64,000 nt of DNA, from the IMG/VR virus record IMGVR_UViG_3300035670_000137, positions 12,782 to 76,781 of that record; one strand, written 5' to 3'. This document shows, in pieces, positions 1 through 64,000 of the stretch. Position 1 is the stretch's first letter. The number at the start of each line of letters is the position of its first letter. A program made the position numbers and the translations under genes. Source of the stretch: a virus. Below the pieces are notes generated by a model. That model was given only the letters and a program-made list of their open reading frames with translations, had not been told where the DNA came from and made no database searches.

Positions 1-3000
1 AACATCTCCACCGCCGCCACGAATACCAAGATTACCGCTGGCATCACGTTTTAGTGGAAGAATAGCTTCTGGGCCGGCTTCGCCCATAAGTCCTGCGCCT
101 TTCGCGAAGGCGAACATAGTAGGTGAGGATACTACAGTTCCTGAGTACTGGGATAAGCTTGGTGAATTAAAGACGCCGCCTTTTGCTACAAAGGCCATAG
201 AGGTCAGTATATCTGGGGCAACATTCTGTGCACCTATCATCTCTAGACCAAACCCACTACTACCTGCGGATCCGCCACCAAATAATCCAGTTATACCTCC
301 TAGTATACCTTTAGCCCCTCCTCCTGCCATTGATAGGGCTGAACTTAAGGCTGGTACCAGCCAACCGAATAGTCTTTGCAAAGACCCGGTGGCAAATTCA
401 AATACTTTGGACATTCCAGGGAACATAGTATCTATAGCTTTTCCAAAGCTTCCCACAGCTGTATCAAAAAATCCTGTAGTAGCTGTCTGTTTGTTTACTA
501 TGCCTTCTTGTTCTGCCAGCATTCTAGCTTGTTCGCTATTAGGGTCTATACCATATTCCTTCGACATATCTTCAATACTTCTAGAAGGTATATCTCCTGC
601 TGAAGCAATAGGCGTTTTTCCTCTGATCGCGTCCTCTAAACTCTTGAGAGCGCTGATAAGGGCATTTTGTGCTTTATCGGCTTTAGTTTCTGGAAGAATA
701 CCACTAAGAGCATCTTTCCATGCATTCTTCATTACCTGTGAAGCTGCATCTCTGAAAGCATTAGATAGTTCTGTGCGGGCGAAGTCAATCATGCCCTTCA
801 TAGTTAGTTCTGACTTCTGCATCATATCAAAGAACTTATCAATAGAATTATCTGTAGCAGCTATTAGGCCTTCGTTAAATACAGAAGCCGCTGACTGCGC
901 TGCGCGGCTGGCCGCGCGAATTTTGTTGGTGAAATCTTCAGCAACCTGGCCCATATATTCACCAGTGAATCCCTGACCTGATTTCTCCATACTACGCATA
1001 GTTTCTTCTGTTTGTACTAATGCTTTTTGGTACTCTGCTTGTAATATTATAGCGGTTTTATTAAGTTCATTAATTTTTTCTTGTTCAATACCTTTATCTT
1101 TTAATAATTGTAGTTCTCTCTCAAAGTTAAGTTTTAACTGATTGGCTGTGGTAGAATCTACTTGTTTTTGACCTAGAGCTGCGGCTTTGCTGGCTTCTTC
1201 TCTCATTTTGTCAGAGTATTTTTTACGTATATCTTCTTCCTCTTTAGATAGAGCTAAACTTCTCTCTTTTGCATCTATTTGTAGATTTAAAAGATCTGTT
1301 TGCTTTCCAAACTCTATGCCCGAAGATTTAGAAATAACATTATTGCCTTCAAGAGTACTACTAATTGATTTAGCTGTAGAGATTTGTTGCTTTTTTAATT
1401 CTAGATTTAGACTTTGTATCTCTAAATTACGTAGTATTTCTCGGGCTTCCACCTGTTTGTTTAAGTAATCTGTTTGTACTTTTAAAATATTATCAATACG
1501 TTTTTGTATATACTCTTGGTTTATGGTTTGCTTAGTAGCTTCTACCTGCAATTTTATAGCTTCTTCTGTTAATTTATATACTTTTTCATTCCCACCAGAT
1601 TTATGCTTTTCTCTAGCATCTAGCATTTCTTCTTCAGCTTTTTTATCTGCTAGGGTTAAGGCTAGCAGCTTGGCCTTGTTAAGTAATTCCTGAGGTATTA
1701 GTTTGTTTTTACGTTCGTATATATCTATTTCTTTACTTACTTGATCTAATCGTGCCTTTCCTAGAGCTGACTCAGCTTGTAGTAAGTCTTTTCGTTGCTG
1801 TGTAGCCTCTTTTTGGGTATCTTTTACTTTTATAATACCTTGTAGCATTTTTGCAAAATCCTCTGGATTACTGCCTTTCTTAGACTGCTCCAGTCTAAGT
1901 TCCTCTTCTAATTTTGCAACAATATCTGTATGGAATTTTAAAGTAGCGGCGTCTAGTGCGAGATTACCTAACTTAACTTGCGTCTGTAACGTCTCTAGTA
2001 CGCTCCTTCTGGCTTGTAAGTTAAATTCTAGCTCTTTTATCCTTAGTAATCTTGTTTGTACAACTTCTAATTCTTTTGTTATCCCTAAGTACGCTGTAAT
2101 TTCTGGTGTAAGTTTAGACAGAAAAGTATTATATACATTATTTCTTTGACCGGCGTCTACTTGGCTAATACCTTTTTTAAATTCTTCTATAGCATCATTA
2201 GCTTTACTTAAATTACTATCTTTTATAGATTCTTTCTTTGACGCTGATAAAATTGCTTGTCCAAATTCTGAACCGGCTTTAGATATATCTTTTAATACAG
2301 ATTCTGTATTCTTGGATTTTTTAGCCATTCTATCAAGACTATCCATAGCCATACCAACTGCAGTGCTATACTCTTCCCAGTTTTTTGTAGTATCCGCTAC
2401 TTCAGACTTTAGTTTTACTATTTGTGGTGCATCATTTTTATCTGCTTTAGCTAAAGCTGCATCTAATAACTTAAGTACTGCCAATCTAGAGGCATTTAAC
2501 TGATTTGAGTCTAGTATCCCTTCTCTTTCAGATTTATAGTAGTTTGATACTTTTTCTGCCTCCTCCCCTAGCTGTGAGGATATAGAATCTAAAGTATTAG
2601 CGCGTAATGCCTGTAATGCTACTTCTTCTTCTATTGTTCTATTGGCTATACTATTTAACTTATTGTACTTGGCTAGACTAGCATAGGCTGTTTCTGCTAT
2701 TTGGGCACTTTCTTCATGAGTTTTATTCAAGTCCTCGTTGCCTTTAGAATATAATCCCAAAGCTTTAGAGCCCCAATCAAATAGCTCAAATAAGATAGTT
2801 GCTGCTGTAGCTATAAGCCCTATAGCTCCTAATGCTTTATTAACTCCTGCTCCAATTGCTGATGCTGCCGTAGCAAATTTATATCCAGCTACTGTAGCCC
2901 CAACCATAGCCCTACCATACCAATTTAATACTTGAGTAGTTCTTATAATACCATTAGACAAAGTTATCTGTGTTCTGGTAGCCTGCCCATTAGCTATTGC

Positions 3001-4791
3001 TTTCATTGTAGCGGCGGCGGCTACACGCTTTAATCCCATTTCTTGGGCACGTAGGTGTTCAGTACTACCCGATCCATGTAAATAAGCTGCCTGCTGTACA
3101 TTGGATCTACTACGTAATTCTGCACTAATTAAACGAGAATTAGCTTTATCAGCAGCTAACTGTTTAGATATGTTGGGTTGACTATCTGGCAGAGGTTTAT
3201 CACTAGTAGCTTTTCTTTCTTGTTCTAAACGTAATAATTCTTTCTCTTCAGCTATCTGATTATTTAAGGCACTATTAATTCTGGTAATATAACTTAGAGA
3301 TTCTTGTAACTTTAATGCTCTTACCTGGGATAGATGTATCTCTTCCTCTAATAATAGTAGACCTTTTGTATTAAGACTATTAGATTGTCTTTCTTGATTT
3401 AATTGTACTGTCTTTTTTGCTATTATTTCGTTTTCTTTAGCTATAGATTGTGAAAGTGTTGTTTCTTTTGTTTTTAATGCTTTAATTGCTGCTGGGTTCT
3501 CTTGTAGTTCACTAAAAGATCCAGCTTTTAAAATATTGGCTCTTACTTGTGTAGTTTTTCCAAATATAGGGGCTACCGCACTCTGAGCAAAAGATAATTC
3601 TTTAGCTCTCTGTACTTCTACAAGTTTTTGTTGTGCTGTAATCTTAGATTTAATATCGGCTAGTTCTTTTTCTCTTAAAATTTTAGCATCACTATACGTA
3701 GATAATTTGGCTTGTTTAATATCCTTTTCGGCATTAATAAGTTTATTTTTGGTAGCCTCTACTGCTCTAGGATCTACTGTAAATATTTTATTAATTTCTG
3801 GTATAGCTCTAGTTATTAGAGATTTTACCAAAAGTAATATACCTGCTACTACCAGGCCAAAATTATCTGCTAGTACTCCGGCTATTGGGGCTATTACCTT
3901 GTTGATAACATTAGCTATATCAATAGCTGCATCTGTTACAGTAGCTAAAAGTTTTGTATATGGATTTATGTCTTTTAATTCTGCTGCGTCTTTAAACTTA
4001 TCATTTAATTGTTTTTGTACTGCTTCTGTATACGCTAACATTTTTTGATAACTAGTTAAGTTATCTACTGTTGTACCTAGGCTCTTGGCATATTCTCGCT
4101 GTGCTTCTGTTGCCTTAACTGTTACACCTAGTTCATCAATTAGTTCTGGTTCTAATTTGGTAACACCTCTTATAACACGAGTAATAGAGTCTGACATATC
4201 TCTGCCTAAGGCTATAGATGCCCCTTTGGCCCCTTTAGTTAGATTCTCTATCTGTTTACGTGTAAGGCCTGCAGAAGTTGCTAAAGTAGTTAATTGTAGG
4301 GCTTCTTTACTGCTGATGGCAAATTCTGTTATTTCCTTCATAGAATCGGCCATATTACGTATAGCTGCTCCAGTAGATGCCTCAAGTAGTTTTGCACCCT
4401 TTATCATTACTTCAAAGTCCATAGCAGACTTCAGCGCATTAAAAGCAGCACCTACAGCAAATATATTGGCAGCAAATGTAGCATATACGTGTACGAGCCC
4501 ACCTAAGCCCTGCGATTGTTTGGCGAAGTCTCTGCCTGCAGCACCAGTTCCTACAGCCCCACGAGCTACGCCATATGAATTAAGTTCGTCGTCAACAGTG
4601 GCTTGTGCACGTGAGGCAGGAGCTGCTGCACGTGACGCGGCCGCACGACTTCCTGCCGTGCCACCGACATTCATTCTTGAAGCTGTTTGCTGAGCCCGGC
4701 TAAGATTTTGATTTAGCTGTTGTGCCTGTTGATTTACCTGCCCCAAATTGGTCTGAAGCTGTAACTGCATCTGTATAGTATTACCGGCCAT
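1..4791 (-). CDS. Tail tape measure protein (3' end outside window)
   Basis: Long minus-strand ORF (not in track because it runs off the window) starting MAGNTIQMQL with GAGG RBS; Ala/Lys/Glu helical content; C-terminal motif FVAKGGVFNSPSLSQYSGTVVSSPTMFAFAKGAGLMGEAGPEAILPL typical of lambda-family tape measures; lies downstream of the tail chaperones. Confidence 0.93.
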   Translation of the reverse strand, partial: MAGNTIQMQLQLQTNLGQVNQQAQQLNQNLSRAQQTASRMNVGGTAGSRAAASRAAAPASRAQATVDDELNSYGVARGAVGTGAAGRDFAKQSQGLGGLVHVYATFAANIFAVGAAFNALKSAMDFEVMIKGAKLLEASTGAAIRNMADSMKEITEFAISSKEALQLTTLATSAGLTRKQIENLTKGAKGASIALGRDMSDSITRVIRGVTKLEPELIDELGVTVKATEAQREYAKSLGTTVDNLTSYQKMLAYTEAVQKQLNDKFKDAAELKDINPYTKLLATVTDAAIDIANVINKVIAPIAGVLADNFGLVVAGILLLVKSLITRAIPEINKIFTVDPRAVEATKNKLINAEKDIKQAKLSTYSDAKILREKELADIKSKITAQQKLVEVQRAKELSFAQSAVAPIFGKTTQVRANILKAGSFSELQENPAAIKALKTKETTLSQSIAKENEIIAKKTVQLNQERQSNSLNTKGLLLLEEEIHLSQVRALKLQESLSYITRINSALNNQIAEEKELLRLEQERKATSDKPLPDSQPNISKQLAADKANSRLISAELRSRSNVQQAAYLHGSGSTEHLRAQEMGLKRVAAAATMKAIANGQATRTQITLSNGIIRTTQVLNWYGRAMVGATVAGYKFATAASAIGAGVNKALGAIGLIATAATILFELFDWGSKALGLYSKGNEDLNKTHEESAQIAETAYASLAKYNKLNSIANRTIEEEVALQALRANTLDSISSQLGEEAEKVSNYYKSEREGILDSNQLNASRLAVLKLLDAALAKADKNDAPQIVKLKSEVADTTKNWEEYSTAVGMAMDSLDRMAKKSKNTESVLKDISKAGSEFGQAILSASKKESIKDSNLSKANDAIEEFKKGISQVDAGQRNNVYNTFLSKLTPEITAYLGITKELEVVQTRLLRIKELEFNLQARRSVLETLQTQVKLGNLALDAATLKFHTDIVAKLEEELRLEQSKKGSNPEDFAKMLQGIIKVKDTQKEATQQRKDLLQAESALGKARLDQVSKEIDIYERKNKLIPQELLNKAKLLALTLADKKAEEEMLDAREKHKSGGNEKVYKLTEEAIKLQVEATKQTINQEYIQKRIDNILKVQTDYLNKQVEAREILRNLEIQSLNLELKKQQISTAKSISSTLEGNNVISKSSGIEFGKQTDLLNLQIDAKERSLALSKEEEDIRKKYSDKMREEASKAAALGQKQVDSTTANQLKLNFERELQLLKDKGIEQEKINELNKTAIILQAEYQKALVQTEETMRSMEKSGQGFTGEYMGQVAEDFTNKIRAASRAAQSAASVFNEGLIAATDNSIDKFFDMMQKSELTMKGMIDFARTELSNAFRDAASQVMKNAWKDALSGILPETKADKAQNALISALKSLEDAIRGKTPIASAGDIPSRSIEDMSKEYGIDPNSEQARMLAEQEGIVNKQTATTGFFDTAVGSFGKAIDTMFPGMSKVFEFATGSLQRLFGWLVPALSSALSMAGGGAKGILGGITGLFGGGSAGSSGFGLEMIGAQNVAPDILTSMAFVAKGGVFNSPSLSQYSGTVVSSPTMFAFAKGAGLMGEAGPEAILPLKRDASGNLGIRGGGGDV

Positions 4792-4835
4792 ACGTACCTC
4801 GCTTTTTTCCGATACGGAATTTCATTTTTCATATA

Positions 4836-4864
4836 TTATAGCACTGCACCTAGACAATGTCAAT
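4836..4864 (-). promoter_or_regulatory. sigma70-type late promoter for tape measure gene
   Basis: Minus strand TTGACA-N17-TATAAT. Confidence 0.8.
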
Positions 4865-4898
4865 GATAAATTTTTTAATGCAAAAAAGCCCACCAATT

Positions 4899-5270
4899 TT
4901 ACTTGGCAGGCTTTTTTGCATTAATTATACTAGAACGAATATTATCGATTATTTGAATTATGGCGAAACAGGTTTTTCTATCTTCTATCTCTGCAATACT
5001 AAATACATCGCTAATACCCGACATTACTTTACCCATATATACGCCATTCATTCCATCCCAATTATCTTGAAGCATATTATACACCATAAGGGCTTCTTGG
5101 ACATCATCGGACAGATCATCGTATTCTACAGGTATTTCTGACTCAACTGGTTCGTTACCCAGAGCAGCACACATTTCGAAATAAGTATCCTTAGTTACCT
5201 TTGCTTCCGCATTAAGGTAAAAGGACTTTATTTGCTCTTGGAGGGCGCTCCACTGGGCTGCTGAAAATTT
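4899..5270 (-). CDS. Tail assembly chaperone, frameshifted C-terminal part (gpT-like)
   Basis: The -1 frame is open from the slippery site at 5264-5270 (FSAAQWSALQEQIKSFY...EMCAALG...) through track ORF 4899-5174; lies between chaperone and tape measure. Confidence 0.85.
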   Translation of the reverse strand, partial: KFSAAQWSALQEQIKSFYLNAEAKVTKDTYFEMCAALGNEPVESEIPVEYDDLSDDVQEALMVYNMLQDNWDGMNGVYMGKVMSGISDVFSIAEIEDRKTCFAIIQIIDNIRSSIINAKKPAK

Positions 5271-5659
5271 GAAAGTTCTGTGACTGTTTCGCTAACAAAA
5301 GAATCGAAAGAGGCACTAGCCTTCATTAGATATAGAGCATTCTCTCTTGAATATCCTAATGTATCGTCTGGATCCTGTCCGGATACATCGACTGGAGCTA
5401 GTTGCTCGAGATAGGAAAACTTTAGGCCTTTCCACCCTTTAATACTTGCATCTACATACAACTGTAAAAAGAGGTCGTCGTTGAGGCTTTCAACTTGTTG
5501 ACGATTTTTCCATTCAATCTTTGTGGCCTTTTTTCTGATTTTCATTAGCTCTTCACGAGATAGGAAAGATAGATTTAATTTAAAATCTGGAAGACCAGGA
5601 TACTCTACCTCTACATCTTTGCTAGGAACTAGTAGGCTCTTTAGACTTACTTCTGACAT
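5228..5659 (-). CDS. Tail assembly chaperone (gpG-like)
   Basis: Synteny between tail tube and tape measure; ends just after slippery heptamer A-AAT-TTT. Confidence 0.85.
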   Translation of the reverse strand: MSEVSLKSLLVPSKDVEVEYPGLPDFKLNLSFLSREELMKIRKKATKIEWKNRQQVESLNDDLFLQLYVDASIKGWKGLKFSYLEQLAPVDVSGQDPDDTLGYSRENALYLMKASASFDSFVSETVTELSNFQQPSGAPSKSK

Positions 5660-5729
5660 TTATTATATACCTTTTATTAAAGAAAAAAGAGGGCAGGCAA
5701 GCTTATAACCTGCCCCCGTAAAGCATCAA

Positions 5730-7208
5730 TTACGCTGCGTAATAACGTAGTGTAATGTCGTTTGTGTTTTCAATATCGTAAGCTGCGCCGGTTACACCGA
5801 TTAGATCGCTTGCAGTACCTTGACCACTAAATGTAATAGCGGTAGATACAACATCTGCAATATCAACACTTGGTACGCCAATAACTGCACCAGGCATTTC
5901 TAGCTCTACACGAGTACCGTTGCTACTACCACCTACTTCAACTTGCAACCAGTACTTGGTTTCAGCTGCTGTAGATATGTTGGTTAACATATTAGCTAGT
6001 AGGTCTGCTGCTTGGCCTGTTCCAGTACGTAGGTAAGCATTAATAGTACCAGATACTGCACGAGCACCAGTGAAGTAACCGATTGGAGTATTAACAGTAC
6101 CAATATTATTTGGAGTAACATAGTTAATATTGTTAGCAATCTGAATACTACCACCAGTTAGAGCAATAGTATAAGTAGCTGCACCAGTACCTACGCCACC
6201 TAGTGTAGACTTCAACTGTACCGTTGATAGCTTATTAGTGATATAAGCTGCATCAGTTACCTTAGTTGTAAAGTTACCAGCTAGGCCACCTGTTAAGGTA
6301 TTGCCTGACAATGTTACAGCTGAAGCTATGTTATTTAATAGTGTACCCTTGGCTGACCAAGCTACCATAGAGATAGCATCTAGACCGAAATCGATCTGGG
6401 CACTATCAATAGCGCAATTGTCAATAGTATACCATGCATTATCAACGTTAAAGATAAATCCAATAGGTTGTAGCTGGTTTCTATTAGAATGTGCAGAAGT
6501 TATTAAACCAAATGGTGTAGTAATGCCTGTAGCTGTTGACTGGTCATTCCAAGCAGATTGGGTAAACTTAACTGCTGAAGAAACTGTAACGTTAGCTACT
6601 GTAACTGCTGCTGATGCAGGAGGTGCTGTCAAATATGTACCAACTAAAGAAGAACTTGTGCTAGAAGTAACTTTAAATGGGGCATTATAAGGTGCTGCCG
6701 CTGTACCTGTTAGACCACGCATAGTATAAATACTATTAGCTGTTAAAGCCGTCATACCTGAACCACTTAAAGTAAAGGTAGGTGACGATGTAGTAGATCT
6801 AACTAAAGTAGTGGCTGGTGTACCACCTAATGTAGTTGCTGTAACTGTATTAGGAACACCATCAGTTGTTCCCTCAATACCTACGTAACCTAGAAGGGCA
6901 TTCCATAGAACTTTTTCTTCTGCTCCAACTGTAGCAGTATTATTCTTTGGACGAATATAGGTAGAGAAAGATATTTCAACTGGATTAAGAGCTGTATTGA
7001 ATGCTCTGGATCCACGAATAGGTGTAGTACCTGCTTCATTAATCTGAACATTGGTATTGTTAGTACCTTGAGAGAAGCTGAAACCATCTAGAACTTGAAT
7101 CTCCCAACAATTAGTTGTAGTAAAACCAGTGGTTTTAACTGCTCCAGTCGCTGTATTCAAGTTAGTAGTAACAAACACTCTACTATTTCTTGATAAATTA
7201 TATGCCAT
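5730..7208 (-). CDS. Major tail tube protein (T5 pb6-like)
   Basis: N-terminus SRNSRVFV...WEIQVLDGFSFSQ...RAFNTALNPVEISFSTYIRP resembles T5-like tail tube proteins; synteny. Confidence 0.9.
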   Translation of the reverse strand: MAYNLSRNSRVFVTTNLNTATGAVKTTGFTTTNCWEIQVLDGFSFSQGTNNTNVQINEAGTTPIRGSRAFNTALNPVEISFSTYIRPKNNTATVGAEEKVLWNALLGYVGIEGTTDGVPNTVTATTLGGTPATTLVRSTTSSPTFTLSGSGMTALTANSIYTMRGLTGTAAAPYNAPFKVTSSTSSSLVGTYLTAPPASAAVTVANVTVSSAVKFTQSAWNDQSTATGITTPFGLITSAHSNRNQLQPIGFIFNVDNAWYTIDNCAIDSAQIDFGLDAISMVAWSAKGTLLNNIASAVTLSGNTLTGGLAGNFTTKVTDAAYITNKLSTVQLKSTLGGVGTGAATYTIALTGGSIQIANNINYVTPNNIGTVNTPIGYFTGARAVSGTINAYLRTGTGQAADLLANMLTNISTAAETKYWLQVEVGGSSNGTRVELEMPGAVIGVPSVDIADVVSTAITFSGQGTASDLIGVTGAAYDIENTNDITLRYYAA

Positions 7209-7271
7209 ATTTTATCCTTTTAATATGGTTGTGTTCTTTTTAGCTTGACTAGATATTTATCTGTACCTGCC

Positions 7272-7712
7272 TTAAAGAACTGGGTATTGAACCGTAATAT
7301 TTACTTCACCTACACCGTATGGCTCTAGGAGTCCCTCATCCGTAACTATGGAATTGATCAGAATTTCAGTAGTTTGAGCACCTGCGGTTTCAGTATCGTA
7401 TACTAGAGTTCGATTCGTATCGATAACCTTCTCTACATCTTCTAGAAGGTTTTCTAATTCTTGTGCGGGATTCTCTCCCTTTACGTACAACTTAAGGGAT
7501 ATACCAAGGAATCCCCATTTAAATCCGGCAGGAAGATACTCTCTAGTTTCTGAACCTGTGGACATGTAGATAGCTGGGAAATCTGATACTTCGTCCCAGA
7601 ACTTCAATTTAGGGTATGCATTACTAAATATATTAGTATTATACCCACCTGAACCATCTATTAACTTTAATTTCTCTGCCAATGCTTTGGCTATTGATGT
7701 TCTTACTGACAT
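7272..7712 (-). CDS. Tail terminator protein (T5 p142-like)
   Basis: MSVRTSIAKAL...FWDEVSDFPAI...ETREYLP...TDEGLLEPYGVGE; RBS GGAG before ATG 7712; synteny. Confidence 0.85.
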   Translation of the reverse strand: MSVRTSIAKALAEKLKLIDGSGGYNTNIFSNAYPKLKFWDEVSDFPAIYMSTGSETREYLPAGFKWGFLGISLKLYVKGENPAQELENLLEDVEKVIDTNRTLVYDTETAGAQTTEILINSIVTDEGLLEPYGVGEVNITVQYPVL

Positions 7713-8419
7713 ACTCTCCATCCTTTATGAGATTTTCTATGCCCATTTAGTACAGCACCTAAATTTGTATGTTGTAAGTTATGCTGCTTGGCAAATTCTT
7801 TTATATTATCAATATTTGTGAATACTTCTCCTGTTGGAGATATTAGATTAGGATTTATTTTTCCCAGTGCCTTTGAGGAAAATTTATGTCCTTTATTATG
7901 TATACCTTTAATACTTTTTAAGATATCATACTTATATGGATACACTTCCTCTAACCATTTATAGTTACTTAAACTGGCTATACTTCTAACTGTATACACA
8001 GATACAGCTGTAATGTCTGCAATATCAGATGCAGTCAAGTGCTGTTCATCTACTAAAAGATTAAATACTTTAAGGATTTGTTCGTTAGAATATTTGGAAC
8101 ATGGATTGTTAGTACCTCGTAAACCTAGGTGGCCCCGTCGTCCTCTTGACTCATCATATGTATTAAAACCATTTAATACACTATTAAATATATCTATAGC
8201 AATATTTTCATTCTCATCTAGTGTAGACTCAGTACACTCTAATAATATCTTTAGCTTAGGAATACCATACAGATTATATGCTTCCATTAACTTTTCTGAA
8301 CTTGTATTATTTTTAAGGCTATATTTATGTTGACCGAATCTATATTCTATATTATTAGATTGTCCTATATAAACTTTATCTGTACCTTCAAATTCTAAAC
8401 AATATATACCTATTGTCAT
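7703..8419 (-). CDS. GIY-YIG homing endonuclease (free-standing)
   Basis: GIYC...KVYIGQS...RF motif; C-terminal DNA-binding repeat (FAKQHNL...HKGW); likely start MTIGIY with AGGAG RBS. Confidence 0.9.
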   Translation of the reverse strand: MTIGIYCLEFEGTDKVYIGQSNNIEYRFGQHKYSLKNNTSSEKLMEAYNLYGIPKLKILLECTESTLDENENIAIDIFNSVLNGFNTYDESRGRRGHLGLRGTNNPCSKYSNEQILKVFNLLVDEQHLTASDIADITAVSVYTVRSIASLSNYKWLEEVYPYKYDILKSIKGIHNKGHKFSSKALGKINPNLISPTGEVFTNIDNIKEFAKQHNLQHTNLGAVLNGHRKSHKGWRVCQ

Positions 8420-8496
8420 GGTTGTTCTCCTGAAAGAAATTGAGGGCTGTTGTTCAGGCAACAGTTAACGGCTCATGACTTCCGAACCCTCTTAAA

Positions 8497-9999
8497 TTAT
8501 AATGATACTGCCCTTAATCTATTACCGACTATACCAGCCGCTATTTCTCTAATAGATTTAGATATTAAAGTTTTGGGATCTCTGGCTGCTGAGTATTGTT
8601 TTCCACCCTCTGAAAAAGTAGCATATGGATTTCGCATCCAGCTGTAAAAAGCAGTTATCATTCCTTGCCTTGACTCGCTTAAACGCTCAATTTTTGCCGA
8701 TTCTGCAAGTCTGCCTGTTCTGTTTTGTAATCTAGGTTTGCCCATATTCTTTTTAATTTGCTGAGCAAGTGCCTGATTCAGCAGAGTCTGTAGATTGGCG
8801 AGACTGGATTGTTTAGGTTTTGGTTTAGGTATACTTTGCTTAGTTACTTTAGCAGTACCTGCGGTAGCTGCTACTTTTGGACCTTTTAACGGCTCTAGTT
8901 GTTTACTCTTAGGTATTTTCTTTTTAAGTACACTTCCTGGATCTATCTTACCATTTTTAATAATGGAAGCTACTCTATAGCCTATTTCTTCTTCTATAGA
9001 TCTAGAAAAATGTACATTAGCTAATAGTTTTACTAGCTCTGCTTTTAGTACACCCTCTACCTGGGATCCCCATTTAATTTGATTTTCTAGGGAATCCTGT
9101 GGTACTACTATATTTATATTTATTCCTGCACTAAGTACTGCTGCTCCAAAATCCTTAGATAGCTCAGATTCTATTAATGTACCATAAGAGTGAGTAGTCT
9201 GTAGTCTACCAATTAATGCAGATATTTCTTGTAAAGCCGAAGAGACTGTATTGGCACTACTTAGTTGAAAAAGTACACTATTAACTTCATCTGGCAGATC
9301 TATACTAGAAGCAACCCCTGTGGACTTTTCTACAAGTGCTTGTAATAGGGCTTCTGTAGCTCTCAACTGCACGTACAGGGGGGACTGCGCTTGATCTTTT
9401 AAAGGAGAATCTAATGGATGGTGTATAACTACGTGACCTAGGTCAATACCAGCTTCTTTGGTGGTACCACGCTGCCCAGACCTAAGTTCAATAGTAGTAT
9501 AGTCCGCTTTTACTCTGTCAATTAGCCCTCTAAATCTAACATTTAGGTCACTAGAGAATCTTTGGGCTTGGGCGAAATCTTTGAAAAAGACTCCATAAAT
9601 TTCCCCGTCCTTATATACAGGACAAGGAAATGGTAGTAATCCAAAAGTTTCATTATTTAGGGGTGTCTTAGAATCTAAAATAATACCGCTAGGTAGTTTA
9701 ATAGTACGTTGTGGTATAAATGTACCACCTATTAAATTAATTGGATTAGCTCCCCCATACTTACTGCTTTTTACTAGATCCTTTATCTGAGACATTAAAT
9801 ATTCTTTAGTATCTACTGTTTTCTTATTGATCTTTATAGTATCATACAGTTTGCTAAGTAGGGGGCCTTCTAATATCTTAGTAGATATAGGTATAAAATG
9901 TGGTTTACTATCTAGTCTAGCTAGTAGAGGATTTGCTCCGCTTTTTCTAGCTTTAATTATCTTTTCTTCGATATACTTTAATAAAGTATTCGCATCCAT
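8497..9999 (-). CDS. Tail completion protein (T5 p143-like C-terminus) with long N-terminal extension
   Basis: C-terminal LQNRTGRLAES...RNPYATF...RDPKTLISKSIREIA; synteny between head completion protein and terminator. Confidence 0.7.
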   Translation of the reverse strand: MDANTLLKYIEEKIIKARKSGANPLLARLDSKPHFIPISTKILEGPLLSKLYDTIKINKKTVDTKEYLMSQIKDLVKSSKYGGANPINLIGGTFIPQRTIKLPSGIILDSKTPLNNETFGLLPFPCPVYKDGEIYGVFFKDFAQAQRFSSDLNVRFRGLIDRVKADYTTIELRSGQRGTTKEAGIDLGHVVIHHPLDSPLKDQAQSPLYVQLRATEALLQALVEKSTGVASSIDLPDEVNSVLFQLSSANTVSSALQEISALIGRLQTTHSYGTLIESELSKDFGAAVLSAGININIVVPQDSLENQIKWGSQVEGVLKAELVKLLANVHFSRSIEEEIGYRVASIIKNGKIDPGSVLKKKIPKSKQLEPLKGPKVAATAGTAKVTKQSIPKPKPKQSSLANLQTLLNQALAQQIKKNMGKPRLQNRTGRLAESAKIERLSESRQGMITAFYSWMRNPYATFSEGGKQYSAARDPKTLISKSIREIAAGIVGNRLRAVSL

Positions 10000-10000
10000 A

Positions 10001-10573
10001 TCAACTCACATTCGCTAAATATAGGTCGAATACTCTTGCAATATGTGAAGGTAGTGTGTTCTTAGTAATATACTCAATCTGAACAGTATTGGAACCAGCG
10101 TCGCGCTGTGACTTAACTGCCATATCATTTTTCAAATAATATGTACAGAGATCCATTACTGCGATTTTTAAATCTTCAGGGATCTCTTCGAATCCAGCAG
10201 TATAAGTAACTTTGTACCCATTAACTGCTGCAGGGAAAGATCCTTCACTATTAATTGGTACTATTACATGGTTAACTCTATCTGTAGCAAAGTCGGTAAA
10301 TTCTGTAAGCGCAGTATACGTTGCGCCGTAATCGCTTGAATACTCTACACTAGAAACTGCAACTATTGGATACTCGCCTAGTAGAAGGAAATCTCCTCCT
10401 TCATGTATTTCTTCTTTAGCATCACTAAAGTAATCAACAAATGTTCTACGGCAGTACGTTTTGCAAAGCTGACTAGCTTTTGGTATAATATTCTTAATTG
10501 CTGCATCTTGATTGGTGCTGGATATTCCGGCGTACGCTTTATATTCAGCTAATGTAAATAGATCAGTAGCCAT
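10001..10573 (-). CDS. Head completion / head-tail adaptor protein (T5 p144-like)
   Basis: TLAEYKAY...YCRRTF...VTYTAGF..IPEDLKIA adaptor motif; directly downstream of capsid gene. Confidence 0.85.
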   Translation of the reverse strand: MATDLFTLAEYKAYAGISSTNQDAAIKNIIPKASQLCKTYCRRTFVDYFSDAKEEIHEGGDFLLLGEYPIVAVSSVEYSSDYGATYTALTEFTDFATDRVNHVIVPINSEGSFPAAVNGYKVTYTAGFEEIPEDLKIAVMDLCTYYLKNDMAVKSQRDAGSNTVQIEYITKNTLPSHIARVFDLYLANVS

Positions 10574-10657
10574 TATATCTCCTTATGAGCTTCTTGTATG
10601 AACACTATTTGTAGTGCCCATACAAGAAGGGGGACAGTTAAGTCCCCCAATCTTAAA

Positions 10658-12577
10658 TTACGACCAACGTAATGTAGATACGCCTAGACCGTTGACTGTA
10701 GAAACCTGGGTCATACCAGTACGCATAGAGGCTACTAGAACCTTACGCTGAGTTTCGACTAGATCTTGTGTATCGAAGCGAACGCCGCGCTGATTACCAA
10801 CAATGAAGTTAGCTGGAGCGATTGCAACGCCGCAGATGTTGGTAGTAGCGGTTGTAGTACCACCAGCCTTAGCACCGAATGCATCGGAAACTAGAACTGG
10901 AGTATTGCCAACCATACCAACTTGACCAGTTAGAAGAGTAGCTGCAGAGCCAACCTTATCCATTGTCTGGAATGAAGTATCATCTAATAGATCGAAGTAA
11001 ACATCGGTAGAAACAACGTAAACCATTTCAGCTGGGTCTAGGCCCCATACACCTAGATCCTTACGTAGTGAACGTAGGTTAGCGATAGAAGCAGCACCAG
11101 TATTTGTTGGGTTAACAGCAGAAGTTGCGTCGTAGATTGCTAGGCCCTTAACTGGGTCAGAACCAGAACCAGCACCTAGTAAGAATGCCTTATCGACAGC
11201 CTTAGCAACACGACGGATCATACCATCACGGATGATTGGTAGAAGAACTAATAGAGCATCTTCCTCTTCTTCGTATGCTAGGTACTCACGGGTAGCAACC
11301 TTGTATGCGTTTAGAGTGATTTCCTTTAGTTGATGAGTTTGAGCAGCACCAGCAGATTCAGTAGTACCGAAAGCTGTGTTAGCCATCCATGTAGCAAAAC
11401 CAGCTTCTGGGTTTACTGGGATAGTCATAACGTTAGTCTGCATATTGATGTTGCGTAGTAGAGGAGCAACAACTAGGCGACGGCGAATCTCAGATTCCAT
11501 GTTCATGGAAACTTCTAATTCCCATGTAGCGGAAGGAACGTGAGCACCGGCCTTCTCGATTAGGCCATGACCGAACTTAGTAGCTTCGATGGACTTGCCC
11601 ATGATCTTTGATAAGAAAACGGCCTTTTCACGATCTGCATAAGCAGACTTCTCGCTGTTCTTATCGCCAAACTGCATCTTGCTTTGCTGGATAGCAGCTA
11701 GTTCAGCAGCCTTCTCCTTAAGAGCACCTTCTAGACCTTCTAGAGCCTTCTTTGAGGACTCAGCTTGGTCGTTTAGACGCTTCTCAACTTCAGCAAGTAG
11801 CTTCTCAGCACCTGATTCCTTAACTTCGATAGCTGACTTAACAGCAGCTTCGATTTCTGCCTTGCGAGCAGCTTCAGCAGCAATAGCGGCCTTCTCGGCA
11901 GCTTGCTTTTCTTCTAGAGCCTTAGTAGCAGCGGCAGCGGCTTCAGCAGCGGTTTTAGCTAGAAGTTGTTCTAATTCCTTTGGATCCATATTCCATTCCT
12001 TTTTTGTATTGTCAGCACTCTGTGCAGGCGGCTGAATCTCTTTAGCTTCTTCCGTCTTTGCAGTGTACTGCTTTTTAAAATTACTATATTCCTCGTCATT
12101 TTCGAATGACTTAGATAGACTAAATATACTATCCTGGTTCGCAGGCACTGATACTACTGAAATTTCTAGAAGTTCTAGTTCTTTAATAATGAAAATGTCA
12201 GTTAGTGAATCATAAGTAGCGTCTTTAATGGCAAAGCCAACACTGAACGCCGTTAGTACACCATCTTTTACTAAATTAAATACGTCTTCAGCTGCTGCCG
12301 AAATACGTGCTTTTATCCATAAACCTTTATCATCAACCCTATACTCTTCCATTCTACCACAAGGACTATCATGGTCATGATAGGCAAGGATAATAGGATT
12401 TTTTAAGTAGTTTTCAAGAGCTCCAGTCCACGCCGTCATTGGGATGACGTCGCCTGCTCTATCTAAAGTAGTAGTATTTGCATATCCTTCTACATAAACA
12501 GATTCGGTATCCTCGGACTTAGATACGCTCTTGCTGAATTGCTGATTAAGGTATAGTATCTTATCTTTTATTTCCAT
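10658..12577 (-). CDS. Fused prohead protease + scaffold (delta) domain + HK97-fold major capsid protein
   Basis: N-terminal HK97-type protease motifs (GYANT..DRAGD, NPIILAYHD, FSVGF, LLEISVVSVPAN), then Ala/Glu/Lys coiled coil, then capsid domain, with no intervening stop. Confidence 0.92.
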   Translation of the reverse strand: MEIKDKILYLNQQFSKSVSKSEDTESVYVEGYANTTTLDRAGDVIPMTAWTGALENYLKNPIILAYHDHDSPCGRMEEYRVDDKGLWIKARISAAAEDVFNLVKDGVLTAFSVGFAIKDATYDSLTDIFIIKELELLEISVVSVPANQDSIFSLSKSFENDEEYSNFKKQYTAKTEEAKEIQPPAQSADNTKKEWNMDPKELEQLLAKTAAEAAAAATKALEEKQAAEKAAIAAEAARKAEIEAAVKSAIEVKESGAEKLLAEVEKRLNDQAESSKKALEGLEGALKEKAAELAAIQQSKMQFGDKNSEKSAYADREKAVFLSKIMGKSIEATKFGHGLIEKAGAHVPSATWELEVSMNMESEIRRRLVVAPLLRNINMQTNVMTIPVNPEAGFATWMANTAFGTTESAGAAQTHQLKEITLNAYKVATREYLAYEEEEDALLVLLPIIRDGMIRRVAKAVDKAFLLGAGSGSDPVKGLAIYDATSAVNPTNTGAASIANLRSLRKDLGVWGLDPAEMVYVVSTDVYFDLLDDTSFQTMDKVGSAATLLTGQVGMVGNTPVLVSDAFGAKAGGTTTATTNICGVAIAPANFIVGNQRGVRFDTQDLVETQRKVLVASMRTGMTQVSTVNGLGVSTLRWS

Positions 12578-12586
12578 AAGACTCCT

Positions 12587-13774
12587 TTATGGTGCAACCT
12601 TATCTGGCTTTGGAGGGGCACCACCCTCACTAGGATTAGCAGCTGATCCTGCTATATTTGCTGGCACTCTAATATCATCTTGACCCGAAATTGGAGCATA
12701 TCGTAGTTCTTCTCTAGCTTCATTTGGTGTAATAACTCCACCATTTACTAATGTAGCGTGATAGGAGGCGATATCTTTCAGTTCAGGTTGTAGGGACGAG
12801 ACATTAGAGGTCACAACTTCGACATCATATCCAAAGTATCTTTCTATAGCTGACGTAAACTTACGAACTACAGGTAGAACTGTCTCTAGATAGAATAATC
12901 TTAAATTAGGAGAAATATTGGCGTTGTTACCACCGTCGATCAGGACTTCTGGTACACCTAGGGCCATTAGAATCTTAGTATTATGGGTCTTGATAGAGTT
13001 ATCAAAATCCATATCCTTAAAATTAGTATCTCCTATACTCTTTAATTTCATACCGCTATCCAATATCATTGGGCGGCGAGCACCGTTCTTAACTGAGTAT
13101 TTCTGAGTCCATCCTTGAATGGTTCTCTCTTTAGCCATCTGGCTAAGTGTATTTTCAGTCTCTAGAACGATGCCTGCGATAGCTCCGTTGTCAAAGAATT
13201 GATCCTGGAACTGTTGCATCTTATAAAGAGTATTTAATGTTCTGTTAGCGGCGGCTAGTCTACTTGTTCCTCGGTATATCGAGGAGCTTGAGACATCTTT
13301 AATATGTATAATTTCATCAGGTTTAAACTTAGTAATGCCGTTATACTCATAACCCTTTACAAAAGTCTTTTCATCTGGCAGCACAACCATGTGTGCAGCT
13401 GGTAGATGGTAAAGAAAGGCTCCGTCATAGTAAATGAAGATATTACCTTCAATTATCAGATCTGTAAATAGGTGAGTTCTAAACTCTTGTGCAGACTGAT
13501 ACGGGTTAGGTCTAAAATTAAGTAGTGTATTTAGAGACTTTTGTCTAACTCCCTGTACTACACCCTCTGTAGTTTTATCTTTAATATCGTAATCTAAGCT
13601 AGCTGCTCCGGATACGATAAGGTTAACGCCACGACTTACTGTTTCTATTTTTTCGAATGCTTGACTGTACCCGGCTAATGAATCTGTAGCTACGTTGGTA
13701 CCTTCGTTAAACATTATTAATTCTTGTGCTGGATTCGCTTTTTCACGAAACCAGTTCATTGGATTCCAATCCAT
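12587..13774 (-). CDS. Portal protein (HK97-type, T5 pb7-like)
   Basis: RPNPYQS, GNIFIY, EIIHIK, FFDNGA, ITPNEARE portal motifs. Confidence 0.95.
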   Translation of the reverse strand: MDWNPMNWFREKANPAQELIMFNEGTNVATDSLAGYSQAFEKIETVSRGVNLIVSGAASLDYDIKDKTTEGVVQGVRQKSLNTLLNFRPNPYQSAQEFRTHLFTDLIIEGNIFIYYDGAFLYHLPAAHMVVLPDEKTFVKGYEYNGITKFKPDEIIHIKDVSSSSIYRGTSRLAAANRTLNTLYKMQQFQDQFFDNGAIAGIVLETENTLSQMAKERTIQGWTQKYSVKNGARRPMILDSGMKLKSIGDTNFKDMDFDNSIKTHNTKILMALGVPEVLIDGGNNANISPNLRLFYLETVLPVVRKFTSAIERYFGYDVEVVTSNVSSLQPELKDIASYHATLVNGGVITPNEAREELRYAPISGQDDIRVPANIAGSAANPSEGGAPPKPDKVAP

Positions 13775-13782
13775 AGTATTCC

Positions 13783-14214
13783 TTAGTAGAAGGAGCTAAA
13801 TAGTCCTTTAGGCTTTTCGCCTTCTAATCCCAGGGCTTTAGCTTTTTGCTTCTCTATCCACCGACACTGCTTTTCAGAACTATTTAATGGAGGAGCTTTG
13901 CCGAATATACCATGTAATTTTTGATGGTGCTTAAGGCAGAGCGTAAATACCCATTCATATATTTCCTGTCTATGGGACTCTATAAACTCATCTCTAACTG
14001 CTAGAATTCCTGCATCTGTGCTAATATCATAACCTTTTTCTTTGGCCCATTTTTCGAGTAATATTGTAAGAGATGTTGTATGATGTAACTCTAGTTCGGT
14101 TTTTGCTGAACAGATGAAGCATTCATCCTTCTTTTCGTACGCCGATTTAGCACGATCACGAACATGTTTTACAGCTACTCTTTTATTTGTATTAGCGCTC
14201 ATGCAAGTATCCAA
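13783..14214 (-). CDS. HNH-type nicking endonuclease next to portal/terminase
   Basis: CFIC...LELHH...TLCLKHHQKLH; same position as the T5 packaging-region nickase. Confidence 0.75.
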   Translation of the reverse strand: MDTCMSANTNKRVAVKHVRDRAKSAYEKKDECFICSAKTELELHHTTSLTILLEKWAKEKGYDISTDAGILAVRDEFIESHRQEIYEWVFTLCLKHHQKLHGIFGKAPPLNSSEKQCRWIEKQKAKALGLEGEKPKGLFSSFY

Positions 14215-14909
14215 CCTTTATAGCTAGGTCTTTGTCTACGTAATACTTTTCCTAAATATGCTTTACAAATTTTATGCTCTGATGCAAATTTAGTTATATT
14301 TTCTACTTTATACACTGTACCTTCTGGAGACATTATTTCTGGATACTCTATGCCTTTTCCCTTTGCGGAGCTTCGTATACTTTGTCTTAATATATTAGCC
14401 TTCTTTATATCGGCATAAATTTCTGGATACTCTATTTGTAACCATTTATGTGTACGTCCAGTAGCTATATCTCTTACAGTAGATATAGAAATATTTGTTA
14501 TTTCAGCTATATATTTATGAGTATGTGGATCTGTCAATAAAAGAAAACATTCTAATAACTGATCTTTTGTATACTTTAAATTACTAGACTCTAGTCCGGC
14601 TAGTCCCCCTACTGACTCGGTACCTCCAGTGGTTGAGTTAAGACCATTTATATAGGAATTATATACTTCAATAGCATTTATTTCCAAATCATTTAAATTA
14701 TCTTCATTAGTTTCTTCTATTAAGATACTAAAAGTAGGTGGCCCGAAAATATTATAAGCTTTTTGTAGCTTTTCAGATCCCTGTTGTAATCTTAGAGCAT
14801 ATAAATGTTCTTTGAATCTCTTTTCTATATGCTTCGATTGTCCAATATATACTTTATCGGTACCCTCAAACTGAAGGCAGTATATACCTATAGTCACTAT
14901 ATTCTCCAT
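14199..14909 (-). CDS. GIY-YIG homing endonuclease
   Basis: GIYC...KVYIGQS motif; paralogue of 7703-8419; alternative GTG start at 14897. Confidence 0.9.
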   Translation of the reverse strand: MENIVTIGIYCLQFEGTDKVYIGQSKHIEKRFKEHLYALRLQQGSEKLQKAYNIFGPPTFSILIEETNEDNLNDLEINAIEVYNSYINGLNSTTGGTESVGGLAGLESSNLKYTKDQLLECFLLLTDPHTHKYIAEITNISISTVRDIATGRTHKWLQIEYPEIYADIKKANILRQSIRSSAKGKGIEYPEIMSPEGTVYKVENITKFASEHKICKAYLGKVLRRQRPSYKGWILA

Positions 14910-15089
14910 AAAGAATTCTAGGGGCCTCTGTTATGGCAGAGGTTAACGGTTAATTAGGCCGATCCCCATTTATTTTTTCCACAAAATCTCATTTTCCATT
15001 ATTGTACACCTCTAGCAAGTAAAAGTCAAGAACAAAATTTTTTATGCTACATAGAAACAAAAATACCCGCATAAAAGCGGGTATTTTTA

Positions 15090-15626
15090 TTATATACGGT
15101 TAAACACTCTATCCCAGAAGCCACGATTGATTAACTCTGTAACCTTAGCATTACTTTCATTAAGTAAGCTTTTTGTTACCCATAACTCTTTCTCTAACTC
15201 CTGTAAAGCGGTACCATCCTTGACCCTAGCAAGCTCATCTTTTAACTTATCACGTTCAGTAGTTACATCGGACCACTGCATATAGTGCTCGAAGGTGCTA
15301 AGATCCCAAGCTGCATAAGGTACCCTATCTACTAGTTCTGTCTCTTCAATACTAAGTACATTAGGTCTAGTACTGTTAAGTATATCGTTAGACCAGTGCA
15401 GGTTAATATAGTAAGATTCTAGTATGTCTATATGGTGCTTATGACATAGACGTATAATACTAAACTGTGGCAATCCGCAGCTGTTATACGTAGCTTGTAT
15501 GGCTTTTGTGTGTCGTCCGGACTCCATCTCACGTATGTGAGTCTTCCATCGGTTCTCAATGTTTTCCGATTTGCCAATGTAGTATGACCCGTCACTAAAG
15601 TCAAATCGGTATATTCCGCTAATCAT
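15090..15626 (-). CDS. GIY-YIG nuclease with C-terminal coiled coil
   Basis: SGIYRF...YYIGKS..IENRW motif. Confidence 0.75.
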   Translation of the reverse strand: MISGIYRFDFSDGSYYIGKSENIENRWKTHIREMESGRHTKAIQATYNSCGLPQFSIIRLCHKHHIDILESYYINLHWSNDILNSTRPNVLSIEETELVDRVPYAAWDLSTFEHYMQWSDVTTERDKLKDELARVKDGTALQELEKELWVTKSLLNESNAKVTELINRGFWDRVFNRI

Positions 15627-16930
15627 AATGTAAATGTATATAGAGCGTATCTAATAGCGTCAGCTATGTGGGATGCGTCGTTGTGTAATGGTTTCTCGGT
15701 TATTAGGGATTCGTTAGGATCCCACTGGTATTGGTCTAGAGCGTCTAGAACCCAGGTGCACTTGCGTAGCACTTTAAGTCGACCCTGCTGTACTACGGTT
15801 TGGCAGTATGCAATACCTTCTAGCACTTGCTTCTTAGCTTTAATTGTGGCGATATCGTATTGGTAGGCTAAATCTGCTGCAAACTGTGCAGCTGCTGAGT
15901 CGATAAATACGCTGTCTACGCCATGGTGGTCTATTATCTCTCGCAGTTTCACGGCATGTTGAGCCGTGGTTTTCTCAGCTTCTAGATAGTCGTCCACAAT
16001 ACAGAAGTAATCCTCTTCGATATTGTACGCTATTACTACGAATGCGGTTGGGTCTTTGTAGCCAGGGTCCAAGCCGCCGATGTATTCCCACTTTCCGATA
16101 GGTTGCTCGTCTAGTATATGTTCTTCGTCTAGCGAGTAGATCTGGCCTTCGTAGCTGTTGAATGAGGCCATGTACTCCTGCTCGAATTCGGCAGCAGTCA
16201 TGGTCTTTTTCGCTTCGTCCACGTCAGCCTTAGACATACGAGTATTTTCAGTCCAGTCCGCGATTAAGCTAACCCATTCAGGATACTCGTTACTATACCC
16301 ACGCGCGTGAAAGCGAGAGAACCAGTTCTTTTTACCTCGAGGTGTTGAGATAAAGATAGCCTTAGATCCGGGTTTATCTAGCGTAGGACGCAAAGATACA
16401 TTGAATGCAGCCTCACCATCAGTAGATAGAGCAGCCTCGTCAAAGAGAATAAGATTGTAAGACCTACCGACACAAGAATCGACTTGATTGATAGAACCCA
16501 TACGAATAGTAGACCCATTAGAGAGTTCAATTACTTTATCCTTTACGTTATCTCGTAGTACCTCTAAATCAAACGTCTGTATTAACTTACGCTGTAACTC
16601 GAAACTAATAGTACTCAAAGAATAGTTCGGCGACATAATTAGCACATTACAGTTAGGTATCAACATCACCATTTGTGCTATGATATTTGATATGTAAGTT
16701 TTGCCTAATCGTCGTGATAGAGCCGCACAGACGAACCTGTATTTAGGCGAGTTAATTGCGTTGATTAATGCAATTTGGGGTCTGTTCAGTTCTTCTAATA
16801 CTGACCCTCGGCCGCTAGGCGATGGCAATAGCTCTAAATACTTCTCGATTGGTAACTTGATATATCTAACACCAACATCAAAGTCTACTAAATCATCAGC
16901 ATAGACATCATCTCTGCTTATTGTAAGCAT
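15623..16930 (-). CDS. terL: Terminase large subunit
   Basis: Walker A SRRLGKT, Walker B ILFDEAA, ISTP, RNase H-like GLDPG, HIADAIRY. Confidence 0.97.
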   Translation of the reverse strand: MLTISRDDVYADDLVDFDVGVRYIKLPIEKYLELLPSPSGRGSVLEELNRPQIALINAINSPKYRFVCAALSRRLGKTYISNIIAQMVMLIPNCNVLIMSPNYSLSTISFELQRKLIQTFDLEVLRDNVKDKVIELSNGSTIRMGSINQVDSCVGRSYNLILFDEAALSTDGEAAFNVSLRPTLDKPGSKAIFISTPRGKKNWFSRFHARGYSNEYPEWVSLIADWTENTRMSKADVDEAKKTMTAAEFEQEYMASFNSYEGQIYSLDEEHILDEQPIGKWEYIGGLDPGYKDPTAFVVIAYNIEEDYFCIVDDYLEAEKTTAQHAVKLREIIDHHGVDSVFIDSAAAQFAADLAYQYDIATIKAKKQVLEGIAYCQTVVQQGRLKVLRKCTWVLDALDQYQWDPNESLITEKPLHNDASHIADAIRYALYTFTL

Positions 16931-18135
16931 TTCTCAATCCTATCAAATACCACGTCCCAAGACTGAGGGTTATTAAATACGCGTATATTAGGATACCATA
17001 CAGACGATCCAACCGAGGTATTAACTGTACCCCATCTAAAGTCAGTCTCTTTATACGGTTGAATTAGCCATCCCTCTCTCCCGAGCGCACCGACCATGTG
17101 CATACTAGACGTGTCGACACCAATAACGAGATCAAGCCCATTAATGTACTCTGCGGTTTCCTTCCACGTCCGTGGCTGTAGCCCCACAACATCCCGAGAG
17201 CCTTTAAAATCTGGTTGAAGACAATAAAGCTTCCCATACTTAGCAAACCGACTAAAGCGGCCAACAGTAGTACTACGATAAGCATCATTAGCATGAGTGG
17301 AATTACCACTAAATACAATACCAATGTGTTTACCAGGACCAAAATCGTGCGCACCATACTTACCTTCTAACCAATTATAATTACGTGTAACATCTGGAAA
17401 GCATTCTCCAAGGCTACACATAGGATAAGCTACAGTAGCATCACATTCACTAGCATCTCTAACAGTATGATATCCGGCTAACTCAAATACTTCGCCAAGA
17501 TTATTATCACACTGTACATACACGCGTTCAAATTTTTCGGATAGCCTATCAAGGTACCTAGCAAACATTAGATTATCACCAATGCCCTGCTCCACTAGAA
17601 CTACAATAGATGAACCACTAGAGACAGTATCCCAATACATGAGATTCTCTTTCATGTTCTTCATCTTGACTGGCTTAGCTTTTAAGAATCTAGCCTTATA
17701 CATTTCCCAGCCATGGGCAAAATCCTCTAAATCACCACTAGTACTGGCAATTCGTAGCCAAGCGGTACTAGAGTTCCACCAGCAATCCCAAGCTTTAGGG
17801 TCTATGCGAATAGCTTTTCTATAACAATCTAACGCTGCCACATCATCTCCATACATATAGTAAGCTAGTCCAAGATTGTTTAATACTTGAACCATTATTG
17901 CATCTGGAGTTCCTAGTAAAGAGGGAGCATTTAATGCCTCCTTATAATACTTCCACATCATAGCATCTTGACCCACAGCTCGGTAGGCTACTCCAAGATT
18001 ATTGCATACCTCCATGCAAGGATAAATATCGTAGGCTTTTTTAAGATATTGAATTGCTTTTTTAAAGTTGTTCTTTTCTAAATATATTACACCTTTATTG
18101 TAGATAGGTGTTACTTCTTCATGCGCTAAAATCAT
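16918..18135 (-). CDS. TPR-repeat glycosyltransferase (GT-B, GT9-like C-terminus)
   Basis: TPR helices (NNLGVAY, NNLGLAY), EQGIGD..MFARY, GIVFSGN, LDLVIGVDTSSMHMVGALG, FRWG..SVWYP. Confidence 0.85.
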   Translation of the reverse strand: MILAHEEVTPIYNKGVIYLEKNNFKKAIQYLKKAYDIYPCMEVCNNLGVAYRAVGQDAMMWKYYKEALNAPSLLGTPDAIMVQVLNNLGLAYYMYGDDVAALDCYRKAIRIDPKAWDCWWNSSTAWLRIASTSGDLEDFAHGWEMYKARFLKAKPVKMKNMKENLMYWDTVSSGSSIVVLVEQGIGDNLMFARYLDRLSEKFERVYVQCDNNLGEVFELAGYHTVRDASECDATVAYPMCSLGECFPDVTRNYNWLEGKYGAHDFGPGKHIGIVFSGNSTHANDAYRSTTVGRFSRFAKYGKLYCLQPDFKGSRDVVGLQPRTWKETAEYINGLDLVIGVDTSSMHMVGALGREGWLIQPYKETDFRWGTVNTSVGSSVWYPNIRVFNNPQSWDVVFDRIEKCLQ

Positions 18136-18608
18136 TTTGATCCTAAAAGTTTACTTATCAATGAACCATACTTGGTTCCATCGCCACCAAACTCGTTCAC
18201 TTGCATATTAACTTGCGTTTGAACCTTATTACCAGAGCGAATCTTCTCTAGCTGAATTTCACGATCTAGGATATCCATAGACATTTTGTGCGACATAGCT
18301 AGAAGATCTGCAATATCTTTAGATGAGCCTACTTCGGCCTCATCTAGTTCTTGCAACTTCTTCTGGATGATAACATCCATCACTTGTCTAAGTTTAAATC
18401 TATTATTGAACCCTAAGTCGGCAAATACAGTATTTATATATGCTCTTATTTCTTTTCTATCTAATGCATCTACAACGTAGTCTGGTGGCACTCCTAAAAT
18501 ATCGGCTACTTTTTGTATATTTTGATTCTCTAGATAGGTATTTGCAACTTCTAAAAATTCTGGTGAAATTTGAAGGGCTTGTGCTGGGCTTGCGGTAGGT
18601 AAATTCAT
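18132..18608 (-). CDS. terS: Terminase small subunit (T5-like)
   Basis: ISPEFLEVANTYL...EIRAYINTVF.DLGFNNRFKL...KKLQEL.E...SSKDIADLL resembles T5 TerS; likely start MNLPT. Confidence 0.85.
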   Translation of the reverse strand: MNLPTASPAQALQISPEFLEVANTYLENQNIQKVADILGVPPDYVVDALDRKEIRAYINTVFADLGFNNRFKLRQVMDVIIQKKLQELDEAEVGSSKDIADLLAMSHKMSMDILDREIQLEKIRSGNKVQTQVNMQVNEFGGDGTKYGSLISKLLGSK

Positions 18609-18609
18609 A

Positions 18610-19377
18610 TTATATACGGAAACATTCCGTTTCCCCTCCTCGATATTTAGGAAAAGTAGTTGGTACATACTTATACTCAGAGGTAGAATTTAACCACTTT
18701 TTTTCCAAGATAAGCGCTTCTGTCAGAGATAGACTAATATCTATTAATATCTCGTATGTTGGGTAACCTCTTAGTCGTTCTTTTATAGACCTTTGTGTTA
18801 TACCTGCTTTAAAGAAGTCATCTTCTAAAAAGTATACTAAGTATAAGATGGTCTCTCTATCTTTTATTAAAAATCCTTTTTTATTTGGGGGTACATTAGC
18901 TAACTCTAGAGCATTACTCCAGGTATTGAATCTATTTATGAAAGTATGCGCACATGGTATATTTTTATCTTTGATTCTATCAAAGTCTTCCATAGTGTAC
19001 ACTCCGCTACTGGCTAGAATCTCCAATAACTCTTCATCTGTCCATTTTTGTATACCACCAGAACTTCTAGTTGTTTTACCAGCTAAAGAAACTGCAGTAT
19101 TCCATGAGCCAAATCTATTTATGAAAGTATGCGCACATGGTACTCCATCAGTCCTATGTTTGTAGTTTGCCATTCTAGGATCTGGATCATTTTTTAAGAA
19201 GTTTATCAGTTCTTCGTCTGTGTATGTTTTATAAATTCGTTTTTGTAATCCAAGTCTTGCTCTTTTTACCTCTATAGATCCTTCTGATCTACCTAATTCT
19301 AAGCCTACCTGTTTATTGGTATAACCTTGTAAAAGAAATTCTTTTAATAAATCTTCTTCTTCTTGTGTCCATATCAT
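18610..19377 (-). CDS. Putative homing endonuclease with tandem HEG-associated repeats and C-terminal GIY-YIG-like domain
   Basis: Two TDEEL...PCAHTFINRF.(S/T)W..A..LA repeats; LYLVYF...KAGIT..SIKERL. Confidence 0.7.
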   Translation of the reverse strand: MIWTQEEEDLLKEFLLQGYTNKQVGLELGRSEGSIEVKRARLGLQKRIYKTYTDEELINFLKNDPDPRMANYKHRTDGVPCAHTFINRFGSWNTAVSLAGKTTRSSGGIQKWTDEELLEILASSGVYTMEDFDRIKDKNIPCAHTFINRFNTWSNALELANVPPNKKGFLIKDRETILYLVYFLEDDFFKAGITQRSIKERLRGYPTYEILIDISLSLTEALILEKKWLNSTSEYKYVPTTFPKYRGGETECFRI

Positions 19378-19684
19378 ATTAATTTAGTATAATTTATTAG
19401 TATAGGTAAAATTATAGCATATTAACTAAATATTGTCAAGTATATTTTTGTTGTATCCTACGAGATTAACAAAAATATTATTCAGTTTATAACACCTATT
19501 AGTATGTAGAATAATTCCTTTGGATACCGCGTGCGGGTGTGTCATTAGCTGGCACGGTTTATGCTAGTTTATTAACCGCCCTGGTCTATAAGCCTGGCTG
19601 ATGGGAGCATAGAAAACTTTGAATTGACATCGCAACCTGGCGCGACTACAATAACAACATCAGATAACGAAAGAGAAATAAAAA

Positions 19685-19840
19685 ATGTTTAACACTAATG
19701 GACACATGACACAAGATAACTTTAATGCTGTTGCATCTAAGGATCTGTTTCGTGCCATCTGGATTGCAAAGCACATGGGCGTAGCTGATACGGTTATGCG
19801 TGCGTGGGTTGCTGCTGTTCTTGCTGTTCTGAAAAAATAA
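19685..19840 (+). CDS. Small pre-early protein (51 aa)
   Basis: ORF MFNTNGH...AVLKK after promoter TTGACA(19624)...TACAAT. Confidence 0.6.
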   Translation: MFNTNGHMTQDNFNAVASKDLFRAIWIAKHMGVADTVMRAWVAAVLAVLKK

Positions 19841-19900
19841 TCTTGACTTCTGATGTTGCTTGTTCTATAATATAATCTCACTGATACGAAAGGAAACGCC

Positions 19901-20248
19901 ATGACTGCAAAGACTGTTAATTACACTCCTGAGCAAACCGCTGTTCTGATTTCGCGCTATGTTGATGAGAAGGTTAGCGTTGAGGCTATCGCTGCTGAAT
20001 TCGGCAAGAGCGTGCGTTCCATTGTTGCCAAGCTTTCGCGTGAAGGCGTATATAAGGCTAAGGAATACACCACGAAAAAGGGTGATGCTCCGGTGAAGAA
20101 GGATGCGCTTGCATCTGAGCTGATGCTGTTGGTTGGCTTGACTGAGGCTGAAGCTGATAGCCTTGGCAAGGCTAATAAGACTGCCTTGGCTAAGATTCTG
20201 GCTATCGTTAAGGCTGCAAAGATTAGCAATGCTAATGATGTAAGCTGA
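19901..20248 (+). CDS. T5 A2-like DNA-binding protein, copy 1
   Basis: NYT.EQT...IAAEFGKSVRSIVAKLSREGVY...DSL.KANKTAL, similar to T5 A2; own promoter at 19843. Confidence 0.75.
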   Translation: MTAKTVNYTPEQTAVLISRYVDEKVSVEAIAAEFGKSVRSIVAKLSREGVYKAKEYTTKKGDAPVKKDALASELMLLVGLTEAEADSLGKANKTALAKILAIVKAAKISNANDVS

Positions 20249-20313
20249 TGGATTATGGCACGGTTCCTGCTGTAAGCAGGGATCGTGCCAGGCTGAAAGA
20301 AAAAGGCCTTGAA

Positions 20314-20353
20314 AATCAAGGACTTAGGCCAGGGCCTGGGTAAGCTATTGATT
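20314..20353. promoter_or_regulatory. Inverted pair of IHF-consensus sites, copy 1
   Basis: AATCAAGGACTTA-14 bp-TAAGCTATTGATT; both halves match WATCAANNNNTTR. Confidence 0.7.
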
Positions 20354-20482
20354 TATAACACTTAATTCTGCGCCTACGACCATGGCACGGTTTTTGCTAT
20401 CCCTGGGCTTGTTACAATTTGTTACAATTAAGGGCTTGACTCTGCCATCCGATCAACTATAATTCAATCATAGCAAAACGAA

Positions 20483-20671
20483 ATGGAGATTGAAATGCTC
20501 AAGGTTATGTGTTCTGATTTGGCAACCGGTAATCGCAAGGTTTTCGCGGTTTGTGCAACTCCTAAAATGGCGCTTGGCATTCAAAAGCGTATGAATGAAC
20601 GGAATGAGGAAGCTACTAAATTTACTGGCAAAGCTATCCGTTTCGTTTATTTCGTTGTTCGTTCGAGGTAA
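20483..20671 (+). CDS. Hypothetical pre-early protein
   Basis: ORF after promoter at 20436; GGAG RBS. Confidence 0.6.
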   Translation: MEIEMLKVMCSDLATGNRKVFAVCATPKMALGIQKRMNERNEEATKFTGKAIRFVYFVVRSR

Positions 20672-20769
20672 ATCATGGAATACTTCATTGGCTTAATTGT
20701 TCTGCTGCTTGTTCCTGAGATCCTGAATTCGGTTATTGATGCCGTCAAAGAATGGGAAGAATTGACAAA

Positions 20770-21147
20770 ATGAAATACGACGTTGTTAAACTCCACGCTT
20801 TCGCTAATAAAATCGCCGTTGCTTTTTGGGATTATGCCAAGCAATATTGGCGTGAGGATATTGGCGAAATGCCGGAAATTCGGATGAATTCGCGATTGAC
20901 TAGCACTGCCGGTCGCGCTTTTCTTCAAGATAACTATGTCGATTTGTCTTGCTATCTGTTGCAGAATAACCCCGAATATTTCCGCATCGATACTATTCCA
21001 CATGAATTGTGCCATCATATTGCTTTCCGTATTTATGGTGATCGTGGTCACGGTAAGGGTTGGAAATATGTAATGAAATCGATGGGATTATCCGGTGATC
21101 GTTGTCATACGAGGCAAACTAAATATCAAGCTGAAAGGGCTAAATAA
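20770..21147 (+). CDS. SprT-like zinc metalloprotease
   Basis: RLTSTAGRA...TIPHELCH...GHGKGWK. Confidence 0.85.
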   Translation: MKYDVVKLHAFANKIAVAFWDYAKQYWREDIGEMPEIRMNSRLTSTAGRAFLQDNYVDLSCYLLQNNPEYFRIDTIPHELCHHIAFRIYGDRGHGKGWKYVMKSMGLSGDRCHTRQTKYQAERAK

Positions 21148-21464
21148 TGTCATACGTTACTATTAATAAACATGATGCTGGTATTCTGTTTAATACTGCG
21201 GAATTGGCTGCGTTGGCCGTATTTAATAAATATGAGCAAACGATTAAAGAATACTATGCTGATAGGATTACAACTAAAAAGATTCTGGGGATTAGCTTTA
21301 AGGTTGATAATTCTAGAATGCAGGACGAAATGTCAATAATTATTCCTAAATATAGGGTTAAAGAGACAATTGATAAGATTCGGCAATTGAATGCAATGCT
21401 TGAATACGCCGATGAAATGAATATTTCAACAAAAGACTGGGAAATTATTACTCGCTATATGTGA
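21147..21464 (+). CDS. Hypothetical protein
   Basis: Coupled ORF (TAATG overlap). Confidence 0.65.
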   Translation: MSYVTINKHDAGILFNTAELAALAVFNKYEQTIKEYYADRITTKKILGISFKVDNSRMQDEMSIIIPKYRVKETIDKIRQLNAMLEYADEMNISTKDWEIITRYM

Positions 21465-21491
21465 GCACTTACCAACCAAAAAGGTCTTTAG

Positions 21492-21531
21492 AATCAAGGG
21501 CTTAGCGGGGCCCTGGCCTAACCCCTTGATT
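21492..21531. promoter_or_regulatory. Inverted pair of IHF-consensus sites, copy 2
   Basis: AATCAAGGGCTTA-14 bp-TAACCCCTTGATT. Confidence 0.7.
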
Positions 21532-21732
21532 TATAAGGGGTTAGGCCAGAAACGCACCAACCTGGGGCGCGCCGATTTTACCACGGCCGGCGTGGAATGT
21601 CAATAGGCCGCGGCATCAAATGTTTTTATGGGCGCATAAAAATTACTTCGAAAAAATTTTTGCGAAAACGCTTGACAGCCTGGGGCAATGGGCGCATAAT
21701 ACGTTCATCAAATAACGAAAGGTAATAAACAA

Positions 21733-22206
21733 ATGTCAATTAAGCGTGTTCAGATTTACGATATGGATGGAACCATTGTGGATTCCACGCATCGTTATCG
21801 GACGATTTCGGAAAATGGAATCGAAAAGATTGATCTTGAATATTGGCGTGCTAATGAATATCGCGCAATGGATGATTCATTGCTTCCGCTTGCAGATCAA
21901 TATAAGGCTGATTTGGCTGATCCTGAATGCTATGTTATTATCGCAACTGCTCGCGTTCTGAATGAACCGGATATTAAATTCATTAATGAAATTCTCGGGA
22001 AACCGGATTATATTATTTCTCGGAAACCGGATAGCAGCATTTCCGGCGGTGTTTTAAAGGTTAATGGATTGCGTAAATTCTTTAATCTCAAGAATTTCAA
22101 AAATGCTGCGTTTGTGTTTTATGAGGATAATGCAGCATATCTGAAAAAGGTTTGCGATACTTTTAAAATCTCCGGTGTATATTGTCCGTCTAATCAGGGT
22201 CACTAA
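21733..22206 (+). CDS. HAD-superfamily phosphatase (possible nucleotidase, functional analogue of T5 Dmp)
   Basis: YDMDGTI motif I, ATAR motif II, FYEDN motif IV; pre-early location. Confidence 0.75.
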   Translation: MSIKRVQIYDMDGTIVDSTHRYRTISENGIEKIDLEYWRANEYRAMDDSLLPLADQYKADLADPECYVIIATARVLNEPDIKFINEILGKPDYIISRKPDSSISGGVLKVNGLRKFFNLKNFKNAAFVFYEDNAAYLKKVCDTFKISGVYCPSNQGH

Positions 22207-22210
22207 AATC

Positions 22211-22906
22211 ATGGCTAAAAAAGAATATTTCCTCATTGTTGATACTGAAACGACGGCGAATGATACTGTTTTCGATTTCGGTGCGGTTGTTTGTGATCGC
22301 AAGGGTAATATTGTGCAGAAATGCGCGATTATCGTAAAAGAGGAATTGGATAAAGATTTGTTCTTTGATCCGAAAGCGGAAGGCATTTGGTCGCGTCAAT
22401 ATGCGAATAAGAAAAAAGCCGGTTATCTGGAAATGATTAATAATGGTAATCGGATGGTCGCATCTGTTGCCGCTGTTAATCGTTGGCTTGAAAAGGTAGC
22501 GGCTAAATATAATCCGACTATTACCGCTTATAATTTCGCTTTTGATCGTGAGAAATGCGCGAAAACCGGAATTGATTTGTCGATGTTTAATTCTAGCTTC
22601 TGCCTTTGGCATTTGTCCTGCTCGATTTATGCTAAGACTAAGGCTTATCGGCAATTTATTCTCGATAATCATTATTTCGGTAATCGGACTAAATTCGGCA
22701 ATATGACTTACAAAACCAATGCCGAGGTTATGGCTCATTTTGTAACTGGTAATTATTCAGAAGAACCGCATACTGCAATTGAAGATGCTCAATATTATGA
22801 GCTTCCGATTCTGGTTTCTATTCTGAAAAAGAAAGGCTGGAAAAATAAAATTGGAACCGCTTATAATTGGAAAGATTACCAATTAAAAGATAATTTTAAG
22901 GCTTAA
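22211..22906 (+). CDS. DEDDh 3'-5' exonuclease
   Basis: VDTETT, AYNFAFD, HTAIEDA motifs. Confidence 0.85.
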   Translation: MAKKEYFLIVDTETTANDTVFDFGAVVCDRKGNIVQKCAIIVKEELDKDLFFDPKAEGIWSRQYANKKKAGYLEMINNGNRMVASVAAVNRWLEKVAAKYNPTITAYNFAFDREKCAKTGIDLSMFNSSFCLWHLSCSIYAKTKAYRQFILDNHYFGNRTKFGNMTYKTNAEVMAHFVTGNYSEEPHTAIEDAQYYELPILVSILKKKGWKNKIGTAYNWKDYQLKDNFKA

Positions 22907-22920
22907 TAGGAAAATATAAA

Positions 22921-23118
22921 ATGAATACTTTAATTTATCGTGAAAATGGGAATATTGAACAAAAAGAATTCAAATCAATATATGAGGCTGCAAACTGGGT
23001 AAAAGAAAATACCGGATATTTTGAGGCAAATGAGAATATTTTAATTGTTGATTGGAAAATGAAAGAACAGCAATGGTTCCAATTGCAATTAACTATTAAA
23101 TTGGTTGAATTAGAATAA
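22921..23118 (+). CDS. Hypothetical protein
   Basis: ORF with AGGA RBS. Confidence 0.6.
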   Translation: MNTLIYRENGNIEQKEFKSIYEAANWVKENTGYFEANENILIVDWKMKEQQWFQLQLTIKLVELE

Positions 23119-23273
23119 TATTATAAATATGGCTGATATACTATTTATAATCTGGATAATATATTGGCTATATATTGCCTTTATTGCTGAATAATATTAT
23201 AAATAGGTCTTATATAAGACCTATTTTTTCGGCCAGGATGTAAGCGAGCACTCACTCCAGAAAAAGCCTTTAG

Positions 23274-23313
23274 AATCAAGGACTTAGGTGGAGGCCCCGC
23301 TAACCCCTTGATT
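23274..23313. promoter_or_regulatory. Inverted pair of IHF-consensus sites, copy 3
   Basis: AATCAAGGACTTA-14 bp-TAACCCCTTGATT. Confidence 0.7.
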
Positions 23314-23488
23314 TATAAGGACTATTTTTCGACTATCAATGACTTACAGAACATGGCACGCTTCTTGCTTCAATCCTGGCTCATAAGAAATTTTTATGCT
23401 AGGATAGAAATTACTTCGAAAAAAGTTCTTGACAAGATGAAACGGTCGGAGCATAATATGCCCATGTTAAACGATAGGATTAATTGAA

Positions 23489-23698
23489 ATGATTGCTTGG
23501 ATTGGTACGATTTGCGGTATTATTGGTGCTTTGCTTGTTGCCGCTAATAATGGTCATCAGGACATTGGTTATATGTTCTTTTTGGTAGGTGCGGGTTTTT
23601 CTCTTGCATCATCGATCAAAGAAAAGCACAAAGCGAATATCGCTCTTTGGTCGGTTTTCTTTTCGATTAATGTTTATGGATTGATGCGTTATGTCTAA
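23489..23698 (+). CDS. Small membrane protein
   Basis: Three hydrophobic segments; follows promoter at 23429. Confidence 0.7.
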   Translation: MIAWIGTICGIIGALLVAANNGHQDIGYMFFLVGAGFSLASSIKEKHKANIALWSVFFSINVYGLMRYV

Positions 23699-24044
23699 GA
23701 AATTGGAAAATGAGGTTAAGCGATTCGCTTATGATTTTATGGAAAAAATGGGCTGGAAACCTGTCCATATTAATCGGATCAAAATCTCTAATATGCGTCG
23801 TTATAAGGGATTGTGTATAACTGAAGATTGCGAATCGGTTTATATCATCCTGAGCGAGCATACTCACGACAACAATAAGGATTTTTTCGCTACGCTTATT
23901 CATGAATTGATCCATGCACATTTGCTGATTAATAAGCATAAGTTTATGTCACATCATAAGCATGGCAAAATGTTTAAGCGTTACGCTAAAAAGGTTGAAA
24001 AGAAAACAAACGGATATTATACTGTCGAGGAAATCGTAAAATGA
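23691..24044 (+). CDS. SprT-like zinc metalloprotease, second copy
   Basis: TLIHELIH...HGKMFK. Confidence 0.75.
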   Translation: MSKKLENEVKRFAYDFMEKMGWKPVHINRIKISNMRRYKGLCITEDCESVYIILSEHTHDNNKDFFATLIHELIHAHLLINKHKFMSHHKHGKMFKRYAKKVEKKTNGYYTVEEIVK

Positions 24045-24357
24045 AAAAGACTTTCGAGGAATGGAAAAAGCAGGTTGATCTGGAAATCGAAAAGCGTGCT
24101 TATGGCTTGAATTCTGACGATCTGCCCGATTATGATTATTGGGCTGAATGGGAAGCCGGAGAATCTCCGGTTTTTACTGCAAAGGCTGCAATTCAAAACG
24201 CGAAGGATTATTAAAATGGAATTCGATCTAGTTGATGAAATGATGTGGGAAGATTTAATTGATTTTGAATCTCTTGAATCTGTCGGGCTTGAGGATTCAT
24301 ATTGTGGAGATACTGTTCCGGCGGCCCAGGCTGTATATTACTCGGAGGAAATGTGAT

Positions 24358-24582
24358 ATGATAAAACTCGTTATTTCTTTTGATGAATTCGAAGGCGTAT
24401 TAGGTCATCTTGATCCGCATTTGGATGCCGCTTGCCAAGCAATGGAAGCATATAACGATTGGCTTTGCGATTATCTGGAAAATCAATTCCCTGATTGGGA
24501 TATTGAACTGGCATTTGATTTTAATAATGCCGAATGGGATTTTGATAATACCGAGGTACATATTCCAATGATCGTGCAATAA
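24358..24582 (+). CDS. Acidic hypothetical protein
   Basis: MIKLVISF ORF with GGAGG RBS; Asp/Glu rich. Confidence 0.55.
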   Translation: MIKLVISFDEFEGVLGHLDPHLDAACQAMEAYNDWLCDYLENQFPDWDIELAFDFNNAEWDFDNTEVHIPMIVQ

Positions 24583-24614
24583 TCGTGCCAGCAAAACCCC
24601 GAAAAGTCCTTACA

Positions 24615-24654
24615 AATCAAGGACTTAGCGGGGCCCCTGGCTAACTCATTGATT
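24615..24654. promoter_or_regulatory. Inverted pair of IHF-consensus sites, copy 4
   Basis: AATCAAGGACTTA-14 bp-TAACTCATTGATT. Confidence 0.7.
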
Positions 24655-24837
24655 TTAAAGGCTTTTTTCGGCGTATGACAGCATAATATCCTGGGCTTGT
24701 CCAATCAAATTTTTCTATATGAGGATAGAAATTTTCGTGTTGCTTTGCCGAATCCGATTCTGTATAATTCTTTACATGGGATGACGAACTGGCTCAACGA
24801 AATCCCAAACCCTAAACCGAGCCACTAGGAAAATGCT

Positions 24838-25176
24838 ATGACCAAGACCGTCAATTATACTCCGGAACAAACCGTTGAACTCGTTTCCGCTTATACCGCG
24901 AATCCGTCGCAAGAAACTGTTGTGATGTTTGCCGAAAAGCTCGGCAAGTCGGTTCGGTCGATTGTTGCCAAACTCTCCCGCGAGGGCGTTTATAAGGCCA
25001 AGGAATACACGACCAAGAAGGGTGAAAAGCCGGTCAAGAAGGATTCGATGGCTGACGCTATCGGTGCGGTTCTCAAGCTGACCGAAGCTGAAACCGATTC
25101 GCTTGCGAAGGCTAACAAAACGGCTCTTGCCAAGATTTTCGAGGCTCTTGCCAATTCCAAGCCGATCGACGGCTAA
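24838..25176 (+). CDS. A2-like DNA-binding protein, copy 2
   Basis: Close paralogue of 19901-20248 (shared GKSVRSIVAKLSREGVYKAKEYTTKKG). Confidence 0.8.
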   Translation: MTKTVNYTPEQTVELVSAYTANPSQETVVMFAEKLGKSVRSIVAKLSREGVYKAKEYTTKKGEKPVKKDSMADAIGAVLKLTEAETDSLAKANKTALAKIFEALANSKPIDG

Positions 25177-25193
25177 AAGCAAAAAGCATACCA

Positions 25194-25219
25194 GATACCC
25201 GCTTCGGCGGGTATTTTTT
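25194..25219 (+). terminator. Rho-independent terminator
   Basis: ATACCCGC-TTCG-GCGGGTAT followed by T-run. Confidence 0.85.
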
Positions 25220-25336
25220 CGTCCCGAGCCAGGCGGGCACGATTCTTGCGCCCAAATTTTGTGCCAGCGCCTGGGCATGATAATTGCTAATAGGAATCGC
25301 ACGTAACCCATTGATTCACTAAAAATAAGCCTTTAC

Positions 25337-25376
25337 AATCAAGCACTTAGGGCCGGGGCCCCATAAACCTTTGAAA
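25337..25376. promoter_or_regulatory. Inverted pair of IHF-consensus sites, copy 5 (second half degenerate)
   Basis: AATCAAGCACTTA-14 bp-TAAACCTTTGAAA; further single sites at 25304, 25454, 25497. Confidence 0.6.
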
Positions 25377-26358
25377 GTCAAGACAATTTTTTCGAACCTT
25401 ATCAGGCACTTACCTCCGCCGACCATCACCTAAGTTGCCGCCGCCAGCGCGCGAATCAAGGACTTACGTCACGAACCTCCAAAAATTCATCCATCAAATC
25501 AACCACTTATACCACCATAAATCCGCAGCTCCGCTGCGCCTGAGTGCAAAAACAGTGCAAATCCTAAATTTTCGAGGGCTGCCCCAAGCCTTGTCAAGTG
25601 CAAAAATCTCAACCTGCCACCGCCGGACCGCTACACCAGTGCAGGTGCGAAAATTTTGAGGCCCCTGGCTGCGCCCATTATAAAGTGGGAAACCTGTGAG
25701 TGTCAAGACTAAATTTTCGAAGGTTGGACCTGGCGGCGAAATAAGTGAAGAACAATTAGTGCCTGGCTCGCGGCCTTCGCCGCAATTTGGCACGATTTAT
25801 TTTCCATAGCGGCAATTTGGCACGATTTAGGGTCAAATTCAAACAATTTAGGACAATTTATGCGATTTGTGCGCTTTTTGCGACATAAGTACCGAATTTG
25901 GCACTTGTGCTCGGCGTGGTGGGCCGGATTTTAACCTATTCCAAACCGCTTCAGGCTTGAAATTTCTGTCTTGATATAAAAAACCGGAGCGACTATAATA
26001 TAAAAATGTTGTGAAGCCCTGGCACTTTGGGAAACAATAAAAAATTTAGACTTGCGACACGGAGTTAAAGCGAATATAATATTTACATGATGTGAGAGAG
26101 GGGAACCAAGATGGATGAGGATAGAATCACTTCTTTTTGGTATGATACGTCGCTTGAATGGGGCGTTACCGTAGCAGAAGCATCAGATGAAAATGTTGTG
26201 TGTAGCATAGTAGCAGCGATGTTTGAAGACGATGTACCGTTTTAACATCCTGACCCTAAATTGTAGCAAACCGTAGCAAATTGTTTTACACATTATCAAT
26301 ATTGGCTGAGGACTGCGAAGCCAAACAACCAAAACCAAATCAAGAAAGGCAGCAAATT

Positions 26359-26658
26359 ATGAACACGAAAGTCCAAAACTACTCCGCCGAAACCGTTGAA
26401 AAGATGGTGTTCGATTACAAAGCTGGTGTTGCTGTTGAGCAAATCGCTCAGGAAATCGGGAAGTCTGTCCGGTCTGTTGTGGCCAAGCTCTCTCGCGAAG
26501 GTGTCTACGTTGCTAAGAAGTCTGCTGCGAAGGCAGATGGCAAGGTCACCAAAGCTGATCTGATCGCTAAGATCGCCGCGAAGTTCGAAGTTGAGGCGGA
26601 AGTCCTGGCCTCCCTCGAAAAGGCTACCAAGGAAGCTCTCGAAGTTCTGGCAGCTTAA
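26359..26658 (+). CDS. A2-like DNA-binding protein, copy 3
   Basis: NYSAE...GKSVRSVVAKLSREGVY...ASLEKATKEAL. Confidence 0.8.
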   Translation: MNTKVQNYSAETVEKMVFDYKAGVAVEQIAQEIGKSVRSVVAKLSREGVYVAKKSAAKADGKVTKADLIAKIAAKFEVEAEVLASLEKATKEALEVLAA

Positions 26659-27046
26659 TCAAATTTAGGGTCGGGTGAGCAAAAGATCCTGACCCTAAAT
26701 TGCTACATGGGCGAAGTGAGAAATTGCTTTCCCTAAACCGCAGCAGGTTGATCACCAAGTGACCGGCTTGCTGCGATTAGAGTAAGAGCAATAAGTCTTA
26801 GGTGCGTAGAGACTATAAAAGTGACGCATACCGTAATGGGGAAAACATGTAGAAATTTTACATTAACGAAACCCGTCCTAGTGCTCACTAGAGATTTAAC
26901 TGTTAGAGCTATGAGCAAGCTAACTAACGTCGGAGAAAGTAACCGACCCTAAATTGCAGCATATCGAAAGGTATGCTGCATTTTTTGTATCTACTCATTT
27001 CACCAAAGAAAAAGCCAGGTCTGATTTCTCAGCCTGGCTTTTTTGC

Positions 27047-27370
27047 TTACTGTTTCAATTCTCTTATACGTTGTTCCATCAGTATAAGTGCTGTTTTTGT
27101 TACCTTTTCACAAGATTCCAGCAAATCGATATTAATATCAAGAAGTTTTGCAATCCTCTCGATATACTCCTCTTTCTTAACTGGAGTTTCGCCACGCTTG
27201 TTGAGGTACTCTTTCCTCTTATAAACACCTAGCGAGCTTAACTTAGCAATAACTGAGCGAACTGGAACAACTTCAGTATCAGTAGATAACTTAGCAGCTA
27301 ATTCCTCTACAGGAATACCTGCTTTATAATCTTCTATTAATTTATTTACGATCTCTAAAGTGTATTTCAT
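27047..27370 (-). CDS. A2-like DNA-binding protein, copy 4
   Basis: YKAGIPVEELA...VRSVIAKLSSLGVY...ESCEKVTKTAL. Confidence 0.75.
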   Translation of the reverse strand: MKYTLEIVNKLIEDYKAGIPVEELAAKLSTDTEVVPVRSVIAKLSSLGVYKRKEYLNKRGETPVKKEEYIERIAKLLDINIDLLESCEKVTKTALILMEQRIRELKQ

Positions 27371-27371
27371 A

Positions 27372-28130
27372 TTAGATATCCCATTCTAATATAGTTTTAG
27401 GTGCTTTTACTTCAGTATCAATTAAGGAGGAAGGCATTTCATCCCAATTACTCGGATTTAGTACCATATACTCATGTCTAATTGTAGGATGAGCAAGCCA
27501 TACCTGAGTTAACATAATTTTAGCCAACCTGGGTAAAGCATCGAATTCTTCTACACCGGTATGCGTTATAGTAGTAGTGCTAACAGGATTTTTGACTGTT
27601 CCAGCCTTATCTCCTGTTTTAATTGTAGATCCAATTACTCGTAGTTCTAGTAGTTCCTCTTTAGTATAGCTTGGACATACACAATACATAGCATTATATA
27701 TATCTGGATCTACTAAACTCTTAAAGTTTACCCATTTAGAGTAGGGAATGGATTGATACTTCTTAAAGGCAGCTAAAAATAAAGGAACGAGAGCACTATA
27801 AGGCAACATATCCGGGCTAGTAGCTTTTACACCGGCGGGGATAATAATACCTCTAGGACTACTCATCAAGTATAGTAACAAACCTTTAAACCATTCTGAC
27901 CCTAAATCGCAGCGAGTTATTGCTTGCCTAACAGTTAGTACTCCATCATACATACCATCAGCATTCTTAACTGGTGTAACTTTACCCAGATAAGCTAAAG
28001 CTTGAGGTAGTGCCCAACTAGAATACTTTGCGAAGGATTTGCGTTGATTAGTACCTTCTGGACCATCTTCATAAACTAACTGAAAGGGTACCTCTTTTAA
28101 CTCTCTTTTGCTAAAACTAAAAGTTGCCAT
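27372..28130 (-). CDS. Hypothetical protein
   Basis: 252-aa ORF directly upstream of A2-like copy 4; minus-strand promoter near 28452-28480. Confidence 0.75.
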   Translation of the reverse strand: MATFSFSKRELKEVPFQLVYEDGPEGTNQRKSFAKYSSWALPQALAYLGKVTPVKNADGMYDGVLTVRQAITRCDLGSEWFKGLLLYLMSSPRGIIIPAGVKATSPDMLPYSALVPLFLAAFKKYQSIPYSKWVNFKSLVDPDIYNAMYCVCPSYTKEELLELRVIGSTIKTGDKAGTVKNPVSTTTITHTGVEEFDALPRLAKIMLTQVWLAHPTIRHEYMVLNPSNWDEMPSSLIDTEVKAPKTILEWDI

Positions 28131-28791
28131 TTTATTTCTTTCTTGGTGGGTGCGGCATTTTCAGCAATTTGCTATAGCCACTTAAATTAAAAAACAACCA
28201 AAAATAGGGGTATTTTCAATTATTAAAAAACCTATTTTTAGCTTAAACAATAAATACAATTTGCCCCAAAAAGACAAATTATATTAAGTGTAACCGAGGT
28301 GCGAGCAGATTTAGAAAATTTCTGAGAACATGATCTCTGGGATGAAGGTTTTCGTTTTAGAATTCGAAAAACGCTATCCCAGGAGTTCACAGAAATTTAC
28401 AAATCTGCAACACCTCGGTAAAATTGAATTAAGTAATCCAATTTATATAATATTATATCATCTGCAGAAGCATAAGTCAAGGATAATTTTTTCTCAGCAG
28501 GTGAGGGGCGTTATTTATTGATAGTTATATTATACGGGTTTAAGCGATTAAAGTCAAGTGAGCTTTTGAGGTAGTGAAATTTTAGACTTGAATTTATTAG
28601 CGGAATGGTGTATAATATAAAAATGGAGGGAGTATGTACGAGAGAAAATATGTTTCCGCTTTAGAGGATCTAATAATGGATGAGCTACTGCCTATGTATA
28701 TAGTGGGCTGTAGATCTACTGGTATTGATCCTAGGGCTAATGCAATTTTAGCAAAACTAATGGACGCTAGAAAACTACGAGAAGAAATACC

Positions 28792-29064
28792 ATGGATACT
28801 GAAGGCAGAATAGAATTTATAGCACTACTAGACCAGGAACTGGCAGCAGTGCGAGCAATGTTAATTAAAAAGAACGAAGCATACGGCAATTCTGCTCTAA
28901 ACCCTCTCCGAATTTTCGCCAAAGGCGATAGGTTGGAGGGACTTAGGGTCAGGATGGATGATAAACTTAGTCGGCTTGCCCGAGGCAATGCCGATGATGA
29001 GGACGTAGTGTTAGACCTGCTGGGCTACTTACTCATTTATAGAATCGCCCAGCAAGGTCTATGA
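28792..29064 (+). CDS. DUF1599 / nucleotide modification-associated domain protein
   Basis: KKNEAYGNS...RMDDKLSRL...DLLGYL. Confidence 0.75.
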   Translation: MDTEGRIEFIALLDQELAAVRAMLIKKNEAYGNSALNPLRIFAKGDRLEGLRVRMDDKLSRLARGNADDEDVVLDLLGYLLIYRIAQQGL

Positions 29065-29104
29065 TCGCTACGGGATCACTTTTAGTTGTCTAAGGAGACT
29101 AAAA

Positions 29105-29566
29105 ATGCGTAAAACACAACTAATGGGAATGATTGAACTTTTAGACAGTCTGTCTGCTAATACATGGAAGCAAGTGGAAAGCTGGAAACAGAGTATTCCG
29201 AACTGGCCACCATATAATTTTAAGAAGACTGACGAAAATCATTATGTAATTGAAATGGCTGTAGCTGGCTTCGGCAGTTCAGACCTGGATATTACAATGG
29301 ACAAGGATACTTTAGTAATTAAAGGATCCATGACTCCTGACCCTAAAGTGGAGTATATTCACAAAGGTATTGCAGAACGTGCATTTGAAATGGCGTTTCC
29401 GCTGCCTAAAACTGTAGAAGTTAAAAACGCTTCTCTAGTAAATGGAATGCTGAAAGTATGGCTAGAAAACTTTGTTCCAGAGGATCAAAAGCCTCGTAAG
29501 ATCGAAGTTAAGGAAGCTGTATCAGCAGATCTTAAAACTGTAGAAACGGCTAAAATAGCTGCTTAA
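29105..29566 (+). CDS. Small heat-shock protein (Hsp20, IbpA-like)
   Basis: PPYN..K....YVIEMAVAGF...YIHKGIAERAF...A.L.NGML. Confidence 0.92.
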   Translation: MRKTQLMGMIELLDSLSANTWKQVESWKQSIPNWPPYNFKKTDENHYVIEMAVAGFGSSDLDITMDKDTLVIKGSMTPDPKVEYIHKGIAERAFEMAFPLPKTVEVKNASLVNGMLKVWLENFVPEDQKPRKIEVKEAVSADLKTVETAKIAA

Positions 29567-30225
29567 GCAGGAGCGGGGGCTTTTGCCCCCGTTTTTATAT
29601 GATAATAAAGACTATACAAACTTATACTATTGAATACGAAGTTCCTGATACGGAACTAATGCGATTTGAACGTTGTCTAGCAGAAGGCGACGATATTAGT
29701 GATTATGAAGTTAACCAGGAGTTCTTAGGTGAGCACATCGTCCACAGAGAGAGAACTATCTCCGGACAGGCCTCTAGTTGGCCTTTTAGTTAAAGAAGTA
29801 ATGAAACATTTAGATAATAACGAAGAAGCAGCATACCGCATATGGTTACTGCTTAGTACCAAATTTGGAGCAGGACAGAAACTGTGGCACTAGTAGAAGA
29901 ACTTTATCGTACTAACCGCAGTATTAGAACTGCCTGTGAGAACCTGGGTATCGAATTTGAAGCAGATATGTTAGAGGATCTAGAGCAGTGCTCGCACTGC
30001 AATATCTGGTATCATAGCTTTGAATTACTACCCGATTTAGACGACAATAATATTTGTAAGTTTTGTGAAAGCTATTATGGATTATGATACTAAAAGAATT
30101 TAATATACAGTTAAGAGAAAATGAAGTTAAAGTCCTAGTAGATATTTTAGGTGATTTACCAACTAAAATTGGTGTATATAATATACTTTCTAAAATTGTA
30201 GGGCAAGTTAATCTTCAAATAGAAA

Positions 30226-30831
30226 ATGAAAAACGAGAACAAGACGATCCTGAGCCTGTTTGATTATTCTGGAAGGTGGAGTCGACCCTATAAAGAGCTA
30301 GGCTACGAAGTGTACCAGGTTGATATTAAATTAGGTATTGACATTCTAGAACTAGATGTTAAAGATATGCCCTTCGATTCTTTGCACGGTATTCTAGCGG
30401 CTCCACCTTGTACTGACTTCGCGTCCAGCGGAGCGCAATATTGGAAAGTGAAAGATGCAGATGGAAGAACAGACGCTTCGTTGGCTTTGGTCGACAAAGT
30501 ACTCGAATTTGTGGACTACTACAACCCTAAATTCTGGGTACTGGAAAATCCTGTGGGAAGATTACCGAAACTCCGTGGACAATTGGGGAGTCCCTGGTAC
30601 TTCAACCCCAACGAGTTCGCTGGTTGGCTCGAGGGCGAGGAATCAGAGGCAGAGCGATATACAAAAAAGACTGGTCTCTGGGGTAGATTTAACAAACCTG
30701 AAAGAAGAAGTCTTGAGGTTACGGGCGCTTCTTGGATAATGAAGCTAGGCGGCAAATCGGAGCGAACTAAAGAACTCCGATCAATGACTCCGTTAGGCTT
30801 TGCCTATGCTTTTTGCGCTGCAAATCCTTGA
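30226..30831 (+). CDS. Short C5-cytosine DNA methyltransferase
   Basis: ILSLFD.SG (motif I), APPCTDF (motif IV), LENP (motif VI). Confidence 0.85.
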   Translation: MKNENKTILSLFDYSGRWSRPYKELGYEVYQVDIKLGIDILELDVKDMPFDSLHGILAAPPCTDFASSGAQYWKVKDADGRTDASLALVDKVLEFVDYYNPKFWVLENPVGRLPKLRGQLGSPWYFNPNEFAGWLEGEESEAERYTKKTGLWGRFNKPERRSLEVTGASWIMKLGGKSERTKELRSMTPLGFAYAFCAANP

Positions 30832-30882
30832 CTTGATTTCTTAGCCTAGTCTTGCTATAATATTATTTCTGAGTCGGACAAA

Positions 30883-30958
30883 GCCCCGATAGTCTAGTGG
30901 ATGAGGCAACGGTCTTCTAAACCGTTCTAGGTTGGTTCGAATCCAACTCGGGGTGCCA
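30883..30958 (+). tRNA. tRNA-Arg(UCU)
   Basis: Cloverleaf, anticodon TCT, TTCGAAT T-loop, encoded CCA. Confidence 0.95.
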
Positions 30959-31453
30959 AATAAGGAGAAAGCATGTTTGATTTTAATTCGATCTATCGTG
31001 TAGAGTTTAGTGATCATGCAGTTCGTAATATGCTAGAAACTTTGGGTAAGGTATATGATCCTAAAGTGTTATATGACTTCTTTGATATGTTTGCAGGACA
31101 GGATAGTTTAAATGGATACTCTCTCTAAAGCTATCCAGTTCGTAATGGAGTTCTATAAGATAGATTACGATACTGCTGTAAAGTATTACATGGATGAAAT
31201 TGAAGCCTACATTAGAATATTGAATTGGGAATATGATGAGCGAGCGAATTAAGGAACTTATAGCCCAGGCTATGATTGAAGCTCCACACGAAATGGGCGG
31301 CAAGTATAAGGCATTCAGTAAAGAGAAGTTCGCAGAGTTGATTATTAAAGAATGCGTCCATATCGCTAACGAATATGTTAGGGAAGGTGGTGCCAGTCAA
31401 ACTGCTGAATCTCTGATTGGTAAACGAATTAAAGAACACTTTGGAGTAAAATA

Positions 31454-31795
31454 ATGTACGAGTATTATCCAGATCGCTGGGTAATTGTTAAACTCACCAA
31501 TAAAAAAGGCATTAGCCATAATCGTGTATTTGCAGGTTGGTATGGCGGATATACTGGTGGTGATTCCTGGAAGCTAAATTCAGGTATTGTTGCTGAAGAA
31601 GTTACAGAAGATTATTACGATTTTGTTGGTGATAGCGGAAGTGTTTATCGCTGCTATAAAAATGCTTACGGTATGTCAGGATATATGGCAAGCGTATTAG
31701 CTAATTGGCAAAGCGAGGAAAACCCTACAGTAACTATTGAAATATATGGAGGAAAATATGAAGCGGAATGTTTACGCCAAGGAAGTAAGAACTAA
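31454..31795 (+). CDS. Conserved phage hypothetical protein
   Basis: PDRWVIV...W.GGY..GDSWKLNSGI motif common in large phages. Confidence 0.75.
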   Translation: MYEYYPDRWVIVKLTNKKGISHNRVFAGWYGGYTGGDSWKLNSGIVAEEVTEDYYDFVGDSGSVYRCYKNAYGMSGYMASVLANWQSEENPTVTIEIYGGKYEAECLRQGSKN

Positions 31796-32252
31796 TCCGC
31801 TATATCGTATGAGGATTGTTAAGAGCAAGAAGTGTTTTAAGCGTCATGAAAAGCATAGGACTAATCATGCTCAAGCAGTTGAATGATCGTCGTGCAGAAA
31901 ACTTAGAGTTCCGGTTAGACCAAGCTTATAGAGTAATAAACGAACTAATCGGTGCTCTAACTTGTCCACATGAAGAACTAAGAATGCTAGCTCGAGATGT
32001 AGCAGTTAGCTATATGGAGAGTGTAAATGAAAGCCAAACTGTTAGCCAAACTAGAAAGTGAATTGCTTAGGTACAACAAACTGCGTCAAGAACTAATTAG
32101 TATCAATTGGATTCGTAACAAAAAAGAAGTAGATCGTGTAGTAGCTTTGCTGTATGAATCAAATAAGTTAATTGCTCAGTACAGAGCAGATTATAATGAG
32201 TTTATGAATTCTGATCTTGAATCACTGAGTTAAAGCCTGTATAATATTATTC

Positions 32253-32785
32253 ATACGATGAGGGAACGCAGCCGACTCCGACATTCAAAGGACACGGAAA
32301 GCGTCGCAAGGCAAGTACGTCATCGGACATACCATGAGTTTTTAAGTCCAAGTTCTCAGAAAAACTTTTTAGTACTGACCTAGCTAACCACAATCCTGGA
32401 CGCCAGGCGGCGGGAAGAGTCCAGTGGTCTTATAAACATGAGTTCCCGAACCTCAGAAAATCGGATAAGAGAGCATCACTAGAGTAAAGCGCGTATTCAT
32501 CGTGAGCGACTCAACATGACGGTGTGGAGAGACCACTGCCGAGTCTAGACAGAAAAATCAATAGGACGGTCAAGCACTCCTATCTCTGTTAGCAAGCCGA
32601 GCGAAACTTGACACGTTGCTGGCGTTCTAAATCGACCTTATAAATTTAGCGGATACGGGCTTCACGATACGAAGCCCCTTTAGTAAGTATAGTGTAAAGC
32701 GCGAGGATGTCGCGGTTAGTTGCAGCTAGCGAGGTAATTCACCTGCAAGTGTTTACTGACTTTTCACTGTACTTTCTAAAGGAGG
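32253..32785 (+). ncRNA. ORF-free structured RNA tract
   Basis: Follows promoter at 32217; several hairpins, two related pseudoknot motifs, long closing stem 32677-32783. Confidence 0.55.
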
Positions 32786-33330
32786 TTAAGTATGCGATCA
32801 TATGCAGTTATTTGTAAGATTAATTGGGAAGTAATTGGTGAAGTATATGCAGCAACATATAACCAAGCACTGACCCTAGCCCGCAACAAGTTTTACTGGA
32901 CTGAAGTGGCTGTAGCACTTGATTGTCCGGATTCACTCACTTTGGATGCAGCATGAACGAGTCTATTTCTTTGCACATAATTGTAACACCTCTCGACAAT
33001 GGCGATTTTAGGATCTATTCGAAAGAGTGCAATGCTGAGTATGTAGTAAATAAAAACCAGGTGGAAAGAGAAGTAGGTTCTCTTGCTAAGTTCTGGTGGG
33101 CGGCACAAGAAATTTCATCTTGATTTTTCTTAGCGAACCGCGTATAATATTAAAATGATGTGAGAGAACGCAAGGGGAAACAATCGCGATGAGTACCCTT
33201 GCCGGCTCTTTGAAGATAATTTAATGCAGTTCACTTGGTGTTCCTAGTGTTCAATCGGGAATATAAGAACTTAATTGGGACTGAAATATAGGCTACGGTT
33301 CCAGCCAAGTATACTGCCTTAAGTTATTTT

Positions 33331-33415
33331 GGGTGATCGGCAGAGTTGGAGGGCTGCGGCGGGCTGTAACCCCGTAACCACTGGTTAGTAGGTTCGAATC
33401 CTTCATCACCCACCA
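33331..33415 (+). tRNA. tRNA-Tyr(GUA)
   Basis: Cloverleaf with variable arm, CCA. Confidence 0.92.
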
Positions 33416-33421
33416 ATCAAC

Positions 33422-33497
33422 GGAGCACTCGTCTATCGGTTTAGGACATCGCCCTTTCACGGCGGGAAGAGGAGTTCGATTCTCCTGTGCTCTACCA
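33422..33497 (+). tRNA. tRNA-Glu(UUC)
   Basis: Cloverleaf, CCA. Confidence 0.95.
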
Positions 33498-33780
33498 GTC
33501 AAGGAAAGCAAATGGATTACTATATTGTATATAATTCAGACGGAAGAATAGTACAGAAGTTTGCTTTCCGTTCCAGTTTATCAGAATATATGAAGACCGC
33601 ATATGATATGGGTAATAAGGTTACATATCGCAGATTTAAACTTTAGTAGAATAGGGGACACCTGGCGCTGTGCGAATCCCCCGCATGAAGTAGCCACCTA
33701 AATTACATAGACAATTTGAGTAATCAGACCGATCTAGTAGTCTTAGATGCCTAGGTCGCCGGACGCTGTAACCGGCTAAG

Positions 33781-33959
33781 TATATTTAGAAGGCCTGTTC
33801 CAGATGGTTGGAGTTAATCGTACTAGCCGGCCAGCTAGTAAGTGTCTTAGTGGTTTCTGTGACCGAGATCGCAAATCGGTACATCCATACTGAAGTCTGC
33901 AGCTTTACAGATGACACGAGATTAATGAGGTTCGACTCCTCACGGGCCTTCTAAGTATA
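33781..33959 (+). ncRNA. tRNA-like structured RNA (T-arm, long closing stem)
   Basis: TATATTTAGAAGGCCTGT pairs with ACGGGCCTTCTAAGTATA; T-arm GAGG-TTCGACT-CCTC. Confidence 0.65.
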
Positions 33960-34127
33960 TTTAAGGAATTAAAATGTCAGCAGACGACTTAATTATTATT
34001 TACAGGTGGGCAGATGGTACATGGTGCGAGCCAGAAGAACTAGAAGATATGCTAACCTGGAAAAGTGATGACTTCGAAGTATTATCACTAACACTTGAAG
34101 AATTTCAAGACTTATTGTAAAGAATAC

Positions 34128-34210
34128 GGGCGAGTGGCGTAATTGGTAGCCGCGCTGGTCTTAGAAGCCAGTCCTTCGGGGTGAGAGTTCGAGTCTCTCC
34201 TCGCCCACCA
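34128..34210 (+). tRNA. tRNA-Leu(UAG)
   Basis: Class II cloverleaf, CCA. Confidence 0.95.
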
Positions 34211-34439
34211 AATCTATATGAAAACATACGAATATACTCTAACATACTTAAAAGCAAATAAAGAAAGAACTAGATATATTGCTGGTTCTGAGGGTAAATA
34301 TGTTCAGATAATGCAACATACCCTTGATGTAGTGGCGTACATATATGAAAAGCAACCTATAGATGTACTAAACGATTTTGCAGATGTTAAATTAGATAAA
34401 TAATGGCCGAGTGGTGAAATTGGTATACACAAGGGACTT

Positions 34440-35099
34440 AATTAAATTTGAGCACTAAGATAGGAATATTTTATGTGAATGTTGTCAAATTCGGTGAAAG
34501 CTAAGTCGAAAGATATGCTAATACCGAGCCAAGCTTGAGGTTGTATATGGGTTATGAAACTAAGTACGCTAACTGGAAAGAATTGGTAATTGAAGCTTCA
34601 CAAACTACTAATTCAGCTACAGAAGCAGCAGCTAAGTTAGATATTAAATACGATACTTATAAGAAGTATGCAATTAAGTATGGAGTATTTAAAACTAATC
34701 AAGCTGGTATAGGGGTTTCCAAACCTAAGCAGGATAATATAGGAAAAATACCGTTAATTGATATTTTGGAAGGAAAACACCCTCAATATCAGTCCAATAA
34801 ACTAAGGCTTCGACTACTGTCGGAAAAGGTATTTATACATAGATGCAGTGGTTGTGATCTAGAACTATGGTTGGGTAATCCAATACCATTAGAGCTAGAT
34901 CATATTGATGGTAATTCATCTAATCACCTATTAGAGAATTTAAGACTACTGTGCCCTAATTGTCATGCTCTAACCTCTACATATAGAGGTAGAAATAAAC
35001 TTCAAGAAGGTGTAGAGACTAGATGGCAACCATCCAGACCGGATGAAGGTATAGTCCAGACCACGAAATGAACAGTGTAGTGAAAACTATAGTGGTATG
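34440..35099 (+). mobile_element. Group I intron (tRNA-Leu type) carrying a homing endonuclease
   Basis: Core P AAATTCGGTGAAA, Q AATACCGAGCCAAG, R GTAGAGACTAGATGG, S AAGGTATAGTCC; terminal G; insertion after U34. Confidence 0.93.
34547..35071 (+). CDS. Intron-encoded HNH homing endonuclease
   Basis: CSGC...LELDHIDGNSSNH..ENLRLLCPNCH. Confidence 0.92.
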   Translation: MGYETKYANWKELVIEASQTTNSATEAAAKLDIKYDTYKKYAIKYGVFKTNQAGIGVSKPKQDNIGKIPLIDILEGKHPQYQSNKLRLRLLSEKVFIHRCSGCDLELWLGNPIPLELDHIDGNSSNHLLENLRLLCPNCHALTSTYRGRNKLQEGVETRWQPSRPDEGIVQTTK

Positions 35100-35544
35100 A
35101 AAATCCCTCGCTTATGGCATGCCGGTTCAAGTCCGGCCTCGGCTACCAGGAGATAAAATGAAAGTACGTGTTGATCTTGATAGTTGTACGCAATTCTATA
35201 TGCAGGATGAGGAAGTACTCTCTATTCTAGATCCTGATGGTTATTACAAGACTATTGAAGTACCATTTACCCTAGTCGCTGAATATCGCAGACTAGCTGA
35301 AGAAAACGATAAGATGCAAGCAATTCTAAAGAAGATCTATTATGAAAATTTCCGAGCTGATCTCAAAACTGCAGCAGCTTAATCACGATCATTGGGCTGC
35401 AATGAAACAAGTAACTCCAATGGGTCACCAAATTCCAGAGCCTGATATTTATGTAGAGCAGTGGGATGGGGTAGAAGGATTTCAAGGTTTCACTAAAGAA
35501 ATCGACGTAATCCTAGACCTGGGCACTGGAGTACAGATTATTCC

Positions 35545-35621
<77 letters not shown>

Positions 35622-35641
35622 GATAAAGAAAGGGGCATAGT

Positions 35642-36169
35642 ATGGCAAATATATTCTTTGCCTCAGATCATCACCTGGGGCATGAAAACATGCTCAAGTT
35701 TAAGAGAAATGATGATAGTCCACTAAGGGATTTTTCACACGTCGATCATATGAATGAATATATCATAGAACGACATAATGCTAGAGTTAGACCAGGTGAT
35801 AAAACCTACTTTCTAGGTGATGTAGTTATGTCACATAAGTGGCTATATCTCCTAGATAGAATGAATGGTGAGAAGGTACTGATTAAAGGAAACCACGATA
35901 CTGCTAAACTATCTCAGTATACTCCTTATTTCAAGGATATTCGCGGTAGTCATCAGTTTTCTGGCATTATAATGACTCACATACCAATTCATTCTGAGTG
36001 TCTAGCTAGATGGGGTGTTAATATTCATGGGCATCTACACTACCATAAAATTATGGATCAGTATGGTAGACCAGATAAGCGTTATTACAACGTAAGTATG
36101 GAATGCCTAAAAGATTATACACCGATCAGCTTAGAGGAAATAAAATCTGAACTTGATCTCATGGCTTAA
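35642..36169 (+). CDS. Calcineurin-like metallophosphoesterase
   Basis: SDHHLGH, LGD, GNHD, HGHLH. Confidence 0.9.
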   Translation: MANIFFASDHHLGHENMLKFKRNDDSPLRDFSHVDHMNEYIIERHNARVRPGDKTYFLGDVVMSHKWLYLLDRMNGEKVLIKGNHDTAKLSQYTPYFKDIRGSHQFSGIIMTHIPIHSECLARWGVNIHGHLHYHKIMDQYGRPDKRYYNVSMECLKDYTPISLEEIKSELDLMA

Positions 36170-36280
36170 TCTTGCTATAATATTATTTCTGAAGTGCGGA
36201 AGGCAATATGAATGAGATACTTCGTTAGGCATTCCAAATTTCAGACTTGATTTTGTTAATCGAAGCCTGTATAATATTCA

Positions 36281-37686
36281 TATACACTGAGGAAAGCGAA
36301 TAGCGCTTAACGACGGTTAAGCTACTCGGGCGCAAACGGCGGGTGACGCGTCCTGATATAATCAGACCTCCGCTACGGACAGTTAGCTGCTGACTCCCAA
36401 ATTGGTCACTTAGTGTATAACTTAGTAGTGTGGACTAGTGCGAAGCAGGTATGAAGTGAGGCTCAGGCGGAACGGAGTCTGTGAACCGGAGTGAAGCATA
36501 CTAAGATAGCTTTATTAGGGAGCTTAATATCCTAGTACGGTGGTAGTAGTCGGAACTACTCCAACGCTTGAAGGTAAGTGCTTGCAGAACTGGTGTGACA
36601 ATCGGTCAATATTCTGCATAAACCTTCATTAGTTAGTACGATAAGCCTGTTGGGGTATTCAGAATATCCCGTTCAAAAGGTTCAAATCCTGGTTAAGCAT
36701 GGCGTGCTGAACAGGGCAAGATAAACTAACTAATATAAACCTACTGATGATCTGAGGTGGTAACTCAGTGAAACGGCAGACAATCTAGCGAATAGTCGCG
36801 AACTACTCAATATAGTTCCCTACATAGCGGTCTGTCCGTATAGGTAAACCAAGAAGTGTGGATAACTGCCATGCCACTAGCGAGGAAGTCAACGCTCCTC
36901 AATATATGACAACGATAGTACGTTGCATTGACCCAAGGGTTAGGGGCTATAGTTCAAAATGGCCTGTCTTACTTAACCCGATCCCTATCGGCATATGTTG
37001 CAGAATAATATAGAACCTTGGTAAAACGGGTTGTGCTATCCGGCCTATAGAAATAAGAGGATAGCATTGGTGAGTACTATAAGTTCGCAAATGTTCCTAT
37101 AGTAAAGGACGATTGGAAATCGACCACCTGGTCATAAGAGCCGAGACCTTATAAATAGGCAGTTTCCGTGGCTTGAAGCGGATTAGAGTGGGTATTGAGA
37201 GTACAGACACTATAAACAAGCAACTCTCTAGTGGTGCAACCCACTATTGAAAAACTAATAGTGCAACATTACGGAATTTAAGCACTTTAATCCTAGAAAT
37301 TCCTAGGCCATGCCACAAGCCGAATATAACTGTAGATTGCTTGAGTCACCCGTACTCAGACACACACGGTAGGATACTGTCGACGTCCCGTAGAGAAGAG
37401 TTTTAAACTAGTAGTGTTTCTGCTTCTATCTGACTACGAAAAACGGTAAATCAGTTTCAGATAACGTGTAACTCCGTATGAAACGTCTATTAGATGCCTT
37501 TGTACTTTGAGCATTAATCAAATGTTGACTAGCCTGACGCTGGCTACGAGTCCCGTAAGGACAGTACGTAGTGATGGGATCCTGACCAAGTCACTAAAAT
37601 CTTGTGGTAAGGGGCAAAGGCTGGATATTCGTATCCGGCCTTTGTTTTCTCTAGGTATTATTAGTTTAGTACCTAGAGAAAACAAA
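36281..37686 (+). ncRNA. ~1.4 kb tract of structured RNAs without credible ORFs
   Basis: Follows promoter at 36248; series of stem-closed domains; includes a hammerhead. Confidence 0.6.
36739..36845 (+). ncRNA. Hammerhead ribozyme (type I)
   Basis: Stem I ACCUA/UAGGU, core CUGAUGA, stem II CUGAG/CUCAG, GAAA, stem III ACGG-CAGAC/GUCUG-u-CCGU, cleavage triplet GUA. Confidence 0.8.
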
Positions 37687-37697
37687 GGAGAGCCTAA

Positions 37698-37919
37698 ATG
37701 ATTGAATGCATGAACGCTAAAGAATATATTACTTTCGACCCTAAATTGCAAGAACACCTCCAGGCTTACTACACTCTCCACTATCGTGGAAAGCAGAGTA
37801 ATCTGAGATTTCGCTTGGAGAAACCCTTTACTAACGTAGTTGCTATGATGCAGCATAAGATCTGCGAAATGCAACTGCAGCAATCCATTAAAGGATTTGC
37901 ACTCGACCTGAGGTATTAA
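37698..37919 (+). CDS. Hypothetical protein
   Basis: AGGAG RBS; ORF. Confidence 0.65.
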   Translation: MIECMNAKEYITFDPKLQEHLQAYYTLHYRGKQSNLRFRLEKPFTNVVAMMQHKICEMQLQQSIKGFALDLRY

Positions 37920-37920
37920 T

Positions 37921-38673
37921 ATGCTAGTCAAACTGCTATCGGATCTACACCTGCACGGTAATAATCCGTTTCGCTATGTCGATCACGGAGAGCACGTTTG
38001 CATCCTAGCAGGTGATATTTCAGAAGGTATGCATGGTGTGGAATGGGCGCTGGCTCGTATTCCTCGCCATATCCAGGTACTGTATGTTCCTGGCAACCAC
38101 GAGTATTACGGGCAGGACTATCCTGCTCTTAATGCTCGCTTTGCACATCATAATACCTTAGGTACTCATGTGCACGTTATGTTGAATTCAGTATTTACCA
38201 AAGACAATTGGGACGTAGAATTTGTAGGAACTACGCTTTGGTCGGACTTCAACCTGTATGACAACCCTGTACGCCATGCTATTTCTTGGAAAATGGGTCT
38301 TAATGACTCTAGGTGGATTAAGTGCAATTCGCATACGATCACGCCTCAACACTTCCAGAATTGGAATAGCCAGGCATTAGTGTTTCTGAAGCAAGTTGCA
38401 GAAACCCCCACAAATAAGTCTCGTGTACTTGTAACACACTACTGCCCCGATTTGTCGGTGGCGCCCAAGTACCGAAACGATCCGCTAACTCCTGGATTTG
38501 CTACGCGTATTCCTGTGGATACGCATGAAAAGTTCCAGTACCATTTCCATGGGCATACTCACTCTAGTATGAATTACGAGTATAACTATGGGACTAAGGT
38601 AGTCTGTAATCCTAGAGGATATGGTTACGAAAATATGTCAGGATTTAATGAGGAGTTAGTGTTAGATATTTGA
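37921..38673 (+). CDS. Metallophosphoesterase
   Basis: SDLH, AGDI, PGNHEYY, HGHTH, NPRGY. Confidence 0.9.
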   Translation: MLVKLLSDLHLHGNNPFRYVDHGEHVCILAGDISEGMHGVEWALARIPRHIQVLYVPGNHEYYGQDYPALNARFAHHNTLGTHVHVMLNSVFTKDNWDVEFVGTTLWSDFNLYDNPVRHAISWKMGLNDSRWIKCNSHTITPQHFQNWNSQALVFLKQVAETPTNKSRVLVTHYCPDLSVAPKYRNDPLTPGFATRIPVDTHEKFQYHFHGHTHSSMNYEYNYGTKVVCNPRGYGYENMSGFNEELVLDI

Positions 38674-38683
38674 AAGGAGTTCT

Positions 38684-39268
38684 ATGGAACCCATGTCTAA
38701 CTACTACTTTAACGGTAAGTGTTATGTAAAGCGAAGTAAATGGCCTAGACGAATCAGGGCTTCAATATCCGCCCTGTTCGTCGCCTTTGCGACAACTTTT
38801 ACATACGAACCAAGTTATGCACAGTATCAATTATTCAAGAGTGATAAAGTTAAGTATGTGGAATACATACAAGACAATAACCCTAGAATAACAGGATCAG
38901 AAGCTCGAGAAATAGCAATAGCAGCTATTAAATGGGCGCAAGAGTTTAAAGTGGATGAAAAACTGCTTCTAGCGATGGCTAAAGTAGAGTCCAATTTTCA
39001 TAAGCATGCCATTAGTTCATCAGGAGCATATGGCATAATGCAGGTAATACCAGTATGGCACAAGCCCAAGATCTTGGAGGCACGTAACAAGCTAGGAAAT
39101 CCAGAACTTTTTAATATAAATACAAACCTATTCCTAGGTGCTTGGGTATTTAGAGACTGTACGTTAAACAGTACAACTTTGAATAAAGCATTACTCTGCT
39201 ATTCTGGACAAACACCAGGCTACGACCAAAAGGTTTTGGCGGAGTACAATGAGCTTAAAAAATTATGA
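38684..39268 (+). CDS. Lytic transglycosylase (SLT domain) with N-terminal hydrophobic anchor
   Basis: AKVESNF...SSSGAYGIMQV...N...GA. Confidence 0.88.
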   Translation: MEPMSNYYFNGKCYVKRSKWPRRIRASISALFVAFATTFTYEPSYAQYQLFKSDKVKYVEYIQDNNPRITGSEAREIAIAAIKWAQEFKVDEKLLLAMAKVESNFHKHAISSSGAYGIMQVIPVWHKPKILEARNKLGNPELFNINTNLFLGAWVFRDCTLNSTTLNKALLCYSGQTPGYDQKVLAEYNELKKL

Positions 39269-39625
39269 CTTGATTTTATTTTACATCAAGTGTATAATAT
39301 TATTTTAAGTGAGGAAAACATGGCAAAGGCTTATACTAAAGAGTTTTTGATTGATGTTTATATGCACAAGTATATCAAGTGTGGATTTATTCCTATTGAG
39401 GACTTGTGCAACCTCGAAGAATTAGCTATCAAATTCTACGATAAAGTGGGACGAGATGAATTCAGAAAATACGCAGATGTCACCCCAGAAAGAATCAAAG
39501 ACTATAACCTACAGGCTAGTGTATAGTGATGAATCTGAAGTGATTAAAACATTCGCTTCTGAAAAAGAAGCTGCATGGTTTATTCACAATGAAGGTGATC
39601 ATATAGTATATTGCAATAGAATTGT

Positions 39626-39701
39626 CGCAGGCTAGAGAAACGGCATCTCGCCACCCTCATAAGGTGGAGGTACCTGGTTCGACTCCAGGGCTCTGCAACC
39701 A
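39626..39701 (+). tRNA. tRNA-Met(CAU), initiator-like
   Basis: C1:A72 mismatch, anticodon CAT, CCA; acceptor stem slightly irregular. Confidence 0.8.
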
Positions 39702-39703
39702 AT

Positions 39704-39773
39704 AGAGATAGATCAGGGATCACTAGACTTTCATAAGGTTTACAGTTGGGATCGTTACCCAATGTCTCTACCA
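39704..39773 (+). ncRNA. Non-canonical short tRNA-like RNA, anticodon CAU
   Basis: AGAGATA/TGTCTCT acceptor + ACCA, minimal D arm GATC/GATC, loop TTCATAA, atypical T loop. Confidence 0.65.
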
Positions 39774-39781
39774 GTTTTTGT

Positions 39782-39857
39782 TGGCAAGTAGCTCAGAGGT
39801 AGTAGCGATGCGCTGTTAACGCATTGGTCGTAGGTTCGATCCCTACCTTGCCAGCCA
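39782..39857 (+). tRNA. tRNA-Asn(GUU)
   Basis: Cloverleaf, CCA. Confidence 0.93.
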
Positions 39858-39859
39858 CA

Positions 39860-40302
39860 GAACATAGGTGCCTCCGGCTATGTTGTCCATCCCTAGGACA
39901 TTATCCGCAACGTGGGCGAAAAATAGATATGTAGGCAGGGTTCATATCTATCCTTATTAAGAACTGCTGAGGGTCGTCGCCCAACAGTGAAAAGACTAGC
40001 AGAACATGAACTTTAGGGAGTTCTATAGCTATCCCATTCGCAAGAGTGGGTAAATTAAACCTGATCCTAAAGCGTGTCAGATTTCGTGTTCCCACACGAC
40101 AACAGACCTAATCAGGACACATCCGAACTAAGACGGTAGTACGGCCTCCGGGAAGAGTTGCTCATATGTAGCGTAAAAATTCTTAGTCAGGTTTAATTTA
40201 TAAGTGTGGCCCTACCCAAGGGGTGTGAGACAGTGGTTGGAAGGATCTCACTGCATCTAGGAGTCATCCGGTGACACGGAACCTAGTAAACCTACCACAC
40301 AG
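39860..40302 (+). ncRNA. Structured tract between tRNA genes
   Basis: No credible ORF; several hairpins. Confidence 0.45.
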
Positions 40303-40309
40303 GATTTTT

Positions 40310-40384
40310 GGGGGATTCGTATACTGGGTATTACTCCTGTTTTGCAAGCAGGAAAAAGCGGATCGTAACCGCTATCCTCCACCA
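40310..40384 (+). tRNA. tRNA-Ala(UGC)
   Basis: G3:U70, anticodon TGC, CCA. Confidence 0.9.
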
Positions 40385-40395
40385 TAGTTTTAAAT

Positions 40396-40479
40396 CGGAG
40401 TGTCGGCCAGCCTGGTAGGTCACTAGCTTTGGGAGCTAGCGCGAAAGCATCGCACGTTCGAATCGTGTCACTCCGACCA
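40396..40479 (+). tRNA. tRNA-Pro(UGG) with extra arm
   Basis: CGG acceptor start, anticodon TGG, variable hairpin GC-GAAA-GC, CCA. Confidence 0.9.
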
Positions 40480-40485
40480 ATCAAA

Positions 40486-40561
40486 CCCAACCAAACTAAT
40501 CTGGTGAAAGTGACGGTCTGAAAAGCCGTAAAGCGAGGATCGAAACCTCGGGTTGGGACCA
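40486..40561 (+). tRNA. tRNA-Phe(GAA)
   Basis: Cloverleaf, CCA. Confidence 0.88.
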
Positions 40562-40563
40562 AG

Positions 40564-40636
40564 TACGGTGTAGTATAAAGGCATTATGACGGTCTCCAAA
40601 ACCGCTGATGGGGGTTCGATTCCCTCCACCGTAGCC
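40564..40636 (+). tRNA. tRNA-Trp(CCA)
   Basis: Cloverleaf, CCA. Confidence 0.9.
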
Positions 40637-40704
40637 ATAAAAAATTTTGACTTGATTTATATTATCGAATAGCGTATAATATTACTTTAAGTCGCAGTTC
40701 TATT

Positions 40705-40924
40705 AAATAAATCAACTGCTGCGTAGTGAGAATTTAGGATGAGGCCTATAACCCCTCTACTTTATTCGCCAGGGTTACTTCATATACTATGAGCCGATAC
40801 TTCCTGCAATAGAAGGGGAAGAAAGGGGAAGAAAGTGACGAAGTCTCCACTACATATGTCCGTTAAGCTGCGTTCGTTATAGCGCGCAAAGAACCTTGCA
40901 CGACATTTCTCAGTTGATTTATTT
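40705..40924 (+). ncRNA. Y-RNA-like element 1
   Basis: 14-bp terminal stem, then CTGCG...TTACTTC...TTTCT-C motif; upstream of Ro60 gene. Confidence 0.7.
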
Positions 40925-41020
40925 AGTATTGCTGCGTATATAACAGTTACTTCATCTCCAAATAATGATGGAAGGCGTGATGGCCTCCAGTCTCTGTTAT
41001 AACCTTTTTCTCAATACTAA
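40923..41020 (+). ncRNA. Y-RNA-like element 2
   Basis: TTAGTATTG/CAATACTAA stem, CTGCG, inner stem TATAACAG/CTGTTATA, TTACTTC, TTTTTCT-C. Confidence 0.75.
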
Positions 41021-41024
41021 TCTT

Positions 41025-41099
41025 TTTTCGCTGCGTCTTATACAGTTACTTCAATCTATGGTGATTACAACAATACTGTATATAACTTTTCCTCGAAAA
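41025..41099 (+). ncRNA. Y-RNA-like element 3
   Basis: TTTTCG/CGAAAA stem, CTGCG, inner stem TATACAG/CTGTATA, TTACTTC, TTTTCCT-C. Confidence 0.72.
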
Positions 41100-41106
41100 T
41101 TCCAAA

Positions 41107-42660
41107 ATGACAAAACTAAATCCAAAAACACAAAACACTATTGAACACGCTATCTCGGCCAATGGCAATCTTCAGATTGCTAAAGATCAGGGACAGACGT
41201 TCTTTGAGACCCTTGTCGGACATATGTACGGCAAGGATCGTTTCTACACTAGCAATGAAGATGTTGCAAAGCGTTTGCTTTCCGATATCCAAGTCCTCGT
41301 TCGTAAGAATAAGTTGGACTATATTGCTAATGTAATTCTGTATGCTCGTGAAAAGGTTTTCATGCGGTCGATGCCTATTCTAGCTACAGTTTACTTTGCT
41401 AAGGCATTGCGCGATTCCAAAGTATCCTTTCCACAACTTCGTAATCTAGTTTCTTCGGTCATTCAACGAGCTGACCAGGTAACTGATATGTACGCTGTTG
41501 CCTTAGAGGTCTTTGGAGATAAGCGTAAAGTGCCCAATGCCATCAAGCGCGGTGTATCGGACGCCATGAATAAGTTTACCGTATATCACTACGGTAAATA
41601 TAACCGTGAAGCCGGTGTCACATTCAAAGATGTGGTGCGTATCGTACATCCAGAACCTCGCGATGACAACCAAAGTCAGACTTTCAAGATGATTCTTGAA
41701 AACAATCTGCCCGTGCCATATACGTGGGAAACTGAACTCTCCCGCAACGGTCAACTTCCGAAAGAAGTTCAAAAGACTAAGGCTCAGCTATGGGCCGAGC
41801 TCGTACAATCCGGCAAACTCGGATATATGGCATTACTTCGTAACCTTCGTAACATAGTTCAGTCAGGGGCTGACGTTATCGGTGAGGTGGCGAAACGGCT
41901 AGTCGATGCAGAACAAGTTCACATTTCTAAGCAGCTTCCCTTCTCCTACCTAAAGGCTCTAGACGCCGTTAAGGACGCCCCCGCAAAGCTGAAGTGGGCA
42001 GTAAGTGAGGCTCTTGATGTATCCTGTGCTAACGTACCTGCACTAGGAAAGAAAGTGTGGATCATTGTCGATGGTTCCGGCTCTATGTTGGGTTCCCATT
42101 ATGGACGCATGGGACGCAATGAGGCGCTAGGTGAGTGTCCTTTCCAGACCGCGGCTGTATTTTGTGCAGCCCTGGCTAAATCAAATCGTGATGCTAGTGA
42201 ACTAGCAGTTACCATCTTTAGCGACAACGCTCAGATGGTTGATCTGAACCCTCGTGATTCAGTATCCACAATGGTGGAGAACCTCACGAAGAAAGTTCAA
42301 GGTGGTGGAACTAATCTACAGGCAGCCTTGAATATGAAGTCACGGTTAGGTTTTGAGCCAGACACAGTTGTAATCCTCTCAGATATGGAAGTTAACCAAC
42401 TGTCAACTGGATCGTATGGTGGAGGCTATTCTTGGAATAGACAAGACAATACGATTGCAAACATCAGCAAGATGTTTGACAAGAACTGCTATAAAGTAGC
42501 AGTAAACCTAGCTAGCGGCGTTTCAACGCCGGTTCCAAAAGAGCATGGCTTTGTCCAACTAGCAGGGTTTAGCGAGCGAATCTTCGCCCTAATCCCAGAA
42601 TTGCGAAATAGTCGGACTACGGTTGAAACACTGTTCAGTCGACCATTTGCAGCAGTTTAA
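41107..42660 (+). CDS. Ro60/Rsr-family TROVE-domain RNA-binding protein with vWA domain
   Basis: DRFY, YARE..FMRSMP, QRAD, D..R..HP.P, PYTWET.LS, GYMALLRNLRN, LPF, VDGSGSM (MIDAS), GGGTN, ILSD. Confidence 0.93.
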   Translation: MTKLNPKTQNTIEHAISANGNLQIAKDQGQTFFETLVGHMYGKDRFYTSNEDVAKRLLSDIQVLVRKNKLDYIANVILYAREKVFMRSMPILATVYFAKALRDSKVSFPQLRNLVSSVIQRADQVTDMYAVALEVFGDKRKVPNAIKRGVSDAMNKFTVYHYGKYNREAGVTFKDVVRIVHPEPRDDNQSQTFKMILENNLPVPYTWETELSRNGQLPKEVQKTKAQLWAELVQSGKLGYMALLRNLRNIVQSGADVIGEVAKRLVDAEQVHISKQLPFSYLKALDAVKDAPAKLKWAVSEALDVSCANVPALGKKVWIIVDGSGSMLGSHYGRMGRNEALGECPFQTAAVFCAALAKSNRDASELAVTIFSDNAQMVDLNPRDSVSTMVENLTKKVQGGGTNLQAALNMKSRLGFEPDTVVILSDMEVNQLSTGSYGGGYSWNRQDNTIANISKMFDKNCYKVAVNLASGVSTPVPKEHGFVQLAGFSERIFALIPELRNSRTTVETLFSRPFAAV

Positions 42661-42757
42661 GATAAGGGCGCGTTAGCAATAACGTGCCCTTTTTCTTTCT
42701 TGATTTCATTCCTTATAAAGCGTATAATATCTTTATTGAGTGACATTTGGAAAGAAA

Positions 42758-43234
42758 ATGAACATATTCATTCTTGATGATGACGTAGAGCAGTCTGCCA
42801 AGTATCACTGCGATCAGCACGTTAATAAGATGATCCTAGAGGCAACGCAGATTATCTGTACAGTACGCACTTTAAAAGGTTGTAAGGATAGTCCATATAA
42901 GGCTACACATCCTAAGCATCCTTGCACTATTTGGGCAGGGTCTGCACTAGAGAATTATATTTATACACTAGACTACGCTTGTTACCTTAATGAAGAAGCA
43001 AAGCGTAGGTATAATAAGAAAGTTAACCATAAGTCTTATGACGTACTAATGGATCTAACTTTTCCTGACTTTGAACTAATTAACAGAACACCGTTTGCTA
43101 GAGCAATGCCGGAACAGTTTAAACGTATTCCTGATACTGTAGAAGCGTATCGTGAATATTACAAAACAAAAGAGTTTGCTACCTGGAAAACAGGCAAACC
43201 TAATTGGATAGCGGATATACGTACCGCCTCCTAG
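42758..43234 (+). CDS. Pyrimidine-dimer glycosylase/DenV-like family protein
   Basis: MNIFIL...AKYHCDQHV.KMILE..Q...YK.TH..HPCTIW...AMP...AYR.YY. Confidence 0.75.
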   Translation: MNIFILDDDVEQSAKYHCDQHVNKMILEATQIICTVRTLKGCKDSPYKATHPKHPCTIWAGSALENYIYTLDYACYLNEEAKRRYNKKVNHKSYDVLMDLTFPDFELINRTPFARAMPEQFKRIPDTVEAYREYYKTKEFATWKTGKPNWIADIRTAS

Positions 43235-43327
43235 GGCAAATATGACGTATCGACAGTAGTGTCCGAATAGCTACCACCCCTTCAGATGAAAAGTATCTGA
43301 CCAGACGCGGGTAACCTGGAAGAATTC

Positions 43328-43422
43328 GCTCCTTAGCACTGGTGTGCGGCGAACCCTTATAAAGTTCGGAGACTGGCTAGATGGGCTGGAACGGCTGAGA
43401 TCGAAACTCAGGAGGAGTACCA
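43328..43422 (+). ncRNA. Atypical tRNA-like gene, apparent UAU anticodon, long extra arm
   Basis: GCTCCTT acceptor, GCAC-TGGT-GTGC D arm, CGAAC-CCTTATAAA-GTTCG arm, CTGAG-ATCGAAA-CTCAG T arm, ACCA. Confidence 0.7.
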
Positions 43423-43795
43423 TGCAAACTGCATTTGTTGTAACTATGATAGCTAAAAGATCCAACTATCACTATGTACTAGGTGTATTCTCTAATGAGA
43501 CTTTAGCTATACTAGCTGGAAGTAGAGAAGAAAGAGTATACGAGGGTGAATTTCAGTATACAATAGATAAACTAGAGGTAGATAGGTATGCTAAATAAAC
43601 TAATGTTTAAGATAAAAGATCGTGAAGTTGAACTAACATATGATGAAGCTAAAGCATTGTGGAAGGACCTGGATCTGATTTTTGGTGTACGAGTACCTAA
43701 TATGCCGGTATATCCTCCGACTGTGATGCCAACGTACCCTCCGTACACTGGAGATCCTGTAAAACCTTTTGTAACATGGTGTATGTAAGATTAAT

Positions 43796-43870
43796 TCTGG
43801 CATAGCTCAGTGGTAGAGCAGTGTGTTGATAACGCATTGGTCGCTAGTTCAAATCTAGCTGCCAGAACCA
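43796..43870 (+). tRNA. tRNA-Ile(GAU)
   Basis: Cloverleaf, CCA. Confidence 0.93.
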
Positions 43871-43871
43871 A

Positions 43872-43963
43872 GGAAGAGTGGCAGAGTCCGGTTTATTGCA
43901 ACAGTCTTGAAAACTGTCGGTCATGAAAGTGGCCCGTGAGTTCGAATCTCACCTTTTCCGCCA
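43872..43963 (+). tRNA. tRNA-Ser(UGA)
   Basis: Class II cloverleaf, GCCA. Confidence 0.95.
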
Positions 43964-43984
43964 AATAACCTATTGGAGATTATC

Positions 43985-44548
43985 ATGTCCCTAGTACTAG
44001 GCCTAGATCAAGCCGGTACTCCCCATCGTTGGATTAATATCGAGGAAGCTGCCATTTATTACGCTAAAGAAACTGTGGCGTGGGAGGCAGGCAGTTCTTT
44101 TGTAACACTGCGTGGGGGTGTAAACGCAAAGTCCCACTGTAGATCAGAACTTAATATTAATTCAATCATTGCAGTAAAGGGCGATGATTACTTTAGTAAG
44201 AATTACGACACTAACATATCTATTAGTCGTAGAATGCTGTTCAAACGTGATAGAAATATGTGTGCATATTGTGGATCAATATTGCACGATAAAGAACTAG
44301 AACTTGAACACGTAACGCCAAAGTCAAAAGGCGGAGCCACTAGCTGGACTAATATTGTTAGTGCTTGCCGTCATTGTAATAGTAAAAAAGATGATCGTAC
44401 ACCTGAACAAGCAGGTATGGAATTGTTATATGTTCCTTACATCCCTAACAGGCACGAAGCATTTATTCTAGCCAATAGAAATATCCTGGCAGATCAAATG
44501 GCCTTCCTTCTCCAGGGTGTACCAAAACATTCAAGATTGCTGGATTAG
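43985..44548 (+). CDS. HNH endonuclease
   Basis: RD..MCAYCG...EHVTPKSKGG..SWTNIV.AC..CN..K.DRTP. Confidence 0.92.
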   Translation: MSLVLGLDQAGTPHRWINIEEAAIYYAKETVAWEAGSSFVTLRGGVNAKSHCRSELNINSIIAVKGDDYFSKNYDTNISISRRMLFKRDRNMCAYCGSILHDKELELEHVTPKSKGGATSWTNIVSACRHCNSKKDDRTPEQAGMELLYVPYIPNRHEAFILANRNILADQMAFLLQGVPKHSRLLD

Positions 44549-44613
44549 CTCAGCGGTAGAGCAACGCCCTTACAAGGCGAAGGTCGTTGGTTCAACCCCA
44601 ACATCCAGTACCA
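44539..44613 (+). tRNA. tRNA-Val(UAC)
   Basis: Cloverleaf, CCA. Confidence 0.93.
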
Positions 44614-44617
44614 AATT

Positions 44618-44692
44618 AGCGGGATAGTGTAGTTGGAAACACAGCAGACTTTGACTCTGTTATCTCAGGTTCGAACCCTGATCTCGCCGCCA
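44618..44692 (+). tRNA. tRNA-Gln(UUG)
   Basis: Cloverleaf, CCA. Confidence 0.92.
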
Positions 44693-44907
44693 AAAAGAAC
44701 TAATTATGAAAGACTATTTACCAGTATCACATTTTATGCATGACTATCCACCAACTAAAGCAAAGCTGATGCTAGTAGCATTAGTAGGTAGTGAAGAATT
44801 AGCTATAAAGTGGTGGAATAGTCCAAATGAAGGTTTTAATAAACTTTGCCCGAAAGACGTACCTATTGAAGAAGTCTATAGTTACCTCCTAGGGCATCTA
44901 CAAAGAT

Positions 44908-44983
44908 AGTACCGTGGCCTGAACGGTGAGGGAGCGGATTGCAAACCCGCAGTATGTCGGTTCGAGTCCGACCGGTACTTCCA
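44908..44983 (+). tRNA. tRNA-Cys(GCA)
   Basis: Cloverleaf, U73-CCA. Confidence 0.92.
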
Positions 44984-44989
44984 TAAATT

Positions 44990-45067
44990 GGCACGTTAGC
45001 ATAGATGGCCTAATGTACTTGCCTGTCACGCGAGAGATCATGGGTTCGAATCCCATACGTGTCGCCA
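44990..45067 (+). tRNA. tRNA-Asp(GUC)
   Basis: Cloverleaf, GCCA. Confidence 0.93.
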
Positions 45068-45091
45068 TTAACTTTAGTGAGGAGTATTATC

Positions 45092-46129
45092 ATGGCAGAA
45101 CCAAGAAAGATAGTACCTACTAAAGCTGGAAGTGAGCTTCCTAAGGAAGTTACGCTCCAAGATGCAGCTACACAGGAACTAATTGCAGAAAATGCAGTTA
45201 CAAATCCTAGTGAACTAAACGCTATAGTAGTTGGTTTAGGACGTGGCAAGGTTGAAGATCCTAGTAAACCAGTGCCAACACAAGTAGTAGAATTTAATAG
45301 TCTTTTAGAAGAAGATGCAGCTGCTGCTGGTTTATCCGGTGGTGGTAGTGATGGGGGGCATTCTTTTGTATCCCTTCTGCGAATAGTAGAAGGATTAGAC
45401 CCCACAAATTATAATTTCCCAATAAACGGTACAGGCGTTCCACCAGAAATACGTGGAGAAGTACTAGCTCTATTACCTGATATTGATGATATTGAAATAC
45501 CTTTAATACCTGACACTCCTGTTATTCCCGATCTACCGGACGTACCCGATACGCCAGAAGATCCAGAAGATCCAGAAGATCCAGAAGATCCAGAAGATCC
45601 AGAAGATCCAGAAGATCCAGAAGATCCAGAAGATCCAGAAGATCCAGAAGATGAAAAAGGTAATAACGGCCACGGCAATAATACAGACGGACAGGATGAT
45701 AATAATCCTGGCCAAGGCGGTGGCGGACCTAACTCTGACCCTAAGGATGGACAAGATGAAGACGAAGGAAATAAAGGTAACCAAGAAGACTCAACGCCAG
45801 GAGTCAACGGCGGAGGGAATAATTCTAGTAATCCTAATCCTAGTGAGCCTTCTAGTCCTCCTGATATAGATAAGGGTGGCCCTAAAGGTAACAATGGCTG
45901 GGGTAACGGGGATCAGGATGCACCTGGAAATAGCCTAGAAAATAATAATGCAGAGAATAACCAAAACGGTACACCAGCTCCAAAACTTAAGTTTGAAGAC
46001 ATGGTTGCCCCGCAGGATGACATATTTGCAGGTGGCAGTAACTCTAGCCACGGTAATGATTGGAATATGCCTGATTTGGATACTAATATTCATGCTAAAG
46101 TAGTAGAACAGTTAAAAAATAGTCATTAA
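45092..46129 (+). CDS. Acidic low-complexity protein with T1SS adhesin retention-module-like segment
   Basis: DP...LLEEDAAAAG...GGHSFV.L.RIVE...P..Y.FP; (PED)11; two GNNGxGN blocks; GAGGAG RBS. Confidence 0.7.
   Translation: MAEPRKIVPTKAGSELPKEVTLQDAATQELIAENAVTNPSELNAIVVGLGRGKVEDPSKPVPTQVVEFNSLLEEDAAAAGLSGGGSDGGHSFVSLLRIVEGLDPTNYNFPINGTGVPPEIRGEVLALLPDIDDIEIPLIPDTPVIPDLPDVPDTPEDPEDPEDPEDPEDPEDPEDPEDPEDPEDPEDEKGNNGHGNNTDGQDDNNPGQGGGGPNSDPKDGQDEDEGNKGNQEDSTPGVNGGGNNSSNPNPSEPSSPPDIDKGGPKGNNGWGNGDQDAPGNSLENNNAENNQNGTPAPKLKFEDMVAPQDDIFAGGSNSSHGNDWNMPDLDTNIHAKVVEQLKNSH
45554..45652 (+). repeat. Perfect 9-bp tandem repeat CCAGAAGAT x11 (coding PED)
   Basis: Counted directly. Confidence 0.97.
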
Positions 46130-46178
46130 GACTTTTCCAGGCGTAGAAATACGCCTGGATTTTCCAAAGGAGTTTATT

Positions 46179-46331
46179 ATGATTGCAGAAGTGCAAGAAG
46201 AAAATGGTGAACTTTTTATAGAAATCCCAGAGGAAATGCTCAAAGAATTGGGCTGGAACATTGGTGATGAGCTTCTTTGGGAAATCCAAGAGGATAACAC
46301 AATAGTTTTAAAACGTGCGGGTATCGTATAA
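46179..46331 (+). CDS. AbrB/MazE-like small DNA-binding protein
   Basis: GELFIEIPEEMLKELGWNIGDELLW...IVLKR; AGGAG RBS. Confidence 0.7.
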   Translation: MIAEVQEENGELFIEIPEEMLKELGWNIGDELLWEIQEDNTIVLKRAGIV

Positions 46332-46390
46332 TGGTATTACTGTAGCCTTCCAAGCTTCAGACGTCAGTTCGATTCTGACTACCCGCTCCA
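46317..46390 (+). tRNA. tRNA-Gly(UCC)
   Basis: Cloverleaf, UCCA. Confidence 0.93.
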
Positions 46391-46498
46391 ACAGATAAAA
46401 ATTACTGACTTGAAAAACATTTCATAAGAGTGTATAATATTACTTTAGATGGGAGAGTTCCTGTCTAAAGCATTTTAACTTAAACTAAAGAGAAAACA

Positions 46499-47861
46499 AT
46501 GACTACAATGTACTTTGGACATATTTCGGAAGACGTGCTGGAAATGAGTGATGGCTCCTGGGAACCGTTCTACGATAACTACGGCAATGCCTACGAGTTT
46601 CAACTTACCATTGAGGAAGATCAAATTACTTTGACTGATTCTATTGGACGCCATGTACCAATCGGGCTGGACGCCGTAGCGTCGATGTCAAGGGCTGTAA
46701 AACAAGCTAAGAAAGTGGCTAAGGCATACACCAAGCTGCAAGATATGCAAGATACGGAAGTTATGTTCTTCCTATGATATTTTTTGAATCTAATGTAAAT
46801 CCACTAAAAGAACTGATTGGGTCTATACCATCAGACGGAATAGTTATTGCTAAAGAATCTTTAGATAAGATAGCACTATTCTTCAGTTCTGGGGGTATTA
46901 GATTCGAGAGTTATGGAGAAGTACTACACGCACTACACGCATTTTGTGATTGGTATAACCTAACAACACTAGAACCATACAACGATACTCTAATCTTAAA
47001 AAGGATAGACAATGGCCACCAAATCTCGTAGCAAGCATCAAGAAGGTCTTTACAAGGCTTATCAAGCACAGAATCGCCAAGCAGCTAATCGCAAGCGTAA
47101 GCTTACCAAGCTGGCAAAGCAGTTCCCAAACAATGAGCAAATTACTCTAGCTCTGAAGAATATTTCTTACCGCCGTGGAACCCCTAAGACTTCTATGTGG
47201 TCACATACTAGCAAAGCATGGGCCCAGATGAAAAAGGAGTTCAGTAAGCCTGGTCATGGTTCTCAGCGTAAGGTCTCCGAGAAGGAGATGTTCAAGCTGC
47301 GTGCGCGAGCGCACGACGCTGAGGGGAATCTGATTTGGAATTCCTAAGCGCATACGCATTCTTCGCCCTAACAACCTCAATTGCCTCACTTATTATCCTA
47401 GTAGGTCCGGTAATTGAGGAATTAAAATCAGTTAAACCAGATAGTCCAATACTAGATAGTCCGTTTATAACATATACTACTTTTATGGTACTATCTCTGT
47501 TAATTGCTCCAATTATTTTTATTGCCTGTATCTTTCCCTCATCTAACGAAAAGTTTAAAATCGGACTGCTAAATAGCCTAAAGGATTAAATATGCCCATT
47601 CTGACATTCACCTATACTAAGGATACTGGAGAGGTTAGTAACCGAACCCTATTCGCTTTGGAACAGCCTGGCGCAAAATACTTCGGTATTGATATGTCAG
47701 AACTAGATCTTGAGGATCAAGTAGCATTCTCAGTAGATATGGATAAGATTGAAGAAGAAAAGCAGCAAAAGATTAAAGATCTGATGGCTCAGTATGATAT
47801 TAAACATAGTTTTCGTACATTCCTGCCATCAAAAATGTCAGACGTTACTATTGAAGATTAA
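46499..47861 (+). CDS. Operon of five small hypothetical proteins (46499-46777, 46774-47031, 47012-47347, 47335-47589 membrane, 47592-47861)
   Basis: Overlapping or abutting ORFs after promoter at 46410. Confidence 0.7.
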
Positions 47862-47869
47862 GTGATTAA

Positions 47870-48256
47870 ATGAATAGTAAGGATAAGGGTAATGTAGGTA
47901 TTAGTGCAGCTATATTCTATTTTACAAAATTAGGATACACGGTATCTATACCTCTTACAGATAGCCAGAGTTACGATATAATAGTTGATATAGACAGTGT
48001 ACTGTATAAAGTACAGGTAAAGTATACTTCTATCAAAGCTACTTCTGGAAGTTATGTACTATCTCTAAGATCAATATCAGGAACTACTAAAAAATCTTAT
48101 GCAACTATAAAAGATCTAGATATTGATTATGTATTTGTATATACAGCTGCAGGGGATCAGGTATTAATTCCAATAACTGAAATAACTAATACTTCTTCCC
48201 TTACATTAACCAGAGATATTATTAAAAAATATAGTGGGTTGGATGAGCTGGCTTAA
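47870..48256 (+). CDS. PD-(D/E)XK endonuclease of the group I intron-associated (I-Ssp6803I-like) family, free-standing
   Basis: K.KG..G...GY.VSIP..D...YD.IVD....LYKVQVK. Confidence 0.82.
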   Translation: MNSKDKGNVGISAAIFYFTKLGYTVSIPLTDSQSYDIIVDIDSVLYKVQVKYTSIKATSGSYVLSLRSISGTTKKSYATIKDLDIDYVFVYTAAGDQVLIPITEITNTSSLTLTRDIIKKYSGLDELA

Positions 48257-48328
48257 ATCGGCGTCCTGCTAAGACGTTGGCTATGGTGAACCCATGGTCC
48301 GAGAGTTCGAATCTCTCACCCACTGCCA
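48233..48328 (+). tRNA. tRNA-Ser(GCU)
   Basis: Class II cloverleaf, GCCA. Confidence 0.93.
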
Positions 48329-48379
48329 ACTAACATAAGGAGAATATCATGCGATTGTAGATAATTACAGGAGCATAAT

Positions 48380-48727
48380 ATGTCTAGAACTTATAGAAAT
48401 CACACTTTCTCACATTGGTTCAACCCTTTGGAGAAGTTAGTAGATGGGTGGGAACCCGGCAATGATATTTGCTATGTTTGGGGTAGTACTGTCCGTTCGT
48501 GGAAAAAGATCGACCCTAAATCGGAGCAAGGTCGTAAAATCCTAGCGAAAGCTAAAAGAGATAAGACCGTTCGTTTTAAGGAACCAGGTCCTGCATGGTT
48601 TCGTAACCTTTTTGAAGAGCGTCCTTTGCGTCGTTCTTCAAAGCGTGAGCTGCAGAAGTTTATGGCTGATGAGGACTACGAACCAATCATTGACGCAAGG
48701 CAGCGTAAGCGTGTCTATTGGACCTAG
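48380..48727 (+). CDS. Basic hypothetical protein
   Basis: MSRTYR-type phage ORF; AGGAG RBS. Confidence 0.7.
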   Translation: MSRTYRNHTFSHWFNPLEKLVDGWEPGNDICYVWGSTVRSWKKIDPKSEQGRKILAKAKRDKTVRFKEPGPAWFRNLFEERPLRRSSKRELQKFMADEDYEPIIDARQRKRVYWT

Positions 48728-48847
48728 TATGGGAACGACTACACTACATAACCGAAAAGAAGCTGAAGTGTCCGGAACTTGCAGTGGAAGGCGTAGGAAG
48801 ATAGGGTCGGCGTTGGTTCAATCCCATTCCCATACTTTGGCCTACCA
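48720..48847 (+). ncRNA. tRNA-like RNA with over-long acceptor stem and 3' ACCA
   Basis: AGTATGGGAA/TTCCCATACT stem, TGG-TTCAATC-CCA T-loop, ends ACCA. Confidence 0.6.
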
Positions 48848-48849
48848 TA

Positions 48850-49156
48850 TTCGTTGATGGCAAAGTAAAAGTATTCAAGACGGGAGGGGCAGTGCCTCCC
48901 CTGGTCCACCAATAAGTAGCTATAAGAGTGACACAGTAGGGTATTAGCAGACGTCCTAGTACCTCTGGAGTAATCATAAACTTAGCTACTTATTAATGGG
49001 CCAGTAATAGATTCGATTGGGTATGAATAGCAATGCTGGAGAATCGTCAAGAAAGACGTAAAAATCACAATAATAAATGCAAACGATTCTACGTTCGCTC
49101 TAGCCGCTTGAGCTAGATAAGGTTTCGGGACTGTCCCTTATTACCAATACAGTCCC
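48850..49156 (+). ncRNA. ssrA: Permuted (two-piece) tmRNA; tag ANDSTFALAA
   Basis: Acceptor piece ends CTGGTCC-ACCA (48911); hairpin intervening segment; coding piece starts GGGCCAG (48998) giving G3:U70; tag GCAAACGATTCTACGTTCGCTCTAGCCGCTTGA at 49079-49111. Confidence 0.92.
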
Positions 49157-49450
49157 ATTTTATAAGTACACTATGTAGGCGAGGGTCCGGTTCCCATAAG
49201 CACTCTATCGCTAGTATTTATCGAGAATACTATACGAGTTTAGTGTACTTTTAAAATTTAAATGGAGTAGTTATGGACGATAAACTTATAGAAAAGTATG
49301 TGGAGGATGAGACTAAAATAGCTACTATAAACGGTCTACTAATGGCGCAAGCCATATGCTCCAGAAAGTTGCAAGATGTATATAGTAGAGATATTCTTGA
49401 TATTATGAGAGTAATAGCTCTATCTATAGAAGATATAAAGAATAAATAAC

Positions 49451-49526
49451 GCTACTTTAGCTCAGTTGGTAGAGCACCGCACTTGTAATGCGGGGGTCGT
49501 CAGTTCGAATCCGACAAGTAGCACCA
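49451..49526 (+). tRNA. tRNA-Thr(UGU)
   Basis: Cloverleaf, CCA. Confidence 0.93.
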
Positions 49527-49527
49527 T

Positions 49528-49603
49528 ATCCCATGAAGTGTAATGAATTTGCACGCAACGCTACGGACGTTGAAGAACGGTTTGATTCCGGCATGGGGTG
49601 CCA
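49528..49603 (+). tRNA. tRNA-Arg(ACG), degenerate T arm
   Basis: CAACG-CTACGGA-CGTTG anticodon arm, GCCA. Confidence 0.8.
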
Positions 49604-49608
49604 AATAT

Positions 49609-49682
49609 GGGGGTAAAGCTTTAAGGTGAAGCAACTGGCTTTTAACCAGTAGAACAGGGGTCACTACCCTGTACCCCTACCA
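49609..49682 (+). tRNA. tRNA-Lys(UUU), atypical T loop
   Basis: ACTGG-CTTTTAA-CCAGT arm, ACCA. Confidence 0.85.
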
Positions 49683-49811
49683 TTTAAGGAATTATACGGG
49701 TAAGACGTCTTATCGGTATAATTTGAGCCGGGGAAGTGGAATCTAGTAGTGACCGGCACTAGATCTATTGGATAAATAGTACATGAAAGAATTCCACCCT
49801 AAATTAACAAT

Positions 49812-49887
49812 GCGTGCTTAGCTCAGCTGGTAGAGCGGAACGTTGCCAACGTTCAGGTCGCAGGTTCGAACCCTGTAGCCCGCGCCA
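49812..49887 (+). tRNA. tRNA-Gly(GCC)
   Basis: Cloverleaf, CCA. Confidence 0.9.
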
Positions 49888-49901
49888 AACACATACAAAA
49901 T

Positions 49902-50008
49902 TATACGCTGCACTTATAAGAGATACTTCATAAGTTCGACTCTTATATCCGGGGCCACTATCCCGGATACGCCGTTGGTGGCATACTCTTATTACCTTTT
50001 CTCGTATA
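49902..50008 (+). ncRNA. Y-RNA-like element 4 with YrlA-type tRNA-mimic domain
   Basis: Same G-CTGC / ATACTTC / TTTTCT-C frame; contains T arm ATAAG-TTCGACT-CTTAT, loop-closed stem ATCCGGG/CCCGGAT and D-like hairpin GCC-GTTGGT-GGC. Confidence 0.78.
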
Positions 50009-50018
50009 TACCAAAATT

Positions 50019-50357
50019 ATGAAACTATATATCGCCGTATTAGATGAAGTACCAGACCATATGGTTCCTACACTAGTAGCTCACACTGTATTAGGTGCAA
50101 ATGAAGCCTTTAGATTTTATCCTGCGTATCAGGAATGGTTAAATACGTCTTTTAAGAAAGTAGTACTAAGAGTTAATCGTAAAGAGTTTCAAAAGATAAC
50201 GGAACTTGGTGGAGATAAAGTATATTTAGGGTATGAAAATACTACTCTAAATGCTATATACTCTTGTGCTATAGTACTACCAGGTACTCAGGCCAACGTA
50301 CTTAAATTTGCCAAAATGTGGAAACCTAAGTATGAAGACAATTTTCCTAGATATTGA
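50019..50357 (+). CDS. Peptidyl-tRNA hydrolase Pth2-like protein
   Basis: KLYIAV...LVAH...EWL...KKVVLRV pattern. Confidence 0.6.
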   Translation: MKLYIAVLDEVPDHMVPTLVAHTVLGANEAFRFYPAYQEWLNTSFKKVVLRVNRKEFQKITELGGDKVYLGYENTTLNAIYSCAIVLPGTQANVLKFAKMWKPKYEDNFPRY

Positions 50358-50802
50358 CGGCGTACTAAACAATACAGCTACTTACATATATAATAGACAA
50401 CAAAGCCCTAGTAAAAAGTATATAGGGTACAGCCATAGACATATGGATGAAGTAGACCCTAGGTTGCTAGGGTTAGTGCGATACATAGTAGATGAAACAG
50501 GCGCTAAGATAGTAATATCTTCTAGTTGGAGAATAATCCATACGCAGAATGAAATTGCACAAGTGTTTGCATATAATGGGTGGCTAGACGCTCCTATTAT
50601 AGATATGACTCCTAAGTCTATGGACGCTTTTAGAGGAAATGAGATAAAGGCTTGGTTAGATAGCGATGAGTACACTACTAAATACGCTATTTTAGATGAC
50701 GGAACAGACTTTTATGAGCATCAGCCCCTATTCCGTACAGATGCTACAGTAGGACTTACTTTTATAATAGCTCAGAAAGTAATAGAATTTCTCAATAATT
50801 AA
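50332..50802 (+). CDS. HAD phosphatase of the RNA-repair-associated (Swiss Army Knife) type
   Basis: IFLDIDGVLN, IVISSSWR, RG.EI..WL, YAILDD. Confidence 0.85.
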   Translation: MKTIFLDIDGVLNNTATYIYNRQQSPSKKYIGYSHRHMDEVDPRLLGLVRYIVDETGAKIVISSSWRIIHTQNEIAQVFAYNGWLDAPIIDMTPKSMDAFRGNEIKAWLDSDEYTTKYAILDDGTDFYEHQPLFRTDATVGLTFIIAQKVIEFLNN

Positions 50803-50803
50803 T

Positions 50804-50878
50804 GGTGCTTATAGTGTAATGAGAGCATTTGTCTCTGTGAAAGACAAGGACTGAGATTGAAACTCAGTAGGCACCCCA
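50804..50878 (+). tRNA. tRNA-His(GUG)
   Basis: G-1, C73, anticodon GTG. Confidence 0.88.
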
Positions 50879-51212
50879 ATAGCTCAAAAAATTCTGTATT
50901 GAAAAATTTTTGCAAAAGGCGTATAATTTAAAAATGGCAAATGAGAACAATCCACGAAAGTTTAAAGTTTGGGATACAGCAGCACTCAATACTGCCATGT
51001 ATAATGCAGCAGAAATTAAACATAAGCTAGAGGAAGTATGTAATAAAGCAGGACTTCCATTAGATGAAATTAAGCCGACCCTAATATCTTCAGAATTGCT
51101 TTATCTCTTAGCAGAATCTTATTTAGAAGCATATGACGCATTACTTAGGGAAAACCTAATTCATACTACTAGCCCACATAAAACAAAACCCACAATTCAT
51201 TAAGGAAAATAA

Positions 51213-51566
51213 ATGGCCTGGACCGACGAAGACAAGCAGAAAGTAATTGCCGCATACAAGAGCGCTAATCCTACTCCTGAAACCTCAACTGAAATTATTA
51301 AAGACATCGCTGAAGAAATGGATCAGTCCCCCAATGGGATTCGTATGATTCTTGTTCAAGCTGGTGTATACGTTAAGAAGGAAGCTGCAACTGGGGGCAC
51401 TACCAAGAAGGAAGGTGCTGAAGGTACTAAGCGTGTTTCTAAGGAATCCCAAATCGCGGCACTTAAGGCCGCAATTGAAGACTTCGGTGCAGAAGTCGAC
51501 GACGAGATTCTTGATAAGCTGACCGGCAAAGCCGCTGCTTATTTCGTAAAAGTTCTCAGCAAGTAA
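51213..51566 (+). CDS. DNA-binding protein, distantly A2-like
   Basis: WT....VI.AY...IAEEMDQSPNGIRMILV.AGVYVKK; followed by terminator at 51584-51608. Confidence 0.65.
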   Translation: MAWTDEDKQKVIAAYKSANPTPETSTEIIKDIAEEMDQSPNGIRMILVQAGVYVKKEAATGGTTKKEGAEGTKRVSKESQIAALKAAIEDFGAEVDDEILDKLTGKAAAYFVKVLSK

Positions 51567-51862
51567 TCTTGCTGTGCTATCAAAGGCAGCTTTCGGGCTG
51601 CCTTTTTTATTGGATTTAGTATGAATATCTACAATAGAAATCTAGATGCACTAAGAGAAAAAGCCCGTAAAGATTGGGAGAACGAAGAAATAGAAGCAGT
51701 AGGGGACTTTGAAACCTACTTTAGTGGTTATCTAGCTTGTTTAAAAAGATTTGGTGGATCGTTTAAAAGAACGCATAAAGAATCTTGGGAAGGAGATGTA
51801 GATCGTCAAAGTGGTGCCTTCACGGATTGGGAAATACAAAACGCAACAGCTTGGAGATAAGA

Positions 51863-52465
51863 ATGGCGCGCAAAACCGCAAGAAGTGATGATGAGAGGCT
51901 GGATGACAATTCGCTAGAAAGAGTTATTGCGTATCTGCAAGAAAAAGGCGCGACTAAAAAAGTAGCCTGCCAAATTCTTAACATTAGTTATAATACTTCT
52001 AGACTAGATAAGCTGATTGAAACTTATAAGCAGAAGAAAGAAAACGATGCGCGTCGTCGCGCGGAAAAGCGAGGTAAGCCCGCTACAAAGGAAGAAGTAT
52101 CCTTTATCGTATCGGAATACCTTGAAGGAAATACTCTAGATAGTATTAGCAAATCGCTATACCGCGGAACCTCATTTATTAAGAACATTCTGGATGCTTA
52201 TGCAGTACCAGAGCGTAATAGCTCGCCCGATTACTTCAAACCTAGGCTAATACCTGACGAAGCAGTTCGCACAGAGTTCAAGGAAAATGAGATAGTCTAT
52301 TCAGCCAGGTATGACACTTTGGCTAAGATTATAAAAGAAGTACCCCATAAGCTTGGCAAAGTATATCAGATTTGGCTAAAGGGTGAGTGGCAGCAGTACG
52401 CATATCAGCCCGCTTGGGAACTTGCTAGTTTGCAGAAACTAAGAGAAGAAGGGATCATGTTGTGA
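51863..52465 (+). CDS. Conserved T5-like hypothetical HTH protein
   Basis: TKK.AC.ILNI.YNT.RL...ISKSLYR; GGAG RBS. Confidence 0.7.
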   Translation: MARKTARSDDERLDDNSLERVIAYLQEKGATKKVACQILNISYNTSRLDKLIETYKQKKENDARRRAEKRGKPATKEEVSFIVSEYLEGNTLDSISKSLYRGTSFIKNILDAYAVPERNSSPDYFKPRLIPDEAVRTEFKENEIVYSARYDTLAKIIKEVPHKLGKVYQIWLKGEWQQYAYQPAWELASLQKLREEGIML

Positions 52466-53034
52466 CAGATACAGTAACAATGCAAGAGGCCCTAGTAGAA
52501 TTGCTAGACGAAATGGCGTTGCCTAAGCCGATTGATTGGGAAAGTATTAACTATGAGCCGATCAGGAATCTATCTATATTAAATGCTTTAGATACTTATA
52601 ACAAGATATCTAGTAATGATGTTATGGGTAACAGTGAGAAGATTATGTCACTACTAGGTATTATAGCTTATTTACAGATGGAAAATGCAGCTCAATGGAT
52701 TATGATAGAAAGGTATAAGCAAAGTGCAGCTAAGATGGATGATTGAGCGTAACATTTATGAATACTTTAATGCCGATTCTGACCCTAAATTGCAGCAATC
52801 TGTAGATGGCATTAATTGGGAAAACATTCCAAGGATACTAGTAGAAAATGATAGACGAGTACGTACGGAACAGAGCAATCAAGAGGTACAATTTCCTAAA
52901 GCAGTACAAACTAGCGTGTCCATCATGCCGCAGTACCCAAACACGACCAATGACCTGGAGCAGGGTGCTCGCCAAATGGATATGTATGATATGTGGAAAC
53001 CCGTTCCGCTTTGAACCCATAAAGGATATAACTA

Positions 53035-53691
53035 ATGAGTGTAAAGATAGTAGCAATAACAGTACCGCGAATTGAAGGCATAAGTACCGCGGAAGAATTT
53101 ATAGCATATGCGGCCAGGGTATCAAATCCGGGAAATCAGATAAATAATGAATCTGCGCCCAAGCTCCTAAAATATCTTGCTAAACATAAACATTGGTCAC
53201 CATTTGAGATGGTCGATGTAGTAATGGAAATAGTCACTACTAGAGATATTGGTAGACAGATACTACGGCATCGTTCTTTTAGCTTTCAAGAGTTTAGTCA
53301 AAGATACGCAGAAGTAGCTAATGAACCAGTATTTAGGGAAGCTAGGCTACAAGATCAGAAAAACCGTCAAAATAGTATTAAAATAGATGATGAATCCAAA
53401 CTACACCTGGCTTGGCGTGCTATGCAAAATGATGCTGCTGAAATTTGTAGAGCGCATTATACTAATGCACTACAGATGGGGATTGCGAAAGAACAAGCCC
53501 GAGCGGTGCTTCCCGAAGGTCTAACCAGCTCAACTATGTACATGAAGGGCAGTCTTCGTAGCTGGATTCACTATTGCGATCTTCGTATGGCACATGGAAC
53601 TCAACTAGAGCATCAGGAAATAGCTTATAAAGCTTGGAGTTTGATTCTGAAAGAGTTTCCATCATTGTCAGAGGTATTAGATGGAAATTAG
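53035..53691 (+). CDS. thyX: Flavin-dependent thymidylate synthase
   Basis: HWSPFE, RHRSFSFQEFSQRY, EQARAVLP, LR...TQ.E. Confidence 0.96.
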   Translation: MSVKIVAITVPRIEGISTAEEFIAYAARVSNPGNQINNESAPKLLKYLAKHKHWSPFEMVDVVMEIVTTRDIGRQILRHRSFSFQEFSQRYAEVANEPVFREARLQDQKNRQNSIKIDDESKLHLAWRAMQNDAAEICRAHYTNALQMGIAKEQARAVLPEGLTSSTMYMKGSLRSWIHYCDLRMAHGTQLEHQEIAYKAWSLILKEFPSLSEVLDGN

Positions 53692-53897
53692 TACTGAGGA
53701 TATTGAAATTAAATCTTATGAGCCTATAGATTCTGAACCCTGGCACTACTTTGCTGTAATTAAAACGGGTACCGGCCATTGGAGTATAAGCTATACTTTT
53801 CCTATGACTGATAAGCAGAAATTGCTTAATCAATTAAATGATGGAAGGGTATACTATGAACAAACAGAAGCTAGAATAATGAAAGTGAGACTTCCAA

Positions 53898-54191
53898 TTG
53901 GACTCTGAAGTTCTATTTGAAAAGATAATTTACGAGAACGAACCTAAAGCGTACCAATTGCGTCTAGTGCTTAACGAATTCCGAGAAAAACAATACCTTC
54001 ACCTTAGGAAGTATTTTTTATCCTTCGAAGATGGTTATATTCCGACGAAAGAAGGTGCATCTATGGAGGCTTCTATAGCTAACATATACGCATTACTTGA
54101 TGCACTTCTAGAGTTAGTATCAACTGCGGAAGGCATTGACGGAATAGAAAAACATTTTGCAGATAAGATACGAGAGCTAAAAAATGACTGA
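53898..54191 (+). CDS. PC4-like ssDNA-binding protein
   Basis: NEFREKQYLHLRKYF....G.IPTKEG. Confidence 0.75.
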   Translation: MDSEVLFEKIIYENEPKAYQLRLVLNEFREKQYLHLRKYFLSFEDGYIPTKEGASMEASIANIYALLDALLELVSTAEGIDGIEKHFADKIRELKND

Positions 54192-56718
54192 CGAAGAAAT
54201 CATCGAGATGGCGAACCTAGCCGGATGCACCAGAGGCTCAACGCTAAACATCATCACCTTCGCCCGACTCATCGCCGCACGGCAGCGAGAGGAAATAGCG
54301 GAATGGTGTGATACGCAACCGTTGTTTGGTGCGAACTTCGCCGCCGCGATCAGGGGGCAGAAATGAGCAGATCAGGAATAGCAGGAATGCCGAGCGTTCC
54401 ACCACCCGCACCATCGGAGCCTACCAATTTAGAACGTGACTATCACGAACTTCTACTCAGCTACGACAAATTGTTCGATGAAGCTATTGCGCTTCGCAAG
54501 GATGCAGTTCGGTACAGGTGGCTGCGGAATGGCAACGCATACTTTCCAGAAGAACAGATGGTGATGGGTGGAGAAGAACTCGACTCAGCTATCGACGCCG
54601 CGATCAGGGGGAAGAAATGAAACTGACTAAAGAAAGTTTACAAGCAGAACTAGACGAGTGCCTTGACCCGCTAGACATCGACGGTATCTGTTTCATGTGG
54701 CTACGAATGGCAGCAAGTGAGAACGAGTCAAAAACAGGACTAGCTATTCGGCACATTCTTGATGCGCTTGAGGAGTTAATGGAATGACCAAGGCATACCT
54801 TGTATCAGAGGAACTGTTGCGTCAGGTGTTGGAGGGCTTGAAGTACGGGGCAATGAGAATACCCACTGGAGCAACCGGATACGCAGAAGCCTATGGAGCT
54901 ATCGAAGCGCTCCGCACCATCCTCGCCAAGGAACCGAGTGAGCCGGTGGCTTGGCTGTTCAAAGACCTAACTTGGACGCCGATCAAGGCAATGGGGGTAG
55001 ATCACAACGGTATGCCTGTGTTTGTAAAGGACTCAGCATGAACCTCACCGAACTGGAGCAACTGGCGAAGGACGCGCAACCCGACCTGATACTTGACGGC
55101 GACTTATTCCGCAAGTGCCGAACAGTGACCATCGAACAGAAAGACATCCTGAACCTGATCGCCCTGCTGCGTGAGATGAGGGAGGCGTTGGAGATCGCAG
55201 TTGCCTATAACAGAGACAACGATCTGCATGAGTTCAATGCAGGCACTAACGCACTCGCCAAGTACAAGGAGATGATGAAATGAACCGACGAGACAGGGAC
55301 AAGATAGAGCCGCGAGTATTGGATTTACTACAACGCTGCGGGTTTGAAAAATACACAGAGGTAGCTTACGACGACAGTGAAGTAGAGCGGGTAAGCGGAT
55401 TGTATGAATCGTTAATCTCGTTTTACAAGAACGCATACATCGATGGAAAAGCATCAGCATACGGGAGATTATGGAAATGAACAAAGTTACACGATATTGG
55501 AACGACGCTAGAACGCTTAATGAGAACCCTGCTGGGATATTTGTCTTATACAAAGATTATGAAACCTTAAAGCAGCGCATAAAAGAACTTGAGCAAAACG
55601 AAGCCCACGACAAAGAAGTGAATACAAGATTGCGGTCGCAGGTACAAACGCTATCAAAAAGCCTACGCTCAGTAGAAGCGTTTTGGGCAACAAAACTCGC
55701 CGCCTGTGAGAAGGAGCGGGACGAATGGGAGCAGTCCTTCCATAACGAAAACGCATCCCATGCGGAAACTATGGAACAACTCGCCGCCAGCCAGCACTAC
55801 GCGCAGCAGTTGCGGAAGGCGTTGGCGGAATTGCGAATGGCGCTAAACACGGATGACTGGATTGGTGAGGTGCGCATGGTCGATTTCATTGACAGCGCCA
55901 TCGGTGATGAATCGACACGCAGGGCCCAGCTGAAGATTCCTGAAGGATGGCAACTGGTTCCTAAGTATCCAACCAGCAGGATGGAGCGCGCTGGGGTTGG
56001 AGCGGAAGCGGACTCATGTGGAATCGCATCACAAATTTACCGAGCAATGCTCGCCGCCGCACCTGACTATATTAACTAAGTTTGAAGGAGAATTGTGATG
56101 GACTTCCCTCATGATACAGATGTTCAGCACCTATTCCTAGGTGAGCTTACCCGTGATGAAGAAATCGAAACCCTACGCGCTAGGATCAGTGAACTTGAGT
56201 CACTTACCATAGTTCAAGAGAACCTTCCAGTGCCGGCACTGCGCAGGCAACTCGCCGCCTGTGAGAAGGAGCGGGACTCACAGTACGAACGCAACGATTA
56301 TCTACAAGGAAGACTCGCCGCCGTCGAAAAGGAGTTATCCGAGATACACAAGGAAGCAGAAACAAATCAGAAATGGGCTTTCCTTGAGTGGAAGCAGAAG
56401 GCAAAAGATTTGGAAGAACAACTCGCTGTCATGACGAAGGAGCGCGACAAACTCCTCGACCAGAAAACGAAGTGGGAAGCGTCAGTATTCAAAAACGCAT
56501 TCGGCGCTGACGAAGCAAAGATTCTGAATGATGTTCGGAAACAACTAATAGCTATGCAACGTGGTCAACTGGAGTATGAGTTTGAACTGGATGGTAAAAG
56601 GTATTATGGTAATCCAATACTCGAAGTAGGTAGACTTAAAAGAGAATTAGAAATCTGCAAAAAATGGCGTAGAGTAGGCTGGAAGAAAATTTTAGACTTG
56701 ACTACAGAATCAAATTAA
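54184..56718 (+). other. GC-richer block of eight small temperate-phage-like ORFs with internal repeats
   Basis: ATGA-coupled ORFs; motifs DAVRYRWLR, EPVAW, IPEGWQLVPK..T..M...YRAMLAAAP; repeats ACTCGCCGCCTGTGAGAAGGAGCGGGAC and CGCCGCGATCAGGGGG. Confidence 0.75.
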
Positions 56719-56951
56719 TCTATAATATTACTTTCACTGGGAGATTATTATGAAAGAAGCAAACCGTTTCGATCTTGAGCAGGAAATTCTTGAGTGCTGG
56801 GGTGTTACTGCTGATCTAGATCTTTTGTTTGAGGCAGTTATGGAGCAAGATCTATCACAAGATAAGATCGCTAATATTCTTCTAGGACTGAAGGAGCTAT
56901 ACGAGCTTAAGTTTATTAAAGCCTGGAATTCTTTCGAAGGATGTATTCGTA

Positions 56952-57902
56952 ATGGCCAACTTAGTTGAGTATCTAAACGAATGTGCTAGGCACTACTATC
57001 AGGGCAACCCTATCATTACTGATGAAGTATTTGATAGGCTTGCTGATAGTTGTGACTACAAGAACATAGGAGCTAAGCAGCATGAACATATTCAGAAGCA
57101 TTACTTCCCTATGTTCTCGTTACAAAAGTTCTACGAGGACGAGGGAAAAGTTAATCCCCTTAGTGGTGAGAGCGACGTATCATTCTCCATCAAACTCGAT
57201 GGAGCTGCTATTTCCTTGCTTTATGTTGATGGAAAGCTTACCCGCGTTCTTACTAGAGGAGATGGAACAGAAGGCACGGACGTCACAAATAAGTTCCTCG
57301 GATCTAAACTTGTTCCACAAGAACTACATCACGACGGAGTACTCCAAATTACTGGAGAAATTGCAGCCCCCAGTCACATACCTAATGCACGAAACTATGC
57401 CGCCGGTTCTCTAAACTTGAAAGATGTCAATGAGTTTAGAACTCGTGCAGTAGAGTTCTTTGCTTACGGTATGCAACCATACCATTGTGATACTTTTGAT
57501 GAAGATATGGCATTGCTAAAGCGCATGGGATTCAGTACCGTTAAGGATAACGAACTAGATAAGATCTACCCAACTGATGGTATAGTATTTAGAGTCAATT
57601 CTAACAGCAGATTTGAAGCACTTGGATATACTAGTAATCATCCCCGTGGTGCTTATGCTCGCAAAGAGCGTCCAGTAGGTGCTGTCACAAAACTAATTGA
57701 TGTAATCTGGCAGGTAGGAAAATCTGGTAAAGTAACACCCGTCGCGATACTTGAGCCGGTTATGTTAGGAGACGCTCAGGTTTCTAGGGCTACATTGAAT
57801 AATCCAGGGTTTATTGAAATGTTGGATATTCAGATTGGTGACATGGTACACGTTATCCGTAGTGGGGAAGTGATACCAGTAATTACCCACCGTGTAGAGT
57901 AG
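56952..57902 (+). CDS. ligA: NAD-dependent DNA ligase, adenylation + OB part (T5 ligA-like)
   Basis: YY.GNP.I.D..FD, KLDG, TRGDG..G.D, RN.AAG, DGIV, W.VG.SG.VTP. Confidence 0.95.
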   Translation: MANLVEYLNECARHYYQGNPIITDEVFDRLADSCDYKNIGAKQHEHIQKHYFPMFSLQKFYEDEGKVNPLSGESDVSFSIKLDGAAISLLYVDGKLTRVLTRGDGTEGTDVTNKFLGSKLVPQELHHDGVLQITGEIAAPSHIPNARNYAAGSLNLKDVNEFRTRAVEFFAYGMQPYHCDTFDEDMALLKRMGFSTVKDNELDKIYPTDGIVFRVNSNSRFEALGYTSNHPRGAYARKERPVGAVTKLIDVIWQVGKSGKVTPVAILEPVMLGDAQVSRATLNNPGFIEMLDIQIGDMVHVIRSGEVIPVITHRVE

Positions 57903-57980
57903 GATAGTGAAAAATTATTCTTGACAATTTATACCTATTATATTATAATATAAGGTATAAATTGTTAATGGATAATAAAA

Positions 57981-58838
57981 ATGACTTCAGGAATTTATAA
58001 ACTAGAGTTTAGCAATGGAAAAGTATACATAGGCCAAAGCGGTAACTGCGAACTAAGATTTTCTCAACATAAAAGGGAGTTAATAAATGGTACTCATACA
58101 TTAAAAATGCAACAAGCATACAACATGTATGGACTACCCTCCTTTGAAGTTATTGCCGAAGAAACAAACTTTGCAGAACTAAATAAACTAGAAAAAGAGG
58201 CTATAGAACTATACGATTCTATAAACATGGGTTATAATACCTGTGAAGGAGGTTCTTCACCTTACTATAAAGGTGAAGATAGCCCTAATTCAAAGTACAA
58301 AAAAGAAGACTATTGGAATGTTCTATATTTTTTAAGTGAACCCGGGTACTCTTGGAAGGAAATATCTTCTCTAACCGGAGTATCTGAGTATGTAATTTCT
58401 CATATATCTAATCTAGAAAGTCATAATTGGTTAGAAGATGAGTTCCCTATCCTCTATAAAAAGTTAAAAGATATAAGAAACTCTGATACTGGCAGAATGT
58501 CAGCTTTCATGCAAGGTATTACATATCCTAAAATAGTATCACCTAGTGGTGAGGTATTTGAAGTTAAACACTGCTCTAACTTTGCAAAAGAGCACAACTT
58601 GTTGCAACCTAAATTACACGAAGTTTTAACCGGCTCACGTAATCACCATAGGGGTTGGCATCTAGAAGGGTATATTCAAAACACTTATCCAAGAGTAAGA
58701 TCTCCCGATAATGAGATATACGATATACCTTTTAAAGGCGCGGCAGAATTTGCTAGAACACATAATTTAACACACTCCATACTACATTCTTTACTAAAAG
58801 GGAGGGTAAAATCCCATAAAGGATGGACTTTGGCATAG
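57981..58838 (+). CDS. GIY-YIG homing endonuclease between ligase halves
   Basis: SGIY...VYIGQS; two C-terminal SP.G...FA..HNL...H.GW repeats; own promoter at 57921. Confidence 0.9.
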   Translation: MTSGIYKLEFSNGKVYIGQSGNCELRFSQHKRELINGTHTLKMQQAYNMYGLPSFEVIAEETNFAELNKLEKEAIELYDSINMGYNTCEGGSSPYYKGEDSPNSKYKKEDYWNVLYFLSEPGYSWKEISSLTGVSEYVISHISNLESHNWLEDEFPILYKKLKDIRNSDTGRMSAFMQGITYPKIVSPSGEVFEVKHCSNFAKEHNLLQPKLHEVLTGSRNHHRGWHLEGYIQNTYPRVRSPDNEIYDIPFKGAAEFARTHNLTHSILHSLLKGRVKSHKGWTLA

Positions 58839-58938
58839 GTAAGTCAATGCTTATTTTTAGGCTACCAGCATCAAAAAAATTGACTTGCAAAGCGTTATCA
58901 AAAGGCGTATAATATTATTTATAAACTGATAGATAGAT

Positions 58939-59703
58939 ATGAAAATACAATTTCCTACTACCTGCCCTTGTTGCGATTATCCACTGGAAAGAGTTAATGA
59001 CCAGTTGTTCTGTCGCAATACTGCTTGCTCTGCTCAACTAAATAAAAAAGTAGAGCATTTTGCTAAGACCCTGGGCATTAAAGGATTTGGCGCTAAGACT
59101 ATTGAGAAACTTAATCTATCAGATCTGACTGAGCTATTCTACCTAGATAGAGATGAAGCAGTTGCAGCACTAGGTAGTGAGAAAGTAGTAGATAAACTTT
59201 TGGATGAGGTAAATCGTGCAAAAACGGCTCCACTCGCCACAGTATTGGCTTCTTTTTCAATCCCTCTGATTGGAGGAACTGCTAGCACAAAAGTAGCATC
59301 AGTAGTTAGTAGCATTGAAGAAATTACTCCCGAGAAGTGCAAAGAAGCAGGATTGGGGGAAAAAGCAACAGCTAATCTTATGGATTGGCTCCAAACAGAG
59401 TATTTAGAGTTGAAGGATTTTCTTCCTTTTGACTTTAAGTCTCACAGTAGTACTCCAGTAGATACTAACGCAGAAGTAGTATGTATTACTGGTAAATTGA
59501 AGTCCTTTAAAACTAAGGCCGAGGCAACAACAATTCTAACAAGTCTCGGCTTTAGAGTTTCTGAATCAGTAACTAAGACAACGAACTATTTAGTGGACGA
59601 AGAAAGCAAAAACAGTTCTAAGCGCAAAAAAGCTGAAGAATATAGAATTCCAATTATCTCTAATCTTTTAGATTTTATTAACAAGGTAAAAACAAATGAC
59701 TGA
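58939..59703 (+). CDS. ligB: NAD-dependent DNA ligase, Zn-finger/HhH/BRCT part (T5 ligB-like)
   Basis: CPCC...LFC.N..C, HhH IKGFG, BRCT VCITG...SVTK.T.YLV. Confidence 0.93.
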   Translation: MKIQFPTTCPCCDYPLERVNDQLFCRNTACSAQLNKKVEHFAKTLGIKGFGAKTIEKLNLSDLTELFYLDRDEAVAALGSEKVVDKLLDEVNRAKTAPLATVLASFSIPLIGGTASTKVASVVSSIEEITPEKCKEAGLGEKATANLMDWLQTEYLELKDFLPFDFKSHSSTPVDTNAEVVCITGKLKSFKTKAEATTILTSLGFRVSESVTKTTNYLVDEESKNSSKRKKAEEYRIPIISNLLDFINKVKTND

Positions 59704-60445
59704 AAAAACTAAAAAGTGGACCGACGAAGCCGTTGAGCAACTTCTTTCTATCGCTGGTAATGAGTCCCCAGTATCTGTAAATGCAGTTGAGAAGGCTGCT
59801 GAAGTTCTAGGCTTCACTACTCGTTCTGTTGCCGCTAAGCTGCGTCAGCTTGACAAGGAAGTAGCTTCTATGGCTAAGGAAAAGGTTTCCGCTTTTAGCG
59901 AAGCCGAAGGTGCTGAACTTGCTGCATTCGTTAATGCAAACGAAGGTCAGTATACTTATAAGGAAATTGCAGAGAAGTTTGCCGATGGCAAATTCAATGC
60001 AAAGCAAATCCAGGGTAAGATTCTAGCCCTTGAATTGACTGCTAGCGTTAAGCCCGCTGAAAAGGTTGAAGTTGCTCGCACTTACAGCGAAGCCGAAGAA
60101 GCCAAGTTTGTTGATATGGTTAAGAAGGGCAAGTTCATTGAGGAAATCGCCTCTGCACTTGGCAAGTCCCTTCCTAGTGTTCGTGGTAAGGCTCTTAGCC
60201 TTCTTCGCAGCGGCGAAATCGACAAGATTCCTGCTCAGAAAGAAAGCCATGCTAAGGAGTCTGGTGACCCCGTTGACGCACTAGGCAATGATATCGTTAA
60301 CATGACTGTTGCTGATATCGCTAAGGCTGTTGATAAGACCGAACGTGGTGTTCGTACCCTTCTAACTCGTCGTGGTATCTCCGTTAAGGATTACGATGGC
60401 GCTGGCAAGAAGGCTAAGGCTGAAGGTAAGGCTGCTAAGGCCTGA
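59696..60445 (+). CDS. T5 D5-like DNA-binding transcription regulator
   Basis: GQYTY.EIA...F.AKQIQGKIL.LE.TASVKP, RGKALSLLR, ERGV...L.RRG...KDYDGA; position after ligB as in T5. Confidence 0.88.
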   Translation: MTEKTKKWTDEAVEQLLSIAGNESPVSVNAVEKAAEVLGFTTRSVAAKLRQLDKEVASMAKEKVSAFSEAEGAELAAFVNANEGQYTYKEIAEKFADGKFNAKQIQGKILALELTASVKPAEKVEVARTYSEAEEAKFVDMVKKGKFIEEIASALGKSLPSVRGKALSLLRSGEIDKIPAQKESHAKESGDPVDALGNDIVNMTVADIAKAVDKTERGVRTLLTRRGISVKDYDGAGKKAKAEGKAAKA

Positions 60446-60510
60446 TTAAATCAGGATTGATAAGTGGGGAGGAGTTGCAAAGCTCTTCCCCATTTTTTAT
60501 GGGAATTAAG

Positions 60511-60810
60511 ATGCGAGTAACTGTAAATTACCACGATAATGAATCACTTCTAGTAGAAGAAATCATTAAGCAAGCTAAACTAAACTATGGCGCTGTTGCG
60601 TCAGTTACTGTCTCGCCCGAATCCGATACCCCATTAGATCATCTATACTTTGCTATTCAGCGATATATTACTGGAAAGCATATTACGCTACTTTATGAAA
60701 GTGGCCCTACTTACCAAAAAGATTTAGAACTACTTCGTGCAGAAACTATCTATAAGTTAGGAGAGATACTGGACGAGGTTATTATGGACAATGAATCGAA
60801 AATAGCCTGA
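60511..60810 (+). CDS. Hypothetical protein
   Basis: ORF between D5 and helicase. Confidence 0.65.
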   Translation: MRVTVNYHDNESLLVEEIIKQAKLNYGAVASVTVSPESDTPLDHLYFAIQRYITGKHITLLYESGPTYQKDLELLRAETIYKLGEILDEVIMDNESKIA

Positions 60811-60817
60811 GGTAATA

Positions 60818-62200
60818 ATGGATATCAGTGCAGTAGTATTACATAAACTACTGACAGAGCAAAATCTAGACCTCTGGGCTAAATTACGTCTATCCTTTTT
60901 AGATTCTGCATATAGTTCTGTATATAGTGCGATTTCTCGCCATTACAGTAAATATAATACACTTCCTAGTTTTGAAGATTTAGAAGTATCTCTAAGAGAG
61001 GGCGCTACTAGCAAAGCAGTAGCAGCACTTAAACTTATTGAAGCAGACGAAATTAGTGCAGAAGTAGCACTAGATGCTCTAATAGATCAGTATACACAAA
61101 ACGAAACGATTAAACTATTAGATAGATTTGTAGATAAACTACCGCTATATGACACAGTAGAAATTAAAGATAACCTGGCTAACATCGTTCTTACACTAGA
61201 TGAAAAGACCCTTACAACAGAGGGCGTATTTAGTATGAATGATATTATGCTATTCCAGCAAGATGACGAACGCGCTAGAAATAGAGTATTCCTTGGCCTT
61301 AACAATACCTTCGATGCTGTACTAGGTGGAGTGGCTAGGCAAGAGCTTATTCTTATTGGTGGTAAGCGTGGATCTGGTAAATCGTTGACTGTTAATAACT
61401 TGATGGTAAATCAGTATGAAATGGGTAATTCCTGCTTATACTTCTCCATTGAAATGACAGGATATGAAACACTAGAACGCACAATGTCTATTCTGGCTGG
61501 AGTTAATCACCAGAACCTAAAGCAGAACAAGCTCACGGAAGAAGAAGTTCTTCGCCTTGTAAAGGCACGTGCATCTATGTTTCAGGATGCCGATGAACTC
61601 GTTCTTAACTTTATGAAGAATAAAGATAGGTATGAGTTTGAACGAAAGCTAGTAAAAGAGAAGCAGCTAAAGTCAGACAATCAGATGGTAATTATTGATG
61701 ATCGCGCATTAAGTCTTACTAGTGTAGATTTACATATTGGTAAGATGAAAGCAAAGTTCGGAGATAAACTATCTCTAGTTGTAGTAGATTACCTTAATCA
61801 GATAGTTATTGAAGGCGGATTCAGTCAGTTCGATTGGCAGCCTCAAGTAATTATTAGTAAGAAACTAAAAGAAATAGCTCGCAAGTATGACGTCGTGTTG
61901 GTATCCCCATACCAAATTGACGCTAGTGGAGAGGCTAGATTCGCTAAAGGTATTCTGGATGCTGCTGACATTGCTCTAACTATGGAGGCTCACGATAAAG
62001 ATCACGGTGCTGTTAGTTTTGATACTAGCAAGATTCGTGGTGGTCGTGAAATGAAGTTTACTTCTCCAATAGATTGGGAAACTCTACGTATCAGTCCAAC
62101 ACCAATTGACGCTCCAATCAAAAAAGAAACAATTAAAAAAGCTGGTGGTAAGAAAGCTAAAACAGATGAAGATGCAACAGACTTGCCATGGGATGCCTAA
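60818..62200 (+). CDS. Replicative DnaB-like helicase (T5 D6-like)
   Basis: GGKRGSGKS Walker A, FSIEM, VVVDYLNQ, PYQ, K.R. Confidence 0.93.
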   Translation: MDISAVVLHKLLTEQNLDLWAKLRLSFLDSAYSSVYSAISRHYSKYNTLPSFEDLEVSLREGATSKAVAALKLIEADEISAEVALDALIDQYTQNETIKLLDRFVDKLPLYDTVEIKDNLANIVLTLDEKTLTTEGVFSMNDIMLFQQDDERARNRVFLGLNNTFDAVLGGVARQELILIGGKRGSGKSLTVNNLMVNQYEMGNSCLYFSIEMTGYETLERTMSILAGVNHQNLKQNKLTEEEVLRLVKARASMFQDADELVLNFMKNKDRYEFERKLVKEKQLKSDNQMVIIDDRALSLTSVDLHIGKMKAKFGDKLSLVVVDYLNQIVIEGGFSQFDWQPQVIISKKLKEIARKYDVVLVSPYQIDASGEARFAKGILDAADIALTMEAHDKDHGAVSFDTSKIRGGREMKFTSPIDWETLRISPTPIDAPIKKETIKKAGGKKAKTDEDATDLPWDA

Positions 62201-63094
62201 ATGTCAGAATTTGTCGAAAGCCTACTAAAAGAAAAAGGTATTTACTATAACTACTCAGGTGCTGATGTACTTGTTAAGTGTTTAAATCCAGACCATGATG
62301 ATTCCAACCCGTCACTTCGCATAGACAAAGTGACGGGTGCTTTTCATTGTTTTTCCTGTGGTTTTAAAGGTAATATCTTTAGATACTTTGGTGTTCTTAC
62401 TAACCAGTCGTTTCTTAAAGTAGCAAAATTAAAAGAAAAGCTAAAGCAGTTAAAAATTGATAAAGACGGGCTAGAAATACCACCAGTATCAATTCCATAT
62501 ACTCGTAGTTATAGAGGCATATCTGCCGCAACACTTAAAAGATTTGAAGCGTTCTATCTTCCAGGCGAAAGTAAAGAAATGCGTGGATTTGAAGATAGAA
62601 TTATTTTTCCAATACGAGATATTACTAATAAGATAGTAATGTTCTTAGGAAGGCATACACTATCAGATGGCAATCCTAGATATCTTAATTTTCCTAGCGG
62701 TGTTAGTGTTCCTTTATTTCCTAATAGATTGGTAGTTCGCAGGAATTCTATAATACTGGTTGAAGGCATATTTGATATGTTAAATTGCCAAGATAAGGGA
62801 TTAGATAACACAGTCTGTACATTTGGTACTAATACATTAGCAAAAACTGCCAAAGAGAAATTACTTCCATTTCGTGCCCAAGGCGTTAGTAAGATTTATA
62901 TAATGTTTGACGGTGACGAAGCAGGAAGAAAAGCGGCCAAAGAATTAAAACCGATTATTGAAGCATTAGAATATGAGTGTGAGATCATACAGCTAGAGGA
63001 CGATCAAGATCCTGGTGAAATGTCTCAAGAGTATGTAGATAGTATAGAGGAATATGTAAATGCGAATAGCACTAATAGACAAGGCTCCGAATAG
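62201..63094 (+). CDS. DNA primase
   Basis: CHC2 zinc finger (CLNPDH.D..PS...HCFSCG), RIIFP, VEG.FD, FDGD.AG Toprim. Confidence 0.94.
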   Translation: MSEFVESLLKEKGIYYNYSGADVLVKCLNPDHDDSNPSLRIDKVTGAFHCFSCGFKGNIFRYFGVLTNQSFLKVAKLKEKLKQLKIDKDGLEIPPVSIPYTRSYRGISAATLKRFEAFYLPGESKEMRGFEDRIIFPIRDITNKIVMFLGRHTLSDGNPRYLNFPSGVSVPLFPNRLVVRRNSIILVEGIFDMLNCQDKGLDNTVCTFGTNTLAKTAKEKLLPFRAQGVSKIYIMFDGDEAGRKAAKELKPIIEALEYECEIIQLEDDQDPGEMSQEYVDSIEEYVNANSTNRQGSE

Positions 63095-64000
63095 AACTAA
63101 GTATGATAATTTCTTCGAATTTGAATTCGATCATTATCATCTATGCTCAGAACCTAAGCAAAAGATTCTGAAGGCAGATGTAGATATTCAAATTAATACT
63201 GATGAGTATGATTTTGTAATTCTTGTAGGTGCAGAACCTACAAAACATTTTGCCAAGACTAGTGTTACTAATGCTGCTGGATTACTCGTCGATGATAAGT
63301 GGCTACCCATTAGCAATCCTGCTATGTTAGCTTTTAGGCCTGAGGGTAAGCCTGACTTTGAACGAGCAGTAGCACAAATTAATAAGTATATATCTGGAGA
63401 AATTACCAATACAGCGGTAACTGGTGATTTCAAAGGAATCCAAGATGAAGAAGAAGCATATGAATTTCTGCAAGAAGTATTCAATAGCGGCGCAACCGCG
63501 GTCGCGATGGATACGGAAACAACGGCGCTTTATCCGCGTGACGGGTATGTACTCGGGATTAGTATTTCGTACAAATCTAAGCACGGCAGATATATTGACA
63601 GCGATGTACTCAGTGAACGCTGTATATCTATGCTGCAATCTATCTGCGATAAGTACCAAATAGTATTCCATAATCGTAAGTTTGACGAAAAGATGCTTAG
63701 TTATCACTTTGGCTTGAAGTTTAAAGCCAATTGTGATGATACTATGGTAGAGCACTATGTTCTAGACGAGACAGAAGGAACACACGGGCTAAAAGCATTA
63801 GCTATTAAATTCACTGATTACGGTGAGTATGATAAAGCTCTAGATGAGTTTAGGGAAGAGTACTGTAAAGCTCATGGAGTACTAAAAGATGACTTTACAT
63901 ATGATCTAATTCCTTTTGATATTATTAGCACATATGCCGCAATTGATACCGCGGTTACACTAGAACTACATAACAAGTTTAAGCCGATTATTGATAAGTC
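63060..64000 (+). CDS. DNA polymerase (T5-like family A), N-terminal part
   Basis: MRIALIDKAP start; exonuclease motifs DTETT, HN.KFD, DDTM..HY.LDE, YAA.D; runs off window. Confidence 0.92.
   Translation, partial: MRIALIDKAPNRTKYDNFFEFEFDHYHLCSEPKQKILKADVDIQINTDEYDFVILVGAEPTKHFAKTSVTNAAGLLVDDKWLPISNPAMLAFRPEGKPDFERAVAQINKYISGEITNTAVTGDFKGIQDEEEAYEFLQEVFNSGATAVAMDTETTALYPRDGYVLGISISYKSKHGRYIDSDVLSERCISMLQSICDKYQIVFHNRKFDEKMLSYHFGLKFKANCDDTMVEHYVLDETEGTHGLKALAIKFTDYGEYDKALDEFREEYCKAHGVLKDDFTYDLIPFDIISTYAAIDTAVTLELHNKFKPIIDK

Follow-up and report, generated by a model that had tools for sequence, protein, structure and literature searches.

Sigma-54-type −24/−12 elements in the small-gene region of a T5-like phage: candidate host holoenzyme binding sites proposed to act mainly by occupancy

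The small-gene region of the T5-like phage IMGVR_UViG_3300035670_000137, probably the part of the genome that enters the cell first, carries a cluster of −24/−12 elements of the sigma-54 type. Because related phages keep the same sites, the elements appear to be selected, and we read them as binding sites for the host sigma-54 (RpoN) holoenzyme that would act mainly by being occupied, three of them with full promoter anatomy. From the sequence, we put the probability of this reading at roughly 0.45. The 76.8-kb record comes from a subsurface metagenome, and none of the RNA runs searched carries the sequence. The window is a stretch of 64,000 nucleotides (positions 12,782 to 76,781 of the record), and coordinates refer to its numbering.

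The motif and its enrichment

The pattern TGGCACG-N5-TGC, with its GG-N10-GC spacing, occurs six times exactly in the record, always within 19550–24590, and near-copies at 25235 and 25273 bring the density to eight sites in 5.7 kb. All eight had been listed in the original prediction and lie within 1 nt of the positions given there, the minus-strand sites being 20276–20290 and 24576–24590. The pattern had been written with a seven-nucleotide gap, but KGGCAY-N7-TGC finds only two unrelated matches, at chance level; the correct form is KGGCAY-N6-TGC, which does hold the GG-N10-GC spacing claimed. This form has nine matches against 1.24 ± 1.25 expected, and none of 100 shuffles reached nine. The ninth match, at 22607, is weak, lies inside an ORF and is probably due to chance. 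When GG and GC were fixed and up to two mismatches allowed, 9 of the 12 genome matches fell within 7.5% of the genome (P ~1.3e-8), and the same search on shuffles gave 3.1 matches. Among spacings k = 2–11, enrichment is confined to the sigma-54 spacing, k = 6, in the phage's own genome (6 matches versus 0–1 at each other k), and the same holds for relatives (32) and for Vibrio phage D239 (4 versus 0–1).

Among the copies TGGCACG, T-14, G-13 and C-12 are constant and the 4-nt spacer varies. The consensus reported for binding of E. coli sigma-54 holoenzyme alone, without activator, is TGGCACnnTTnTTGC (PMC8743547). The sites at 20383 (+), 23354 (+) and 24576 (−) match it exactly, with ~0.007 such matches expected in the genome; the other five copies are near-consensus.

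Placement among gene blocks, promoters and IHF-type boxes

Six of the eight sites have the orientation of the genes, whereas those at 20276 (−) and 24576 (−) face away, as had been claimed for some of them. Three co-directional sites lie 39–61 nt upstream of sigma-70 promoters and 74–109 nt before start codons. The first (19550–19564, +, TGGCACGGTTTATGC) is intergenic, has one mismatch to the consensus (A at −15) and is followed after 60 nt by the −35 element of the sigma-70 promoter of the first small-gene block (19624–19652, +, 11/12 match). The second (20383–20397, +, TGGCACGGTTTTTGC) has an IHF-type box 30 nt before it and a −35 element at 20436, 39 nt after it, and its predicted start lies 74 nt ahead of the ATG at 20483. 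The third (23354–23368, +, TGGCACGCTTCTTGC) has an IHF-type box (23334) 8 nt before it and a −35 element at 23429, 61 nt after it. With the boxes of 20383 and 23354, in the classical order of core, IHF site and upstream site, this placement is what one normally sees at an enhancer-dependent promoter. It speaks against pure decoys, as which the elements had been proposed to park or titrate polymerase; what survives of that proposal is that the sites are not chance matches but recognition elements of the sigma-54 type, several of which cannot be ordinary gene-driving promoters. The consequences originally suggested, namely titration of sigma-54, damped psp or rtc responses and a roadblock on the incoming DNA, are conjectural.

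The elements could instead be conventional enhancer-dependent promoters, bound by host sigma-54 holoenzyme and, once IHF has bent the DNA at the palindromic repeat, fired by a host bEBP, although we consider this unlikely. Such promoters would give the pre-early blocks a second, condition-dependent transcription route or, at gene-less and minus-strand sites, would yield non-coding or antisense RNAs. The orientations and distances just described favour them, as do the sites of D239, which run in the direction of the gene blocks beside them. Bacterial sigma-54 promoters of the NtrC-dependent class, with IHF-assisted enhancer activation, have the same GG-N10-GC spacing, and the phage set resembles them in its three full and five near-consensus copies, in the IHF-consensus boxes that immediately precede several copies and in the three co-directional copies upstream of genes. 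It differs from them in that no activator gene was found (no Sigma54_activat domain in any of the 11 phage records searched, five of them about complete) and no recurrent or recognisable upstream activator-type site was identified; in having copies that face each other, stand in tandem, run antisense or have no gene ahead of them; and in lying on the entry-type DNA of a virulent phage rather than in a cellular regulon. The phage blocks, moreover, already have near-consensus sigma-70 promoters. The claim of one for each block holds at 11/12 for five blocks, the further forward promoters being 19843–19871, 20436–20463, 21672–21700 and 23429–23457 (+), but at the block from 24838 the −35 and −10 elements are, by eye, weaker. 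Backward promoters are found at 21603–21575 and 19439–19411 (−) and, with a 12/12 match, at 25677–25706 (−) in the gene-free spacer described below.

The face-to-face pair at 20256–20290 (20256–20270, +; 20276–20290, −; offset 20) is a 35-bp palindrome that starts 8 nt past the stop of ORF 19901–20248. Such pairs overlap each other's start sites, which also argues against conventional promoters. As plus-strand RNA the pair forms a 16-bp hairpin (−28.6 kcal/mol, z −6.3) with two G-U pairs, both arm differences being G-U compatible on the plus strand only, and this perfect RNA hairpin could be an RNA element. The other minus-strand site (24576–24590, TGGCACGATTATTGC) overlaps the stop codon of ORF 24359–24582, is antisense into that ORF and is separated by 25 nt from the left IHF-type box of the palindrome that follows; the gap between minus-strand site and IHF-type box is fixed at 24–25 nt in both cases.

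The claimed interleaving with IHF sites is borne out: the window has 14 matches to WATCAANNNNTTR where 5.75 are expected, and 13 lie between 20314 and 25509. Many belong to a 72-nt palindromic intergenic repeat, in which two inverted IHF-consensus boxes flank a GC-rich core: copy 1 at 20301–20372 (boxes 20314+ and 20341−), copy 2 at 21479–21550 (21492+, 21519−), copy 3 at 23261–23332 (23274+, 23301−), copy 4 at 24602–24673 (24615+, 24642−) and a partial copy 5 at 25324–25374 (25304−, 25337+), near which further boxes lie at 25454 and 25497. Copies 3 and 4 fold as A-run, long hairpin and U-run, which in copy 3 resembles a two-way terminator, and copy 2 adjoins no sigma-54 site and has the backward promoter 21603–21575 instead. 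RIP/RIB-type BIME elements of E. coli are extragenic palindromes with an IHF site at operon ends, and the phage repeat is like them in being repeated, hairpin-forming, IHF-consensus-bearing and placed between transcription units. It differs in its reversed order, with the boxes around the core, and in being phage-borne and coupled to sigma-54-type sites.

The gene-free spacer and related phages

At its right end the small-gene block has a gene-free, repeat-rich spacer (25177–26359). At the left edge of this spacer, directly after the terminator hairpin 25195–25219, lies the site 25235–25249 (+, GGGCACGATTCTTGC then GCC), the homologue of a conserved site A of relatives (TGGCACGATTCTTGCGCC), and behind the same terminator 25273–25287 (+, GGGCATGATAATTGC) is a degenerate homologue of their site B; their facing site C is decayed in the window. 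Both sites have ~1.1 kb ahead of them without a plus-strand gene, and sites A and B of relatives likewise look onto ~1 kb of gene-free repeats, which is not expected of conventional promoters. The two −24-type half sites TTGGCACGATTTA originally noted at 25787 and 25817 are present (25787–25829, +) inside a 26-nt direct repeat, neither with GC at −12, and additional TGGCAC words occur at 25261 (−), 25899 and 26020.

By position the spacer is equivalent to Repeat Region 3 of T5, whose left terminal repeat has untranslated Repeat Regions and an injection stop signal (iss) with DnaA boxes (Davison, bioRxiv 10.1101/866236). Like the iss it is gene-free, rich in repeats and palindromes, ends a small-gene block in a T5-like genome layout and contains consensus sites of host DNA-binding proteins. 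In relatives, a 17-mer found also in the T5 iss lies 16–31 nt from site A, and one of them has four DnaA-type boxes in that spacer. The window itself, in contrast, has just one 10-mer in common with the iss, no excess of DnaA boxes and no T5 A1 homologue, and T5 has no sigma-54 sites. A terminal repeat and two-step entry, as in T5, would be putative features of this phage.

Of 78 related IMG/VR loci, 24 retain the element homologous to 25235, which there marks the left margin of a repeat spacer without genes; the backward promoter of 25677–25706 recurs in relatives as a cassette 46 nt left of site A. The related loci hold 41 sites with at most one mismatch against 2.3 expected, nearly all at that spot. 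Site A is conserved over 18 nt, spacer included, in phages whose proteins are merely 55–66% identical. Tandem sites, 26 nt apart, and face-to-face sites are also kept in gene-free spacers of relatives, and overlapping pairs have a conserved offset of 18–20 nt (20 in loci L012, L015, L022 and L031). Further afield, Vibrio phages D239 and Ceto and Pectobacterium phage My1 confine such sites to their pre-early or terminal-repeat DNA. In Vibrio phage JSF10 one site is perfect and another has a single mismatch, and contigs without a T5-like terminase carry dense banks of the motif in gene-poor DNA. T5, Klebsiella phage Shiner, Proteus phage RP7 and the about-complete relatives G001 and G002 have no sites above chance; given this patchy distribution the sites are accessory and not core to the entry mechanism. 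The dispersed copies are specific to this phage and absent from the homologous intergenic gaps of close relatives, a further point against conventional promoters.

A different reader, or RNA, is a less likely explanation still: the sites would be bound by a phage DNA-binding protein, such as the helix-turn-helix paralogues (115, 112 and 99 aa), or by another host protein, or would act as processing or stabilising RNA hairpins, their sigma-54 likeness being incidental. The paralogue genes adjoin site clusters here and in relatives, palindromic copies recur at a fixed offset, and the strand-specific G-U pairing of 20256–20290 fits an RNA. The conservation of site A exceeds what sigma-54 is known to need, although its spacer does fit the consensus nnTTn, and the half sites suggest that something may read TGGCACGATT alone. 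Nevertheless, the motif agrees at 11–12 specified positions, and exactly in spacing, with a host consensus that was derived independently. Most copies stand singly and are not palindromic, and the facing sites of L012 have non-complementary spacers and form no hairpin. The 115-aa protein has no similarity to T5 A2, and because the small proteins differ among the motif-carrying Vibrio and Pectobacterium phages and contigs, a phage-specific binder is not expected. The same motif in distant phages and in contigs lacking a T5-like terminase argues for a universal host factor over a lineage-specific phage protein. Spread of a functionless motif in an intergenic cassette, through recombination of co-occurring phages, is improbable: the dispersed copies are phage-specific, the 72-nt palindrome is in no other IMG/VR contig and in contigs of the same study the repeat modules have different flanking sequences, suggestive of shuffling, but spacers and flanks differ between copies while the sigma-54-critical positions are exactly kept, site A is conserved across diverged phages and independent clusters occur in other genera.

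Proposed occupancy by sigma-54 holoenzyme

We return to occupancy by host sigma-54 holoenzyme, the binder we infer. In E. coli, 38% of in vitro sigma-54 holoenzyme peaks lie inside ORFs (PMC8743547). The phage elements resemble such intragenic or orphan sites in being of the high-affinity holoenzyme type, in not being placed to drive a gene and in resting on the stability of the sigma-54 closed complex. Unlike them, the phage sites are intergenic, clustered, paired with IHF-type boxes and conserved between phages, which points to selection for binding itself.

Sigma-54 holoenzyme forms a stable closed complex at such sites, and its start needs an ATP-driven activator. As the phage has no activator, the sites would act mainly by being occupied. 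Overlapping face-to-face pairs, tandem sites and gene-less sites are, with the missing activator, signs of non-productive binding; the parking originally suggested fits these features, the antisense site and the holoenzyme-alone consensus. Three sites nevertheless have complete promoter anatomy, and transcription may be the main function. Literature searches found no publication on sigma-54 sites in T5-like phages, in agreement with the earlier remark that no description of them was known.

Polymerase would be held at the borders of pre-early transcription units, bent into place by neighbouring IHF-type boxes, and also at the left edge of the gene-free, iss-like spacer, and a host activator could fire 19550, 20383 and 23354 as auxiliary promoters of blocks with their own sigma-70 promoters. 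For the phage, such occupancy may insulate the blocks from one another, act as a sink for sigma-54 or contribute to the pause in DNA entry.

Sigma-54-type sites and their fit to the consensus

The window contains eight sigma-54-type sites, designated by start coordinate and strand as 19550+, 20256+, 20276-, 20383+, 23354+, 24576-, 25235+ and 25273+, all of which have GG and GC doublets 10 nt apart, the spacing of the element TGGCAC-N5-TTGC(W). The original prediction had described them by a pattern in which the GG-N10-GC spacing was correct and the literal N7 was not, the latter retrieving chance matches only. With N6 in its place, nine matches are found in the window as compared to 1.24 expected, and all eight of the predicted sites are among them. 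The ninth match, at 22607, is weak, lies within an ORF and is probably due to chance. When GG and GC were held fixed and up to two mismatches were allowed, nine of the 12 matches in the genome fell within 7.5% of its length (P ~1e-8), confirming the anticipated enrichment over the rest of the genome, and in a spacing control the enrichment was seen at the sigma-54 spacing (k = 6) only.

The element TGGCACG-N5-TGC is present in six exact copies in the entire 76.8-kb record, all of them within 19550-24590, and three sites match TGGCACG-N4-TTGC exactly. Across copies the 4-nt spacer varies freely, with TGGCACG, T-14 and GC-12 being kept; judged from the sequence, this is the conservation profile expected of sigma-54 recognition. 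Binding of the E. coli sigma-54 holoenzyme in the absence of an activator was characterized by genomic SELEX, with the motif TGGCACnnTTnTTGC (PMC8743547). Sites 20383, 23354 and 24576(-) fit this motif exactly and three further sites do so with one mismatch, the consensus being that of E. coli and the phage DNA originating from a subsurface metagenome study. Only about 0.007 exact matches would be expected in the genome by chance.

The small-gene block and its intergenic gaps

The phage record is linear, is estimated to be 73% complete and has no end repeats. The layout of the window is T5-like, with large late genes occupying the minus strand as far as 19377, a single block of small plus-strand genes at 19685-25176, a repeat-rich, gene-free spacer from 25177 to ~26360 and 24 clustered tRNA genes following this spacer. 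The large terminase shares 49% identity with the enzymes of Vibrio T5-like phages. From its position and this layout we infer that the small-gene block is pre-early. The block encodes a HAD/PNK-like protein, a DnaQ-like exonuclease, two SprT-like zinc-metalloprotease-type proteins (20752-21147 and 23691-24044; PF10263, E = 6e-19 and 5e-11) and two paralogues, 115 and 112 aa long, whose N-terminus resembles a helix-turn-helix; a third member of this set, 99 aa long, is encoded just past the spacer at 26360-26658. From the T5 pre-early set (A1, A2 and dmp), the HAD/PNK-like gene alone is represented in the phage record; no T5 A1 homologue was found there, and the 115-aa protein shows no similarity to T5 A2. 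The phage was also searched for a sigma-54 DNA-binding domain of its own (PF04552), and none was found. The region had no megablast match among 50,697 phage records, and no Rfam family matched window 19000-27500 or positions 5300-7200 of the related locus L038. In the window (26360-27010), GACCCTAAATTG repeats and a gene-free stretch come after the gene for the 99-aa paralogue, and in two relatives a conserved, structured-looking non-coding stretch of ~480 nt lies behind the homologous gene (L038 6320-6800 and L006 ~6330-6680).

Every intergenic gap is assembled from the same parts. One of these is a palindrome of ~72 nt, present in five copies, in which a pair of inverted IHF-consensus boxes, spaced 27 nt apart, flanks a GC-rich core. 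Two of the copies fold into an A-run, a long hairpin and a U-run resembling a two-way terminator. Matches to the IHF consensus WATCAANNNNTTR are confined almost entirely to the site region, with 13 of the 14 in the window lying within 20314-25509, so that as judged by consensus the boxes are indeed interleaved with the sigma-54-type sites. As a pattern, the 72-nt palindrome was found in no other IMG/VR contig. The sequence occurs in four DNA contigs from one subsurface/soil study (one perhaps from the source sample), and no RNA run was among the matches listed. In these contigs, which are informative on module flanks only and not on ends, starts or strand, palindromic repeat modules occur on other flanks (window 20298-20299, 23286-23288 and 25260-25269) and read depth is raised over the modules, suggesting that co-occurring related phages share and shuffle cassettes.

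To the right of the palindrome, sites are directed toward genes (20383+ and 23354+), with predicted WATCAANNNNTTR IHF boxes 8-30 nt upstream. A near-consensus sigma-70 promoter lies 39-61 nt downstream of the plus-strand gene-directed sites, and the distance from the predicted start to the co-directional ATG is 74-109 nt for 19550, 20383 and 23354. The full anatomy of an IHF-assisted promoter is present at three sites, and the predicted sites may fire as IHF-assisted, enhancer-dependent promoters, which may be served by a host-encoded activator. Against this, no upstream site of activator type could be seen to recur at the sigma-54-type sites, and a Sigma54_activat domain (PF00158) was found neither in the phage's own 73%-complete record nor in 10 further records of phages that are related or carry such sites.

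To the left of the palindrome, sites are found in either orientation, namely the 20256+/20276- pair, 24576- and 25235+ with 25273+, and the minus-strand sites are 24-25 nt away from the left IHF-type box. No co-directional gene lies ahead of 20276(-), 24576(-), 25235 or 25273, and the assignment is ambiguous for 20256. The claim that some sites are directed away from genes is borne out by 24576(-), which overlaps the preceding ORF at its stop codon and is directed into that ORF; 25235 and 25273 have a terminator hairpin before them and ~1.1 kb of gene-free DNA ahead. The small-gene block is also opposed by backward sigma-70 promoters on the minus strand, recognised by consensus match at 25677-25706 (12/12), 21575-21603 (11/12) and 19411-19439 (12/12). 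DnaA boxes are not in excess in the window (7 compared to 6.1 expected). Two further recurrent words were observed: tandem TGTTACAA words follow site 20383 (20398-20430) and in relatives lie between the backward promoter and the spacer site designated A (e.g. L067 ~11660-11700), and the word CCTGG(G)CT recurs 5-25 nt past plus-strand sites.

Related loci, the T5 injection-stop region and other phages

With the 115-aa protein as query we recovered 78 related IMG/VR loci, whose proteins are 55-66% identical to those of the window and whose nucleotide identity of ~65-75% is confined to coding DNA. These loci contain 41 sigma-54-type sites with at most one mismatch as compared to 2.3 expected, nearly all at one homologous place in the gene-free spacer equivalent to window 25235. 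This site A has the sequence TGGCACGATTCTTGCGCC, and often present with it are a site B, 26 nt downstream, and a site C, which faces B at an offset of 20 that equals the offset of 20256 and 20276 in the window. To the left of site A, at 46 nt, lies a backward consensus sigma-70 promoter, and a backward cassette reading GCGCC...ATTATA...TGTCAA on the plus strand is conserved beside the site. The homologous gaps of the relatives, which are short, lack the window's dispersed sites, and in two nearly complete relatives the number of sites does not exceed chance. Conservation of the sites is thus patchy, and they are accessory elements. The conserved GCGC within TTGCGCC of site A was considered as a T5-type nick site and set aside, the BF23 paper giving no nick consensus.

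For the palindromic copies, and for the half sites at 25787 and 25817 (-24-type words with no GC at -12), another binder or a role in RNA is possible. The 20256-20290 pair forms a 35-bp palindrome located 8 nt past a stop codon, and it folds into a strong hairpin. In the related locus L012, on the other hand, the spacers of the facing sites B and C are not complementary, which argues for the symmetry of two protein sites and not for a hairpin.

A 17-mer, GAATCATTNTCATTTGC, is common to the T5 injection-stop region (iss; 9661-9677) and to the spacers of five uncultured relatives (L043 11562-11578, L060 10672-10688, L061 11522-11538, L066 9193-9209 and L070 1430-1446), and in the first four of these it follows site A on the right at a distance of 16-31 nt. 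The 17-mer provides direct sequence evidence for the gene-free spacers of the relatives as putative iss equivalents. The window's own spacer has in common with T5 Repeat Region 3 only the 10-mer GTGCAAATCC; BLAST gave an insignificant, 11-nt match at chance level, and for this reason we claim no homology to the T5 iss beyond the 10-mer. T5 itself differs in having no sigma-54-type sites above chance. Four DnaA-type boxes lie near site A of the relative L074, and T5 has such boxes as well; Davison's analysis of the T5 repeat regions treats DnaA boxes only (bioRxiv 10.1101/866236). Adjoining the DnaA boxes, the T5 iss region also has a perfect LexA-type SOS box (CTGT-N8-ACAG) at 9411-9426. In T5-like phages, the spacers that enter first look as though they gather sites for several different DNA-binding proteins of the host.

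Among cultured phages, Vibrio phage D239 (host V. crassostreae) has six sigma-54-type sites, four of them perfect, all at 102.3-106.2 kb in or beside a gene-poor spacer adjoining A2, A1 and dmp-like genes. The same region has DnaA-type boxes, and three perfect LexA-type boxes (0.23 expected), each near a sigma-54-type site, are found at 4476-4491, 7573-7588 and 8174-8189 of the D239 locus L201. Vibrio phage Ceto (host V. harveyi) has sites in both terminal repeat copies, Pectobacterium phage My1 has one perfect site per terminal repeat, and Vibrio phage JSF10 has one perfect and one one-mismatch site no more than 3 kb apart; Klebsiella phage Shiner and Proteus phage RP7 are at chance level. 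Scanning IMG/VR with an exact 15-mer retrieved at least 120 contigs, many of them unrelated. Among the matches listed (120 contigs), 40 have at least three sites, and some contain dense banks in gene-poor DNA: in L119 (1-6511), 25 sites fall within 6.5 kb of a 147.5-kb record lacking a T5-like terminase, L126 has 17 sites, with a bank at 6500-8600, L179 has face-to-face pairs with a 43-nt period (3560-3780), and L089 has back-to-back pairs with an offset of 41 (8200-11900).

Candidate reader and role of the sites

The sites agree with a host consensus that was defined independently, keep its spacing exactly, show its conservation profile, cluster together with IHF-type boxes and recur in unrelated phages. 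These findings together point to the host sigma-54 holoenzyme as the most likely reader of these predicted sites, with a probability of about 70% when occupancy and promoter activity are taken together. Occupancy is favoured as the main effect because pairs overlap face to face, tandem sites are too close for simultaneous binding, sites face gene-free DNA, and neither an activator gene (in the 11 records searched) nor a recognisable enhancer was found. To our knowledge, the sigma-54 polymerase is the sole bacterial holoenzyme that sits tightly on its sites yet remains silent until an ATPase activator acts, and a virulent phage that keeps eight sites of this kind, with no activator found in its record, would be exploiting this property somehow. 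The DNA carrying the sites, with strong sigma-70 promoters and DNA-bending sites alongside, is most likely the first to enter the cell. Occupied sites could insulate transcription units, could become a sink for sigma-54 once the genome replicates, or could act in the pause in DNA entry, although a distribution this patchy speaks against their being essential to DNA entry.

A broader and rather doubtful proposal is that some T5-like and unrelated phages use activator-less arrays of high-affinity sigma-54 holoenzyme sites on first-entering DNA, combined with IHF, DnaA and LexA sites, to capture host proteins. Parked closed complexes would then be a sink for sigma-54 and polymerase; alternatively, as fixed roadblocks or anchors, they could keep pre-early units insulated and contribute to the timing of the pause between first- and second-step entry. 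If this is true, it would be an undescribed use of the inability of sigma-54 to initiate alone. Consistent with the expectation that such sites are undescribed for T5-like phages, our literature searches found no paper linking sigma-54 to this group.

Since the same sites are present in the cultured phages D239, Ceto and My1, the question is directly testable. If the sites fire, pre-early expression would be tied to a stress or nutrient signal of the host, and if they do not, this would be the first instance in which sites that "park" a host polymerase have been selected in a phage genome. Both outcomes bear on the old question in T5 of what the conserved, gene-free repeat regions do in first-step-transfer DNA, and on how the T5 injection pause is set.

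Follow-up and report, generated by a model that had tools for sequence, protein, structure and literature searches.

What are the inverted pairs of IHF-consensus sequences in the intergenic spacers of this phage, and do they act as DNA or as RNA? The phage is a distant, uncultured relative of T5, and the sample was a subsurface metagenome. The original prediction held that host IHF folds the first-injected DNA at five such pairs. We favor, with a probability of roughly 0.55, the reading that each copy is a module of two canonical IHF-type sites facing each other across a 14-bp G+C-rich core, and that the modules serve host IHF as hinges at operon boundaries.

Paired sites and their genomic setting

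A pattern search of the window (the whole 64,000-nucleotide stretch of DNA that was analyzed) with AATCAA-N4-TTA-N14-TAA-N4-TTGATT located four pairs with no mismatches, at 20314, 21492, 23274, and 24615, and one at 25337 with two mismatches, both in the right arm. The search therefore recovered all five predicted pairs at their predicted positions, the fifth with a decayed right arm. Only 0.15 matches were expected by chance, and none of 100 shuffled sequences reached 6 matches. The sole other match, at 35554, had three mismatches and lay inside a tRNA-Met gene; no further pairs were found by the same search in the entire 76.8-kb contig, which extends the earlier statement that there are none elsewhere in the window. 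The single-site pattern WATCAANNNNTTR had 14 matches in the window versus 5.75 expected, and 13 of these were confined to the 5.2 kb from 20314 to 25509. They include the four single sites originally listed at 23334 (+), 25304 (-), 25454 (+), and 25497 (+). As described, the spacers vary in sequence around a GGCC core: all five in the window were 14 bp long, with at least 12 of 14 positions G or C and GGCC inside. The tetranucleotide GGCC occurs in the window as often as chance predicts (103 copies versus 103.6 expected).

The region carrying the pairs is plausibly pre-early, as had been assumed, judging from its Dmp homolog, its four A2-family paralogs (phrog_1725), its strong sigma70 promoters, and its place between the late and early modules of the genome. 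One paired module was found at the downstream boundary of every operon in this region, and the next strong sigma70 promoter followed 100-160 bp downstream. Folding "at regular ~1-2 kb intervals" had been proposed; the copies do recur, but the interval is the operon length, and one module per operon boundary is the better description. Boxes of the sigma54 -24/-12 type (three perfect and four with one mismatch, all in 19.5-25.6 kb and adjoining modules) were located 15-40 bp outside the arms and pointed away from the module. The densest cluster of sites, one pair and three singles within 200 bp, opens a 1.1-kb non-coding repeat region. The features are as follows, with modules given without strand:

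20300-20367: module 1; A5, left site 20314-20326 (+), spacer 20327-20340, right site 20341-20353 (-); outer right flank degenerate; ortholog L073:797 aligned
21478-21545: module 2; sites 21492-21504 (+) and 21519-21531 (-); spacer GCGGGGCCCTGGCC; ortholog L042:907
23260-23330: module 3; sites 23274-23286 (+) and 23301-23313 (-); A5 and T6 flanks; ortholog L042:2995
24601-24668: module 4; sites 24615-24627 (+) and 24642-24654 (-); A4 and T6 flanks; ortholog L042:4238
25323-25395: module 5, at the opening of the 1.1-kb repeat-rich stretch; left site 25337-25349 (+) intact, right arm 25364-25376 degenerate with 2 mismatches; orthologs L042:5155 and L245:17 are intact pairs
23334-23346, + strand: single IHF-consensus site, followed after 7 nt by a perfect sigma54-type box
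25304-25316, - strand: single IHF-consensus site, pattern match
25454-25466, + strand: single IHF-consensus site, AATCAAGGACTTA, without A-tract or CCTT
25497-25509, + strand: single IHF-consensus site with upstream A5; kept as L042:5238
20383-20398, + strand: perfect sigma54-type -24/-12 box, 29 nt after module 1; kept as TGGTATG-N4-TTGC in L073:855
20275-20290, - strand: sigma54-type box with 1 mismatch, leftward, separated from module 1 by 23 nt; forms a palindrome with a + strand box at 20256-20271
23354-23369, + strand: perfect sigma54-type box, 40 nt after module 3; kept as L042:3050, 15 nt after the pair
24575-24590, - strand: perfect sigma54-type box, leftward, with 24 nt between it and module 4
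20436-20463, + strand: sigma70 promoter-like site (11/12), operon after module 1
21672-21700, + strand: sigma70 promoter-like site (11/12), operon after module 2
23429-23457, + strand: sigma70 promoter-like site (11/12), operon after module 3; kept in L042
23201-23229, + strand: intrinsic terminator, 11-bp stem and U6, just upstream of module 3; -11.9 kcal/mol, z -4.0
25193-25219, + strand: intrinsic terminator, 10-bp stem and U6, after an A2-like gene and upstream of module 5; -15.3 kcal/mol, z -3.9

Anatomy and conservation of the half-sites

When repeats were sought without any motif assumption, the unit found was 72 nt long and included an A-tract, CCTT, and a mirrored T-tract; the unit is an inverted pair, as predicted, but longer than was described. 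The layout of an arm is A5-N2-CCTT-N3-AATCAA-N4-TTA. The type case of the canonical IHF site is H' of lambda attP. Such a site spans 34 bp: its 5' half holds a run of 4-6 A, WATCAA is near the center with TTR 4 bp beyond, and two AA/TT steps are separated by 9 bp (PMC1874591). Each arm of the module likewise has all four elements: the A5 tract, WATCAA, TTR at the 4-bp distance, and a TT step that precedes the AA of WATCAA by 9 bp. Two 34-bp sites with a 6-bp gap would occupy 74 bp, compared with the 72-nt repeat. Among 36 half-sites of the clade (the window and three related contigs, four contigs in all), A made up 72-86% at positions -14 to -10 and T made up 78-83% at -5/-4, a distance of exactly 9 bp from the AA that follows at +4/+5; WATCAA and TTR were present as required. 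With an A-tract and 9-bp-spaced kink steps in addition to WATCAA and TTR, the half-sites are better candidates for IHF sites than had been claimed, although binding itself is a prediction; we consider it likely from this anatomy. The contig encodes no DNABII protein, and therefore any IHF would be that of the host, in which both IHF and sigma54 are assumed to be present.

All 13 intact pairs of the clade have a 14-bp spacer with at least 12 of 14 positions G or C. The predicted conservation of this spacing thus holds within the clade but does not extend to comparable elements of other phages, whose spacers measure 15 or 22 bp. Nothing about IHF explains why the spacer should be rich in G+C. 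Orthologous modules in a relative whose proteins are 52-81% identical agreed at 97% of WATCAA, 97% of TTR, 80% of A-tract, 68% of N4, and 61% of spacer positions, compared with 30% outside; in the relative, three of five pairs were followed, 15-18 nt on, by TGGTATG-N4-TTGC. Distribution of the module is patchy. It is present in the window, L042, and L104 and absent from L359-L363; relatives that are closer by terminase (60-69%) have no pairs, carry a different repeat at the same places, and retain the A2-like genes. The first 12 kb of T5 contain no IHF consensus. Because T5 and the terminase-closer relatives lack pairs, the module is dispensable for a T5-like life style. Neither the more distant relative L104 nor the T4-like phages that carry similar palindromes have sigma54 boxes nearby, and the sigma54 link is therefore lineage-specific. 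We did not find the module as a host chromosomal repeat. In cultured Vibrio phages the same extended half-site occurs singly, beside the small-terminase gene, just after the large-terminase gene, or in an iteron-rich, origin-like spacer; terminase-gene and origin-like spacers are classical settings for IHF sites.

The half-sites are more uniform than IHF needs: they have AATCAA rather than WATCAA, mostly GGAC as N4, CC at -7/-6 (within the conserved CCTT), and a GGGCC core. This extra uniformity could reflect recent copying between sites or another, more specific reader. If an A2-family paralog, a virion-borne protein, or a different host factor read the palindromes, the IHF match would be a look-alike. 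Lineage specificity of the module, with another repeat in its place in close relatives, is what would be expected of a cis-site co-evolving with its reader, and T5 A2 is annotated as DNA-binding, with four members of its family beside the modules. However, A2-like paralogs 55-68% identical to these are present in pair-less relatives and also in T5, and no gene of the region matches the phyletic pattern of the module. The suggestion that the modules are a platform for A2 paralogs is accordingly disfavored, since closer relatives with three A2-like genes, and T5, have no pairs. Conservation, moreover, falls precisely on the four IHF elements, correctly spaced, and the same half-site is found in unrelated Vibrio phages. 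We regard a different reader as unlikely.

DNA element, RNA hairpin, or recombination joint

RNase III cuts sites between T7 early genes, and the modules could similarly act as RNA, as RNase III sites or bidirectional terminator hairpins, the IHF consensus being coincidental. Folding energies reach -25 kcal/mol for module 3 and -30 kcal/mol for module 4 (z about -4), the A run pairing with the U run, module 2 forms a strong 16-bp hairpin, three of the five operon ends have no other hairpin, and the arms in the wider family are truly complementary. Modules 1 and 5, however, fold no better than shuffled sequences (z -0.2 and +0.9), and single half-sites cannot pair at all. In the wider family sense-strand mismatches showed no bias (63 G.U versus 59 A.C). 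The antisense strand of the modules folded equally well or better, with no consistent sense-strand preference in folding energies. Canonical terminators lie upstream of modules 3 and 5 and of the module 3 ortholog in L042, and an Rfam search gave no match. In the clade there was no covariation from arm to arm or within an arm, and the arms of one pair resembled each other at variable positions no more than randomly chosen arms did. These two results, together with single half-sites that have the full A5-CCTT-AATCAA-N4-TTA layout, indicate that the arms behave as independent sites. Because the arms do not covary, the hairpin is weak in two of five copies, and terminators precede two copies, we conclude that the module is a protein-binding DNA element; a function as RNA is very unlikely. 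Modules 3 and 4 may nevertheless have some terminator activity, because long hairpins flanked by A and U runs can form there.

A module and an early promoter stand at every cassette boundary, as with the PeSLs of T4-type phages, which raises the possibility that the main role of the module is that of a recombination joint: it would be a mobile regulatory cassette, PeSL-like or att-like, whose copies are homogenized by copying and whose effect is to shuffle early genes. Genes absent from L042 (o105 and the o57/o46/o74 group) lie beside modules; in L042 additional ORFs are present at 1719-1949 and 2675-2887, and the o65 homolog is on the other side of module 3. The patchy occurrence of the module fits as well, and, as a weak indication, contigs of related strains from the same samples join or break at modules. 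The conserved genes (A2-like, SprT-like, Dmp-like, exonuclease-like) nevertheless have the same order in the window and L042, the joints come from contigs at 85% likeness and may be cross-alignments of repeat copies, and homologous exchange needs no position-specific conservation matching a protein site. Such a role is compatible with IHF binding and thus not a strict alternative; as the main function we think it quite unlikely.

Known systems and a possible hinge

Several known systems share part of this arrangement. At the hcp promoters of Vibrio, the sigma54 box is preceded at a distance of 16 bp by an IHF site, and mutation of that site abolished reporter activity in the wild type but not in an ihfA mutant (PMC5963220). 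As at hcp/tssD2, the module arms have sigma54-type boxes on their outer side, 15-40 bp away and with matching orientation. In contrast to hcp/tssD2, the contig, at 73% completeness, yielded neither an enhancer-binding activator gene nor an upstream activator site, and IHF binding is a prediction. The modules also differ from canonical IHF/sigma54 sites in being inverted pairs with a fixed 14-bp G+C-rich core and in recurring wherever operons meet in a lytic phage region.

Like PeSLs of T4-type phages (PMC2839356, PMC4122927), the module recurs in conserved form in intergenic DNA, where it accompanies a strong early promoter and separates small cassettes of early genes; its motif is lineage-specific, and the gene content beside it differs between relatives. 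The PeSL stem-loop, however, is a short terminator that immediately precedes the -35 box (PMC2839356, PMC4122927), whereas the module is a 72-bp pair of candidate protein sites 100-160 bp from the promoter, without selection for pairing and with separate terminators alongside. BIME-1/RIB (RIP) elements of E. coli, as presented in PMC3333891, are IHF-binding repeated palindromes that follow transcription units at their 3' ends (Boccard and Prentki 1993, cited there), and a topological or transcriptional boundary role has been proposed for them (PMC3333891). Both elements are repeated palindromic modules downstream of transcription units with an IHF-type site beside G+C-rich palindromic DNA. The module is phage-borne, unlike BIME-1, and inside-out relative to it: in BIME-1 a single IHF site is enclosed by two G+C-rich REPs, and in the module two IHF-type sites enclose one G+C-rich core.

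The first-step-transfer region of T5 contains inverted repeats with paired DnaA boxes (Davison, bioRxiv 10.1101/866236), which are likewise conserved palindromes with the consensus of a host DNA-binding protein and a fixed internal spacing in pre-early DNA. Here the consensus is that of IHF rather than DnaA (only one DnaA-box match was found in 19.4-28.6 kb of the window), and the modules are distributed over operon boundaries instead of forming a single untranslated block. By analogy with the DnaA-box injection-stop model, IHF on first-injected DNA might act in entry, as a ratchet or injection stop, or in shielding from nucleases. The region shares position and marker genes with T5 first-step-transfer DNA, at entry only host or co-injected proteins would be present, and the dense cluster at the 1.1-kb repeat region recalls the T5 iss region, where a host DNA-binding protein has been proposed (10.1101/866236). 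Yet relatives, and T5 itself, manage without pairs, the contig has no A1 homolog, unitig depth is only a weak hint to genome ends and a terminal repeat, and placement at operon boundaries beside promoters points to transcription, not entry. Like titration of IHF, these ideas are speculation, and a role in entry or shielding is most improbable. Titration is implausible, with about 14 sites against the thousands of IHF dimers in a cell.

Returning to the hinge, host IHF probably folds the DNA of the phage at the junctions between operons, because both sites of a module carry every sequence feature of an IHF site. The sequences show the anatomy of the module, its conservation, and the absence of selection for base pairing; IHF binding, a double bend, and an effect on transcription we infer. 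Two host IHF heterodimers would be bound side by side on one module, each making a U-turn, and together they would form a compact, non-planar nucleoprotein hinge. The hinge may act as an architectural upstream element of the flanking promoters, like that of IHF-assisted sigma54 promoters, and as a boundary between tandem, very strongly transcribed cassettes.

The paired sites and their genomic setting

The contig (76.8 kb), which includes the window, is an IMG/VR record from a subsurface metagenome, and by its genes the phage is a distant T5-like phage. Its capsid protein shares approximately 40% identity with the capsid proteins of T5-like Vibrio phages, and it carries 24 tRNA genes. The minus strand carries the late genes as far as the small terminase gene (18132-18668), and the plus strand carries the early genes and tRNAs, starting at about 28.6 kb. 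The region between, from 19.4 to 28.5 kb, has the position expected of a collapsed T5 terminal repeat. In T5 the first-step-transfer region carries dmp, A1 and A2 in the terminal repeat beside the early genes. The window has a Dmp homologue in this region (pairwise E 2e-10 against T5 Dmp) and four A2-family paralogues (phrog_1725, which T5 A2 itself matches at 4e-52), compared with one A2 gene in T5. A1 (phrog_1745) was not found on the contig, and the positive control for that search was likewise without signal. In two samples, unitig depth from 19.1 to 24.7 kb exceeded that of the flanks by a factor of 1.5-1.7, which is a weak hint of a collapsed repeat. On balance, we regard the pre-early status of the region as plausible. 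BLAST gave no near-identity match of the region to cultured phages, and no DNABII (HU/IHF) gene is present on the contig.

Features of the 19.4-28.5 kb region (positions in the window)
19901-20248: A2-family paralogue
20300: module 1, pair at 20314
20752-21147: SprT-like zinc metalloprotease gene (HExxH)
21478: module 2, pair at 21492
22211-22906: DEDD-type exonuclease-like gene
23260: module 3, pair at 23274
23334: single site
23691-24044: SprT-like zinc metalloprotease gene (HExxH)
24601: module 4, pair at 24615
24838-25176: A2-family paralogue
25304: single site
25323: module 5, pair at 25337
25454: single site
25497: single site
26281-26658: A2-family paralogue
27047-27370 (minus strand): A2-family paralogue

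The original prediction was that this region contains five inverted pairs of IHF sites, the fifth with a degenerate second half. A search of the window with the pattern AATCAA-N4-TTA-N14-TAA-N4-TTGATT confirmed this: the matches in modules 1 to 4 were exact, and that in module 5 had two mismatches, both in the right arm. Shuffled sequences gave 0.15 matches by chance, and the sole further match in the window had three mismatches and lay inside a tRNA-Met gene. The pairs had been said to occur nowhere else in the window, which holds for the entire contig, where no further pair was found. The 13-bp IHF consensus WATCAANNNNTTR had 14 matches in the window compared with 5.75 expected; 13 of these fell within 20314-25509, and all four of the single sites already named were recovered among them. 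The spacers of all five pairs are 14 bp long and contain GGCC, as had been described, and their G+C content is at least 12/14. A role of GGCC as a restriction or methylation signal was rejected because its frequency in the window is exactly that expected. A repeat search in which no motif was assumed returned four copies of a 72-nt unit, and all five modules share a core of 51 nt.

A second repeat lies mostly in the non-coding right part of the same region. The 13-mer GACCCTAAATTGC occurs in nine copies with at most one mismatch (0.35 expected), seven of them on the plus strand, at 25822-27910 and also at 37737 and 52781. Its role may be that of a nick site, a stop site or a regulatory site; the BF23 paper states no nick-site consensus for comparison. 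The near-identical GATCCTAAATTGCAGC is repeated in L359, a related locus without IHF pairs. Two GIY-YIG/HNH-type homing endonuclease genes (7703-8461 and 14199-14909) are inserted among the late structural genes.

The module as a DNA element

An arm consensus was derived by aligning 36 half-sites from the window and its pair-bearing relatives (together, the clade). The arm consists of A5 (-14 to -10), N2, CCTT (-7 to -4), N3, AATCAA (0 to 5), N4 (mostly GGAC), TTA (10 to 12) and G/C. The canonical IHF site is 34 bp long and has four elements: a WATCAA that begins near the centre, a TTR four bp beyond it, two AA steps nine bp apart, where prolines intercalate, and a tract of 4-6 A in the 5' half (PMC1874591). 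Sites with all four elements are preferred approximately 2,500-fold over random sequence (PMC1874591). WATCAA was present in all arms of the four intact pairs, in the left arm of module 5 and in the four single sites. In the 36 clade half-sites, the TTR four bp 3' of it was TTA in 94% and TTG in 6%; the kink steps, nine bp apart, had T in 83% and 78% at -5 and -4 and AA in 100% at +4 and +5; and A was found in 72-86% at -14 to -10. The A-tract is missing at the single site at 25454 and in the right flank of module 1. At the level of sequence, the arm carries all four canonical elements at the right distances.

With the start of WATCAA taken as the centre of the 34-bp site, a facing pair with a 14-bp spacer would occupy 74 bp and leave 6 bp of the core free, and this predicted double site agrees with the 72-nt repeat. 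The two site centres would be about 40 bp, or roughly 3.8 helical turns, apart; therefore, the planes of the two bends would differ.

Our preferred reading is that the module is DNA with two complete IHF-type sites, which two host IHF dimers would bind, and that the bound module would form a sharply bent boundary and a promoter-upstream element at each pre-early operon junction. We give this reading a probability of slightly better than even (about 0.55). The palindromes might instead be read by another specific protein. The G+C-rich GGGCC core remains a feature for which IHF alone gives no explanation; the arms, with their four elements, have the layout of an IHF site, and we consider this alternative unlikely.

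Several independent tests point to a DNA element rather than an RNA. Modules 3 and 4 fold well as RNA (z about -4) and have the shape of an intrinsic (bidirectional) terminator, with a stable G+C-rich hairpin and a U run directly after it. However, modules 1 and 5 lack that shape and fold no better than shuffled sequences, and the antisense strand of the modules folds equally well or better. Modules 3 and 5 each have a canonical terminator (hairpin plus U6) just upstream, and the copy of module 3 in L042, a close relative, also has a terminator upstream. In the clade pairs, the variable positions of the two arms of a pair agreed no better than those of arms paired at random, and no covariation was seen in the CCTT...AAGG complementarity within an arm. 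Single half-sites retain the full arm layout, and a permissive Rfam search returned two matches at chance level, both unrelated to the modules. We consider an RNA hairpin very unlikely.

Promoters and operon boundaries

Sigma70 promoters near consensus are present at the head of each operon in the 19.4-28.5 kb region, at a variable distance of 100-160 bp from the module centre. The region also contains sigma54-type boxes. Three perfect and four one-mismatch copies of TGGCAC-N5-TTGCW (-24 GG/-12 GC) were found from 19.5 to 25.6 kb, compared with one one-mismatch match elsewhere in the contig. These boxes flank the modules and are directed outward: rightward boxes lie 29 nt after module 1 and 40 nt after module 3, and leftward boxes lie 23 nt before module 1 and 24 nt before module 4. 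In the close relative L073/L042, TGGTATG-N4-TTGC is found 15-18 nt after three of the five pairs. A 35-bp palindrome directly 3' of the first A2-like gene (20256-20290), in which a sigma54-type box on one strand overlaps a second on the other, is not kept in L073.

At the hcp promoters of Vibrio, the sigma54 box is preceded at 16 bp by an IHF site whose mutation reduced promoter activity six-fold in the wild type and not in an ihfA mutant (PMC5963220). The module arms share with that site their orientation toward the sigma54 box. This arrangement strengthens the IHF reading of the modules, and it offers a possible reason for their mirror symmetry, in that one arm would serve each outward-facing promoter. 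No Sigma54_activat domain (PF00158) was found on the 76.8-kb contig, which is 73% complete, and no upstream activator binding site was identified near the boxes; the activator may be host-encoded. Sigma54 boxes are absent beside the modules of L104, a more distant relative, and none lies within 200 bp of similar palindromes at the 118 other viral loci listed, T4-like family included. In one account, T5 is described as using only sigma70 (PMC7472727).

The position of the modules at operon junctions also raises the possibility of a recombination joint of the PeSL kind (the promoter-early stem-loop of T4-type phages), which would be compatible with IHF binding. Accessory ORFs beside the modules differ between the window and L042 (one close relative), and one gene has changed sides. 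Contigs of related strains from the same subsurface samples join or break at modules, an ambiguous result because repeat copies may cross-align. In a PeSL, a sigma70-type early promoter is immediately preceded by a short terminator stem-loop, and the two form one conserved cassette, whereas the module's distance from its promoter varies and its stems are without pairing selection. We consider a recombination joint quite unlikely. The joins and breaks seen between 18500 and 29500 in runs X1-X4 (contigs only) were at or near modules, for example 20358>21478, 23288>24762 and 24034>25229; in one related-strain variant, 24034-25229 was replaced by a 40-nt insert bearing a terminator.

Relatives, the wider family and significance

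Relatives were gathered by scanning IMG/VR for the pair and then by a protein-based search.

Related loci and their pairs
L073 and L042 (one contig): proteins 52-81% identical, gene order the same; five pairs, one in each of the five corresponding intergenic spacers
L245 (4.4 kb, lake metagenome bin): A2-like protein 65%, neighbour gene 71%; one pair, the module 5 orthologue
L104: terminase 57%; its three pairs, like its four single sites, also fall between operons, upstream of promoters
L359, L361, L362 and L363: terminase 60-69% and Dmp up to 65%; each locus has three A2-like genes and no pair

The module was the best-conserved block in whole-spacer alignments of orthologues. Identity between orthologous modules was 97% for WATCAA, 97% for TTR, 80% for the A-tract, 68% for N4 and 61% for the spacer, compared with 30% outside. 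As for the prediction that relatives would keep the 14-bp spacing, it stood in the clade, where 13 of 13 intact pairs have it, and not in the wider family, whose T4-like members have spacers of 14, 15 or 22 bp.

The last four loci in the list are closer to the window by terminase, yet they have no pair and almost no IHF consensus. At the corresponding intergenic places they carry a different repeat of 93 nt. A fifth locus, L360, whose exonuclease matches as in L359, also has no pairs, and the IHF consensus was not found in the first 12 kb of T5. Because the pair-less relatives carry another repeat and T5 lacks the IHF consensus, we conclude that the module is lineage-specific and exchangeable. 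The suggestion that the modules are a platform for the A2 paralogues is disfavoured: the four pair-less loci have A2-like genes all the same, so these proteins are independent of the module. L359 has six intergenic copies of the ~93-nt repeat (5770-11560) at the same operon boundaries, with a TGTTGC-N5-GCAACA hairpin followed by GCGCCAAAATT-TACCAC-AAATTTTGGGGCC and then GTCAATAG; a remnant of this repeat type follows module 2 in the window (21575-21615).

The nearest described elements are canonical IHF sites at sigma54 promoters, the PeSL cassettes, the IHF-binding BIME-1/RIB repeats of E. coli, and the inverted repeats with DnaA boxes in the first-step-transfer region of T5. DnaA boxes of the T5 kind were rejected for the region in the window, which has a single match. 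BIME-1/RIB is a host chromosomal repeat with one IHF site between two inverted REP units; the module has the inverse layout. Bacterial genome contigs gave 120 pair matches from many phyla, almost all of them chance-like A+T-rich palindromes without a clue to the host, and only L245, a phage relative on a short metagenome-bin contig, has the module signature. The module is thus not a host chromosomal repeat. Paired IHF sites that recur as a boundary module in phages were not described in the literature searched.

In IMG/VR, the 40-bp pair pattern was found at no fewer than 118 loci, compared with 2 for a scrambled palindrome of equal composition, which suggests a common element of uncultured phages without a description in that literature. 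These elements are mostly intergenic, usually between same-strand genes. Uncultured T4-like phages of about 165-215 kb account for many of the loci (L006-L123); in these phages the palindrome lies between early genes and has conserved outer flanks (TTACAATTTA...). The T4-like phages are probably not cyanophages, because psbA was found in none of 14 contigs tested; BLAST of their element against cultured phages gave nothing useful. Unlike in the clade, the arms of the T4-like family are truly complementary. Mismatches on the sense strand of the wider family were G.U in 63 cases and A.C in 59, which argues against selection at the RNA level.

In cultured Vibrio phages, the extended half-site occurs singly, beside a small-terminase gene and just after a large-terminase gene. 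In Vibrio phage 1.123.O (L236, record positions 3812-5041), an iteron-rich, origin-like divergent spacer beside a DnaB-type helicase gene has CCCTCGCGG as a repeated iteron and, 70 bp apart, two AATCAAGCACTTA half-sites in direct orientation.

A broader and doubtful proposal is that phages have a general class of cis-element in the form of double-IHF "hinge" modules, of which we found no description in the literature searched. Uncultured T5-like and T4-like phages would recruit host IHF, and here also sigma54 RNA polymerase, to the first-entering DNA; early cassettes would be bent, insulated units, and modules would be swapped between lineages like regulatory cassettes. In T5-like phages they would share in the control of two-step entry. 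As for the modules of the window, the role in DNA entry or protection that was first suggested for them appears highly improbable, and IHF titration was rejected on copy number.

In T5-type phages, injection begins with a short piece of DNA, and the untouched host machinery must read the genes that it carries. To our knowledge, the organisation of that piece and the pause in entry have been an open question for decades. The present lineage appears to build its pre-early region around complete IHF-type sites, paired at every operon boundary and adjoining sigma54-type and sigma70 promoters. If IHF binds, this would suggest possible sigma54 use by a T5-like phage, compared with the sigma70-only use given for T5 in PMC7472727. 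It would also provide a natural part for synthetic biology, a 72-bp double-bend insulator, and a compact example of a lytic phage in which a host architectural protein is a structural part of the takeover region.

What the first reader, a model, noticed from the sequence alone, without database searches (positions are those of the whole stretch)
34405..35148. Phage tRNA-Leu(UAA) interrupted by a group I intron with an HNH gene reading through the ribozyme core
Seen: intron after U34 with recognisable P/Q/R/S elements. The HNH ORF starts after Q and continues through R and S to 35071, so those catalytic nucleotides are also coding. Known: tRNA-Leu(UAA) introns of cyanobacteria and plastids use this site and typically lack ORFs; classical phage group I introns are in protein genes. 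Inference: a mobile tRNA intron that could move between phage and host tRNA genes.
Basis: partly seen in the sequence, partly recalled or inferred. Interest (0 to 1): 0.8.

Follow-up and report, generated by a model that had tools for sequence, protein, structure and literature searches.

The report
Mobile self-splicing intron splitting phage tRNA-Leu
The only UUA-reading leucine tRNA gene of this T5-like phage is split in its anticodon by a well-preserved self-splicing (group I) intron, and the DNA-cutting "homing" enzyme gene inside it runs on through the RNA's catalytic core; it belongs to a large family of phage tRNA introns that I could not find described in print.

Summary
Exons 34405-34439 and 35100-35148 join into a clean 84-nt tRNA-Leu(UAA), junction CUU^AAAA. 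The 660-nt insert is a group I intron of the bacterial tRNA type (IC3, "Leu.3Ug").

Evidence for the intron:
- A profile of 34 ORF-less phage relatives matches both halves (E 8e-23 and 1e-32). The halves are adjacent in the model but 461 nt apart in the window.
- Every helix, P1 to P9a, forms with standard pairs.
- 91 of 94 family-invariant intron positions are kept.

The extra 459 nt sit in the P6 loop and encode a 174-aa HNH endonuclease (34547-35071). Its last 24 codons are P6', J6/7, P7, P3', P8, J8/7, P7' and the 5' strand of P9. Shorter homologues (about 149 aa) lack this tail, and the model predicts it disordered.

The intron family is common in uncultured phages: 71 tRNA(UAA) genes among 103 viral contigs. 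Relatives of the same HNH also occur antisense in P6, upstream of P4, or free-standing next to ORF-less introns and in T5-like tRNA clusters.

Splicing and homing are inferred, not shown; no RNA data were available. Overlap of an ORF with the core, and tRNA-Leu introns as such, are already known. A phage tRNA as host, and an endonuclease in this intron, are what look new. This scan has already met the family on other DNA.

The parts
34405..34439 (+). tRNA-Leu(UAA) exon 1: acceptor 5' strand, D arm, anticodon-stem 5' strand, C32 U33 U34
   Evidence: ARAGORN with introns allowed; joined exons fold as tRNA-Leu(taa); pairs listed
34440..35099 (+). Group I intron, 660 nt, IC3-like, inserted between U34 and A35 (CUU^AAAA); last base G35099 is the omega G
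   Evidence: same junction in 71 viral-contig genes
34437..34452 (+). P1: C34437-G34452, U34438-A34451, U34439-G34450 (the U-1/G wobble at the 5' splice site), A34440-U34449
   Evidence: pairs invariant or G/A-U in the family
34453..34477 (+). P2 hairpin with a GGAA loop
   Evidence: 9 of 10 P2 pairs covary in the family
34481..34486 (+). P3 5' strand (GUUGUC), pairs with 35025-35030
   Evidence: 4 of 6 P3 pairs covary in the family, and the window uses GU/AC where most relatives have CC/GG
34490..34528 (+). P4 (34490-34496 with 34522-34528) and P5 (34499-34501 with 34517-34519), with a P5 extension. 3'-strand coordinates are corrected by +7 after reading.
   Evidence: Rfam alignment
34534..34540 (+). 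P6 5' strand CUUGAGG, pairs with 35000-35006. It contains the Shine-Dalgarno-like GAGG (34537-34540) 6 nt before the ATG.
   Evidence: sequence; P6 position from the family alignment
34541..34999 (+). Insertion in the P6 loop relative to ORF-less relatives, which have a GAAA-type loop there
   Evidence: nhmmer model positions 130 and 133 are 461 nt apart in the window; alignment A2
34547..35071 (+). HNH endonuclease ORF, 174 aa plus stop: N-terminal helical domain, HNH domain (residues about 70-150), and a 24-residue tail translated from the ribozyme core
   Evidence: (PHROG HNH families, E 2e-29)
35000..35006 (+). P6 3' strand (inside the ORF)
35015..35021 (+). P7 5' strand (inside the ORF; A35016 bulged), pairs with 35052-35057
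   Evidence: the pair A35021-U35052 covaries A-U/U-A 19:15 in the family
35025..35030 (+). P3 3' strand GGCAAC (inside the ORF)
35031..35045 (+). P8 hairpin, a short form (inside the ORF)
   Evidence: a similar short P8 in L062
35052..35057 (+). P7 3' strand (inside the ORF)
35060..35096 (+). P9 (35060-35064 with 35092-35096) enclosing the ORF stop codon (35069-35071) and the P9a hairpin 35077-35090 with a GAAA loop
   Evidence: covariation C-G/U-A in P9 and P9a
35100..35148 (+). tRNA-Leu(UAA) exon 2: A35 A36 A37 A38, anticodon-stem 3' strand, long variable arm, T arm, acceptor 3' strand, ACCA

Best explanation
[quoted passage not shown] An HNH homing-endonuclease gene has been inserted into the intron's P6 loop.

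Splicing (inferred). The precursor is transcribed within the + strand tRNA array. The ribozyme folds into P1-P9 and removes itself by the usual two guanosine-dependent transesterifications, at the U34439-G34450 wobble and after G35099. This yields the phage's only UUA/UUG-reading tRNA.

Homing (inferred). The HNH protein, made from unspliced or excised intron RNA, cuts or nicks intron-less tRNA-Leu(UAA) alleles of co-infecting relatives. Repair then copies the intron, or the whole tRNA segment, into them.

The overlap. The gene has no stop of its own before the core. Translation therefore runs on through P6', P7, P3', P8 and P7' to a TGA in P9, adding a 24-residue tail that is probably without function.

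Interplay (inferred). The Shine-Dalgarno-like GAGG lies in the 5' strand of P6, and the last 72 nt of the ORF are the core. Folding of the ribozyme and translation of the endonuclease should therefore exclude each other. That would keep endonuclease output low and protect splicing.

Shown: anatomy, homology, covariation in the family, intact core. Inferred: splicing, cleavage target, homing, and the interplay of translation and folding.
For: The tRNA: joined exons give a canonical tRNA-Leu(taa). No other UAA-anticodon tRNA is among the window's 24 tRNAs. TTA is 25% of Leu codons in 11 long ORFs, second after CTA, which the neighbouring tRNA-Leu(UAG) reads.

The ribozyme: the family structure on 34 ORF-less relatives has 98.6% of cells paired and 44 pairs with changes on both sides. 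0 of 500 shuffles reach this, and slid controls pair at 31-42%. The window forms every helix with standard pairs. It keeps 91 of 94 invariant intron positions, and 39 of 40 inside the overlap. Both halves match the family profile at E 8e-23 and 1e-32.

The endonuclease: PHROG HNH families at E 2e-29. Invariant Cys/His/Asn positions across 23 homologues. The HNH domain is modelled at pLDDT 93-95.

The tail: 18 protein clusters at 65-74% identity keep the same tail, LQEGVETxRQxSRxDExIVQTT, while about 149-aa homologues end at TYRGKNK. The tail has pLDDT 48-56.

Link to tRNA genes: relatives of this HNH lie in tRNA-Leu(UAA) introns in the sense orientation (L110, LR756511), antisense (L136, L142, L145, L154, L164, L165, L188) or upstream of P4 (L182, L364-L374). 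Others are free-standing beside ORF-less intron genes (L185, L187), or sit in the tRNA clusters of T5-like and T4-like phages. 52 of 80 metagenome loci have a tRNA within 800 nt.
Against: No RNA evidence: no RNA run holds the stretch, so neither splicing nor the junction is observed.

Rfam's own model is below its gathering score (37.2 against 50).

Pfam HNH is just below its cut-off (20.1 against 21.4).

No intron-less allele of a close relative of this phage was found, so sporadic distribution within the lineage is not shown.

A ribosome reading through the core could impair splicing.

The Shine-Dalgarno/P6 arrangement is not obvious in L110.
Confidence: 0.78

Rival explanations
1. The intron splices, but the HNH enzyme is not aimed at the intron insertion site. 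It would be a tRNA-cluster endonuclease of the T5 F-Tfl / T4 SegB kind that uses the intron only as a harmless landing place. It would drive inheritance of the surrounding tRNA segment, or exclusion of a competitor's segment, by cutting some other conserved tRNA-gene sequence.
For: About 40% identical homologues are free-standing inside tRNA clusters of T5-like phage S124 (between tRNA-Ala and tRNA-Leu(UAG)) and of T4-like phage PEi26. 52 of 80 metagenome homologues have an uninterrupted tRNA within 800 nt. SegB recognises a conserved tRNA T-loop motif and drags the tRNA region along (PMC2330249).
Against: The same HNH family is found again and again with this one intron and this one tRNA, in three positions and two orientations, and also right next to ORF-less copies. 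That is what 'collaborative homing' on the intron insertion site predicts (PMC3984707).
Confidence: 0.25
2. The gene is a dead tRNA. Insertion of the HNH gene and translation through the core have disabled the ribozyme, so no mature tRNA-Leu(UAA) is made.
For: Splicing is untested. The ORF overlaps 72 nt of the core. Rfam scores only the 5' half.
Against: All helices are intact, and 91 of 94 invariant positions are kept, including 39 of 40 in the overlap. Exons are perfect. 18 diverged protein clusters keep the same core-encoded tail, so the core is conserved alongside the ORF. TTA is a major codon in this phage.
Confidence: 0.07
3. The 24-residue tail is a working part of the protein, for example an RNA-binding (maturase-like) or DNA-clamping extension, and is kept for that reason.
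For: The tail is present, and its stop is at nearly the same place, in all 19 close homologues.
Against: Its conservation follows the conserved ribozyme nucleotides. It is predicted unstructured (pLDDT 48-56). About 149-aa homologues do without it. Other sense-oriented copies (L110, LR756511) read the same region in another frame and stop at the UAG of GUGUAGAGACU.
Confidence: 0.05

Closest known systems
[quoted passage not shown]
   Same: Same host gene and same insertion site (CUU/AAAA). Same overall fold: P1-P9, no P5abc, no P7.1/P7.2. U-1/G wobble and omega G present.
   Different: The host is a phage. It carries an endonuclease gene, whereas all 116 bacterial introns fetched are 200-332 nt. 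Its sequence lies in a nearly phage-only clade, separated from the cyanobacterial introns by a branch with support 100.
Synechocystis tRNA-fMet intron with its intron-encoded endonuclease (Bonocora and Shub 2001, cited as ref 105 in PMC3984707)
   Same: A bacterial-type tRNA anticodon-loop group I intron that carries a homing endonuclease.
   Different: Different tRNA and insertion site. From memory, that enzyme is of the PD-(D/E)XK kind, not HNH. The host is cellular, not a phage.
Phage T4 td intron / I-TevI and other phage introns whose ORF overlaps core sequence (PMC3984707, Fig. 2b and refs 35, 36)
   Same: A phage group I intron with a homing-endonuclease ORF that extends into core sequence. 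Translation is expected to be kept down so that the ribozyme can fold.
   Different: Those lie in protein-coding genes, where exon translation matters. Here the exons are never translated, and the overlap covers almost the whole 3' core (P6' to the 5' strand of P9).
Free-standing endonucleases of phage tRNA clusters: T5 F-TflI/II/IV (HNH) and T4 SegB (GIY-YIG) (PMC2330249)
   Same: The window's phage is T5-like (portal 42% identical to T5-like Vibrio phages). Its HNH is about 40% identical to HNH genes in T5-like tRNA clusters.
   Different: Those are intergenic; here the gene sits inside an intron within a tRNA gene. I did not check identity to the characterised F-Tfl proteins themselves.
Collaborative homing: a free-standing endonuclease plus an ORF-less intron sharing one target (Zeng et al. 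2009; Bonocora and Shub 2009; summarised in PMC3984707)
   Same: For one intron family and one HNH family, the relatives show the proposed stages side by side: free-standing next to an ORF-less intron, and inside the intron.
   Different: The model was built on protein-coding genes (psbA, DNA polymerase). Nothing here has been tested at the bench.
'Enigmatic' tRNA introns of Lak megaphages (Devoto et al. 2019, PMC6784885)
   Same: Introns in phage tRNA genes. The authors state that none had been reported before.
   Different: Those were not classified as group I. This one is a clear group I ribozyme.

Membership tests
Group I intron (Rfam RF00028) | Score at or above Rfam's gathering threshold | tested here: not met
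   37.2 bits against 50, and only the 5' half is aligned. The 459-nt loop insert splits the match. Williams 2020 notes that none of the Rfam seed sequences is bacterial.
Group I intron (Rfam RF00028) | P1 with a U-G wobble at the 5' splice site, and a G as the last intron base | tested here: met
   U34439-G34450; G35099
Group I intron (Rfam RF00028) | Conserved core helices P3-P9 with the P3/P7 pseudoknot, supported by covariation | tested here: met
   Family: 98.6% paired, 44 covarying pairs, 0 of 500 shuffles. The window forms all helices.
Group I intron (Rfam RF00028) | Guanosine-dependent self-splicing | not testable with these tools
   No RNA run holds the stretch; a bench assay is needed.
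IC3 tRNA intron, setting Leu.3Ug | Insertion between anticodon-loop positions 34 and 35 of tRNA-Leu(UAA), i.e. CUU/AAAA | tested here: met
IC3 tRNA intron, setting Leu.3Ug | Compact core without P5abc or P7.1/P7.2 | tested here: met
   Only 30 nt lie between the P7 strands (P3' and a short P8). P5 is a simple hairpin. The subgroup label itself rests on the statement in Williams 2020 that the classical tRNA introns are IC3.
IC3 tRNA intron, setting Leu.3Ug | Common descent with the cyanobacterial/plastid trnL intron | tested here: inconclusive
   Alignable and clearly related, but on the other side of a branch with support 100. The tree rests on 202 columns and on pattern-selected samples.
HNH (His-Me finger) homing endonuclease | HNH motif with its zinc-binding cysteines | tested here: met
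   Invariant C100, C103, H119, N131, C136, C139 and H140 in 23 homologues. PHROG HNH families at E 2e-29. Pfam PF01844 is just under its cut-off (20.1 against 21.4).
HNH (His-Me finger) homing endonuclease | Site-specific cleavage of the allele that lacks the element | not testable with these tools
   Needs a cleavage assay on an intron-less tRNA-Leu(UAA) allele.
HNH (His-Me finger) homing endonuclease | Sporadic presence among otherwise homologous loci | tested here: met
   The same intron occurs without an ORF in 71 viral-contig genes and with the HNH in several arrangements. Not shown for close relatives of this phage.

The most novel reading that the evidence does not exclude
Phage tRNA genes hold a large, so far unpublished pool of IC3 introns. 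These hop between tRNA types (Leu, Arg, Met, Thr, Lys, a UCA-anticodon tRNA) and are repeatedly captured by one tRNA-cluster HNH family. In the window's variant, read-through of the endonuclease gene across the catalytic core would be a built-in switch. A folded ribozyme hides the ribosome-binding site and the ORF's 3' end. A translating ribosome unfolds the core. The amounts of tRNA-Leu(UUA reader) and of the endonuclease would then be reciprocally set during infection.
Probability: 0.25. Interest if true: 0.75.

Novelty: new variant of a known kind. Interest (0 to 1): 0.6.

Why it matters
Reviews state that phage group I introns sit only in protein-coding genes, despite the many phage tRNA genes (PMC3984707). 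The one report of phage tRNA introns that I found calls them enigmatic (PMC6784885). This locus and its relatives show that classical self-splicing tRNA introns are common in phages, including deposited but unannotated genomes such as Agrobacterium phage Atu_ph07.

Practical consequence: default tRNA searches miss these genes, so phage tRNA sets and codon-supply arguments are biased.

For the biology of mobile elements, the family offers a natural series of endonuclease-intron associations in untranslated host genes: free-standing, antisense, sense upstream of P4, and sense in P6 with or without read-through. In such a system the conflict between translation and ribozyme folding can be studied without exon translation. 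It also bears on how tRNA introns pass between phages and bacteria.

Tried and rejected
- Rfam at gathering thresholds found no intron in the window.
- MAFFT of the full 744-nt gene with ORF-less relatives misplaced the P5'-P4'-P6 segment (A1). I replaced it by mapping the two halves onto alignment A2. The 7 bases that step dropped shifted some coordinates, which I corrected by hand.
- I built no covariance model, because a model of this length would probably exceed the calibration limit. A profile HMM was used instead.
- The look-up of sequencing runs listed no RNA holder.
- Read laying gave only DNA contigs. The 'joints' of about 500-540 nt are other organisms' ORF-less relatives, not spliced or intron-less forms of this phage.
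I therefore could not inspect the contigs of the 18 tail-bearing homologues P0002-P0019.
- A search with the flanking phosphoesterase found no close relative of this phage, so no intron-less allele.
- A second weak Rfam group I hit at 51915-52318 lacks P3-P7 and is probably chance.
- Promoter-like and terminator-like sites around the gene are at chance level.
- PDB sequence and fold searches gave only weak McrA-type HNH matches.
- tblastn found no paralogue of the HNH elsewhere in the window.
- Ten literature searches found no paper on group I introns in phage tRNA genes. The library lacks most subscription journals.

Full report
**What is there**

The default tRNA scan finds 24 tRNAs in the window. 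It finds none with anticodon UAA and none between 34210 and 35545. With introns allowed, ARAGORN calls tRNA-Leu(taa) at 34405-35148 with a 660-nt intron after U34. Joining 34405-34439 to 35100-35148 in a script gives an 84-nt class II cloverleaf. It has a G1-U72 acceptor end, a 3-bp D stem, the anticodon loop CUUAAAA and an encoded CCA.

**Is the insert a group I intron?**

Rfam's Intron_gpI does not reach its gathering score. In a local search it aligns 34430-34586 (P1 to P6) at 37.2 bits, E 1e-7, and skips the 3' half. The better evidence comes from relatives.

- blastn against deposited phages found the two ends of the query close together in Agrobacterium phage Atu_ph07 and in a 735-kb uncultured phage. 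Both hold a tRNA-Leu(UAA) with an ORF-less intron (278 and 205 nt) at the same junction, unannotated in GenBank.
- An exact-motif scan of IMG/VR for the P4-P6 sequence gave 103 loci. ARAGORN finds a UAA-anticodon tRNA with a 196-278-nt intron at CUU^AAAA in 71 genes. The same intron also sits in tRNA-Arg(UCU), Met(CAU), Thr(UGU), Lys(UUU) and a UCA-anticodon tRNA.
- On an alignment of 34 distinct ORF-less genes, RNAalifold recovers the tRNA stems and P1, P2, P3, P4, P5, P8, P9 and P9a.
- With P6 and the pseudoknotted P7 added, 98.6% of cells are standard pairs and 44 of 76 pairs change on both sides. No shuffle out of 500 reaches any measure. Partners slid by 1-3 columns pair at only 31-42%.

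The window's two halves map onto this structure with standard pairs in every helix. It keeps 91 of the 94 intron positions that are invariant in the family. A profile HMM of the 34 genes hits 34405-34539 (model 1-130, E 7.6e-23) and 35001-35147 (model 133-288, E 1.4e-32). The window therefore equals an ORF-less family member plus about 460 nt placed exactly in the P6 loop.

**Anatomy**

Coordinates were checked.

| Element | Coordinates |
|---|---|
| P1 | 34437-34440 with 34449-34452; U34439-G34450 wobble |
| P2 | 34453-34477 |
| P3 | 34481-34486 with 35025-35030 |
| P4 | 34490-34496 with 34522-34528 |
| P5 | 34499-34501 with 34517-34519 |
| P6 | 34534-34540 with 35000-35006 |
| P7 | 35015 and 35017-35021 with 35052-35057 |
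| P8 | 35031-35045 |
| P9 | 35060-35064 with 35092-35096 |
| P9a | 35077-35090 |
| omega G | 35099 |

There is no P5abc and no P7.1/P7.2. With the insertion site, this is the 'Leu.3Ug' setting. Williams (bioRxiv 10.1101/2020.01.27.920355) lists it among four classical bacterial tRNA introns, all of subgroup IC3.

From memory only, and so a lead rather than a test: the core sequence resembles the Azoarcus tRNA-Ile ribozyme more than the Anabaena one.

**The ORF**

The ORF 34547-35071 encodes 174 aa.

- Pfam HNH is just under its cut-off (20.1 against 21.4 bits), but PHROG HNH families match at E 2e-29.
- More than 5000 homologues exist.
- Cys100, Cys103, His119, Asn131, Cys136, Cys139 and His140 are invariant in 23 aligned homologues.
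- AlphaFold models an N-terminal helical domain and an HNH domain at pLDDT 93-95.
- The closest solved folds are McrA-type HNH domains, and only weakly.
- The ATG at 34547 is the start shared with homologues (MSYETKY...). The upstream in-frame TTG at 34535 lies inside P6.

The last 24 codons (35000-35071) are P6', J6/7, P7, J7/3, P3', P8, J8/7, P7', J7/9 and the 5' strand of P9. The TGA lies in the P9 internal region.

**Is the tail functional?**

I think the tail is read-through, for four reasons.

1. Homologues fall into two length classes. About 149-155-aa proteins end at TYRGKNK. Eighteen clusters of about 172-175 aa (65-74% identical) continue with LQEGVETxRQxSRxDExIVQTT, which is the translation of the conserved core.
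2. The tail is modelled without structure, at pLDDT 48-56.
3. In two other sense-oriented copies, L110 and the 595-kb phage LR756511, the frame differs by one base. There the ORF stops at the UAG inside GUGUAGAGACU.
4. The overlapped RNA is unchanged: 39 of 40 invariant positions are kept.

The RNA therefore dictates the peptide, not the reverse. Overlap of endonuclease ORFs with core sequence is a known arrangement, and is said to demand tight control of translation (PMC3984707).

In this copy the GAGG that could serve as a ribosome-binding site is part of the 5' strand of P6. A folded ribozyme should thus hide both the start region and the 3' end of the ORF, and a translating ribosome should open the core. 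This mutual exclusion is my inference. The Shine-Dalgarno feature is not evident in L110.

**Context**

The window is part of a 76.8-kb IMG/VR contig, estimated 73% complete. It encodes terminase, portal, a protease-capsid fusion and a major tail protein. The portal is 42% identical to T5-like Vibrio, Pectobacterium and Salmonella phages.

Public DNA runs that hold the stretch are subsurface and freshwater metagenomes; none is RNA.

[quoted passage not shown] In line with this:

- About 40% identical homologues of the window's HNH are free-standing inside the tRNA clusters of T5-like phage S124 and T4-like phage PEi26.
- 52 of 80 metagenome homologues have a tRNA within 800 nt.

TTA makes up 25% and CTA 39% of Leu codons in 11 long ORFs. 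These match the phage's two tRNA-Leu genes (UAA and UAG), so the split gene is probably needed.

**How the endonuclease and the intron are associated elsewhere**

Relatives of the same HNH occur in five arrangements.

| Arrangement | Examples |
|---|---|
| In the P6 loop, sense, reading through to P9 | the window; by protein evidence P0002-P0019 |
| In the P6 loop, sense, stopping in J6/7 | L110, LR756511 |
| In the P6 loop, antisense | L136, L142, L145, L154, L164, L165, L188 and several metagenome loci |
| Upstream of P4 in the P1/P2 region, sense | L182, L364, L366, L367, L370, L374 |
| Free-standing, directly beside a tRNA-Leu(UAA) with an ORF-less intron | L185, L187 |

[quoted passage not shown] It argues that the enzyme's target is in or near this tRNA gene. 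It does not prove that.

**Relation to bacterial introns**

The exact phage motif occurs in 46 species-representative bacterial genomes. Most hits are in tRNA-Met(CAU) genes of Omnitrophota, Patescibacteria and Planctomycetota. Only two or three are tRNA-Leu(UAA).

A looser pattern anchored on GGACTT found tRNA-Leu(UAA) introns in at least 120 genomes of Cyanobacteriota, Pseudomonadota and Acidobacteriota. The 116 that could be delimited are all 200-332 nt.

A maximum-likelihood tree of 184 introns, with P6 removed and 202 columns kept, gave the following.

- The window falls in a clade of 53 rows, 51 of them phage (SH-aLRT 85). Its nearest row is L110 at 81% identity.
- 12 other phage introns group with 22 Pseudomonadota tRNA-Leu introns (SH-aLRT 94).
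- Cyanobacterial introns lie in a group of 65 across a branch with support 100.

The samples were chosen by sequence motifs and the alignment is short, so this is indicative only.

**Novelty**

- A 2014 review states that all phage introns seen to date are in protein-coding genes, despite many phage tRNA genes.
- Devoto et al. 2019 report unclassified 'enigmatic' introns in Lak megaphage tRNAs, and say none had been reported in phage tRNAs before.
- Williams 2020 surveyed bacterial genomes only.
- My ten searches of the held library found no description of group I introns in phage tRNA genes, nor of an endonuclease in a tRNA-Leu(UAA) intron.
- The library lacks most subscription journals, so this is absence in what I could search.

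Earlier notes of this scan describe the same family on other DNA: antisense HNH, HNH in the P1 loop, and ORF-less with a free-standing HNH. I had reached the same picture from my own searches before reading them. The notes gave me the leads to the Williams and Devoto papers.

**Verdict**

This is a real, well-preserved group I intron in a phage tRNA-Leu(UAA) gene, with an HNH homing-endonuclease gene in P6 that reads through the 3' core. Each ingredient is known. The combination and the host gene are new variants, and the family is large. Splicing, the cleavage target and the interplay of translation with folding remain to be tested.

Noticed in passing
window 48849-49111 (+): Permuted (two-piece type) tmRNA gene in this phage contig: Rfam RF04321 at 98.2 bits against a gathering score of 47.
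   Followed up: no
L018, L065, L088 (Arg UCU); L033, L090 (Met CAU); L035 (Thr UGU); L072, L107 (Lys UUU); L009, L057, L083 (anticodon UCA): The same IC3 intron family interrupts other tRNA genes in viral contigs, including a tRNA with the opal-reading anticodon UCA. In the tree these fall inside the mostly phage clade, which suggests hopping between tRNA types.
   Followed up: partly
e.g. L007:5025-5295, L013:10422-10693 (-), L027:4871-5147 (-): Many phage UAA-anticodon tRNAs that host the intron have no long variable arm (class I shape), so their leucine identity is not obvious.
   Followed up: no
L189-L234 (bacterial genome contigs): The same P4-P6 motif occurs in tRNA-Met(CAU) genes of Omnitrophota, Patescibacteria and Planctomycetota. 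It also occurs in about 17 loci without a tRNA call that share a conserved upstream sequence. These may be tmRNA T-loop introns of the kind mentioned by Williams 2020.
   Followed up: no
L001 (Atu_ph07, MF403008.1 about 112890-113250); L355 (LR756511.1 about 409170-409955): Deposited phage genomes hold this intron unannotated. In Atu_ph07 a 'hypothetical protein' CDS (AUZ94936.1) overlaps the 3' exon of the split tRNA-Leu. LR756511 has an HNH-bearing copy with a 700-nt intron.
   Followed up: partly
window 51915-52318 (+): A second weak Rfam group I match (21.3 bits) that lacks P3-P7; probably chance.
   Followed up: partly
window 15623-18135 (-): The terminase-like ORF 15623-16930 matches only the C-terminal part of the large-terminase profiles. 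It overlaps an upstream 405-aa ORF of unknown family. This may be a split or interrupted terminase gene.
   Followed up: no
window 34483-34534 and 35077-35105, in runs X1, X2 and X4: In the same subsurface metagenomes, a contig with an ORF-less relative of the intron has depth of about 1400, against about 26 for this phage. Contigs with intron-less tRNA-Leu(UAA) genes sharing the same anticodon stem are also present.
   Followed up: no

Follow-up and report, generated by a model that had tools for sequence, protein, structure and literature searches.

The window, that is, the whole stretch of 64,000 nucleotides that was analysed, comes from a contig (hereafter G000) of an uncultured, T5-like phage with a genome of ~110 kb, whose T5-like backbone genes include a terminase, a DnaB-type helicase, a primase, an NAD-dependent DNA ligase and a phosphoesterase orthologous to one in T5. 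It has a tRNA island on the + strand, with 24 genes covering all 20 amino acids, 23 of which score above the Rfam gathering score. Nineteen lie inside the interval 35642-50878, and a tRNA-Met gene (35545-35621) sits just upstream of it. An earlier note had described this part of the window as a tRNA region with a tmRNA, a Pth2-like protein, a HAD phosphatase, two metallophosphoesterases and Ro60 with Y-like RNAs, all of which were found where it placed them or close by. The features are the following, G001 being a complete relative of 112 kb.

30883-50878, + strand: T5-like tRNA island with 24 tRNAs (ARAGORN; Rfam tRNA)
35642-36169, + strand: 175-aa metallophosphoesterase (phrog_547, E 1e-46; PDB 1xm7, E 6e-6)
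36283-37650, + strand: 1.37-kb ORF-free tract between both phosphoesterase genes (promoter, stop codons, conservation)
37921-38673, + strand: 250-aa calcineurin-type metallophosphoesterase (Pfam Metallophos and Metallophos_2; phrog_1649, E 9e-41)
40652-41099, + strand: promoter and three tandem Y-like RNA units (promoter, frame motif, folds, conservation in G001)
41107-42660, + strand: Ro60-type protein, TROVE plus vWA (Pfam; phrog_850, E 5e-46; translation)
48849-49111, + strand: permuted (two-piece) tmRNA (Rfam RF04321, 98 bits versus a gathering score of 47)
49902-50008, + strand: fourth Y-like RNA, unit 4 (sequence, motif, fold, comparison with G001)
50019-50357, + strand: 112-aa PTH2-fold protein, phrog_5822 (family profile, AlphaFold, Foldseek)
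50332-50802, + strand: 156-aa standalone HAD_SAK_2 phosphatase (Pfam, E 4.7e-27; translation)

These parts are spread over at least five transcription units, each with its own promoter and terminator (the promoter/terminator scan places promoters in the region at 36247, 39270, 40652, 42700, 46410 and 50899), and the same 15 kb also encode an SLT transglycosylase, a Pyr_excise glycosylase, an HNH endonuclease, a PD-(D/E)XK nuclease and a 356-aa acidic repeat protein, which are unrelated to them. Co-location by itself is what is expected of any accessory-gene island. The tmRNA, whose tag frame reads ANDSTFALAA followed by a stop, is present in permuted form in four of the five relatives with a tRNA island (G001, G004, G005 and G006) and is kept in every relative whose island is whole; no SmpB gene was found in the G000 contig or in the complete G001.

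The Ro60 ORF matches TROVE (E 1.8e-21) and VWA_2 (E 3e-9) in Pfam, has an intact vWA metal-site motif (DGSGS) and is directly followed by a terminator (42664-42691), while the Y-like RNA array stops 7 nt upstream of its start codon. The frame shared by these RNAs, CTGCR-N8-14-WTACTTC, occurs four times in the window versus 0.27 expected, three of them on the + strand (40932, 41031 and 49908), and their folds consist of a closing stem, an internal loop, an inner stem and an insert (fold z of -3.2 and -2.7 upstream of Ro60). The array is conserved in G001, and the same frame also precedes a Ro60 gene of 45% identity in another contig (L130), although Rfam Y_RNA and YrlA gave no match reaching E 1 in the window and YrlA scored 32 bits versus a threshold of 69 in G001. 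Unit 4, which lies 7 kb from the Ro60 gene, carries an insert with a T-arm, a closed 7-bp acceptor-like stem and a D-like hairpin, that is, a permuted tRNA mimic; it is 81% identical to its G001 counterpart, with compensatory changes, and, as no promoter separates them, probably shares a transcript with tRNA-Thr, tRNA-Lys and tRNA-Gly. Of the several tRNA mimics announced by the earlier note, at least one is thus verified.

Of 79 viral Ro60 loci, 57 lie within 10 kb of one tRNA or more and 36 within 10 kb of at least five (11 and 6, respectively, of 17 clusters), with the proviso that the loci in all such association counts are phylogenetically related, so that the counts overstate independence. 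A HAD_SAK_2 gene is found near Ro60 at only 2/79 loci and a PTH2-like gene at only 3/79; by record, just 4 of 50 with Ro60 have HAD_SAK_2 and 5-6 of 50 have RtcB.

The PTH2-like ORF is weak in Pfam (E 0.019, 15.6 bits versus a cut-off of 23), but the profile of its family has only Pth2 structures as top matches, and its AlphaFold model (pLDDT 88) confirms the predicted assignment at fold level, the best 13 Foldseek matches listed being 12 PTH2-family chains and one protein of unknown function (TM 0.57-0.69). The protein is a member of a large and conserved phage family (phrog_5822) and may not hydrolyse peptidyl-tRNA, because the glycine-lysine segment of solved Pth2 is replaced at the aligned position. 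Elsewhere this family keeps telling company: at 22/80 viral loci (14/60 dereplicated groups, versus 3/79 Ro60 loci), a gene for Rnl1, cRec or a PNKP-type HAD lies no more than 10 kb away, and often no more than 500 bp, a repeated adjacency to RNA-repair genes that argues for an RNA-related role; a phosphoesterase of the 175-aa type is found at 17/80. At least one tRNA is within 10 kb of 12 of these 80 loci, and at least five are within 10 kb of 6. The gene is absent from G001, as an indel relative to G000, and shares 26 nt with the HAD gene. For the latter, ATG 50332 is most likely the true start, which yields motif I (DIDGV), the SSS stretch and the DD motif, with the catalytic motifs intact. 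From the family name and the literature we infer that the substrate of this phosphatase would be RNA; no RNA-repair gene was found within 10 kb of HAD_SAK_2 at 17 other viral loci. In a second phage lineage (L184/G041), Ro60 and HAD_SAK_2 lie ~5 kb apart in a stretch with 23 tRNAs.

The 175-aa phosphoesterase aligns over its full length with the T5 'probable phosphoesterase' (31% identity, E 1e-17; its match to PdeM is weak) and is the T5 ortholog and a backbone gene, found in G001, G004, G005 and G006 and in 1307 phage records. The 250-aa enzyme is found in G001 only among near relatives; as a candidate ortholog of the T5 Ser/Thr phosphatase it was rejected, the BLASTP match not being significant. 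The tract between the two genes is best read as a promoter-driven, structured non-coding RNA: it has a promoter (36247-36275) and, as read by eye, a hairpin followed by a T-run at ~37617-37650 (unlisted by the terminator scan), all three stop codons are frequent in all six frames, its aligned blocks are 68-86% identical with G001 and metagenome contigs L048/L049, and its stems show compensatory changes versus G001. Rfam has no match in it, whether ribozyme or other known processing element. The order phosphoesterase, RNA tract, phosphoesterase is the same in the window, G001 and L048/L049.

The five relatives with a tRNA island carry 17-23 tRNAs each, and over these genomes Ro60 (G001, 76% identity; G006, 28% identity and another Ro60 lineage), HAD (G001), the 250-aa metallophosphoesterase and the PTH2-like gene (in none of the five) vary independently. 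Several of the records are fragments, so that some absences may reflect truncation; G001 and G005 are complete genomes, and in G006 the region in question lies inside the contig. G005 (98 kb, with terminal repeats) has 23 tRNAs and the tmRNA and lacks Ro60, HAD and the RNA tract, and even the islands of G000 and G001 differ in what they contain. The earlier note had made its reading of these parts as one system depend in part on their co-occurrence across relatives, and the four genes just listed instead come and go independently. It had also seen no RNA ligase in the window, which holds over the whole contig and G001 as well, to which the search for RtcB and Rnl that it proposed was extended: RtcB, Rnl1/Rnl2, kinase, 2H, RtcA and CCA-adding enzyme are all missing from both. 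Since the complete G001 has none of these enzymes, a heal-and-seal pathway is not phage-encoded. The host ligase RtcB takes 3'-phosphate or cyclic-phosphate ends, which means that a 3' phosphatase would oppose it.

How, then, should this assemblage be understood? That all parts form one integrated counter-defence healing RNA cut by ribotoxins, with sealing done by a host ligase or by one from another part of the genome, is unlikely. All of them do lie within 15 kb on a single strand, the overlapping PTH2-like and HAD genes are directly 3' of a Y-like RNA, the PTH2-like family adjoins repair and phosphoesterase genes in other phages, and Ro60 and HAD_SAK_2 meet again in L184/G041; against this stand the independent variation of the parts in close relatives, their distribution over several transcription units with unrelated genes interleaved, the rarity of HAD and PTH2-like genes at Ro60 loci, a complete relative without ligase or kinase, a 3' phosphatase that would work against host RtcB, and a 175-aa phosphoesterase present in T5 and >1300 phage records versus Ro60 matches in 104. 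A common theme, namely the rescue of translation and the healing of RNA ends, is still supported by family associations elsewhere (57/79 Ro60 loci near tRNAs; 14/60 PTH2-like groups near Rnl1, cRec or PNKP-HAD), while 'integrated' is not.

Pure coincidence, whereby a T5-like tRNA region collects mobile accessory genes whose RNA-related look has no common cause, is improbable too. HNH genes at 34535-35071 and 43973-44548, a weak Rfam group I intron signal (34430-34586), the unrelated cargo, the differing islands of G000 and G001 and a T5 tRNA region that is also rich in HNH genes and small unknown ORFs would all suit a hot spot, but Ro60 is far commoner in tRNA islands than PTH2-like or HAD genes, two unrelated Ro60 lineages (28% identity) are found in tRNA islands of one phage clade, and the PTH2-like family repeatedly adjoins RNA-repair genes. 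We are equally doubtful that Ro60, Y RNAs and phosphoesterases merely process and quality-control the RNAs of the phage itself (tRNA precursors, an intron-bearing tRNA, the 1.37-kb structured tract), with host defences unrelated. Many phages have Ro60 genes among tRNA genes, unit 4 probably shares a transcript with three tRNAs, and bacterial Ro60 acts in structured-RNA decay, with tRNA enzymes handling Y RNAs (PMC4201824); yet the equally large tRNA set of G005 manages without Ro60, HAD or RNA tract, the tract holds no known processing element, and the gene order kept in three lineages reflects shared descent, these being close kin.

Our preferred reading, to which we give a probability of roughly 55%, is an early-expressed T5-like tRNA island in which a constant core of tRNAs and tmRNA has gained RNA-care genes singly. 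From parts that are identified, lie in separate transcription units and are independently present or absent in relatives, we infer the following activities and link to host defences. The core would keep translation going despite depletion or cleavage of the tRNAs and mRNAs of the host, phage tRNAs standing in for host tRNAs and the tmRNA, together with host SmpB, releasing ribosomes stalled on broken mRNAs. Among the genes that would have joined one by one, (i) Ro60 and its own Y-like RNAs might, like bacterial Rsr-Y RNA-PNPase, deliver structured RNAs that are misfolded or broken to an exonuclease of the host, (ii) the PTH2-fold protein would probably free tRNA from peptidyl-tRNA that has dropped off, or from a related ester, and (iii) the SAK-type HAD would probably strip 3' phosphates off RNA ends. 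The add-ons would share a theme because all respond to one conflict, that over the translation apparatus, without forming a single machine that is inherited or regulated as a unit, and the phage alone would be unable to reseal RNA.

Phage T4 repairs tRNA by heal-and-seal, using Pnkp and Rnl1 against the anticodon nuclease PrrC. As in T4, a HAD-type phosphatase possibly acting on RNA 3' ends is encoded here and tRNA cleavage is the probable context, but kinase and ligase are missing, the HAD is of the SAK rather than the PNKP family, and the full tRNA set points to replacement, not repair. The tRNA region of T5 (AY587007) resembles the island in being early, with HNH endonucleases and small ORFs scattered among ~20 tRNAs, repeated early promoters and the phosphoesterase ortholog nearby, although its annotation has no tmRNA, Ro60, HAD_SAK_2 or PTH2-like gene. 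Bacterial rsr (Ro60)-Y RNA loci often adjoin rtcB-rtcA (Chen et al. 2014, PMC4201824; Hughes et al. 2020, PMC7790460), and likely Y RNAs beside Ro60 in phages, as well as tRNA-like Y RNAs in bacteria and phages, have already been reported (PMC4201824). Here, too, several small RNAs directly precede Ro60, at least one with a T-arm/acceptor/D-arm module, whereas RtcB, RtcA and RtcR are absent and the four Y-like units, one of them remote from Ro60, fall under the Rfam YrlA threshold and have their own frame.

The closest parallel is the RNA repair and ribosome-rescue gene set of jumbo phages (Iyer, Anantharaman, Krishnan, Burroughs and Aravind 2021, PMC7824862, building on Burroughs and Aravind 2016), which comprises many tRNAs, a standalone 'Swiss-army-knife' HAD, TROVE with a tRNA-like RNA, PTH2 and occasional calcineurin-like phosphatases, and is read there as an answer to host attack on the translation apparatus. 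That phage tRNAs might offset tRNA-cleaving defences, as the earlier note held, is the published reading for jumbo phages, along with SAK-type HAD, TROVE and PTH2. The families and the reading are the same; the differences are a T5-like genome of ~110 kb rather than that of a jumbo phage, a divergent PTH2-like family below the Pfam threshold, a tmRNA, which is mentioned nowhere in that paper, and the lack of RNA ligase and polynucleotide kinase, where end-healing enzymes generally accompany ATP-grasp ligases in the published set. A gene set already described for large and jumbo phages has, in this T5-like phage, a ligase-less example.

The reading that best accommodates the tRNA region, to which we give a probability of about 0.55, is that a tRNA island with its tmRNA forms the core and that the RNA-care genes were added separately, the whole being held together by a common theme of conflict and not by the workings of one machine. 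The core would sustain translation, and the additions would share that theme. All the parts that the earlier note had combined into one integrated system against ribotoxins do exist (tRNAs, tmRNA, Ro60 with Y-like RNAs, a PTH2-like protein, a HAD phosphatase and two metallophosphoesterases), as seen by ARAGORN, Rfam, Pfam and fold comparison. The main features are the following.

35642-36169 and 37921-38673: two metallophosphoesterases, of 175 and 250 aa
41107-42660, + strand: Ro60 (TROVE, PF05731, E 1.8e-21, 77 bits against a cut-off of 23)
48849-49111, + strand: permuted two-piece tmRNA (RF04321, 98 bits against a gathering score of 47)
49902-50008: Y-like unit 4, with a T-arm, a closed 7-bp acceptor-like stem and a D-like hairpin
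50019-50357: PTH2-like gene
50332-50802: HAD gene

The window is drawn from a 76.8-kb IMG/VR viral contig, estimated to be 73% complete, of which it covers 64 kb, and it carries T5-like backbone genes, that is, a large terminase, a DnaB-type helicase, a primase, a NAD-dependent DNA ligase beside a homing endonuclease, and a thymidylate synthase. The 175-aa phosphoesterase is the ortholog of the 'probable phosphoesterase' of phage T5; the 250-aa protein was rejected as ortholog of the T5 Ser/Thr phosphatase, the BLASTP match not being significant. The 316-aa ligase ORF is directly followed by a GIY-YIG/HNH-type homing endonuclease ORF (56952-58838, + strand), an arrangement that may reflect a split or interrupted ligase, as known from other T5-like phages. 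Megablast of the 15-kb stretch found no close relative among cultured phages, giving just two short tRNA-sized matches. A complete metagenomic genome of 112 kb (G001, found via locus L001) is syntenic with the part of the window between 30 and 53 kb. Four DNA sequencing runs contain the stretch, all from one study, and no RNA run is listed as containing it.

ARAGORN finds 24 tRNAs on the + strand between 30883 and 50878, serving all 20 amino acids, and Rfam recovers 23 of them at gathering score (E 3e-7 for the remaining one). With its T5-type backbone, the stretch therefore has the form of a T5-like phage tRNA island, in which some 20 tRNAs are clustered in the early region. The tmRNA combines a tRNA-like domain and a covariance match with a tag frame, ANDSTFALAA, followed by a stop, and its homolog in G001 is also called as a permuted tmRNA by ARAGORN (tag ANDERYSLAA). 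SmpB (PF01668) has no match in the window's whole record (G000), in G001 or in a complete 98-kb relative with terminal repeats (G005), so host SmpB would have to serve the tmRNA.

Whether these parts travel together was apparent from clade relatives found via the helicase, whose whole records, several of them fragments, were searched and whose tRNA regions were compared gene by gene. Between 17 and 23 tRNAs are present in all five relatives with a tRNA island, and both the permuted tmRNA and the 175-aa phosphoesterase occur in G001, G004, G005 and G006 (the latter also in T5). The other protein genes are scattered. Ro60 is found in G001 (76% identity) and G006 (28%), the G006 protein belonging to a different lineage, since the backbone proteins of that relative are 54-63% identical to those of the window. 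The HAD gene is shared with G001 only, as is the 250-aa phosphoesterase apart from a 28%-identical gene elsewhere in G005, and the PTH2-like gene is in none of the clade relatives compared. G005 has 23 tRNAs and a tmRNA, without Ro60 and without HAD. Co-occurrence across relatives, whose absence the earlier note named as a ground for refutation, is thus largely lacking for the protein genes and holds for the tRNAs, which are constant.

The layout of the region is similarly divided. Promoter-like sites of one type, TTGATT-N17-TATAAT, lie at 36247, 39270, 40652 and 42700 (+ strand), strong promoter-like sites are present at 46410 and 50899, and a terminator directly follows Ro60. From the placement of these elements, Ro60 and three Y-like RNAs are predicted to form their own transcription unit, the PTH2-like and HAD genes would be in another (with tRNA-Thr, tRNA-Lys, tRNA-Gly and Y-like unit 4), and the phosphoesterases would be in further separate units. 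Unrelated genes are interspersed, encoding an SLT transglycosylase, a Pyr_excise glycosylase, an HNH endonuclease, a PD-(D/E)XK nuclease and a 356-aa acidic repeat protein. The TTGATT-N17-TATAAT module recurs, similarly flanked, at the head of one unit of the island after another, and pieces of it are conserved in G001 and in a second relative, G002.

Ro60 is the addition most clearly tied to tRNAs. Its C-terminal vWA domain is recognisable (VWA_2, E 3e-9) with an intact metal-site motif, DGSGS, in the translation, and it scores 25 bits against a cut-off of 900 for the bacterial Rsr equivalog (NCBIfam NF041674). It represents a distant phage lineage, at most 31% identical to the cultured-phage Ro60s among the matches listed. 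Neighbourhoods were counted, uncorrected for phylogeny, in IMG/VR viral loci over a 10-kb range, for Ro60 (n=79) and for the PTH2-like family (n=80). At least one tRNA lies within this range in 57/79 Ro60 loci, and at least five in 36/79, many loci having 15-27; the same proximity is seen in 12/80 and 6/80 PTH2-like loci, respectively. By sequence cluster, the Ro60 figures are 11/17 (at least one tRNA) and 6/17 (at least five). Phage Ro60 genes are thus mostly embedded in tRNA arrays, which is a by-product of this analysis. Two unrelated Ro60 lineages, 28% identical, occur in tRNA islands of a single T5-like clade, in which backbone proteins share 54-70% identity: that of the window, and another (L178/L035, which is G006, and L162-L204) that sits inside the tRNA islands of a large sister group of T5-like contigs. 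The window protein is nearer (39-47%) to Ro60s encoded on other contigs, which range from 26 to 350 kb and include two of jumbo size (L130-L135). This sequence pattern points to independent capture or replacement.

The putative partner RNAs of Ro60 are the Y-like units. Those at 40705-41099 are immediately upstream of the gene, and the frame CTGCR-N8-14-WTACTTC, found on the + strand at 40932, 41031 and 49908, has four matches in the window against 0.27 expected. The units fold into a closing stem, a large internal loop, an inner stem and an insert, and compensatory changes distinguish unit 4 from its counterpart in G001. An RNA set that adjoins Ro60, has a terminal stem and, in at least one member, a tRNA-like module of T-arm, acceptor and D-arm is what is expected of Y RNAs, and it is what is found. 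The same frame is present upstream of Ro60 in G001 and in a 229-kb contig whose Ro60 is 45% identical. Rfam YrlA (RF02553) and Y_RNA gave no match at E up to 1 in 30000-52000; the best YrlA match in the whole record has an E of 1.04, and the units are below the Rfam model thresholds. G001 has an extra unit between tRNA-Cys and tRNA-Asp (L001 14956-15061, G001 105585-105660), where the window has none, with the best YrlA score of the clade (32 bits, E 2e-6, under the gathering score of 69). The arrangement of Ro60 beside tRNA-like Y RNAs in bacteria and phages has already been published (PMC4201824).

The PTH2-like protein has company of a different kind. The ORF is marginal by Pfam (PF01981, E 0.019, 15.6 bits against a gathering score of 23), and its family was therefore collected for a profile search. 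This family (phrog_5822) numbers more than 560 metagenomic proteins without any Pfam domain, the best 120 of which are 56-96% identical to the window protein; the 32 members of our alignment (A1), of about 105 aa, are highly conserved and 58-71% identical to it. The family profile retrieves three Pth2 entries as the top solved structures in the PDB (E 0.006-0.05), the AlphaFold model has a pLDDT of 88, and the best 13 Foldseek matches listed are 12 PTH2-family chains and one protein without known function, over the full length (TM 0.57-0.69, probability 0.98-1.00). Together, profile, model and structural matches identify the fold as PTH2. The glycine-lysine segment that follows the first strand in solved Pth2 proteins, and which we take to be catalytic in Pth2, is absent: GKGK of 1rlk is opposite P-D-Y-M-V-P in the HMMER alignment. 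Because of this replacement, and because the family has invariant residues of its own (D9, H22, N53, E73, N74, C83 and W101), its chemistry may differ from that of Pth2, perhaps with another catalytic set.

In its wider setting this family is frequently next to Rnl1 (13 of the 80 loci), cRec, a domain processing cyclic phosphates (12), PNKP-type HAD (11) and 175-aa-type phosphoesterase genes (17), often at 7-500 bp. At least one of Rnl1, cRec and PNKP-HAD is present in 22/80 PTH2-like loci (14/60 dereplicated groups) against 3/79 Ro60 loci, with a Fisher p of 4e-5 for lineages that are not independent. A large conserved PTH2-fold family that accompanies such genes, yet has no lysine segment and no Pfam model, is another by-product of the work. 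Since these genes recur beside the family, the pairing of PTH2-like and HAD genes in the window seems to echo a recurrent one made with a different HAD family, and the 175-aa phosphoesterase, although a backbone gene, may belong to the same circle. Relative to G001, the PTH2-like gene corresponds to an indel of about 320 bp (window 50010-50331, L001 18417-18423), with Y-like unit 4 on one side and the HAD start on the other; its final eight codons run into the HAD gene, a 26-nt overlap that goes past the conserved end of the family.

The HAD gene is a clear HAD_SAK_2 (PF18143, E 4.7e-27, 95.5 bits against 27.5), and its likely start, ATG 50332, gives a translation with the motifs DIDGV, SSS and DD. 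Of 18 other records with such a HAD, 6-7 have a ligase and 6-7 have a kinase; in the five whose distances were checked (G062, G064, G066-G068), more than 20 kb separate these genes from the HAD gene. Neither an RNA ligase nor a polynucleotide kinase accompanies it in the window's record or in complete G001, and none of the ligases of a heal-and-seal system (RtcB, Rnl1 or Rnl2) was found. The earlier remark that no RNA ligase is visible extends to both whole records, in which family searches for RtcB, RNA_ligase, RNA_lig_T4_1, AAA_33, 2_5_RNA_ligase2, RTC, PolyA_pol and SmpB were empty; these targets cover RtcB, Rnl2-type and Rnl1-type ligases, the AAA_33 kinase, 2H ligase-like proteins, RtcA and the CCA-adding enzyme. 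PF01139, PF09414 and PF09511 had no match in either record, the negative for PF09511 (RNA_lig_T4_1) being weak because its control matched in no genome, and tblastn with real viral Rnl1, cRec and PNKP-HAD proteins found none in the window's record. The sole ligase present is the NAD-dependent DNA ligase.

The interval between the two phosphoesterase genes is occupied by an ORF-free tract of 1.37 kb (36283-37650, + strand) with a promoter at 36247-36275, which a hairpin and T-run seen by eye at about 37617-37650, and absent from the list of the terminator scan, would end. It is in the same interval in three lineages (the window, G001, and contigs SXGT01183173 and SXGU01177292, L048 and L049), with 68-86% identity in aligned blocks, and entire stems are exchanged via compensatory changes with respect to G001. 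Over 30000-52000, Rfam (E up to 1) detects neither a hammerhead nor ROOL, GOLLD or another large-RNA family, its only hits being microRNA-like hairpin noise, and coding under another genetic code was rejected, all three stops being frequent in six frames. This conserved, structured RNA tract is a third by-product, and the three may prove of more use than the claim that prompted the analysis. Inside it, 36653-36700 is a tRNA-like fragment, with an anticodon-arm-like hairpin and a GGTTCAAATCC T-loop-like motif, that neither ARAGORN nor Rfam calls as a tRNA; an 84-88% identical counterpart lies between two tRNA genes at L041 and L043 201-249, the start of G004/G005. The 356-aa ORF (45059-46129, + strand), which starts within tRNA-Asp and has long acidic PED repeats and Gly/Asn-rich stretches, has no family match and is absent from all relatives compared. 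It was rejected as a hidden ligase or nucleotidyltransferase, being an acidic low-complexity repeat protein, and may encode a disordered acidic (DNA-mimic-like) protein or be no gene at all.

How, then, are these parts to be understood? That they work as one integrated toolkit is unlikely: the parts lie in separate units with unrelated genes between them, and the protein genes vary independently in this small sample of relatives. Wider samples are in the same vein, since of the 79 viral Ro60 loci two have a HAD_SAK_2 gene, three a PTH2-like gene and nine a 250-aa-type phosphoesterase gene within 10 kb, 50 Ro60-bearing records have HAD_SAK_2 in four and RtcB in 5-6, and none of the 80 PTH2-like loci has Ro60 or HAD_SAK_2 within range (for the 250-aa phosphoesterase, a single-protein scan gave only two related loci, too few for a study of context). 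Pure coincidence at an insertion hot spot would suit such scatter, and we find it just as improbable. The RNA theme does have support, in that Ro60 recurs in tRNA arrays and the PTH2-like family near Rnl1, cRec and PNKP-HAD; by contrast, the 17 viral neighbourhoods (10 kb) of HAD_SAK_2 have no Rnl1, cRec, PNKP-HAD or PTH2-like gene. Housekeeping of the phage's own RNA operons, for which the placing of Ro60 in tRNA arrays would also do, appears no less doubtful.

A more specific and frankly speculative version of the conflict theme, to which we give slightly more credit than to these three, is a ligase-less strategy in which cut tRNAs would be replaced by the full set of the phage and the debris removed without resealing, replacement and clearing being favoured over resealing because there is no ligase. 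The tmRNA and the PTH2-fold protein would (i) free jammed ribosomes and (ii) strip peptides off tRNA fragments, and the HAD, perhaps with the metallophosphoesterases, would remove 3'-phosphate or cyclic-phosphate ends. Such ends would block 3' exonucleases and could serve as alarm signals (RtcR, for instance, is activated by tRNA halves that end in a cyclic phosphate; PMC7790460), and their removal would make the fragments degradable or silent, after which a Ro60-Y RNP might deliver them to host PNPase. If this were true, the strong tie of Ro60 to tRNA islands, and its two independent captures in one clade, would reflect a clearing role. That such a gene set can exist without a ligase raises the testable question of whether some phage 'RNA repair' phosphatases are for clearing or silencing broken RNA and not for resealing it. 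T5-like phages are tractable, so that the response to known tRNA-cleaving defences could be examined gene by gene.

The counter-defence proposed in the earlier note is already known, as the hypothesis of Iyer et al. (2021; PMC7824862) for a set of jumbo phages with large tRNA sets, RtcB and ATP-grasp RNA ligases, kinases, standalone SAK-type HAD, occasional calcineurin-like phosphatases, TROVE with a tRNA-like partner, and PTH2, read as RNA repair and ribosome rescue versus host attacks on translation. The phage described here differs from that set in four respects: (i) it is a T5-like phage of about 110 kb, (ii) it is without any ligase or kinase, (iii) it has a tmRNA and (iv) its PTH2-like family is divergent. 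The jumbo-phage gene set (tRNAs, TROVE, SAK-type HAD and PTH2) is thereby extended to an ordinary-sized T5-like lineage, in which it appears to have been assembled piecewise and can exist without any ligase.
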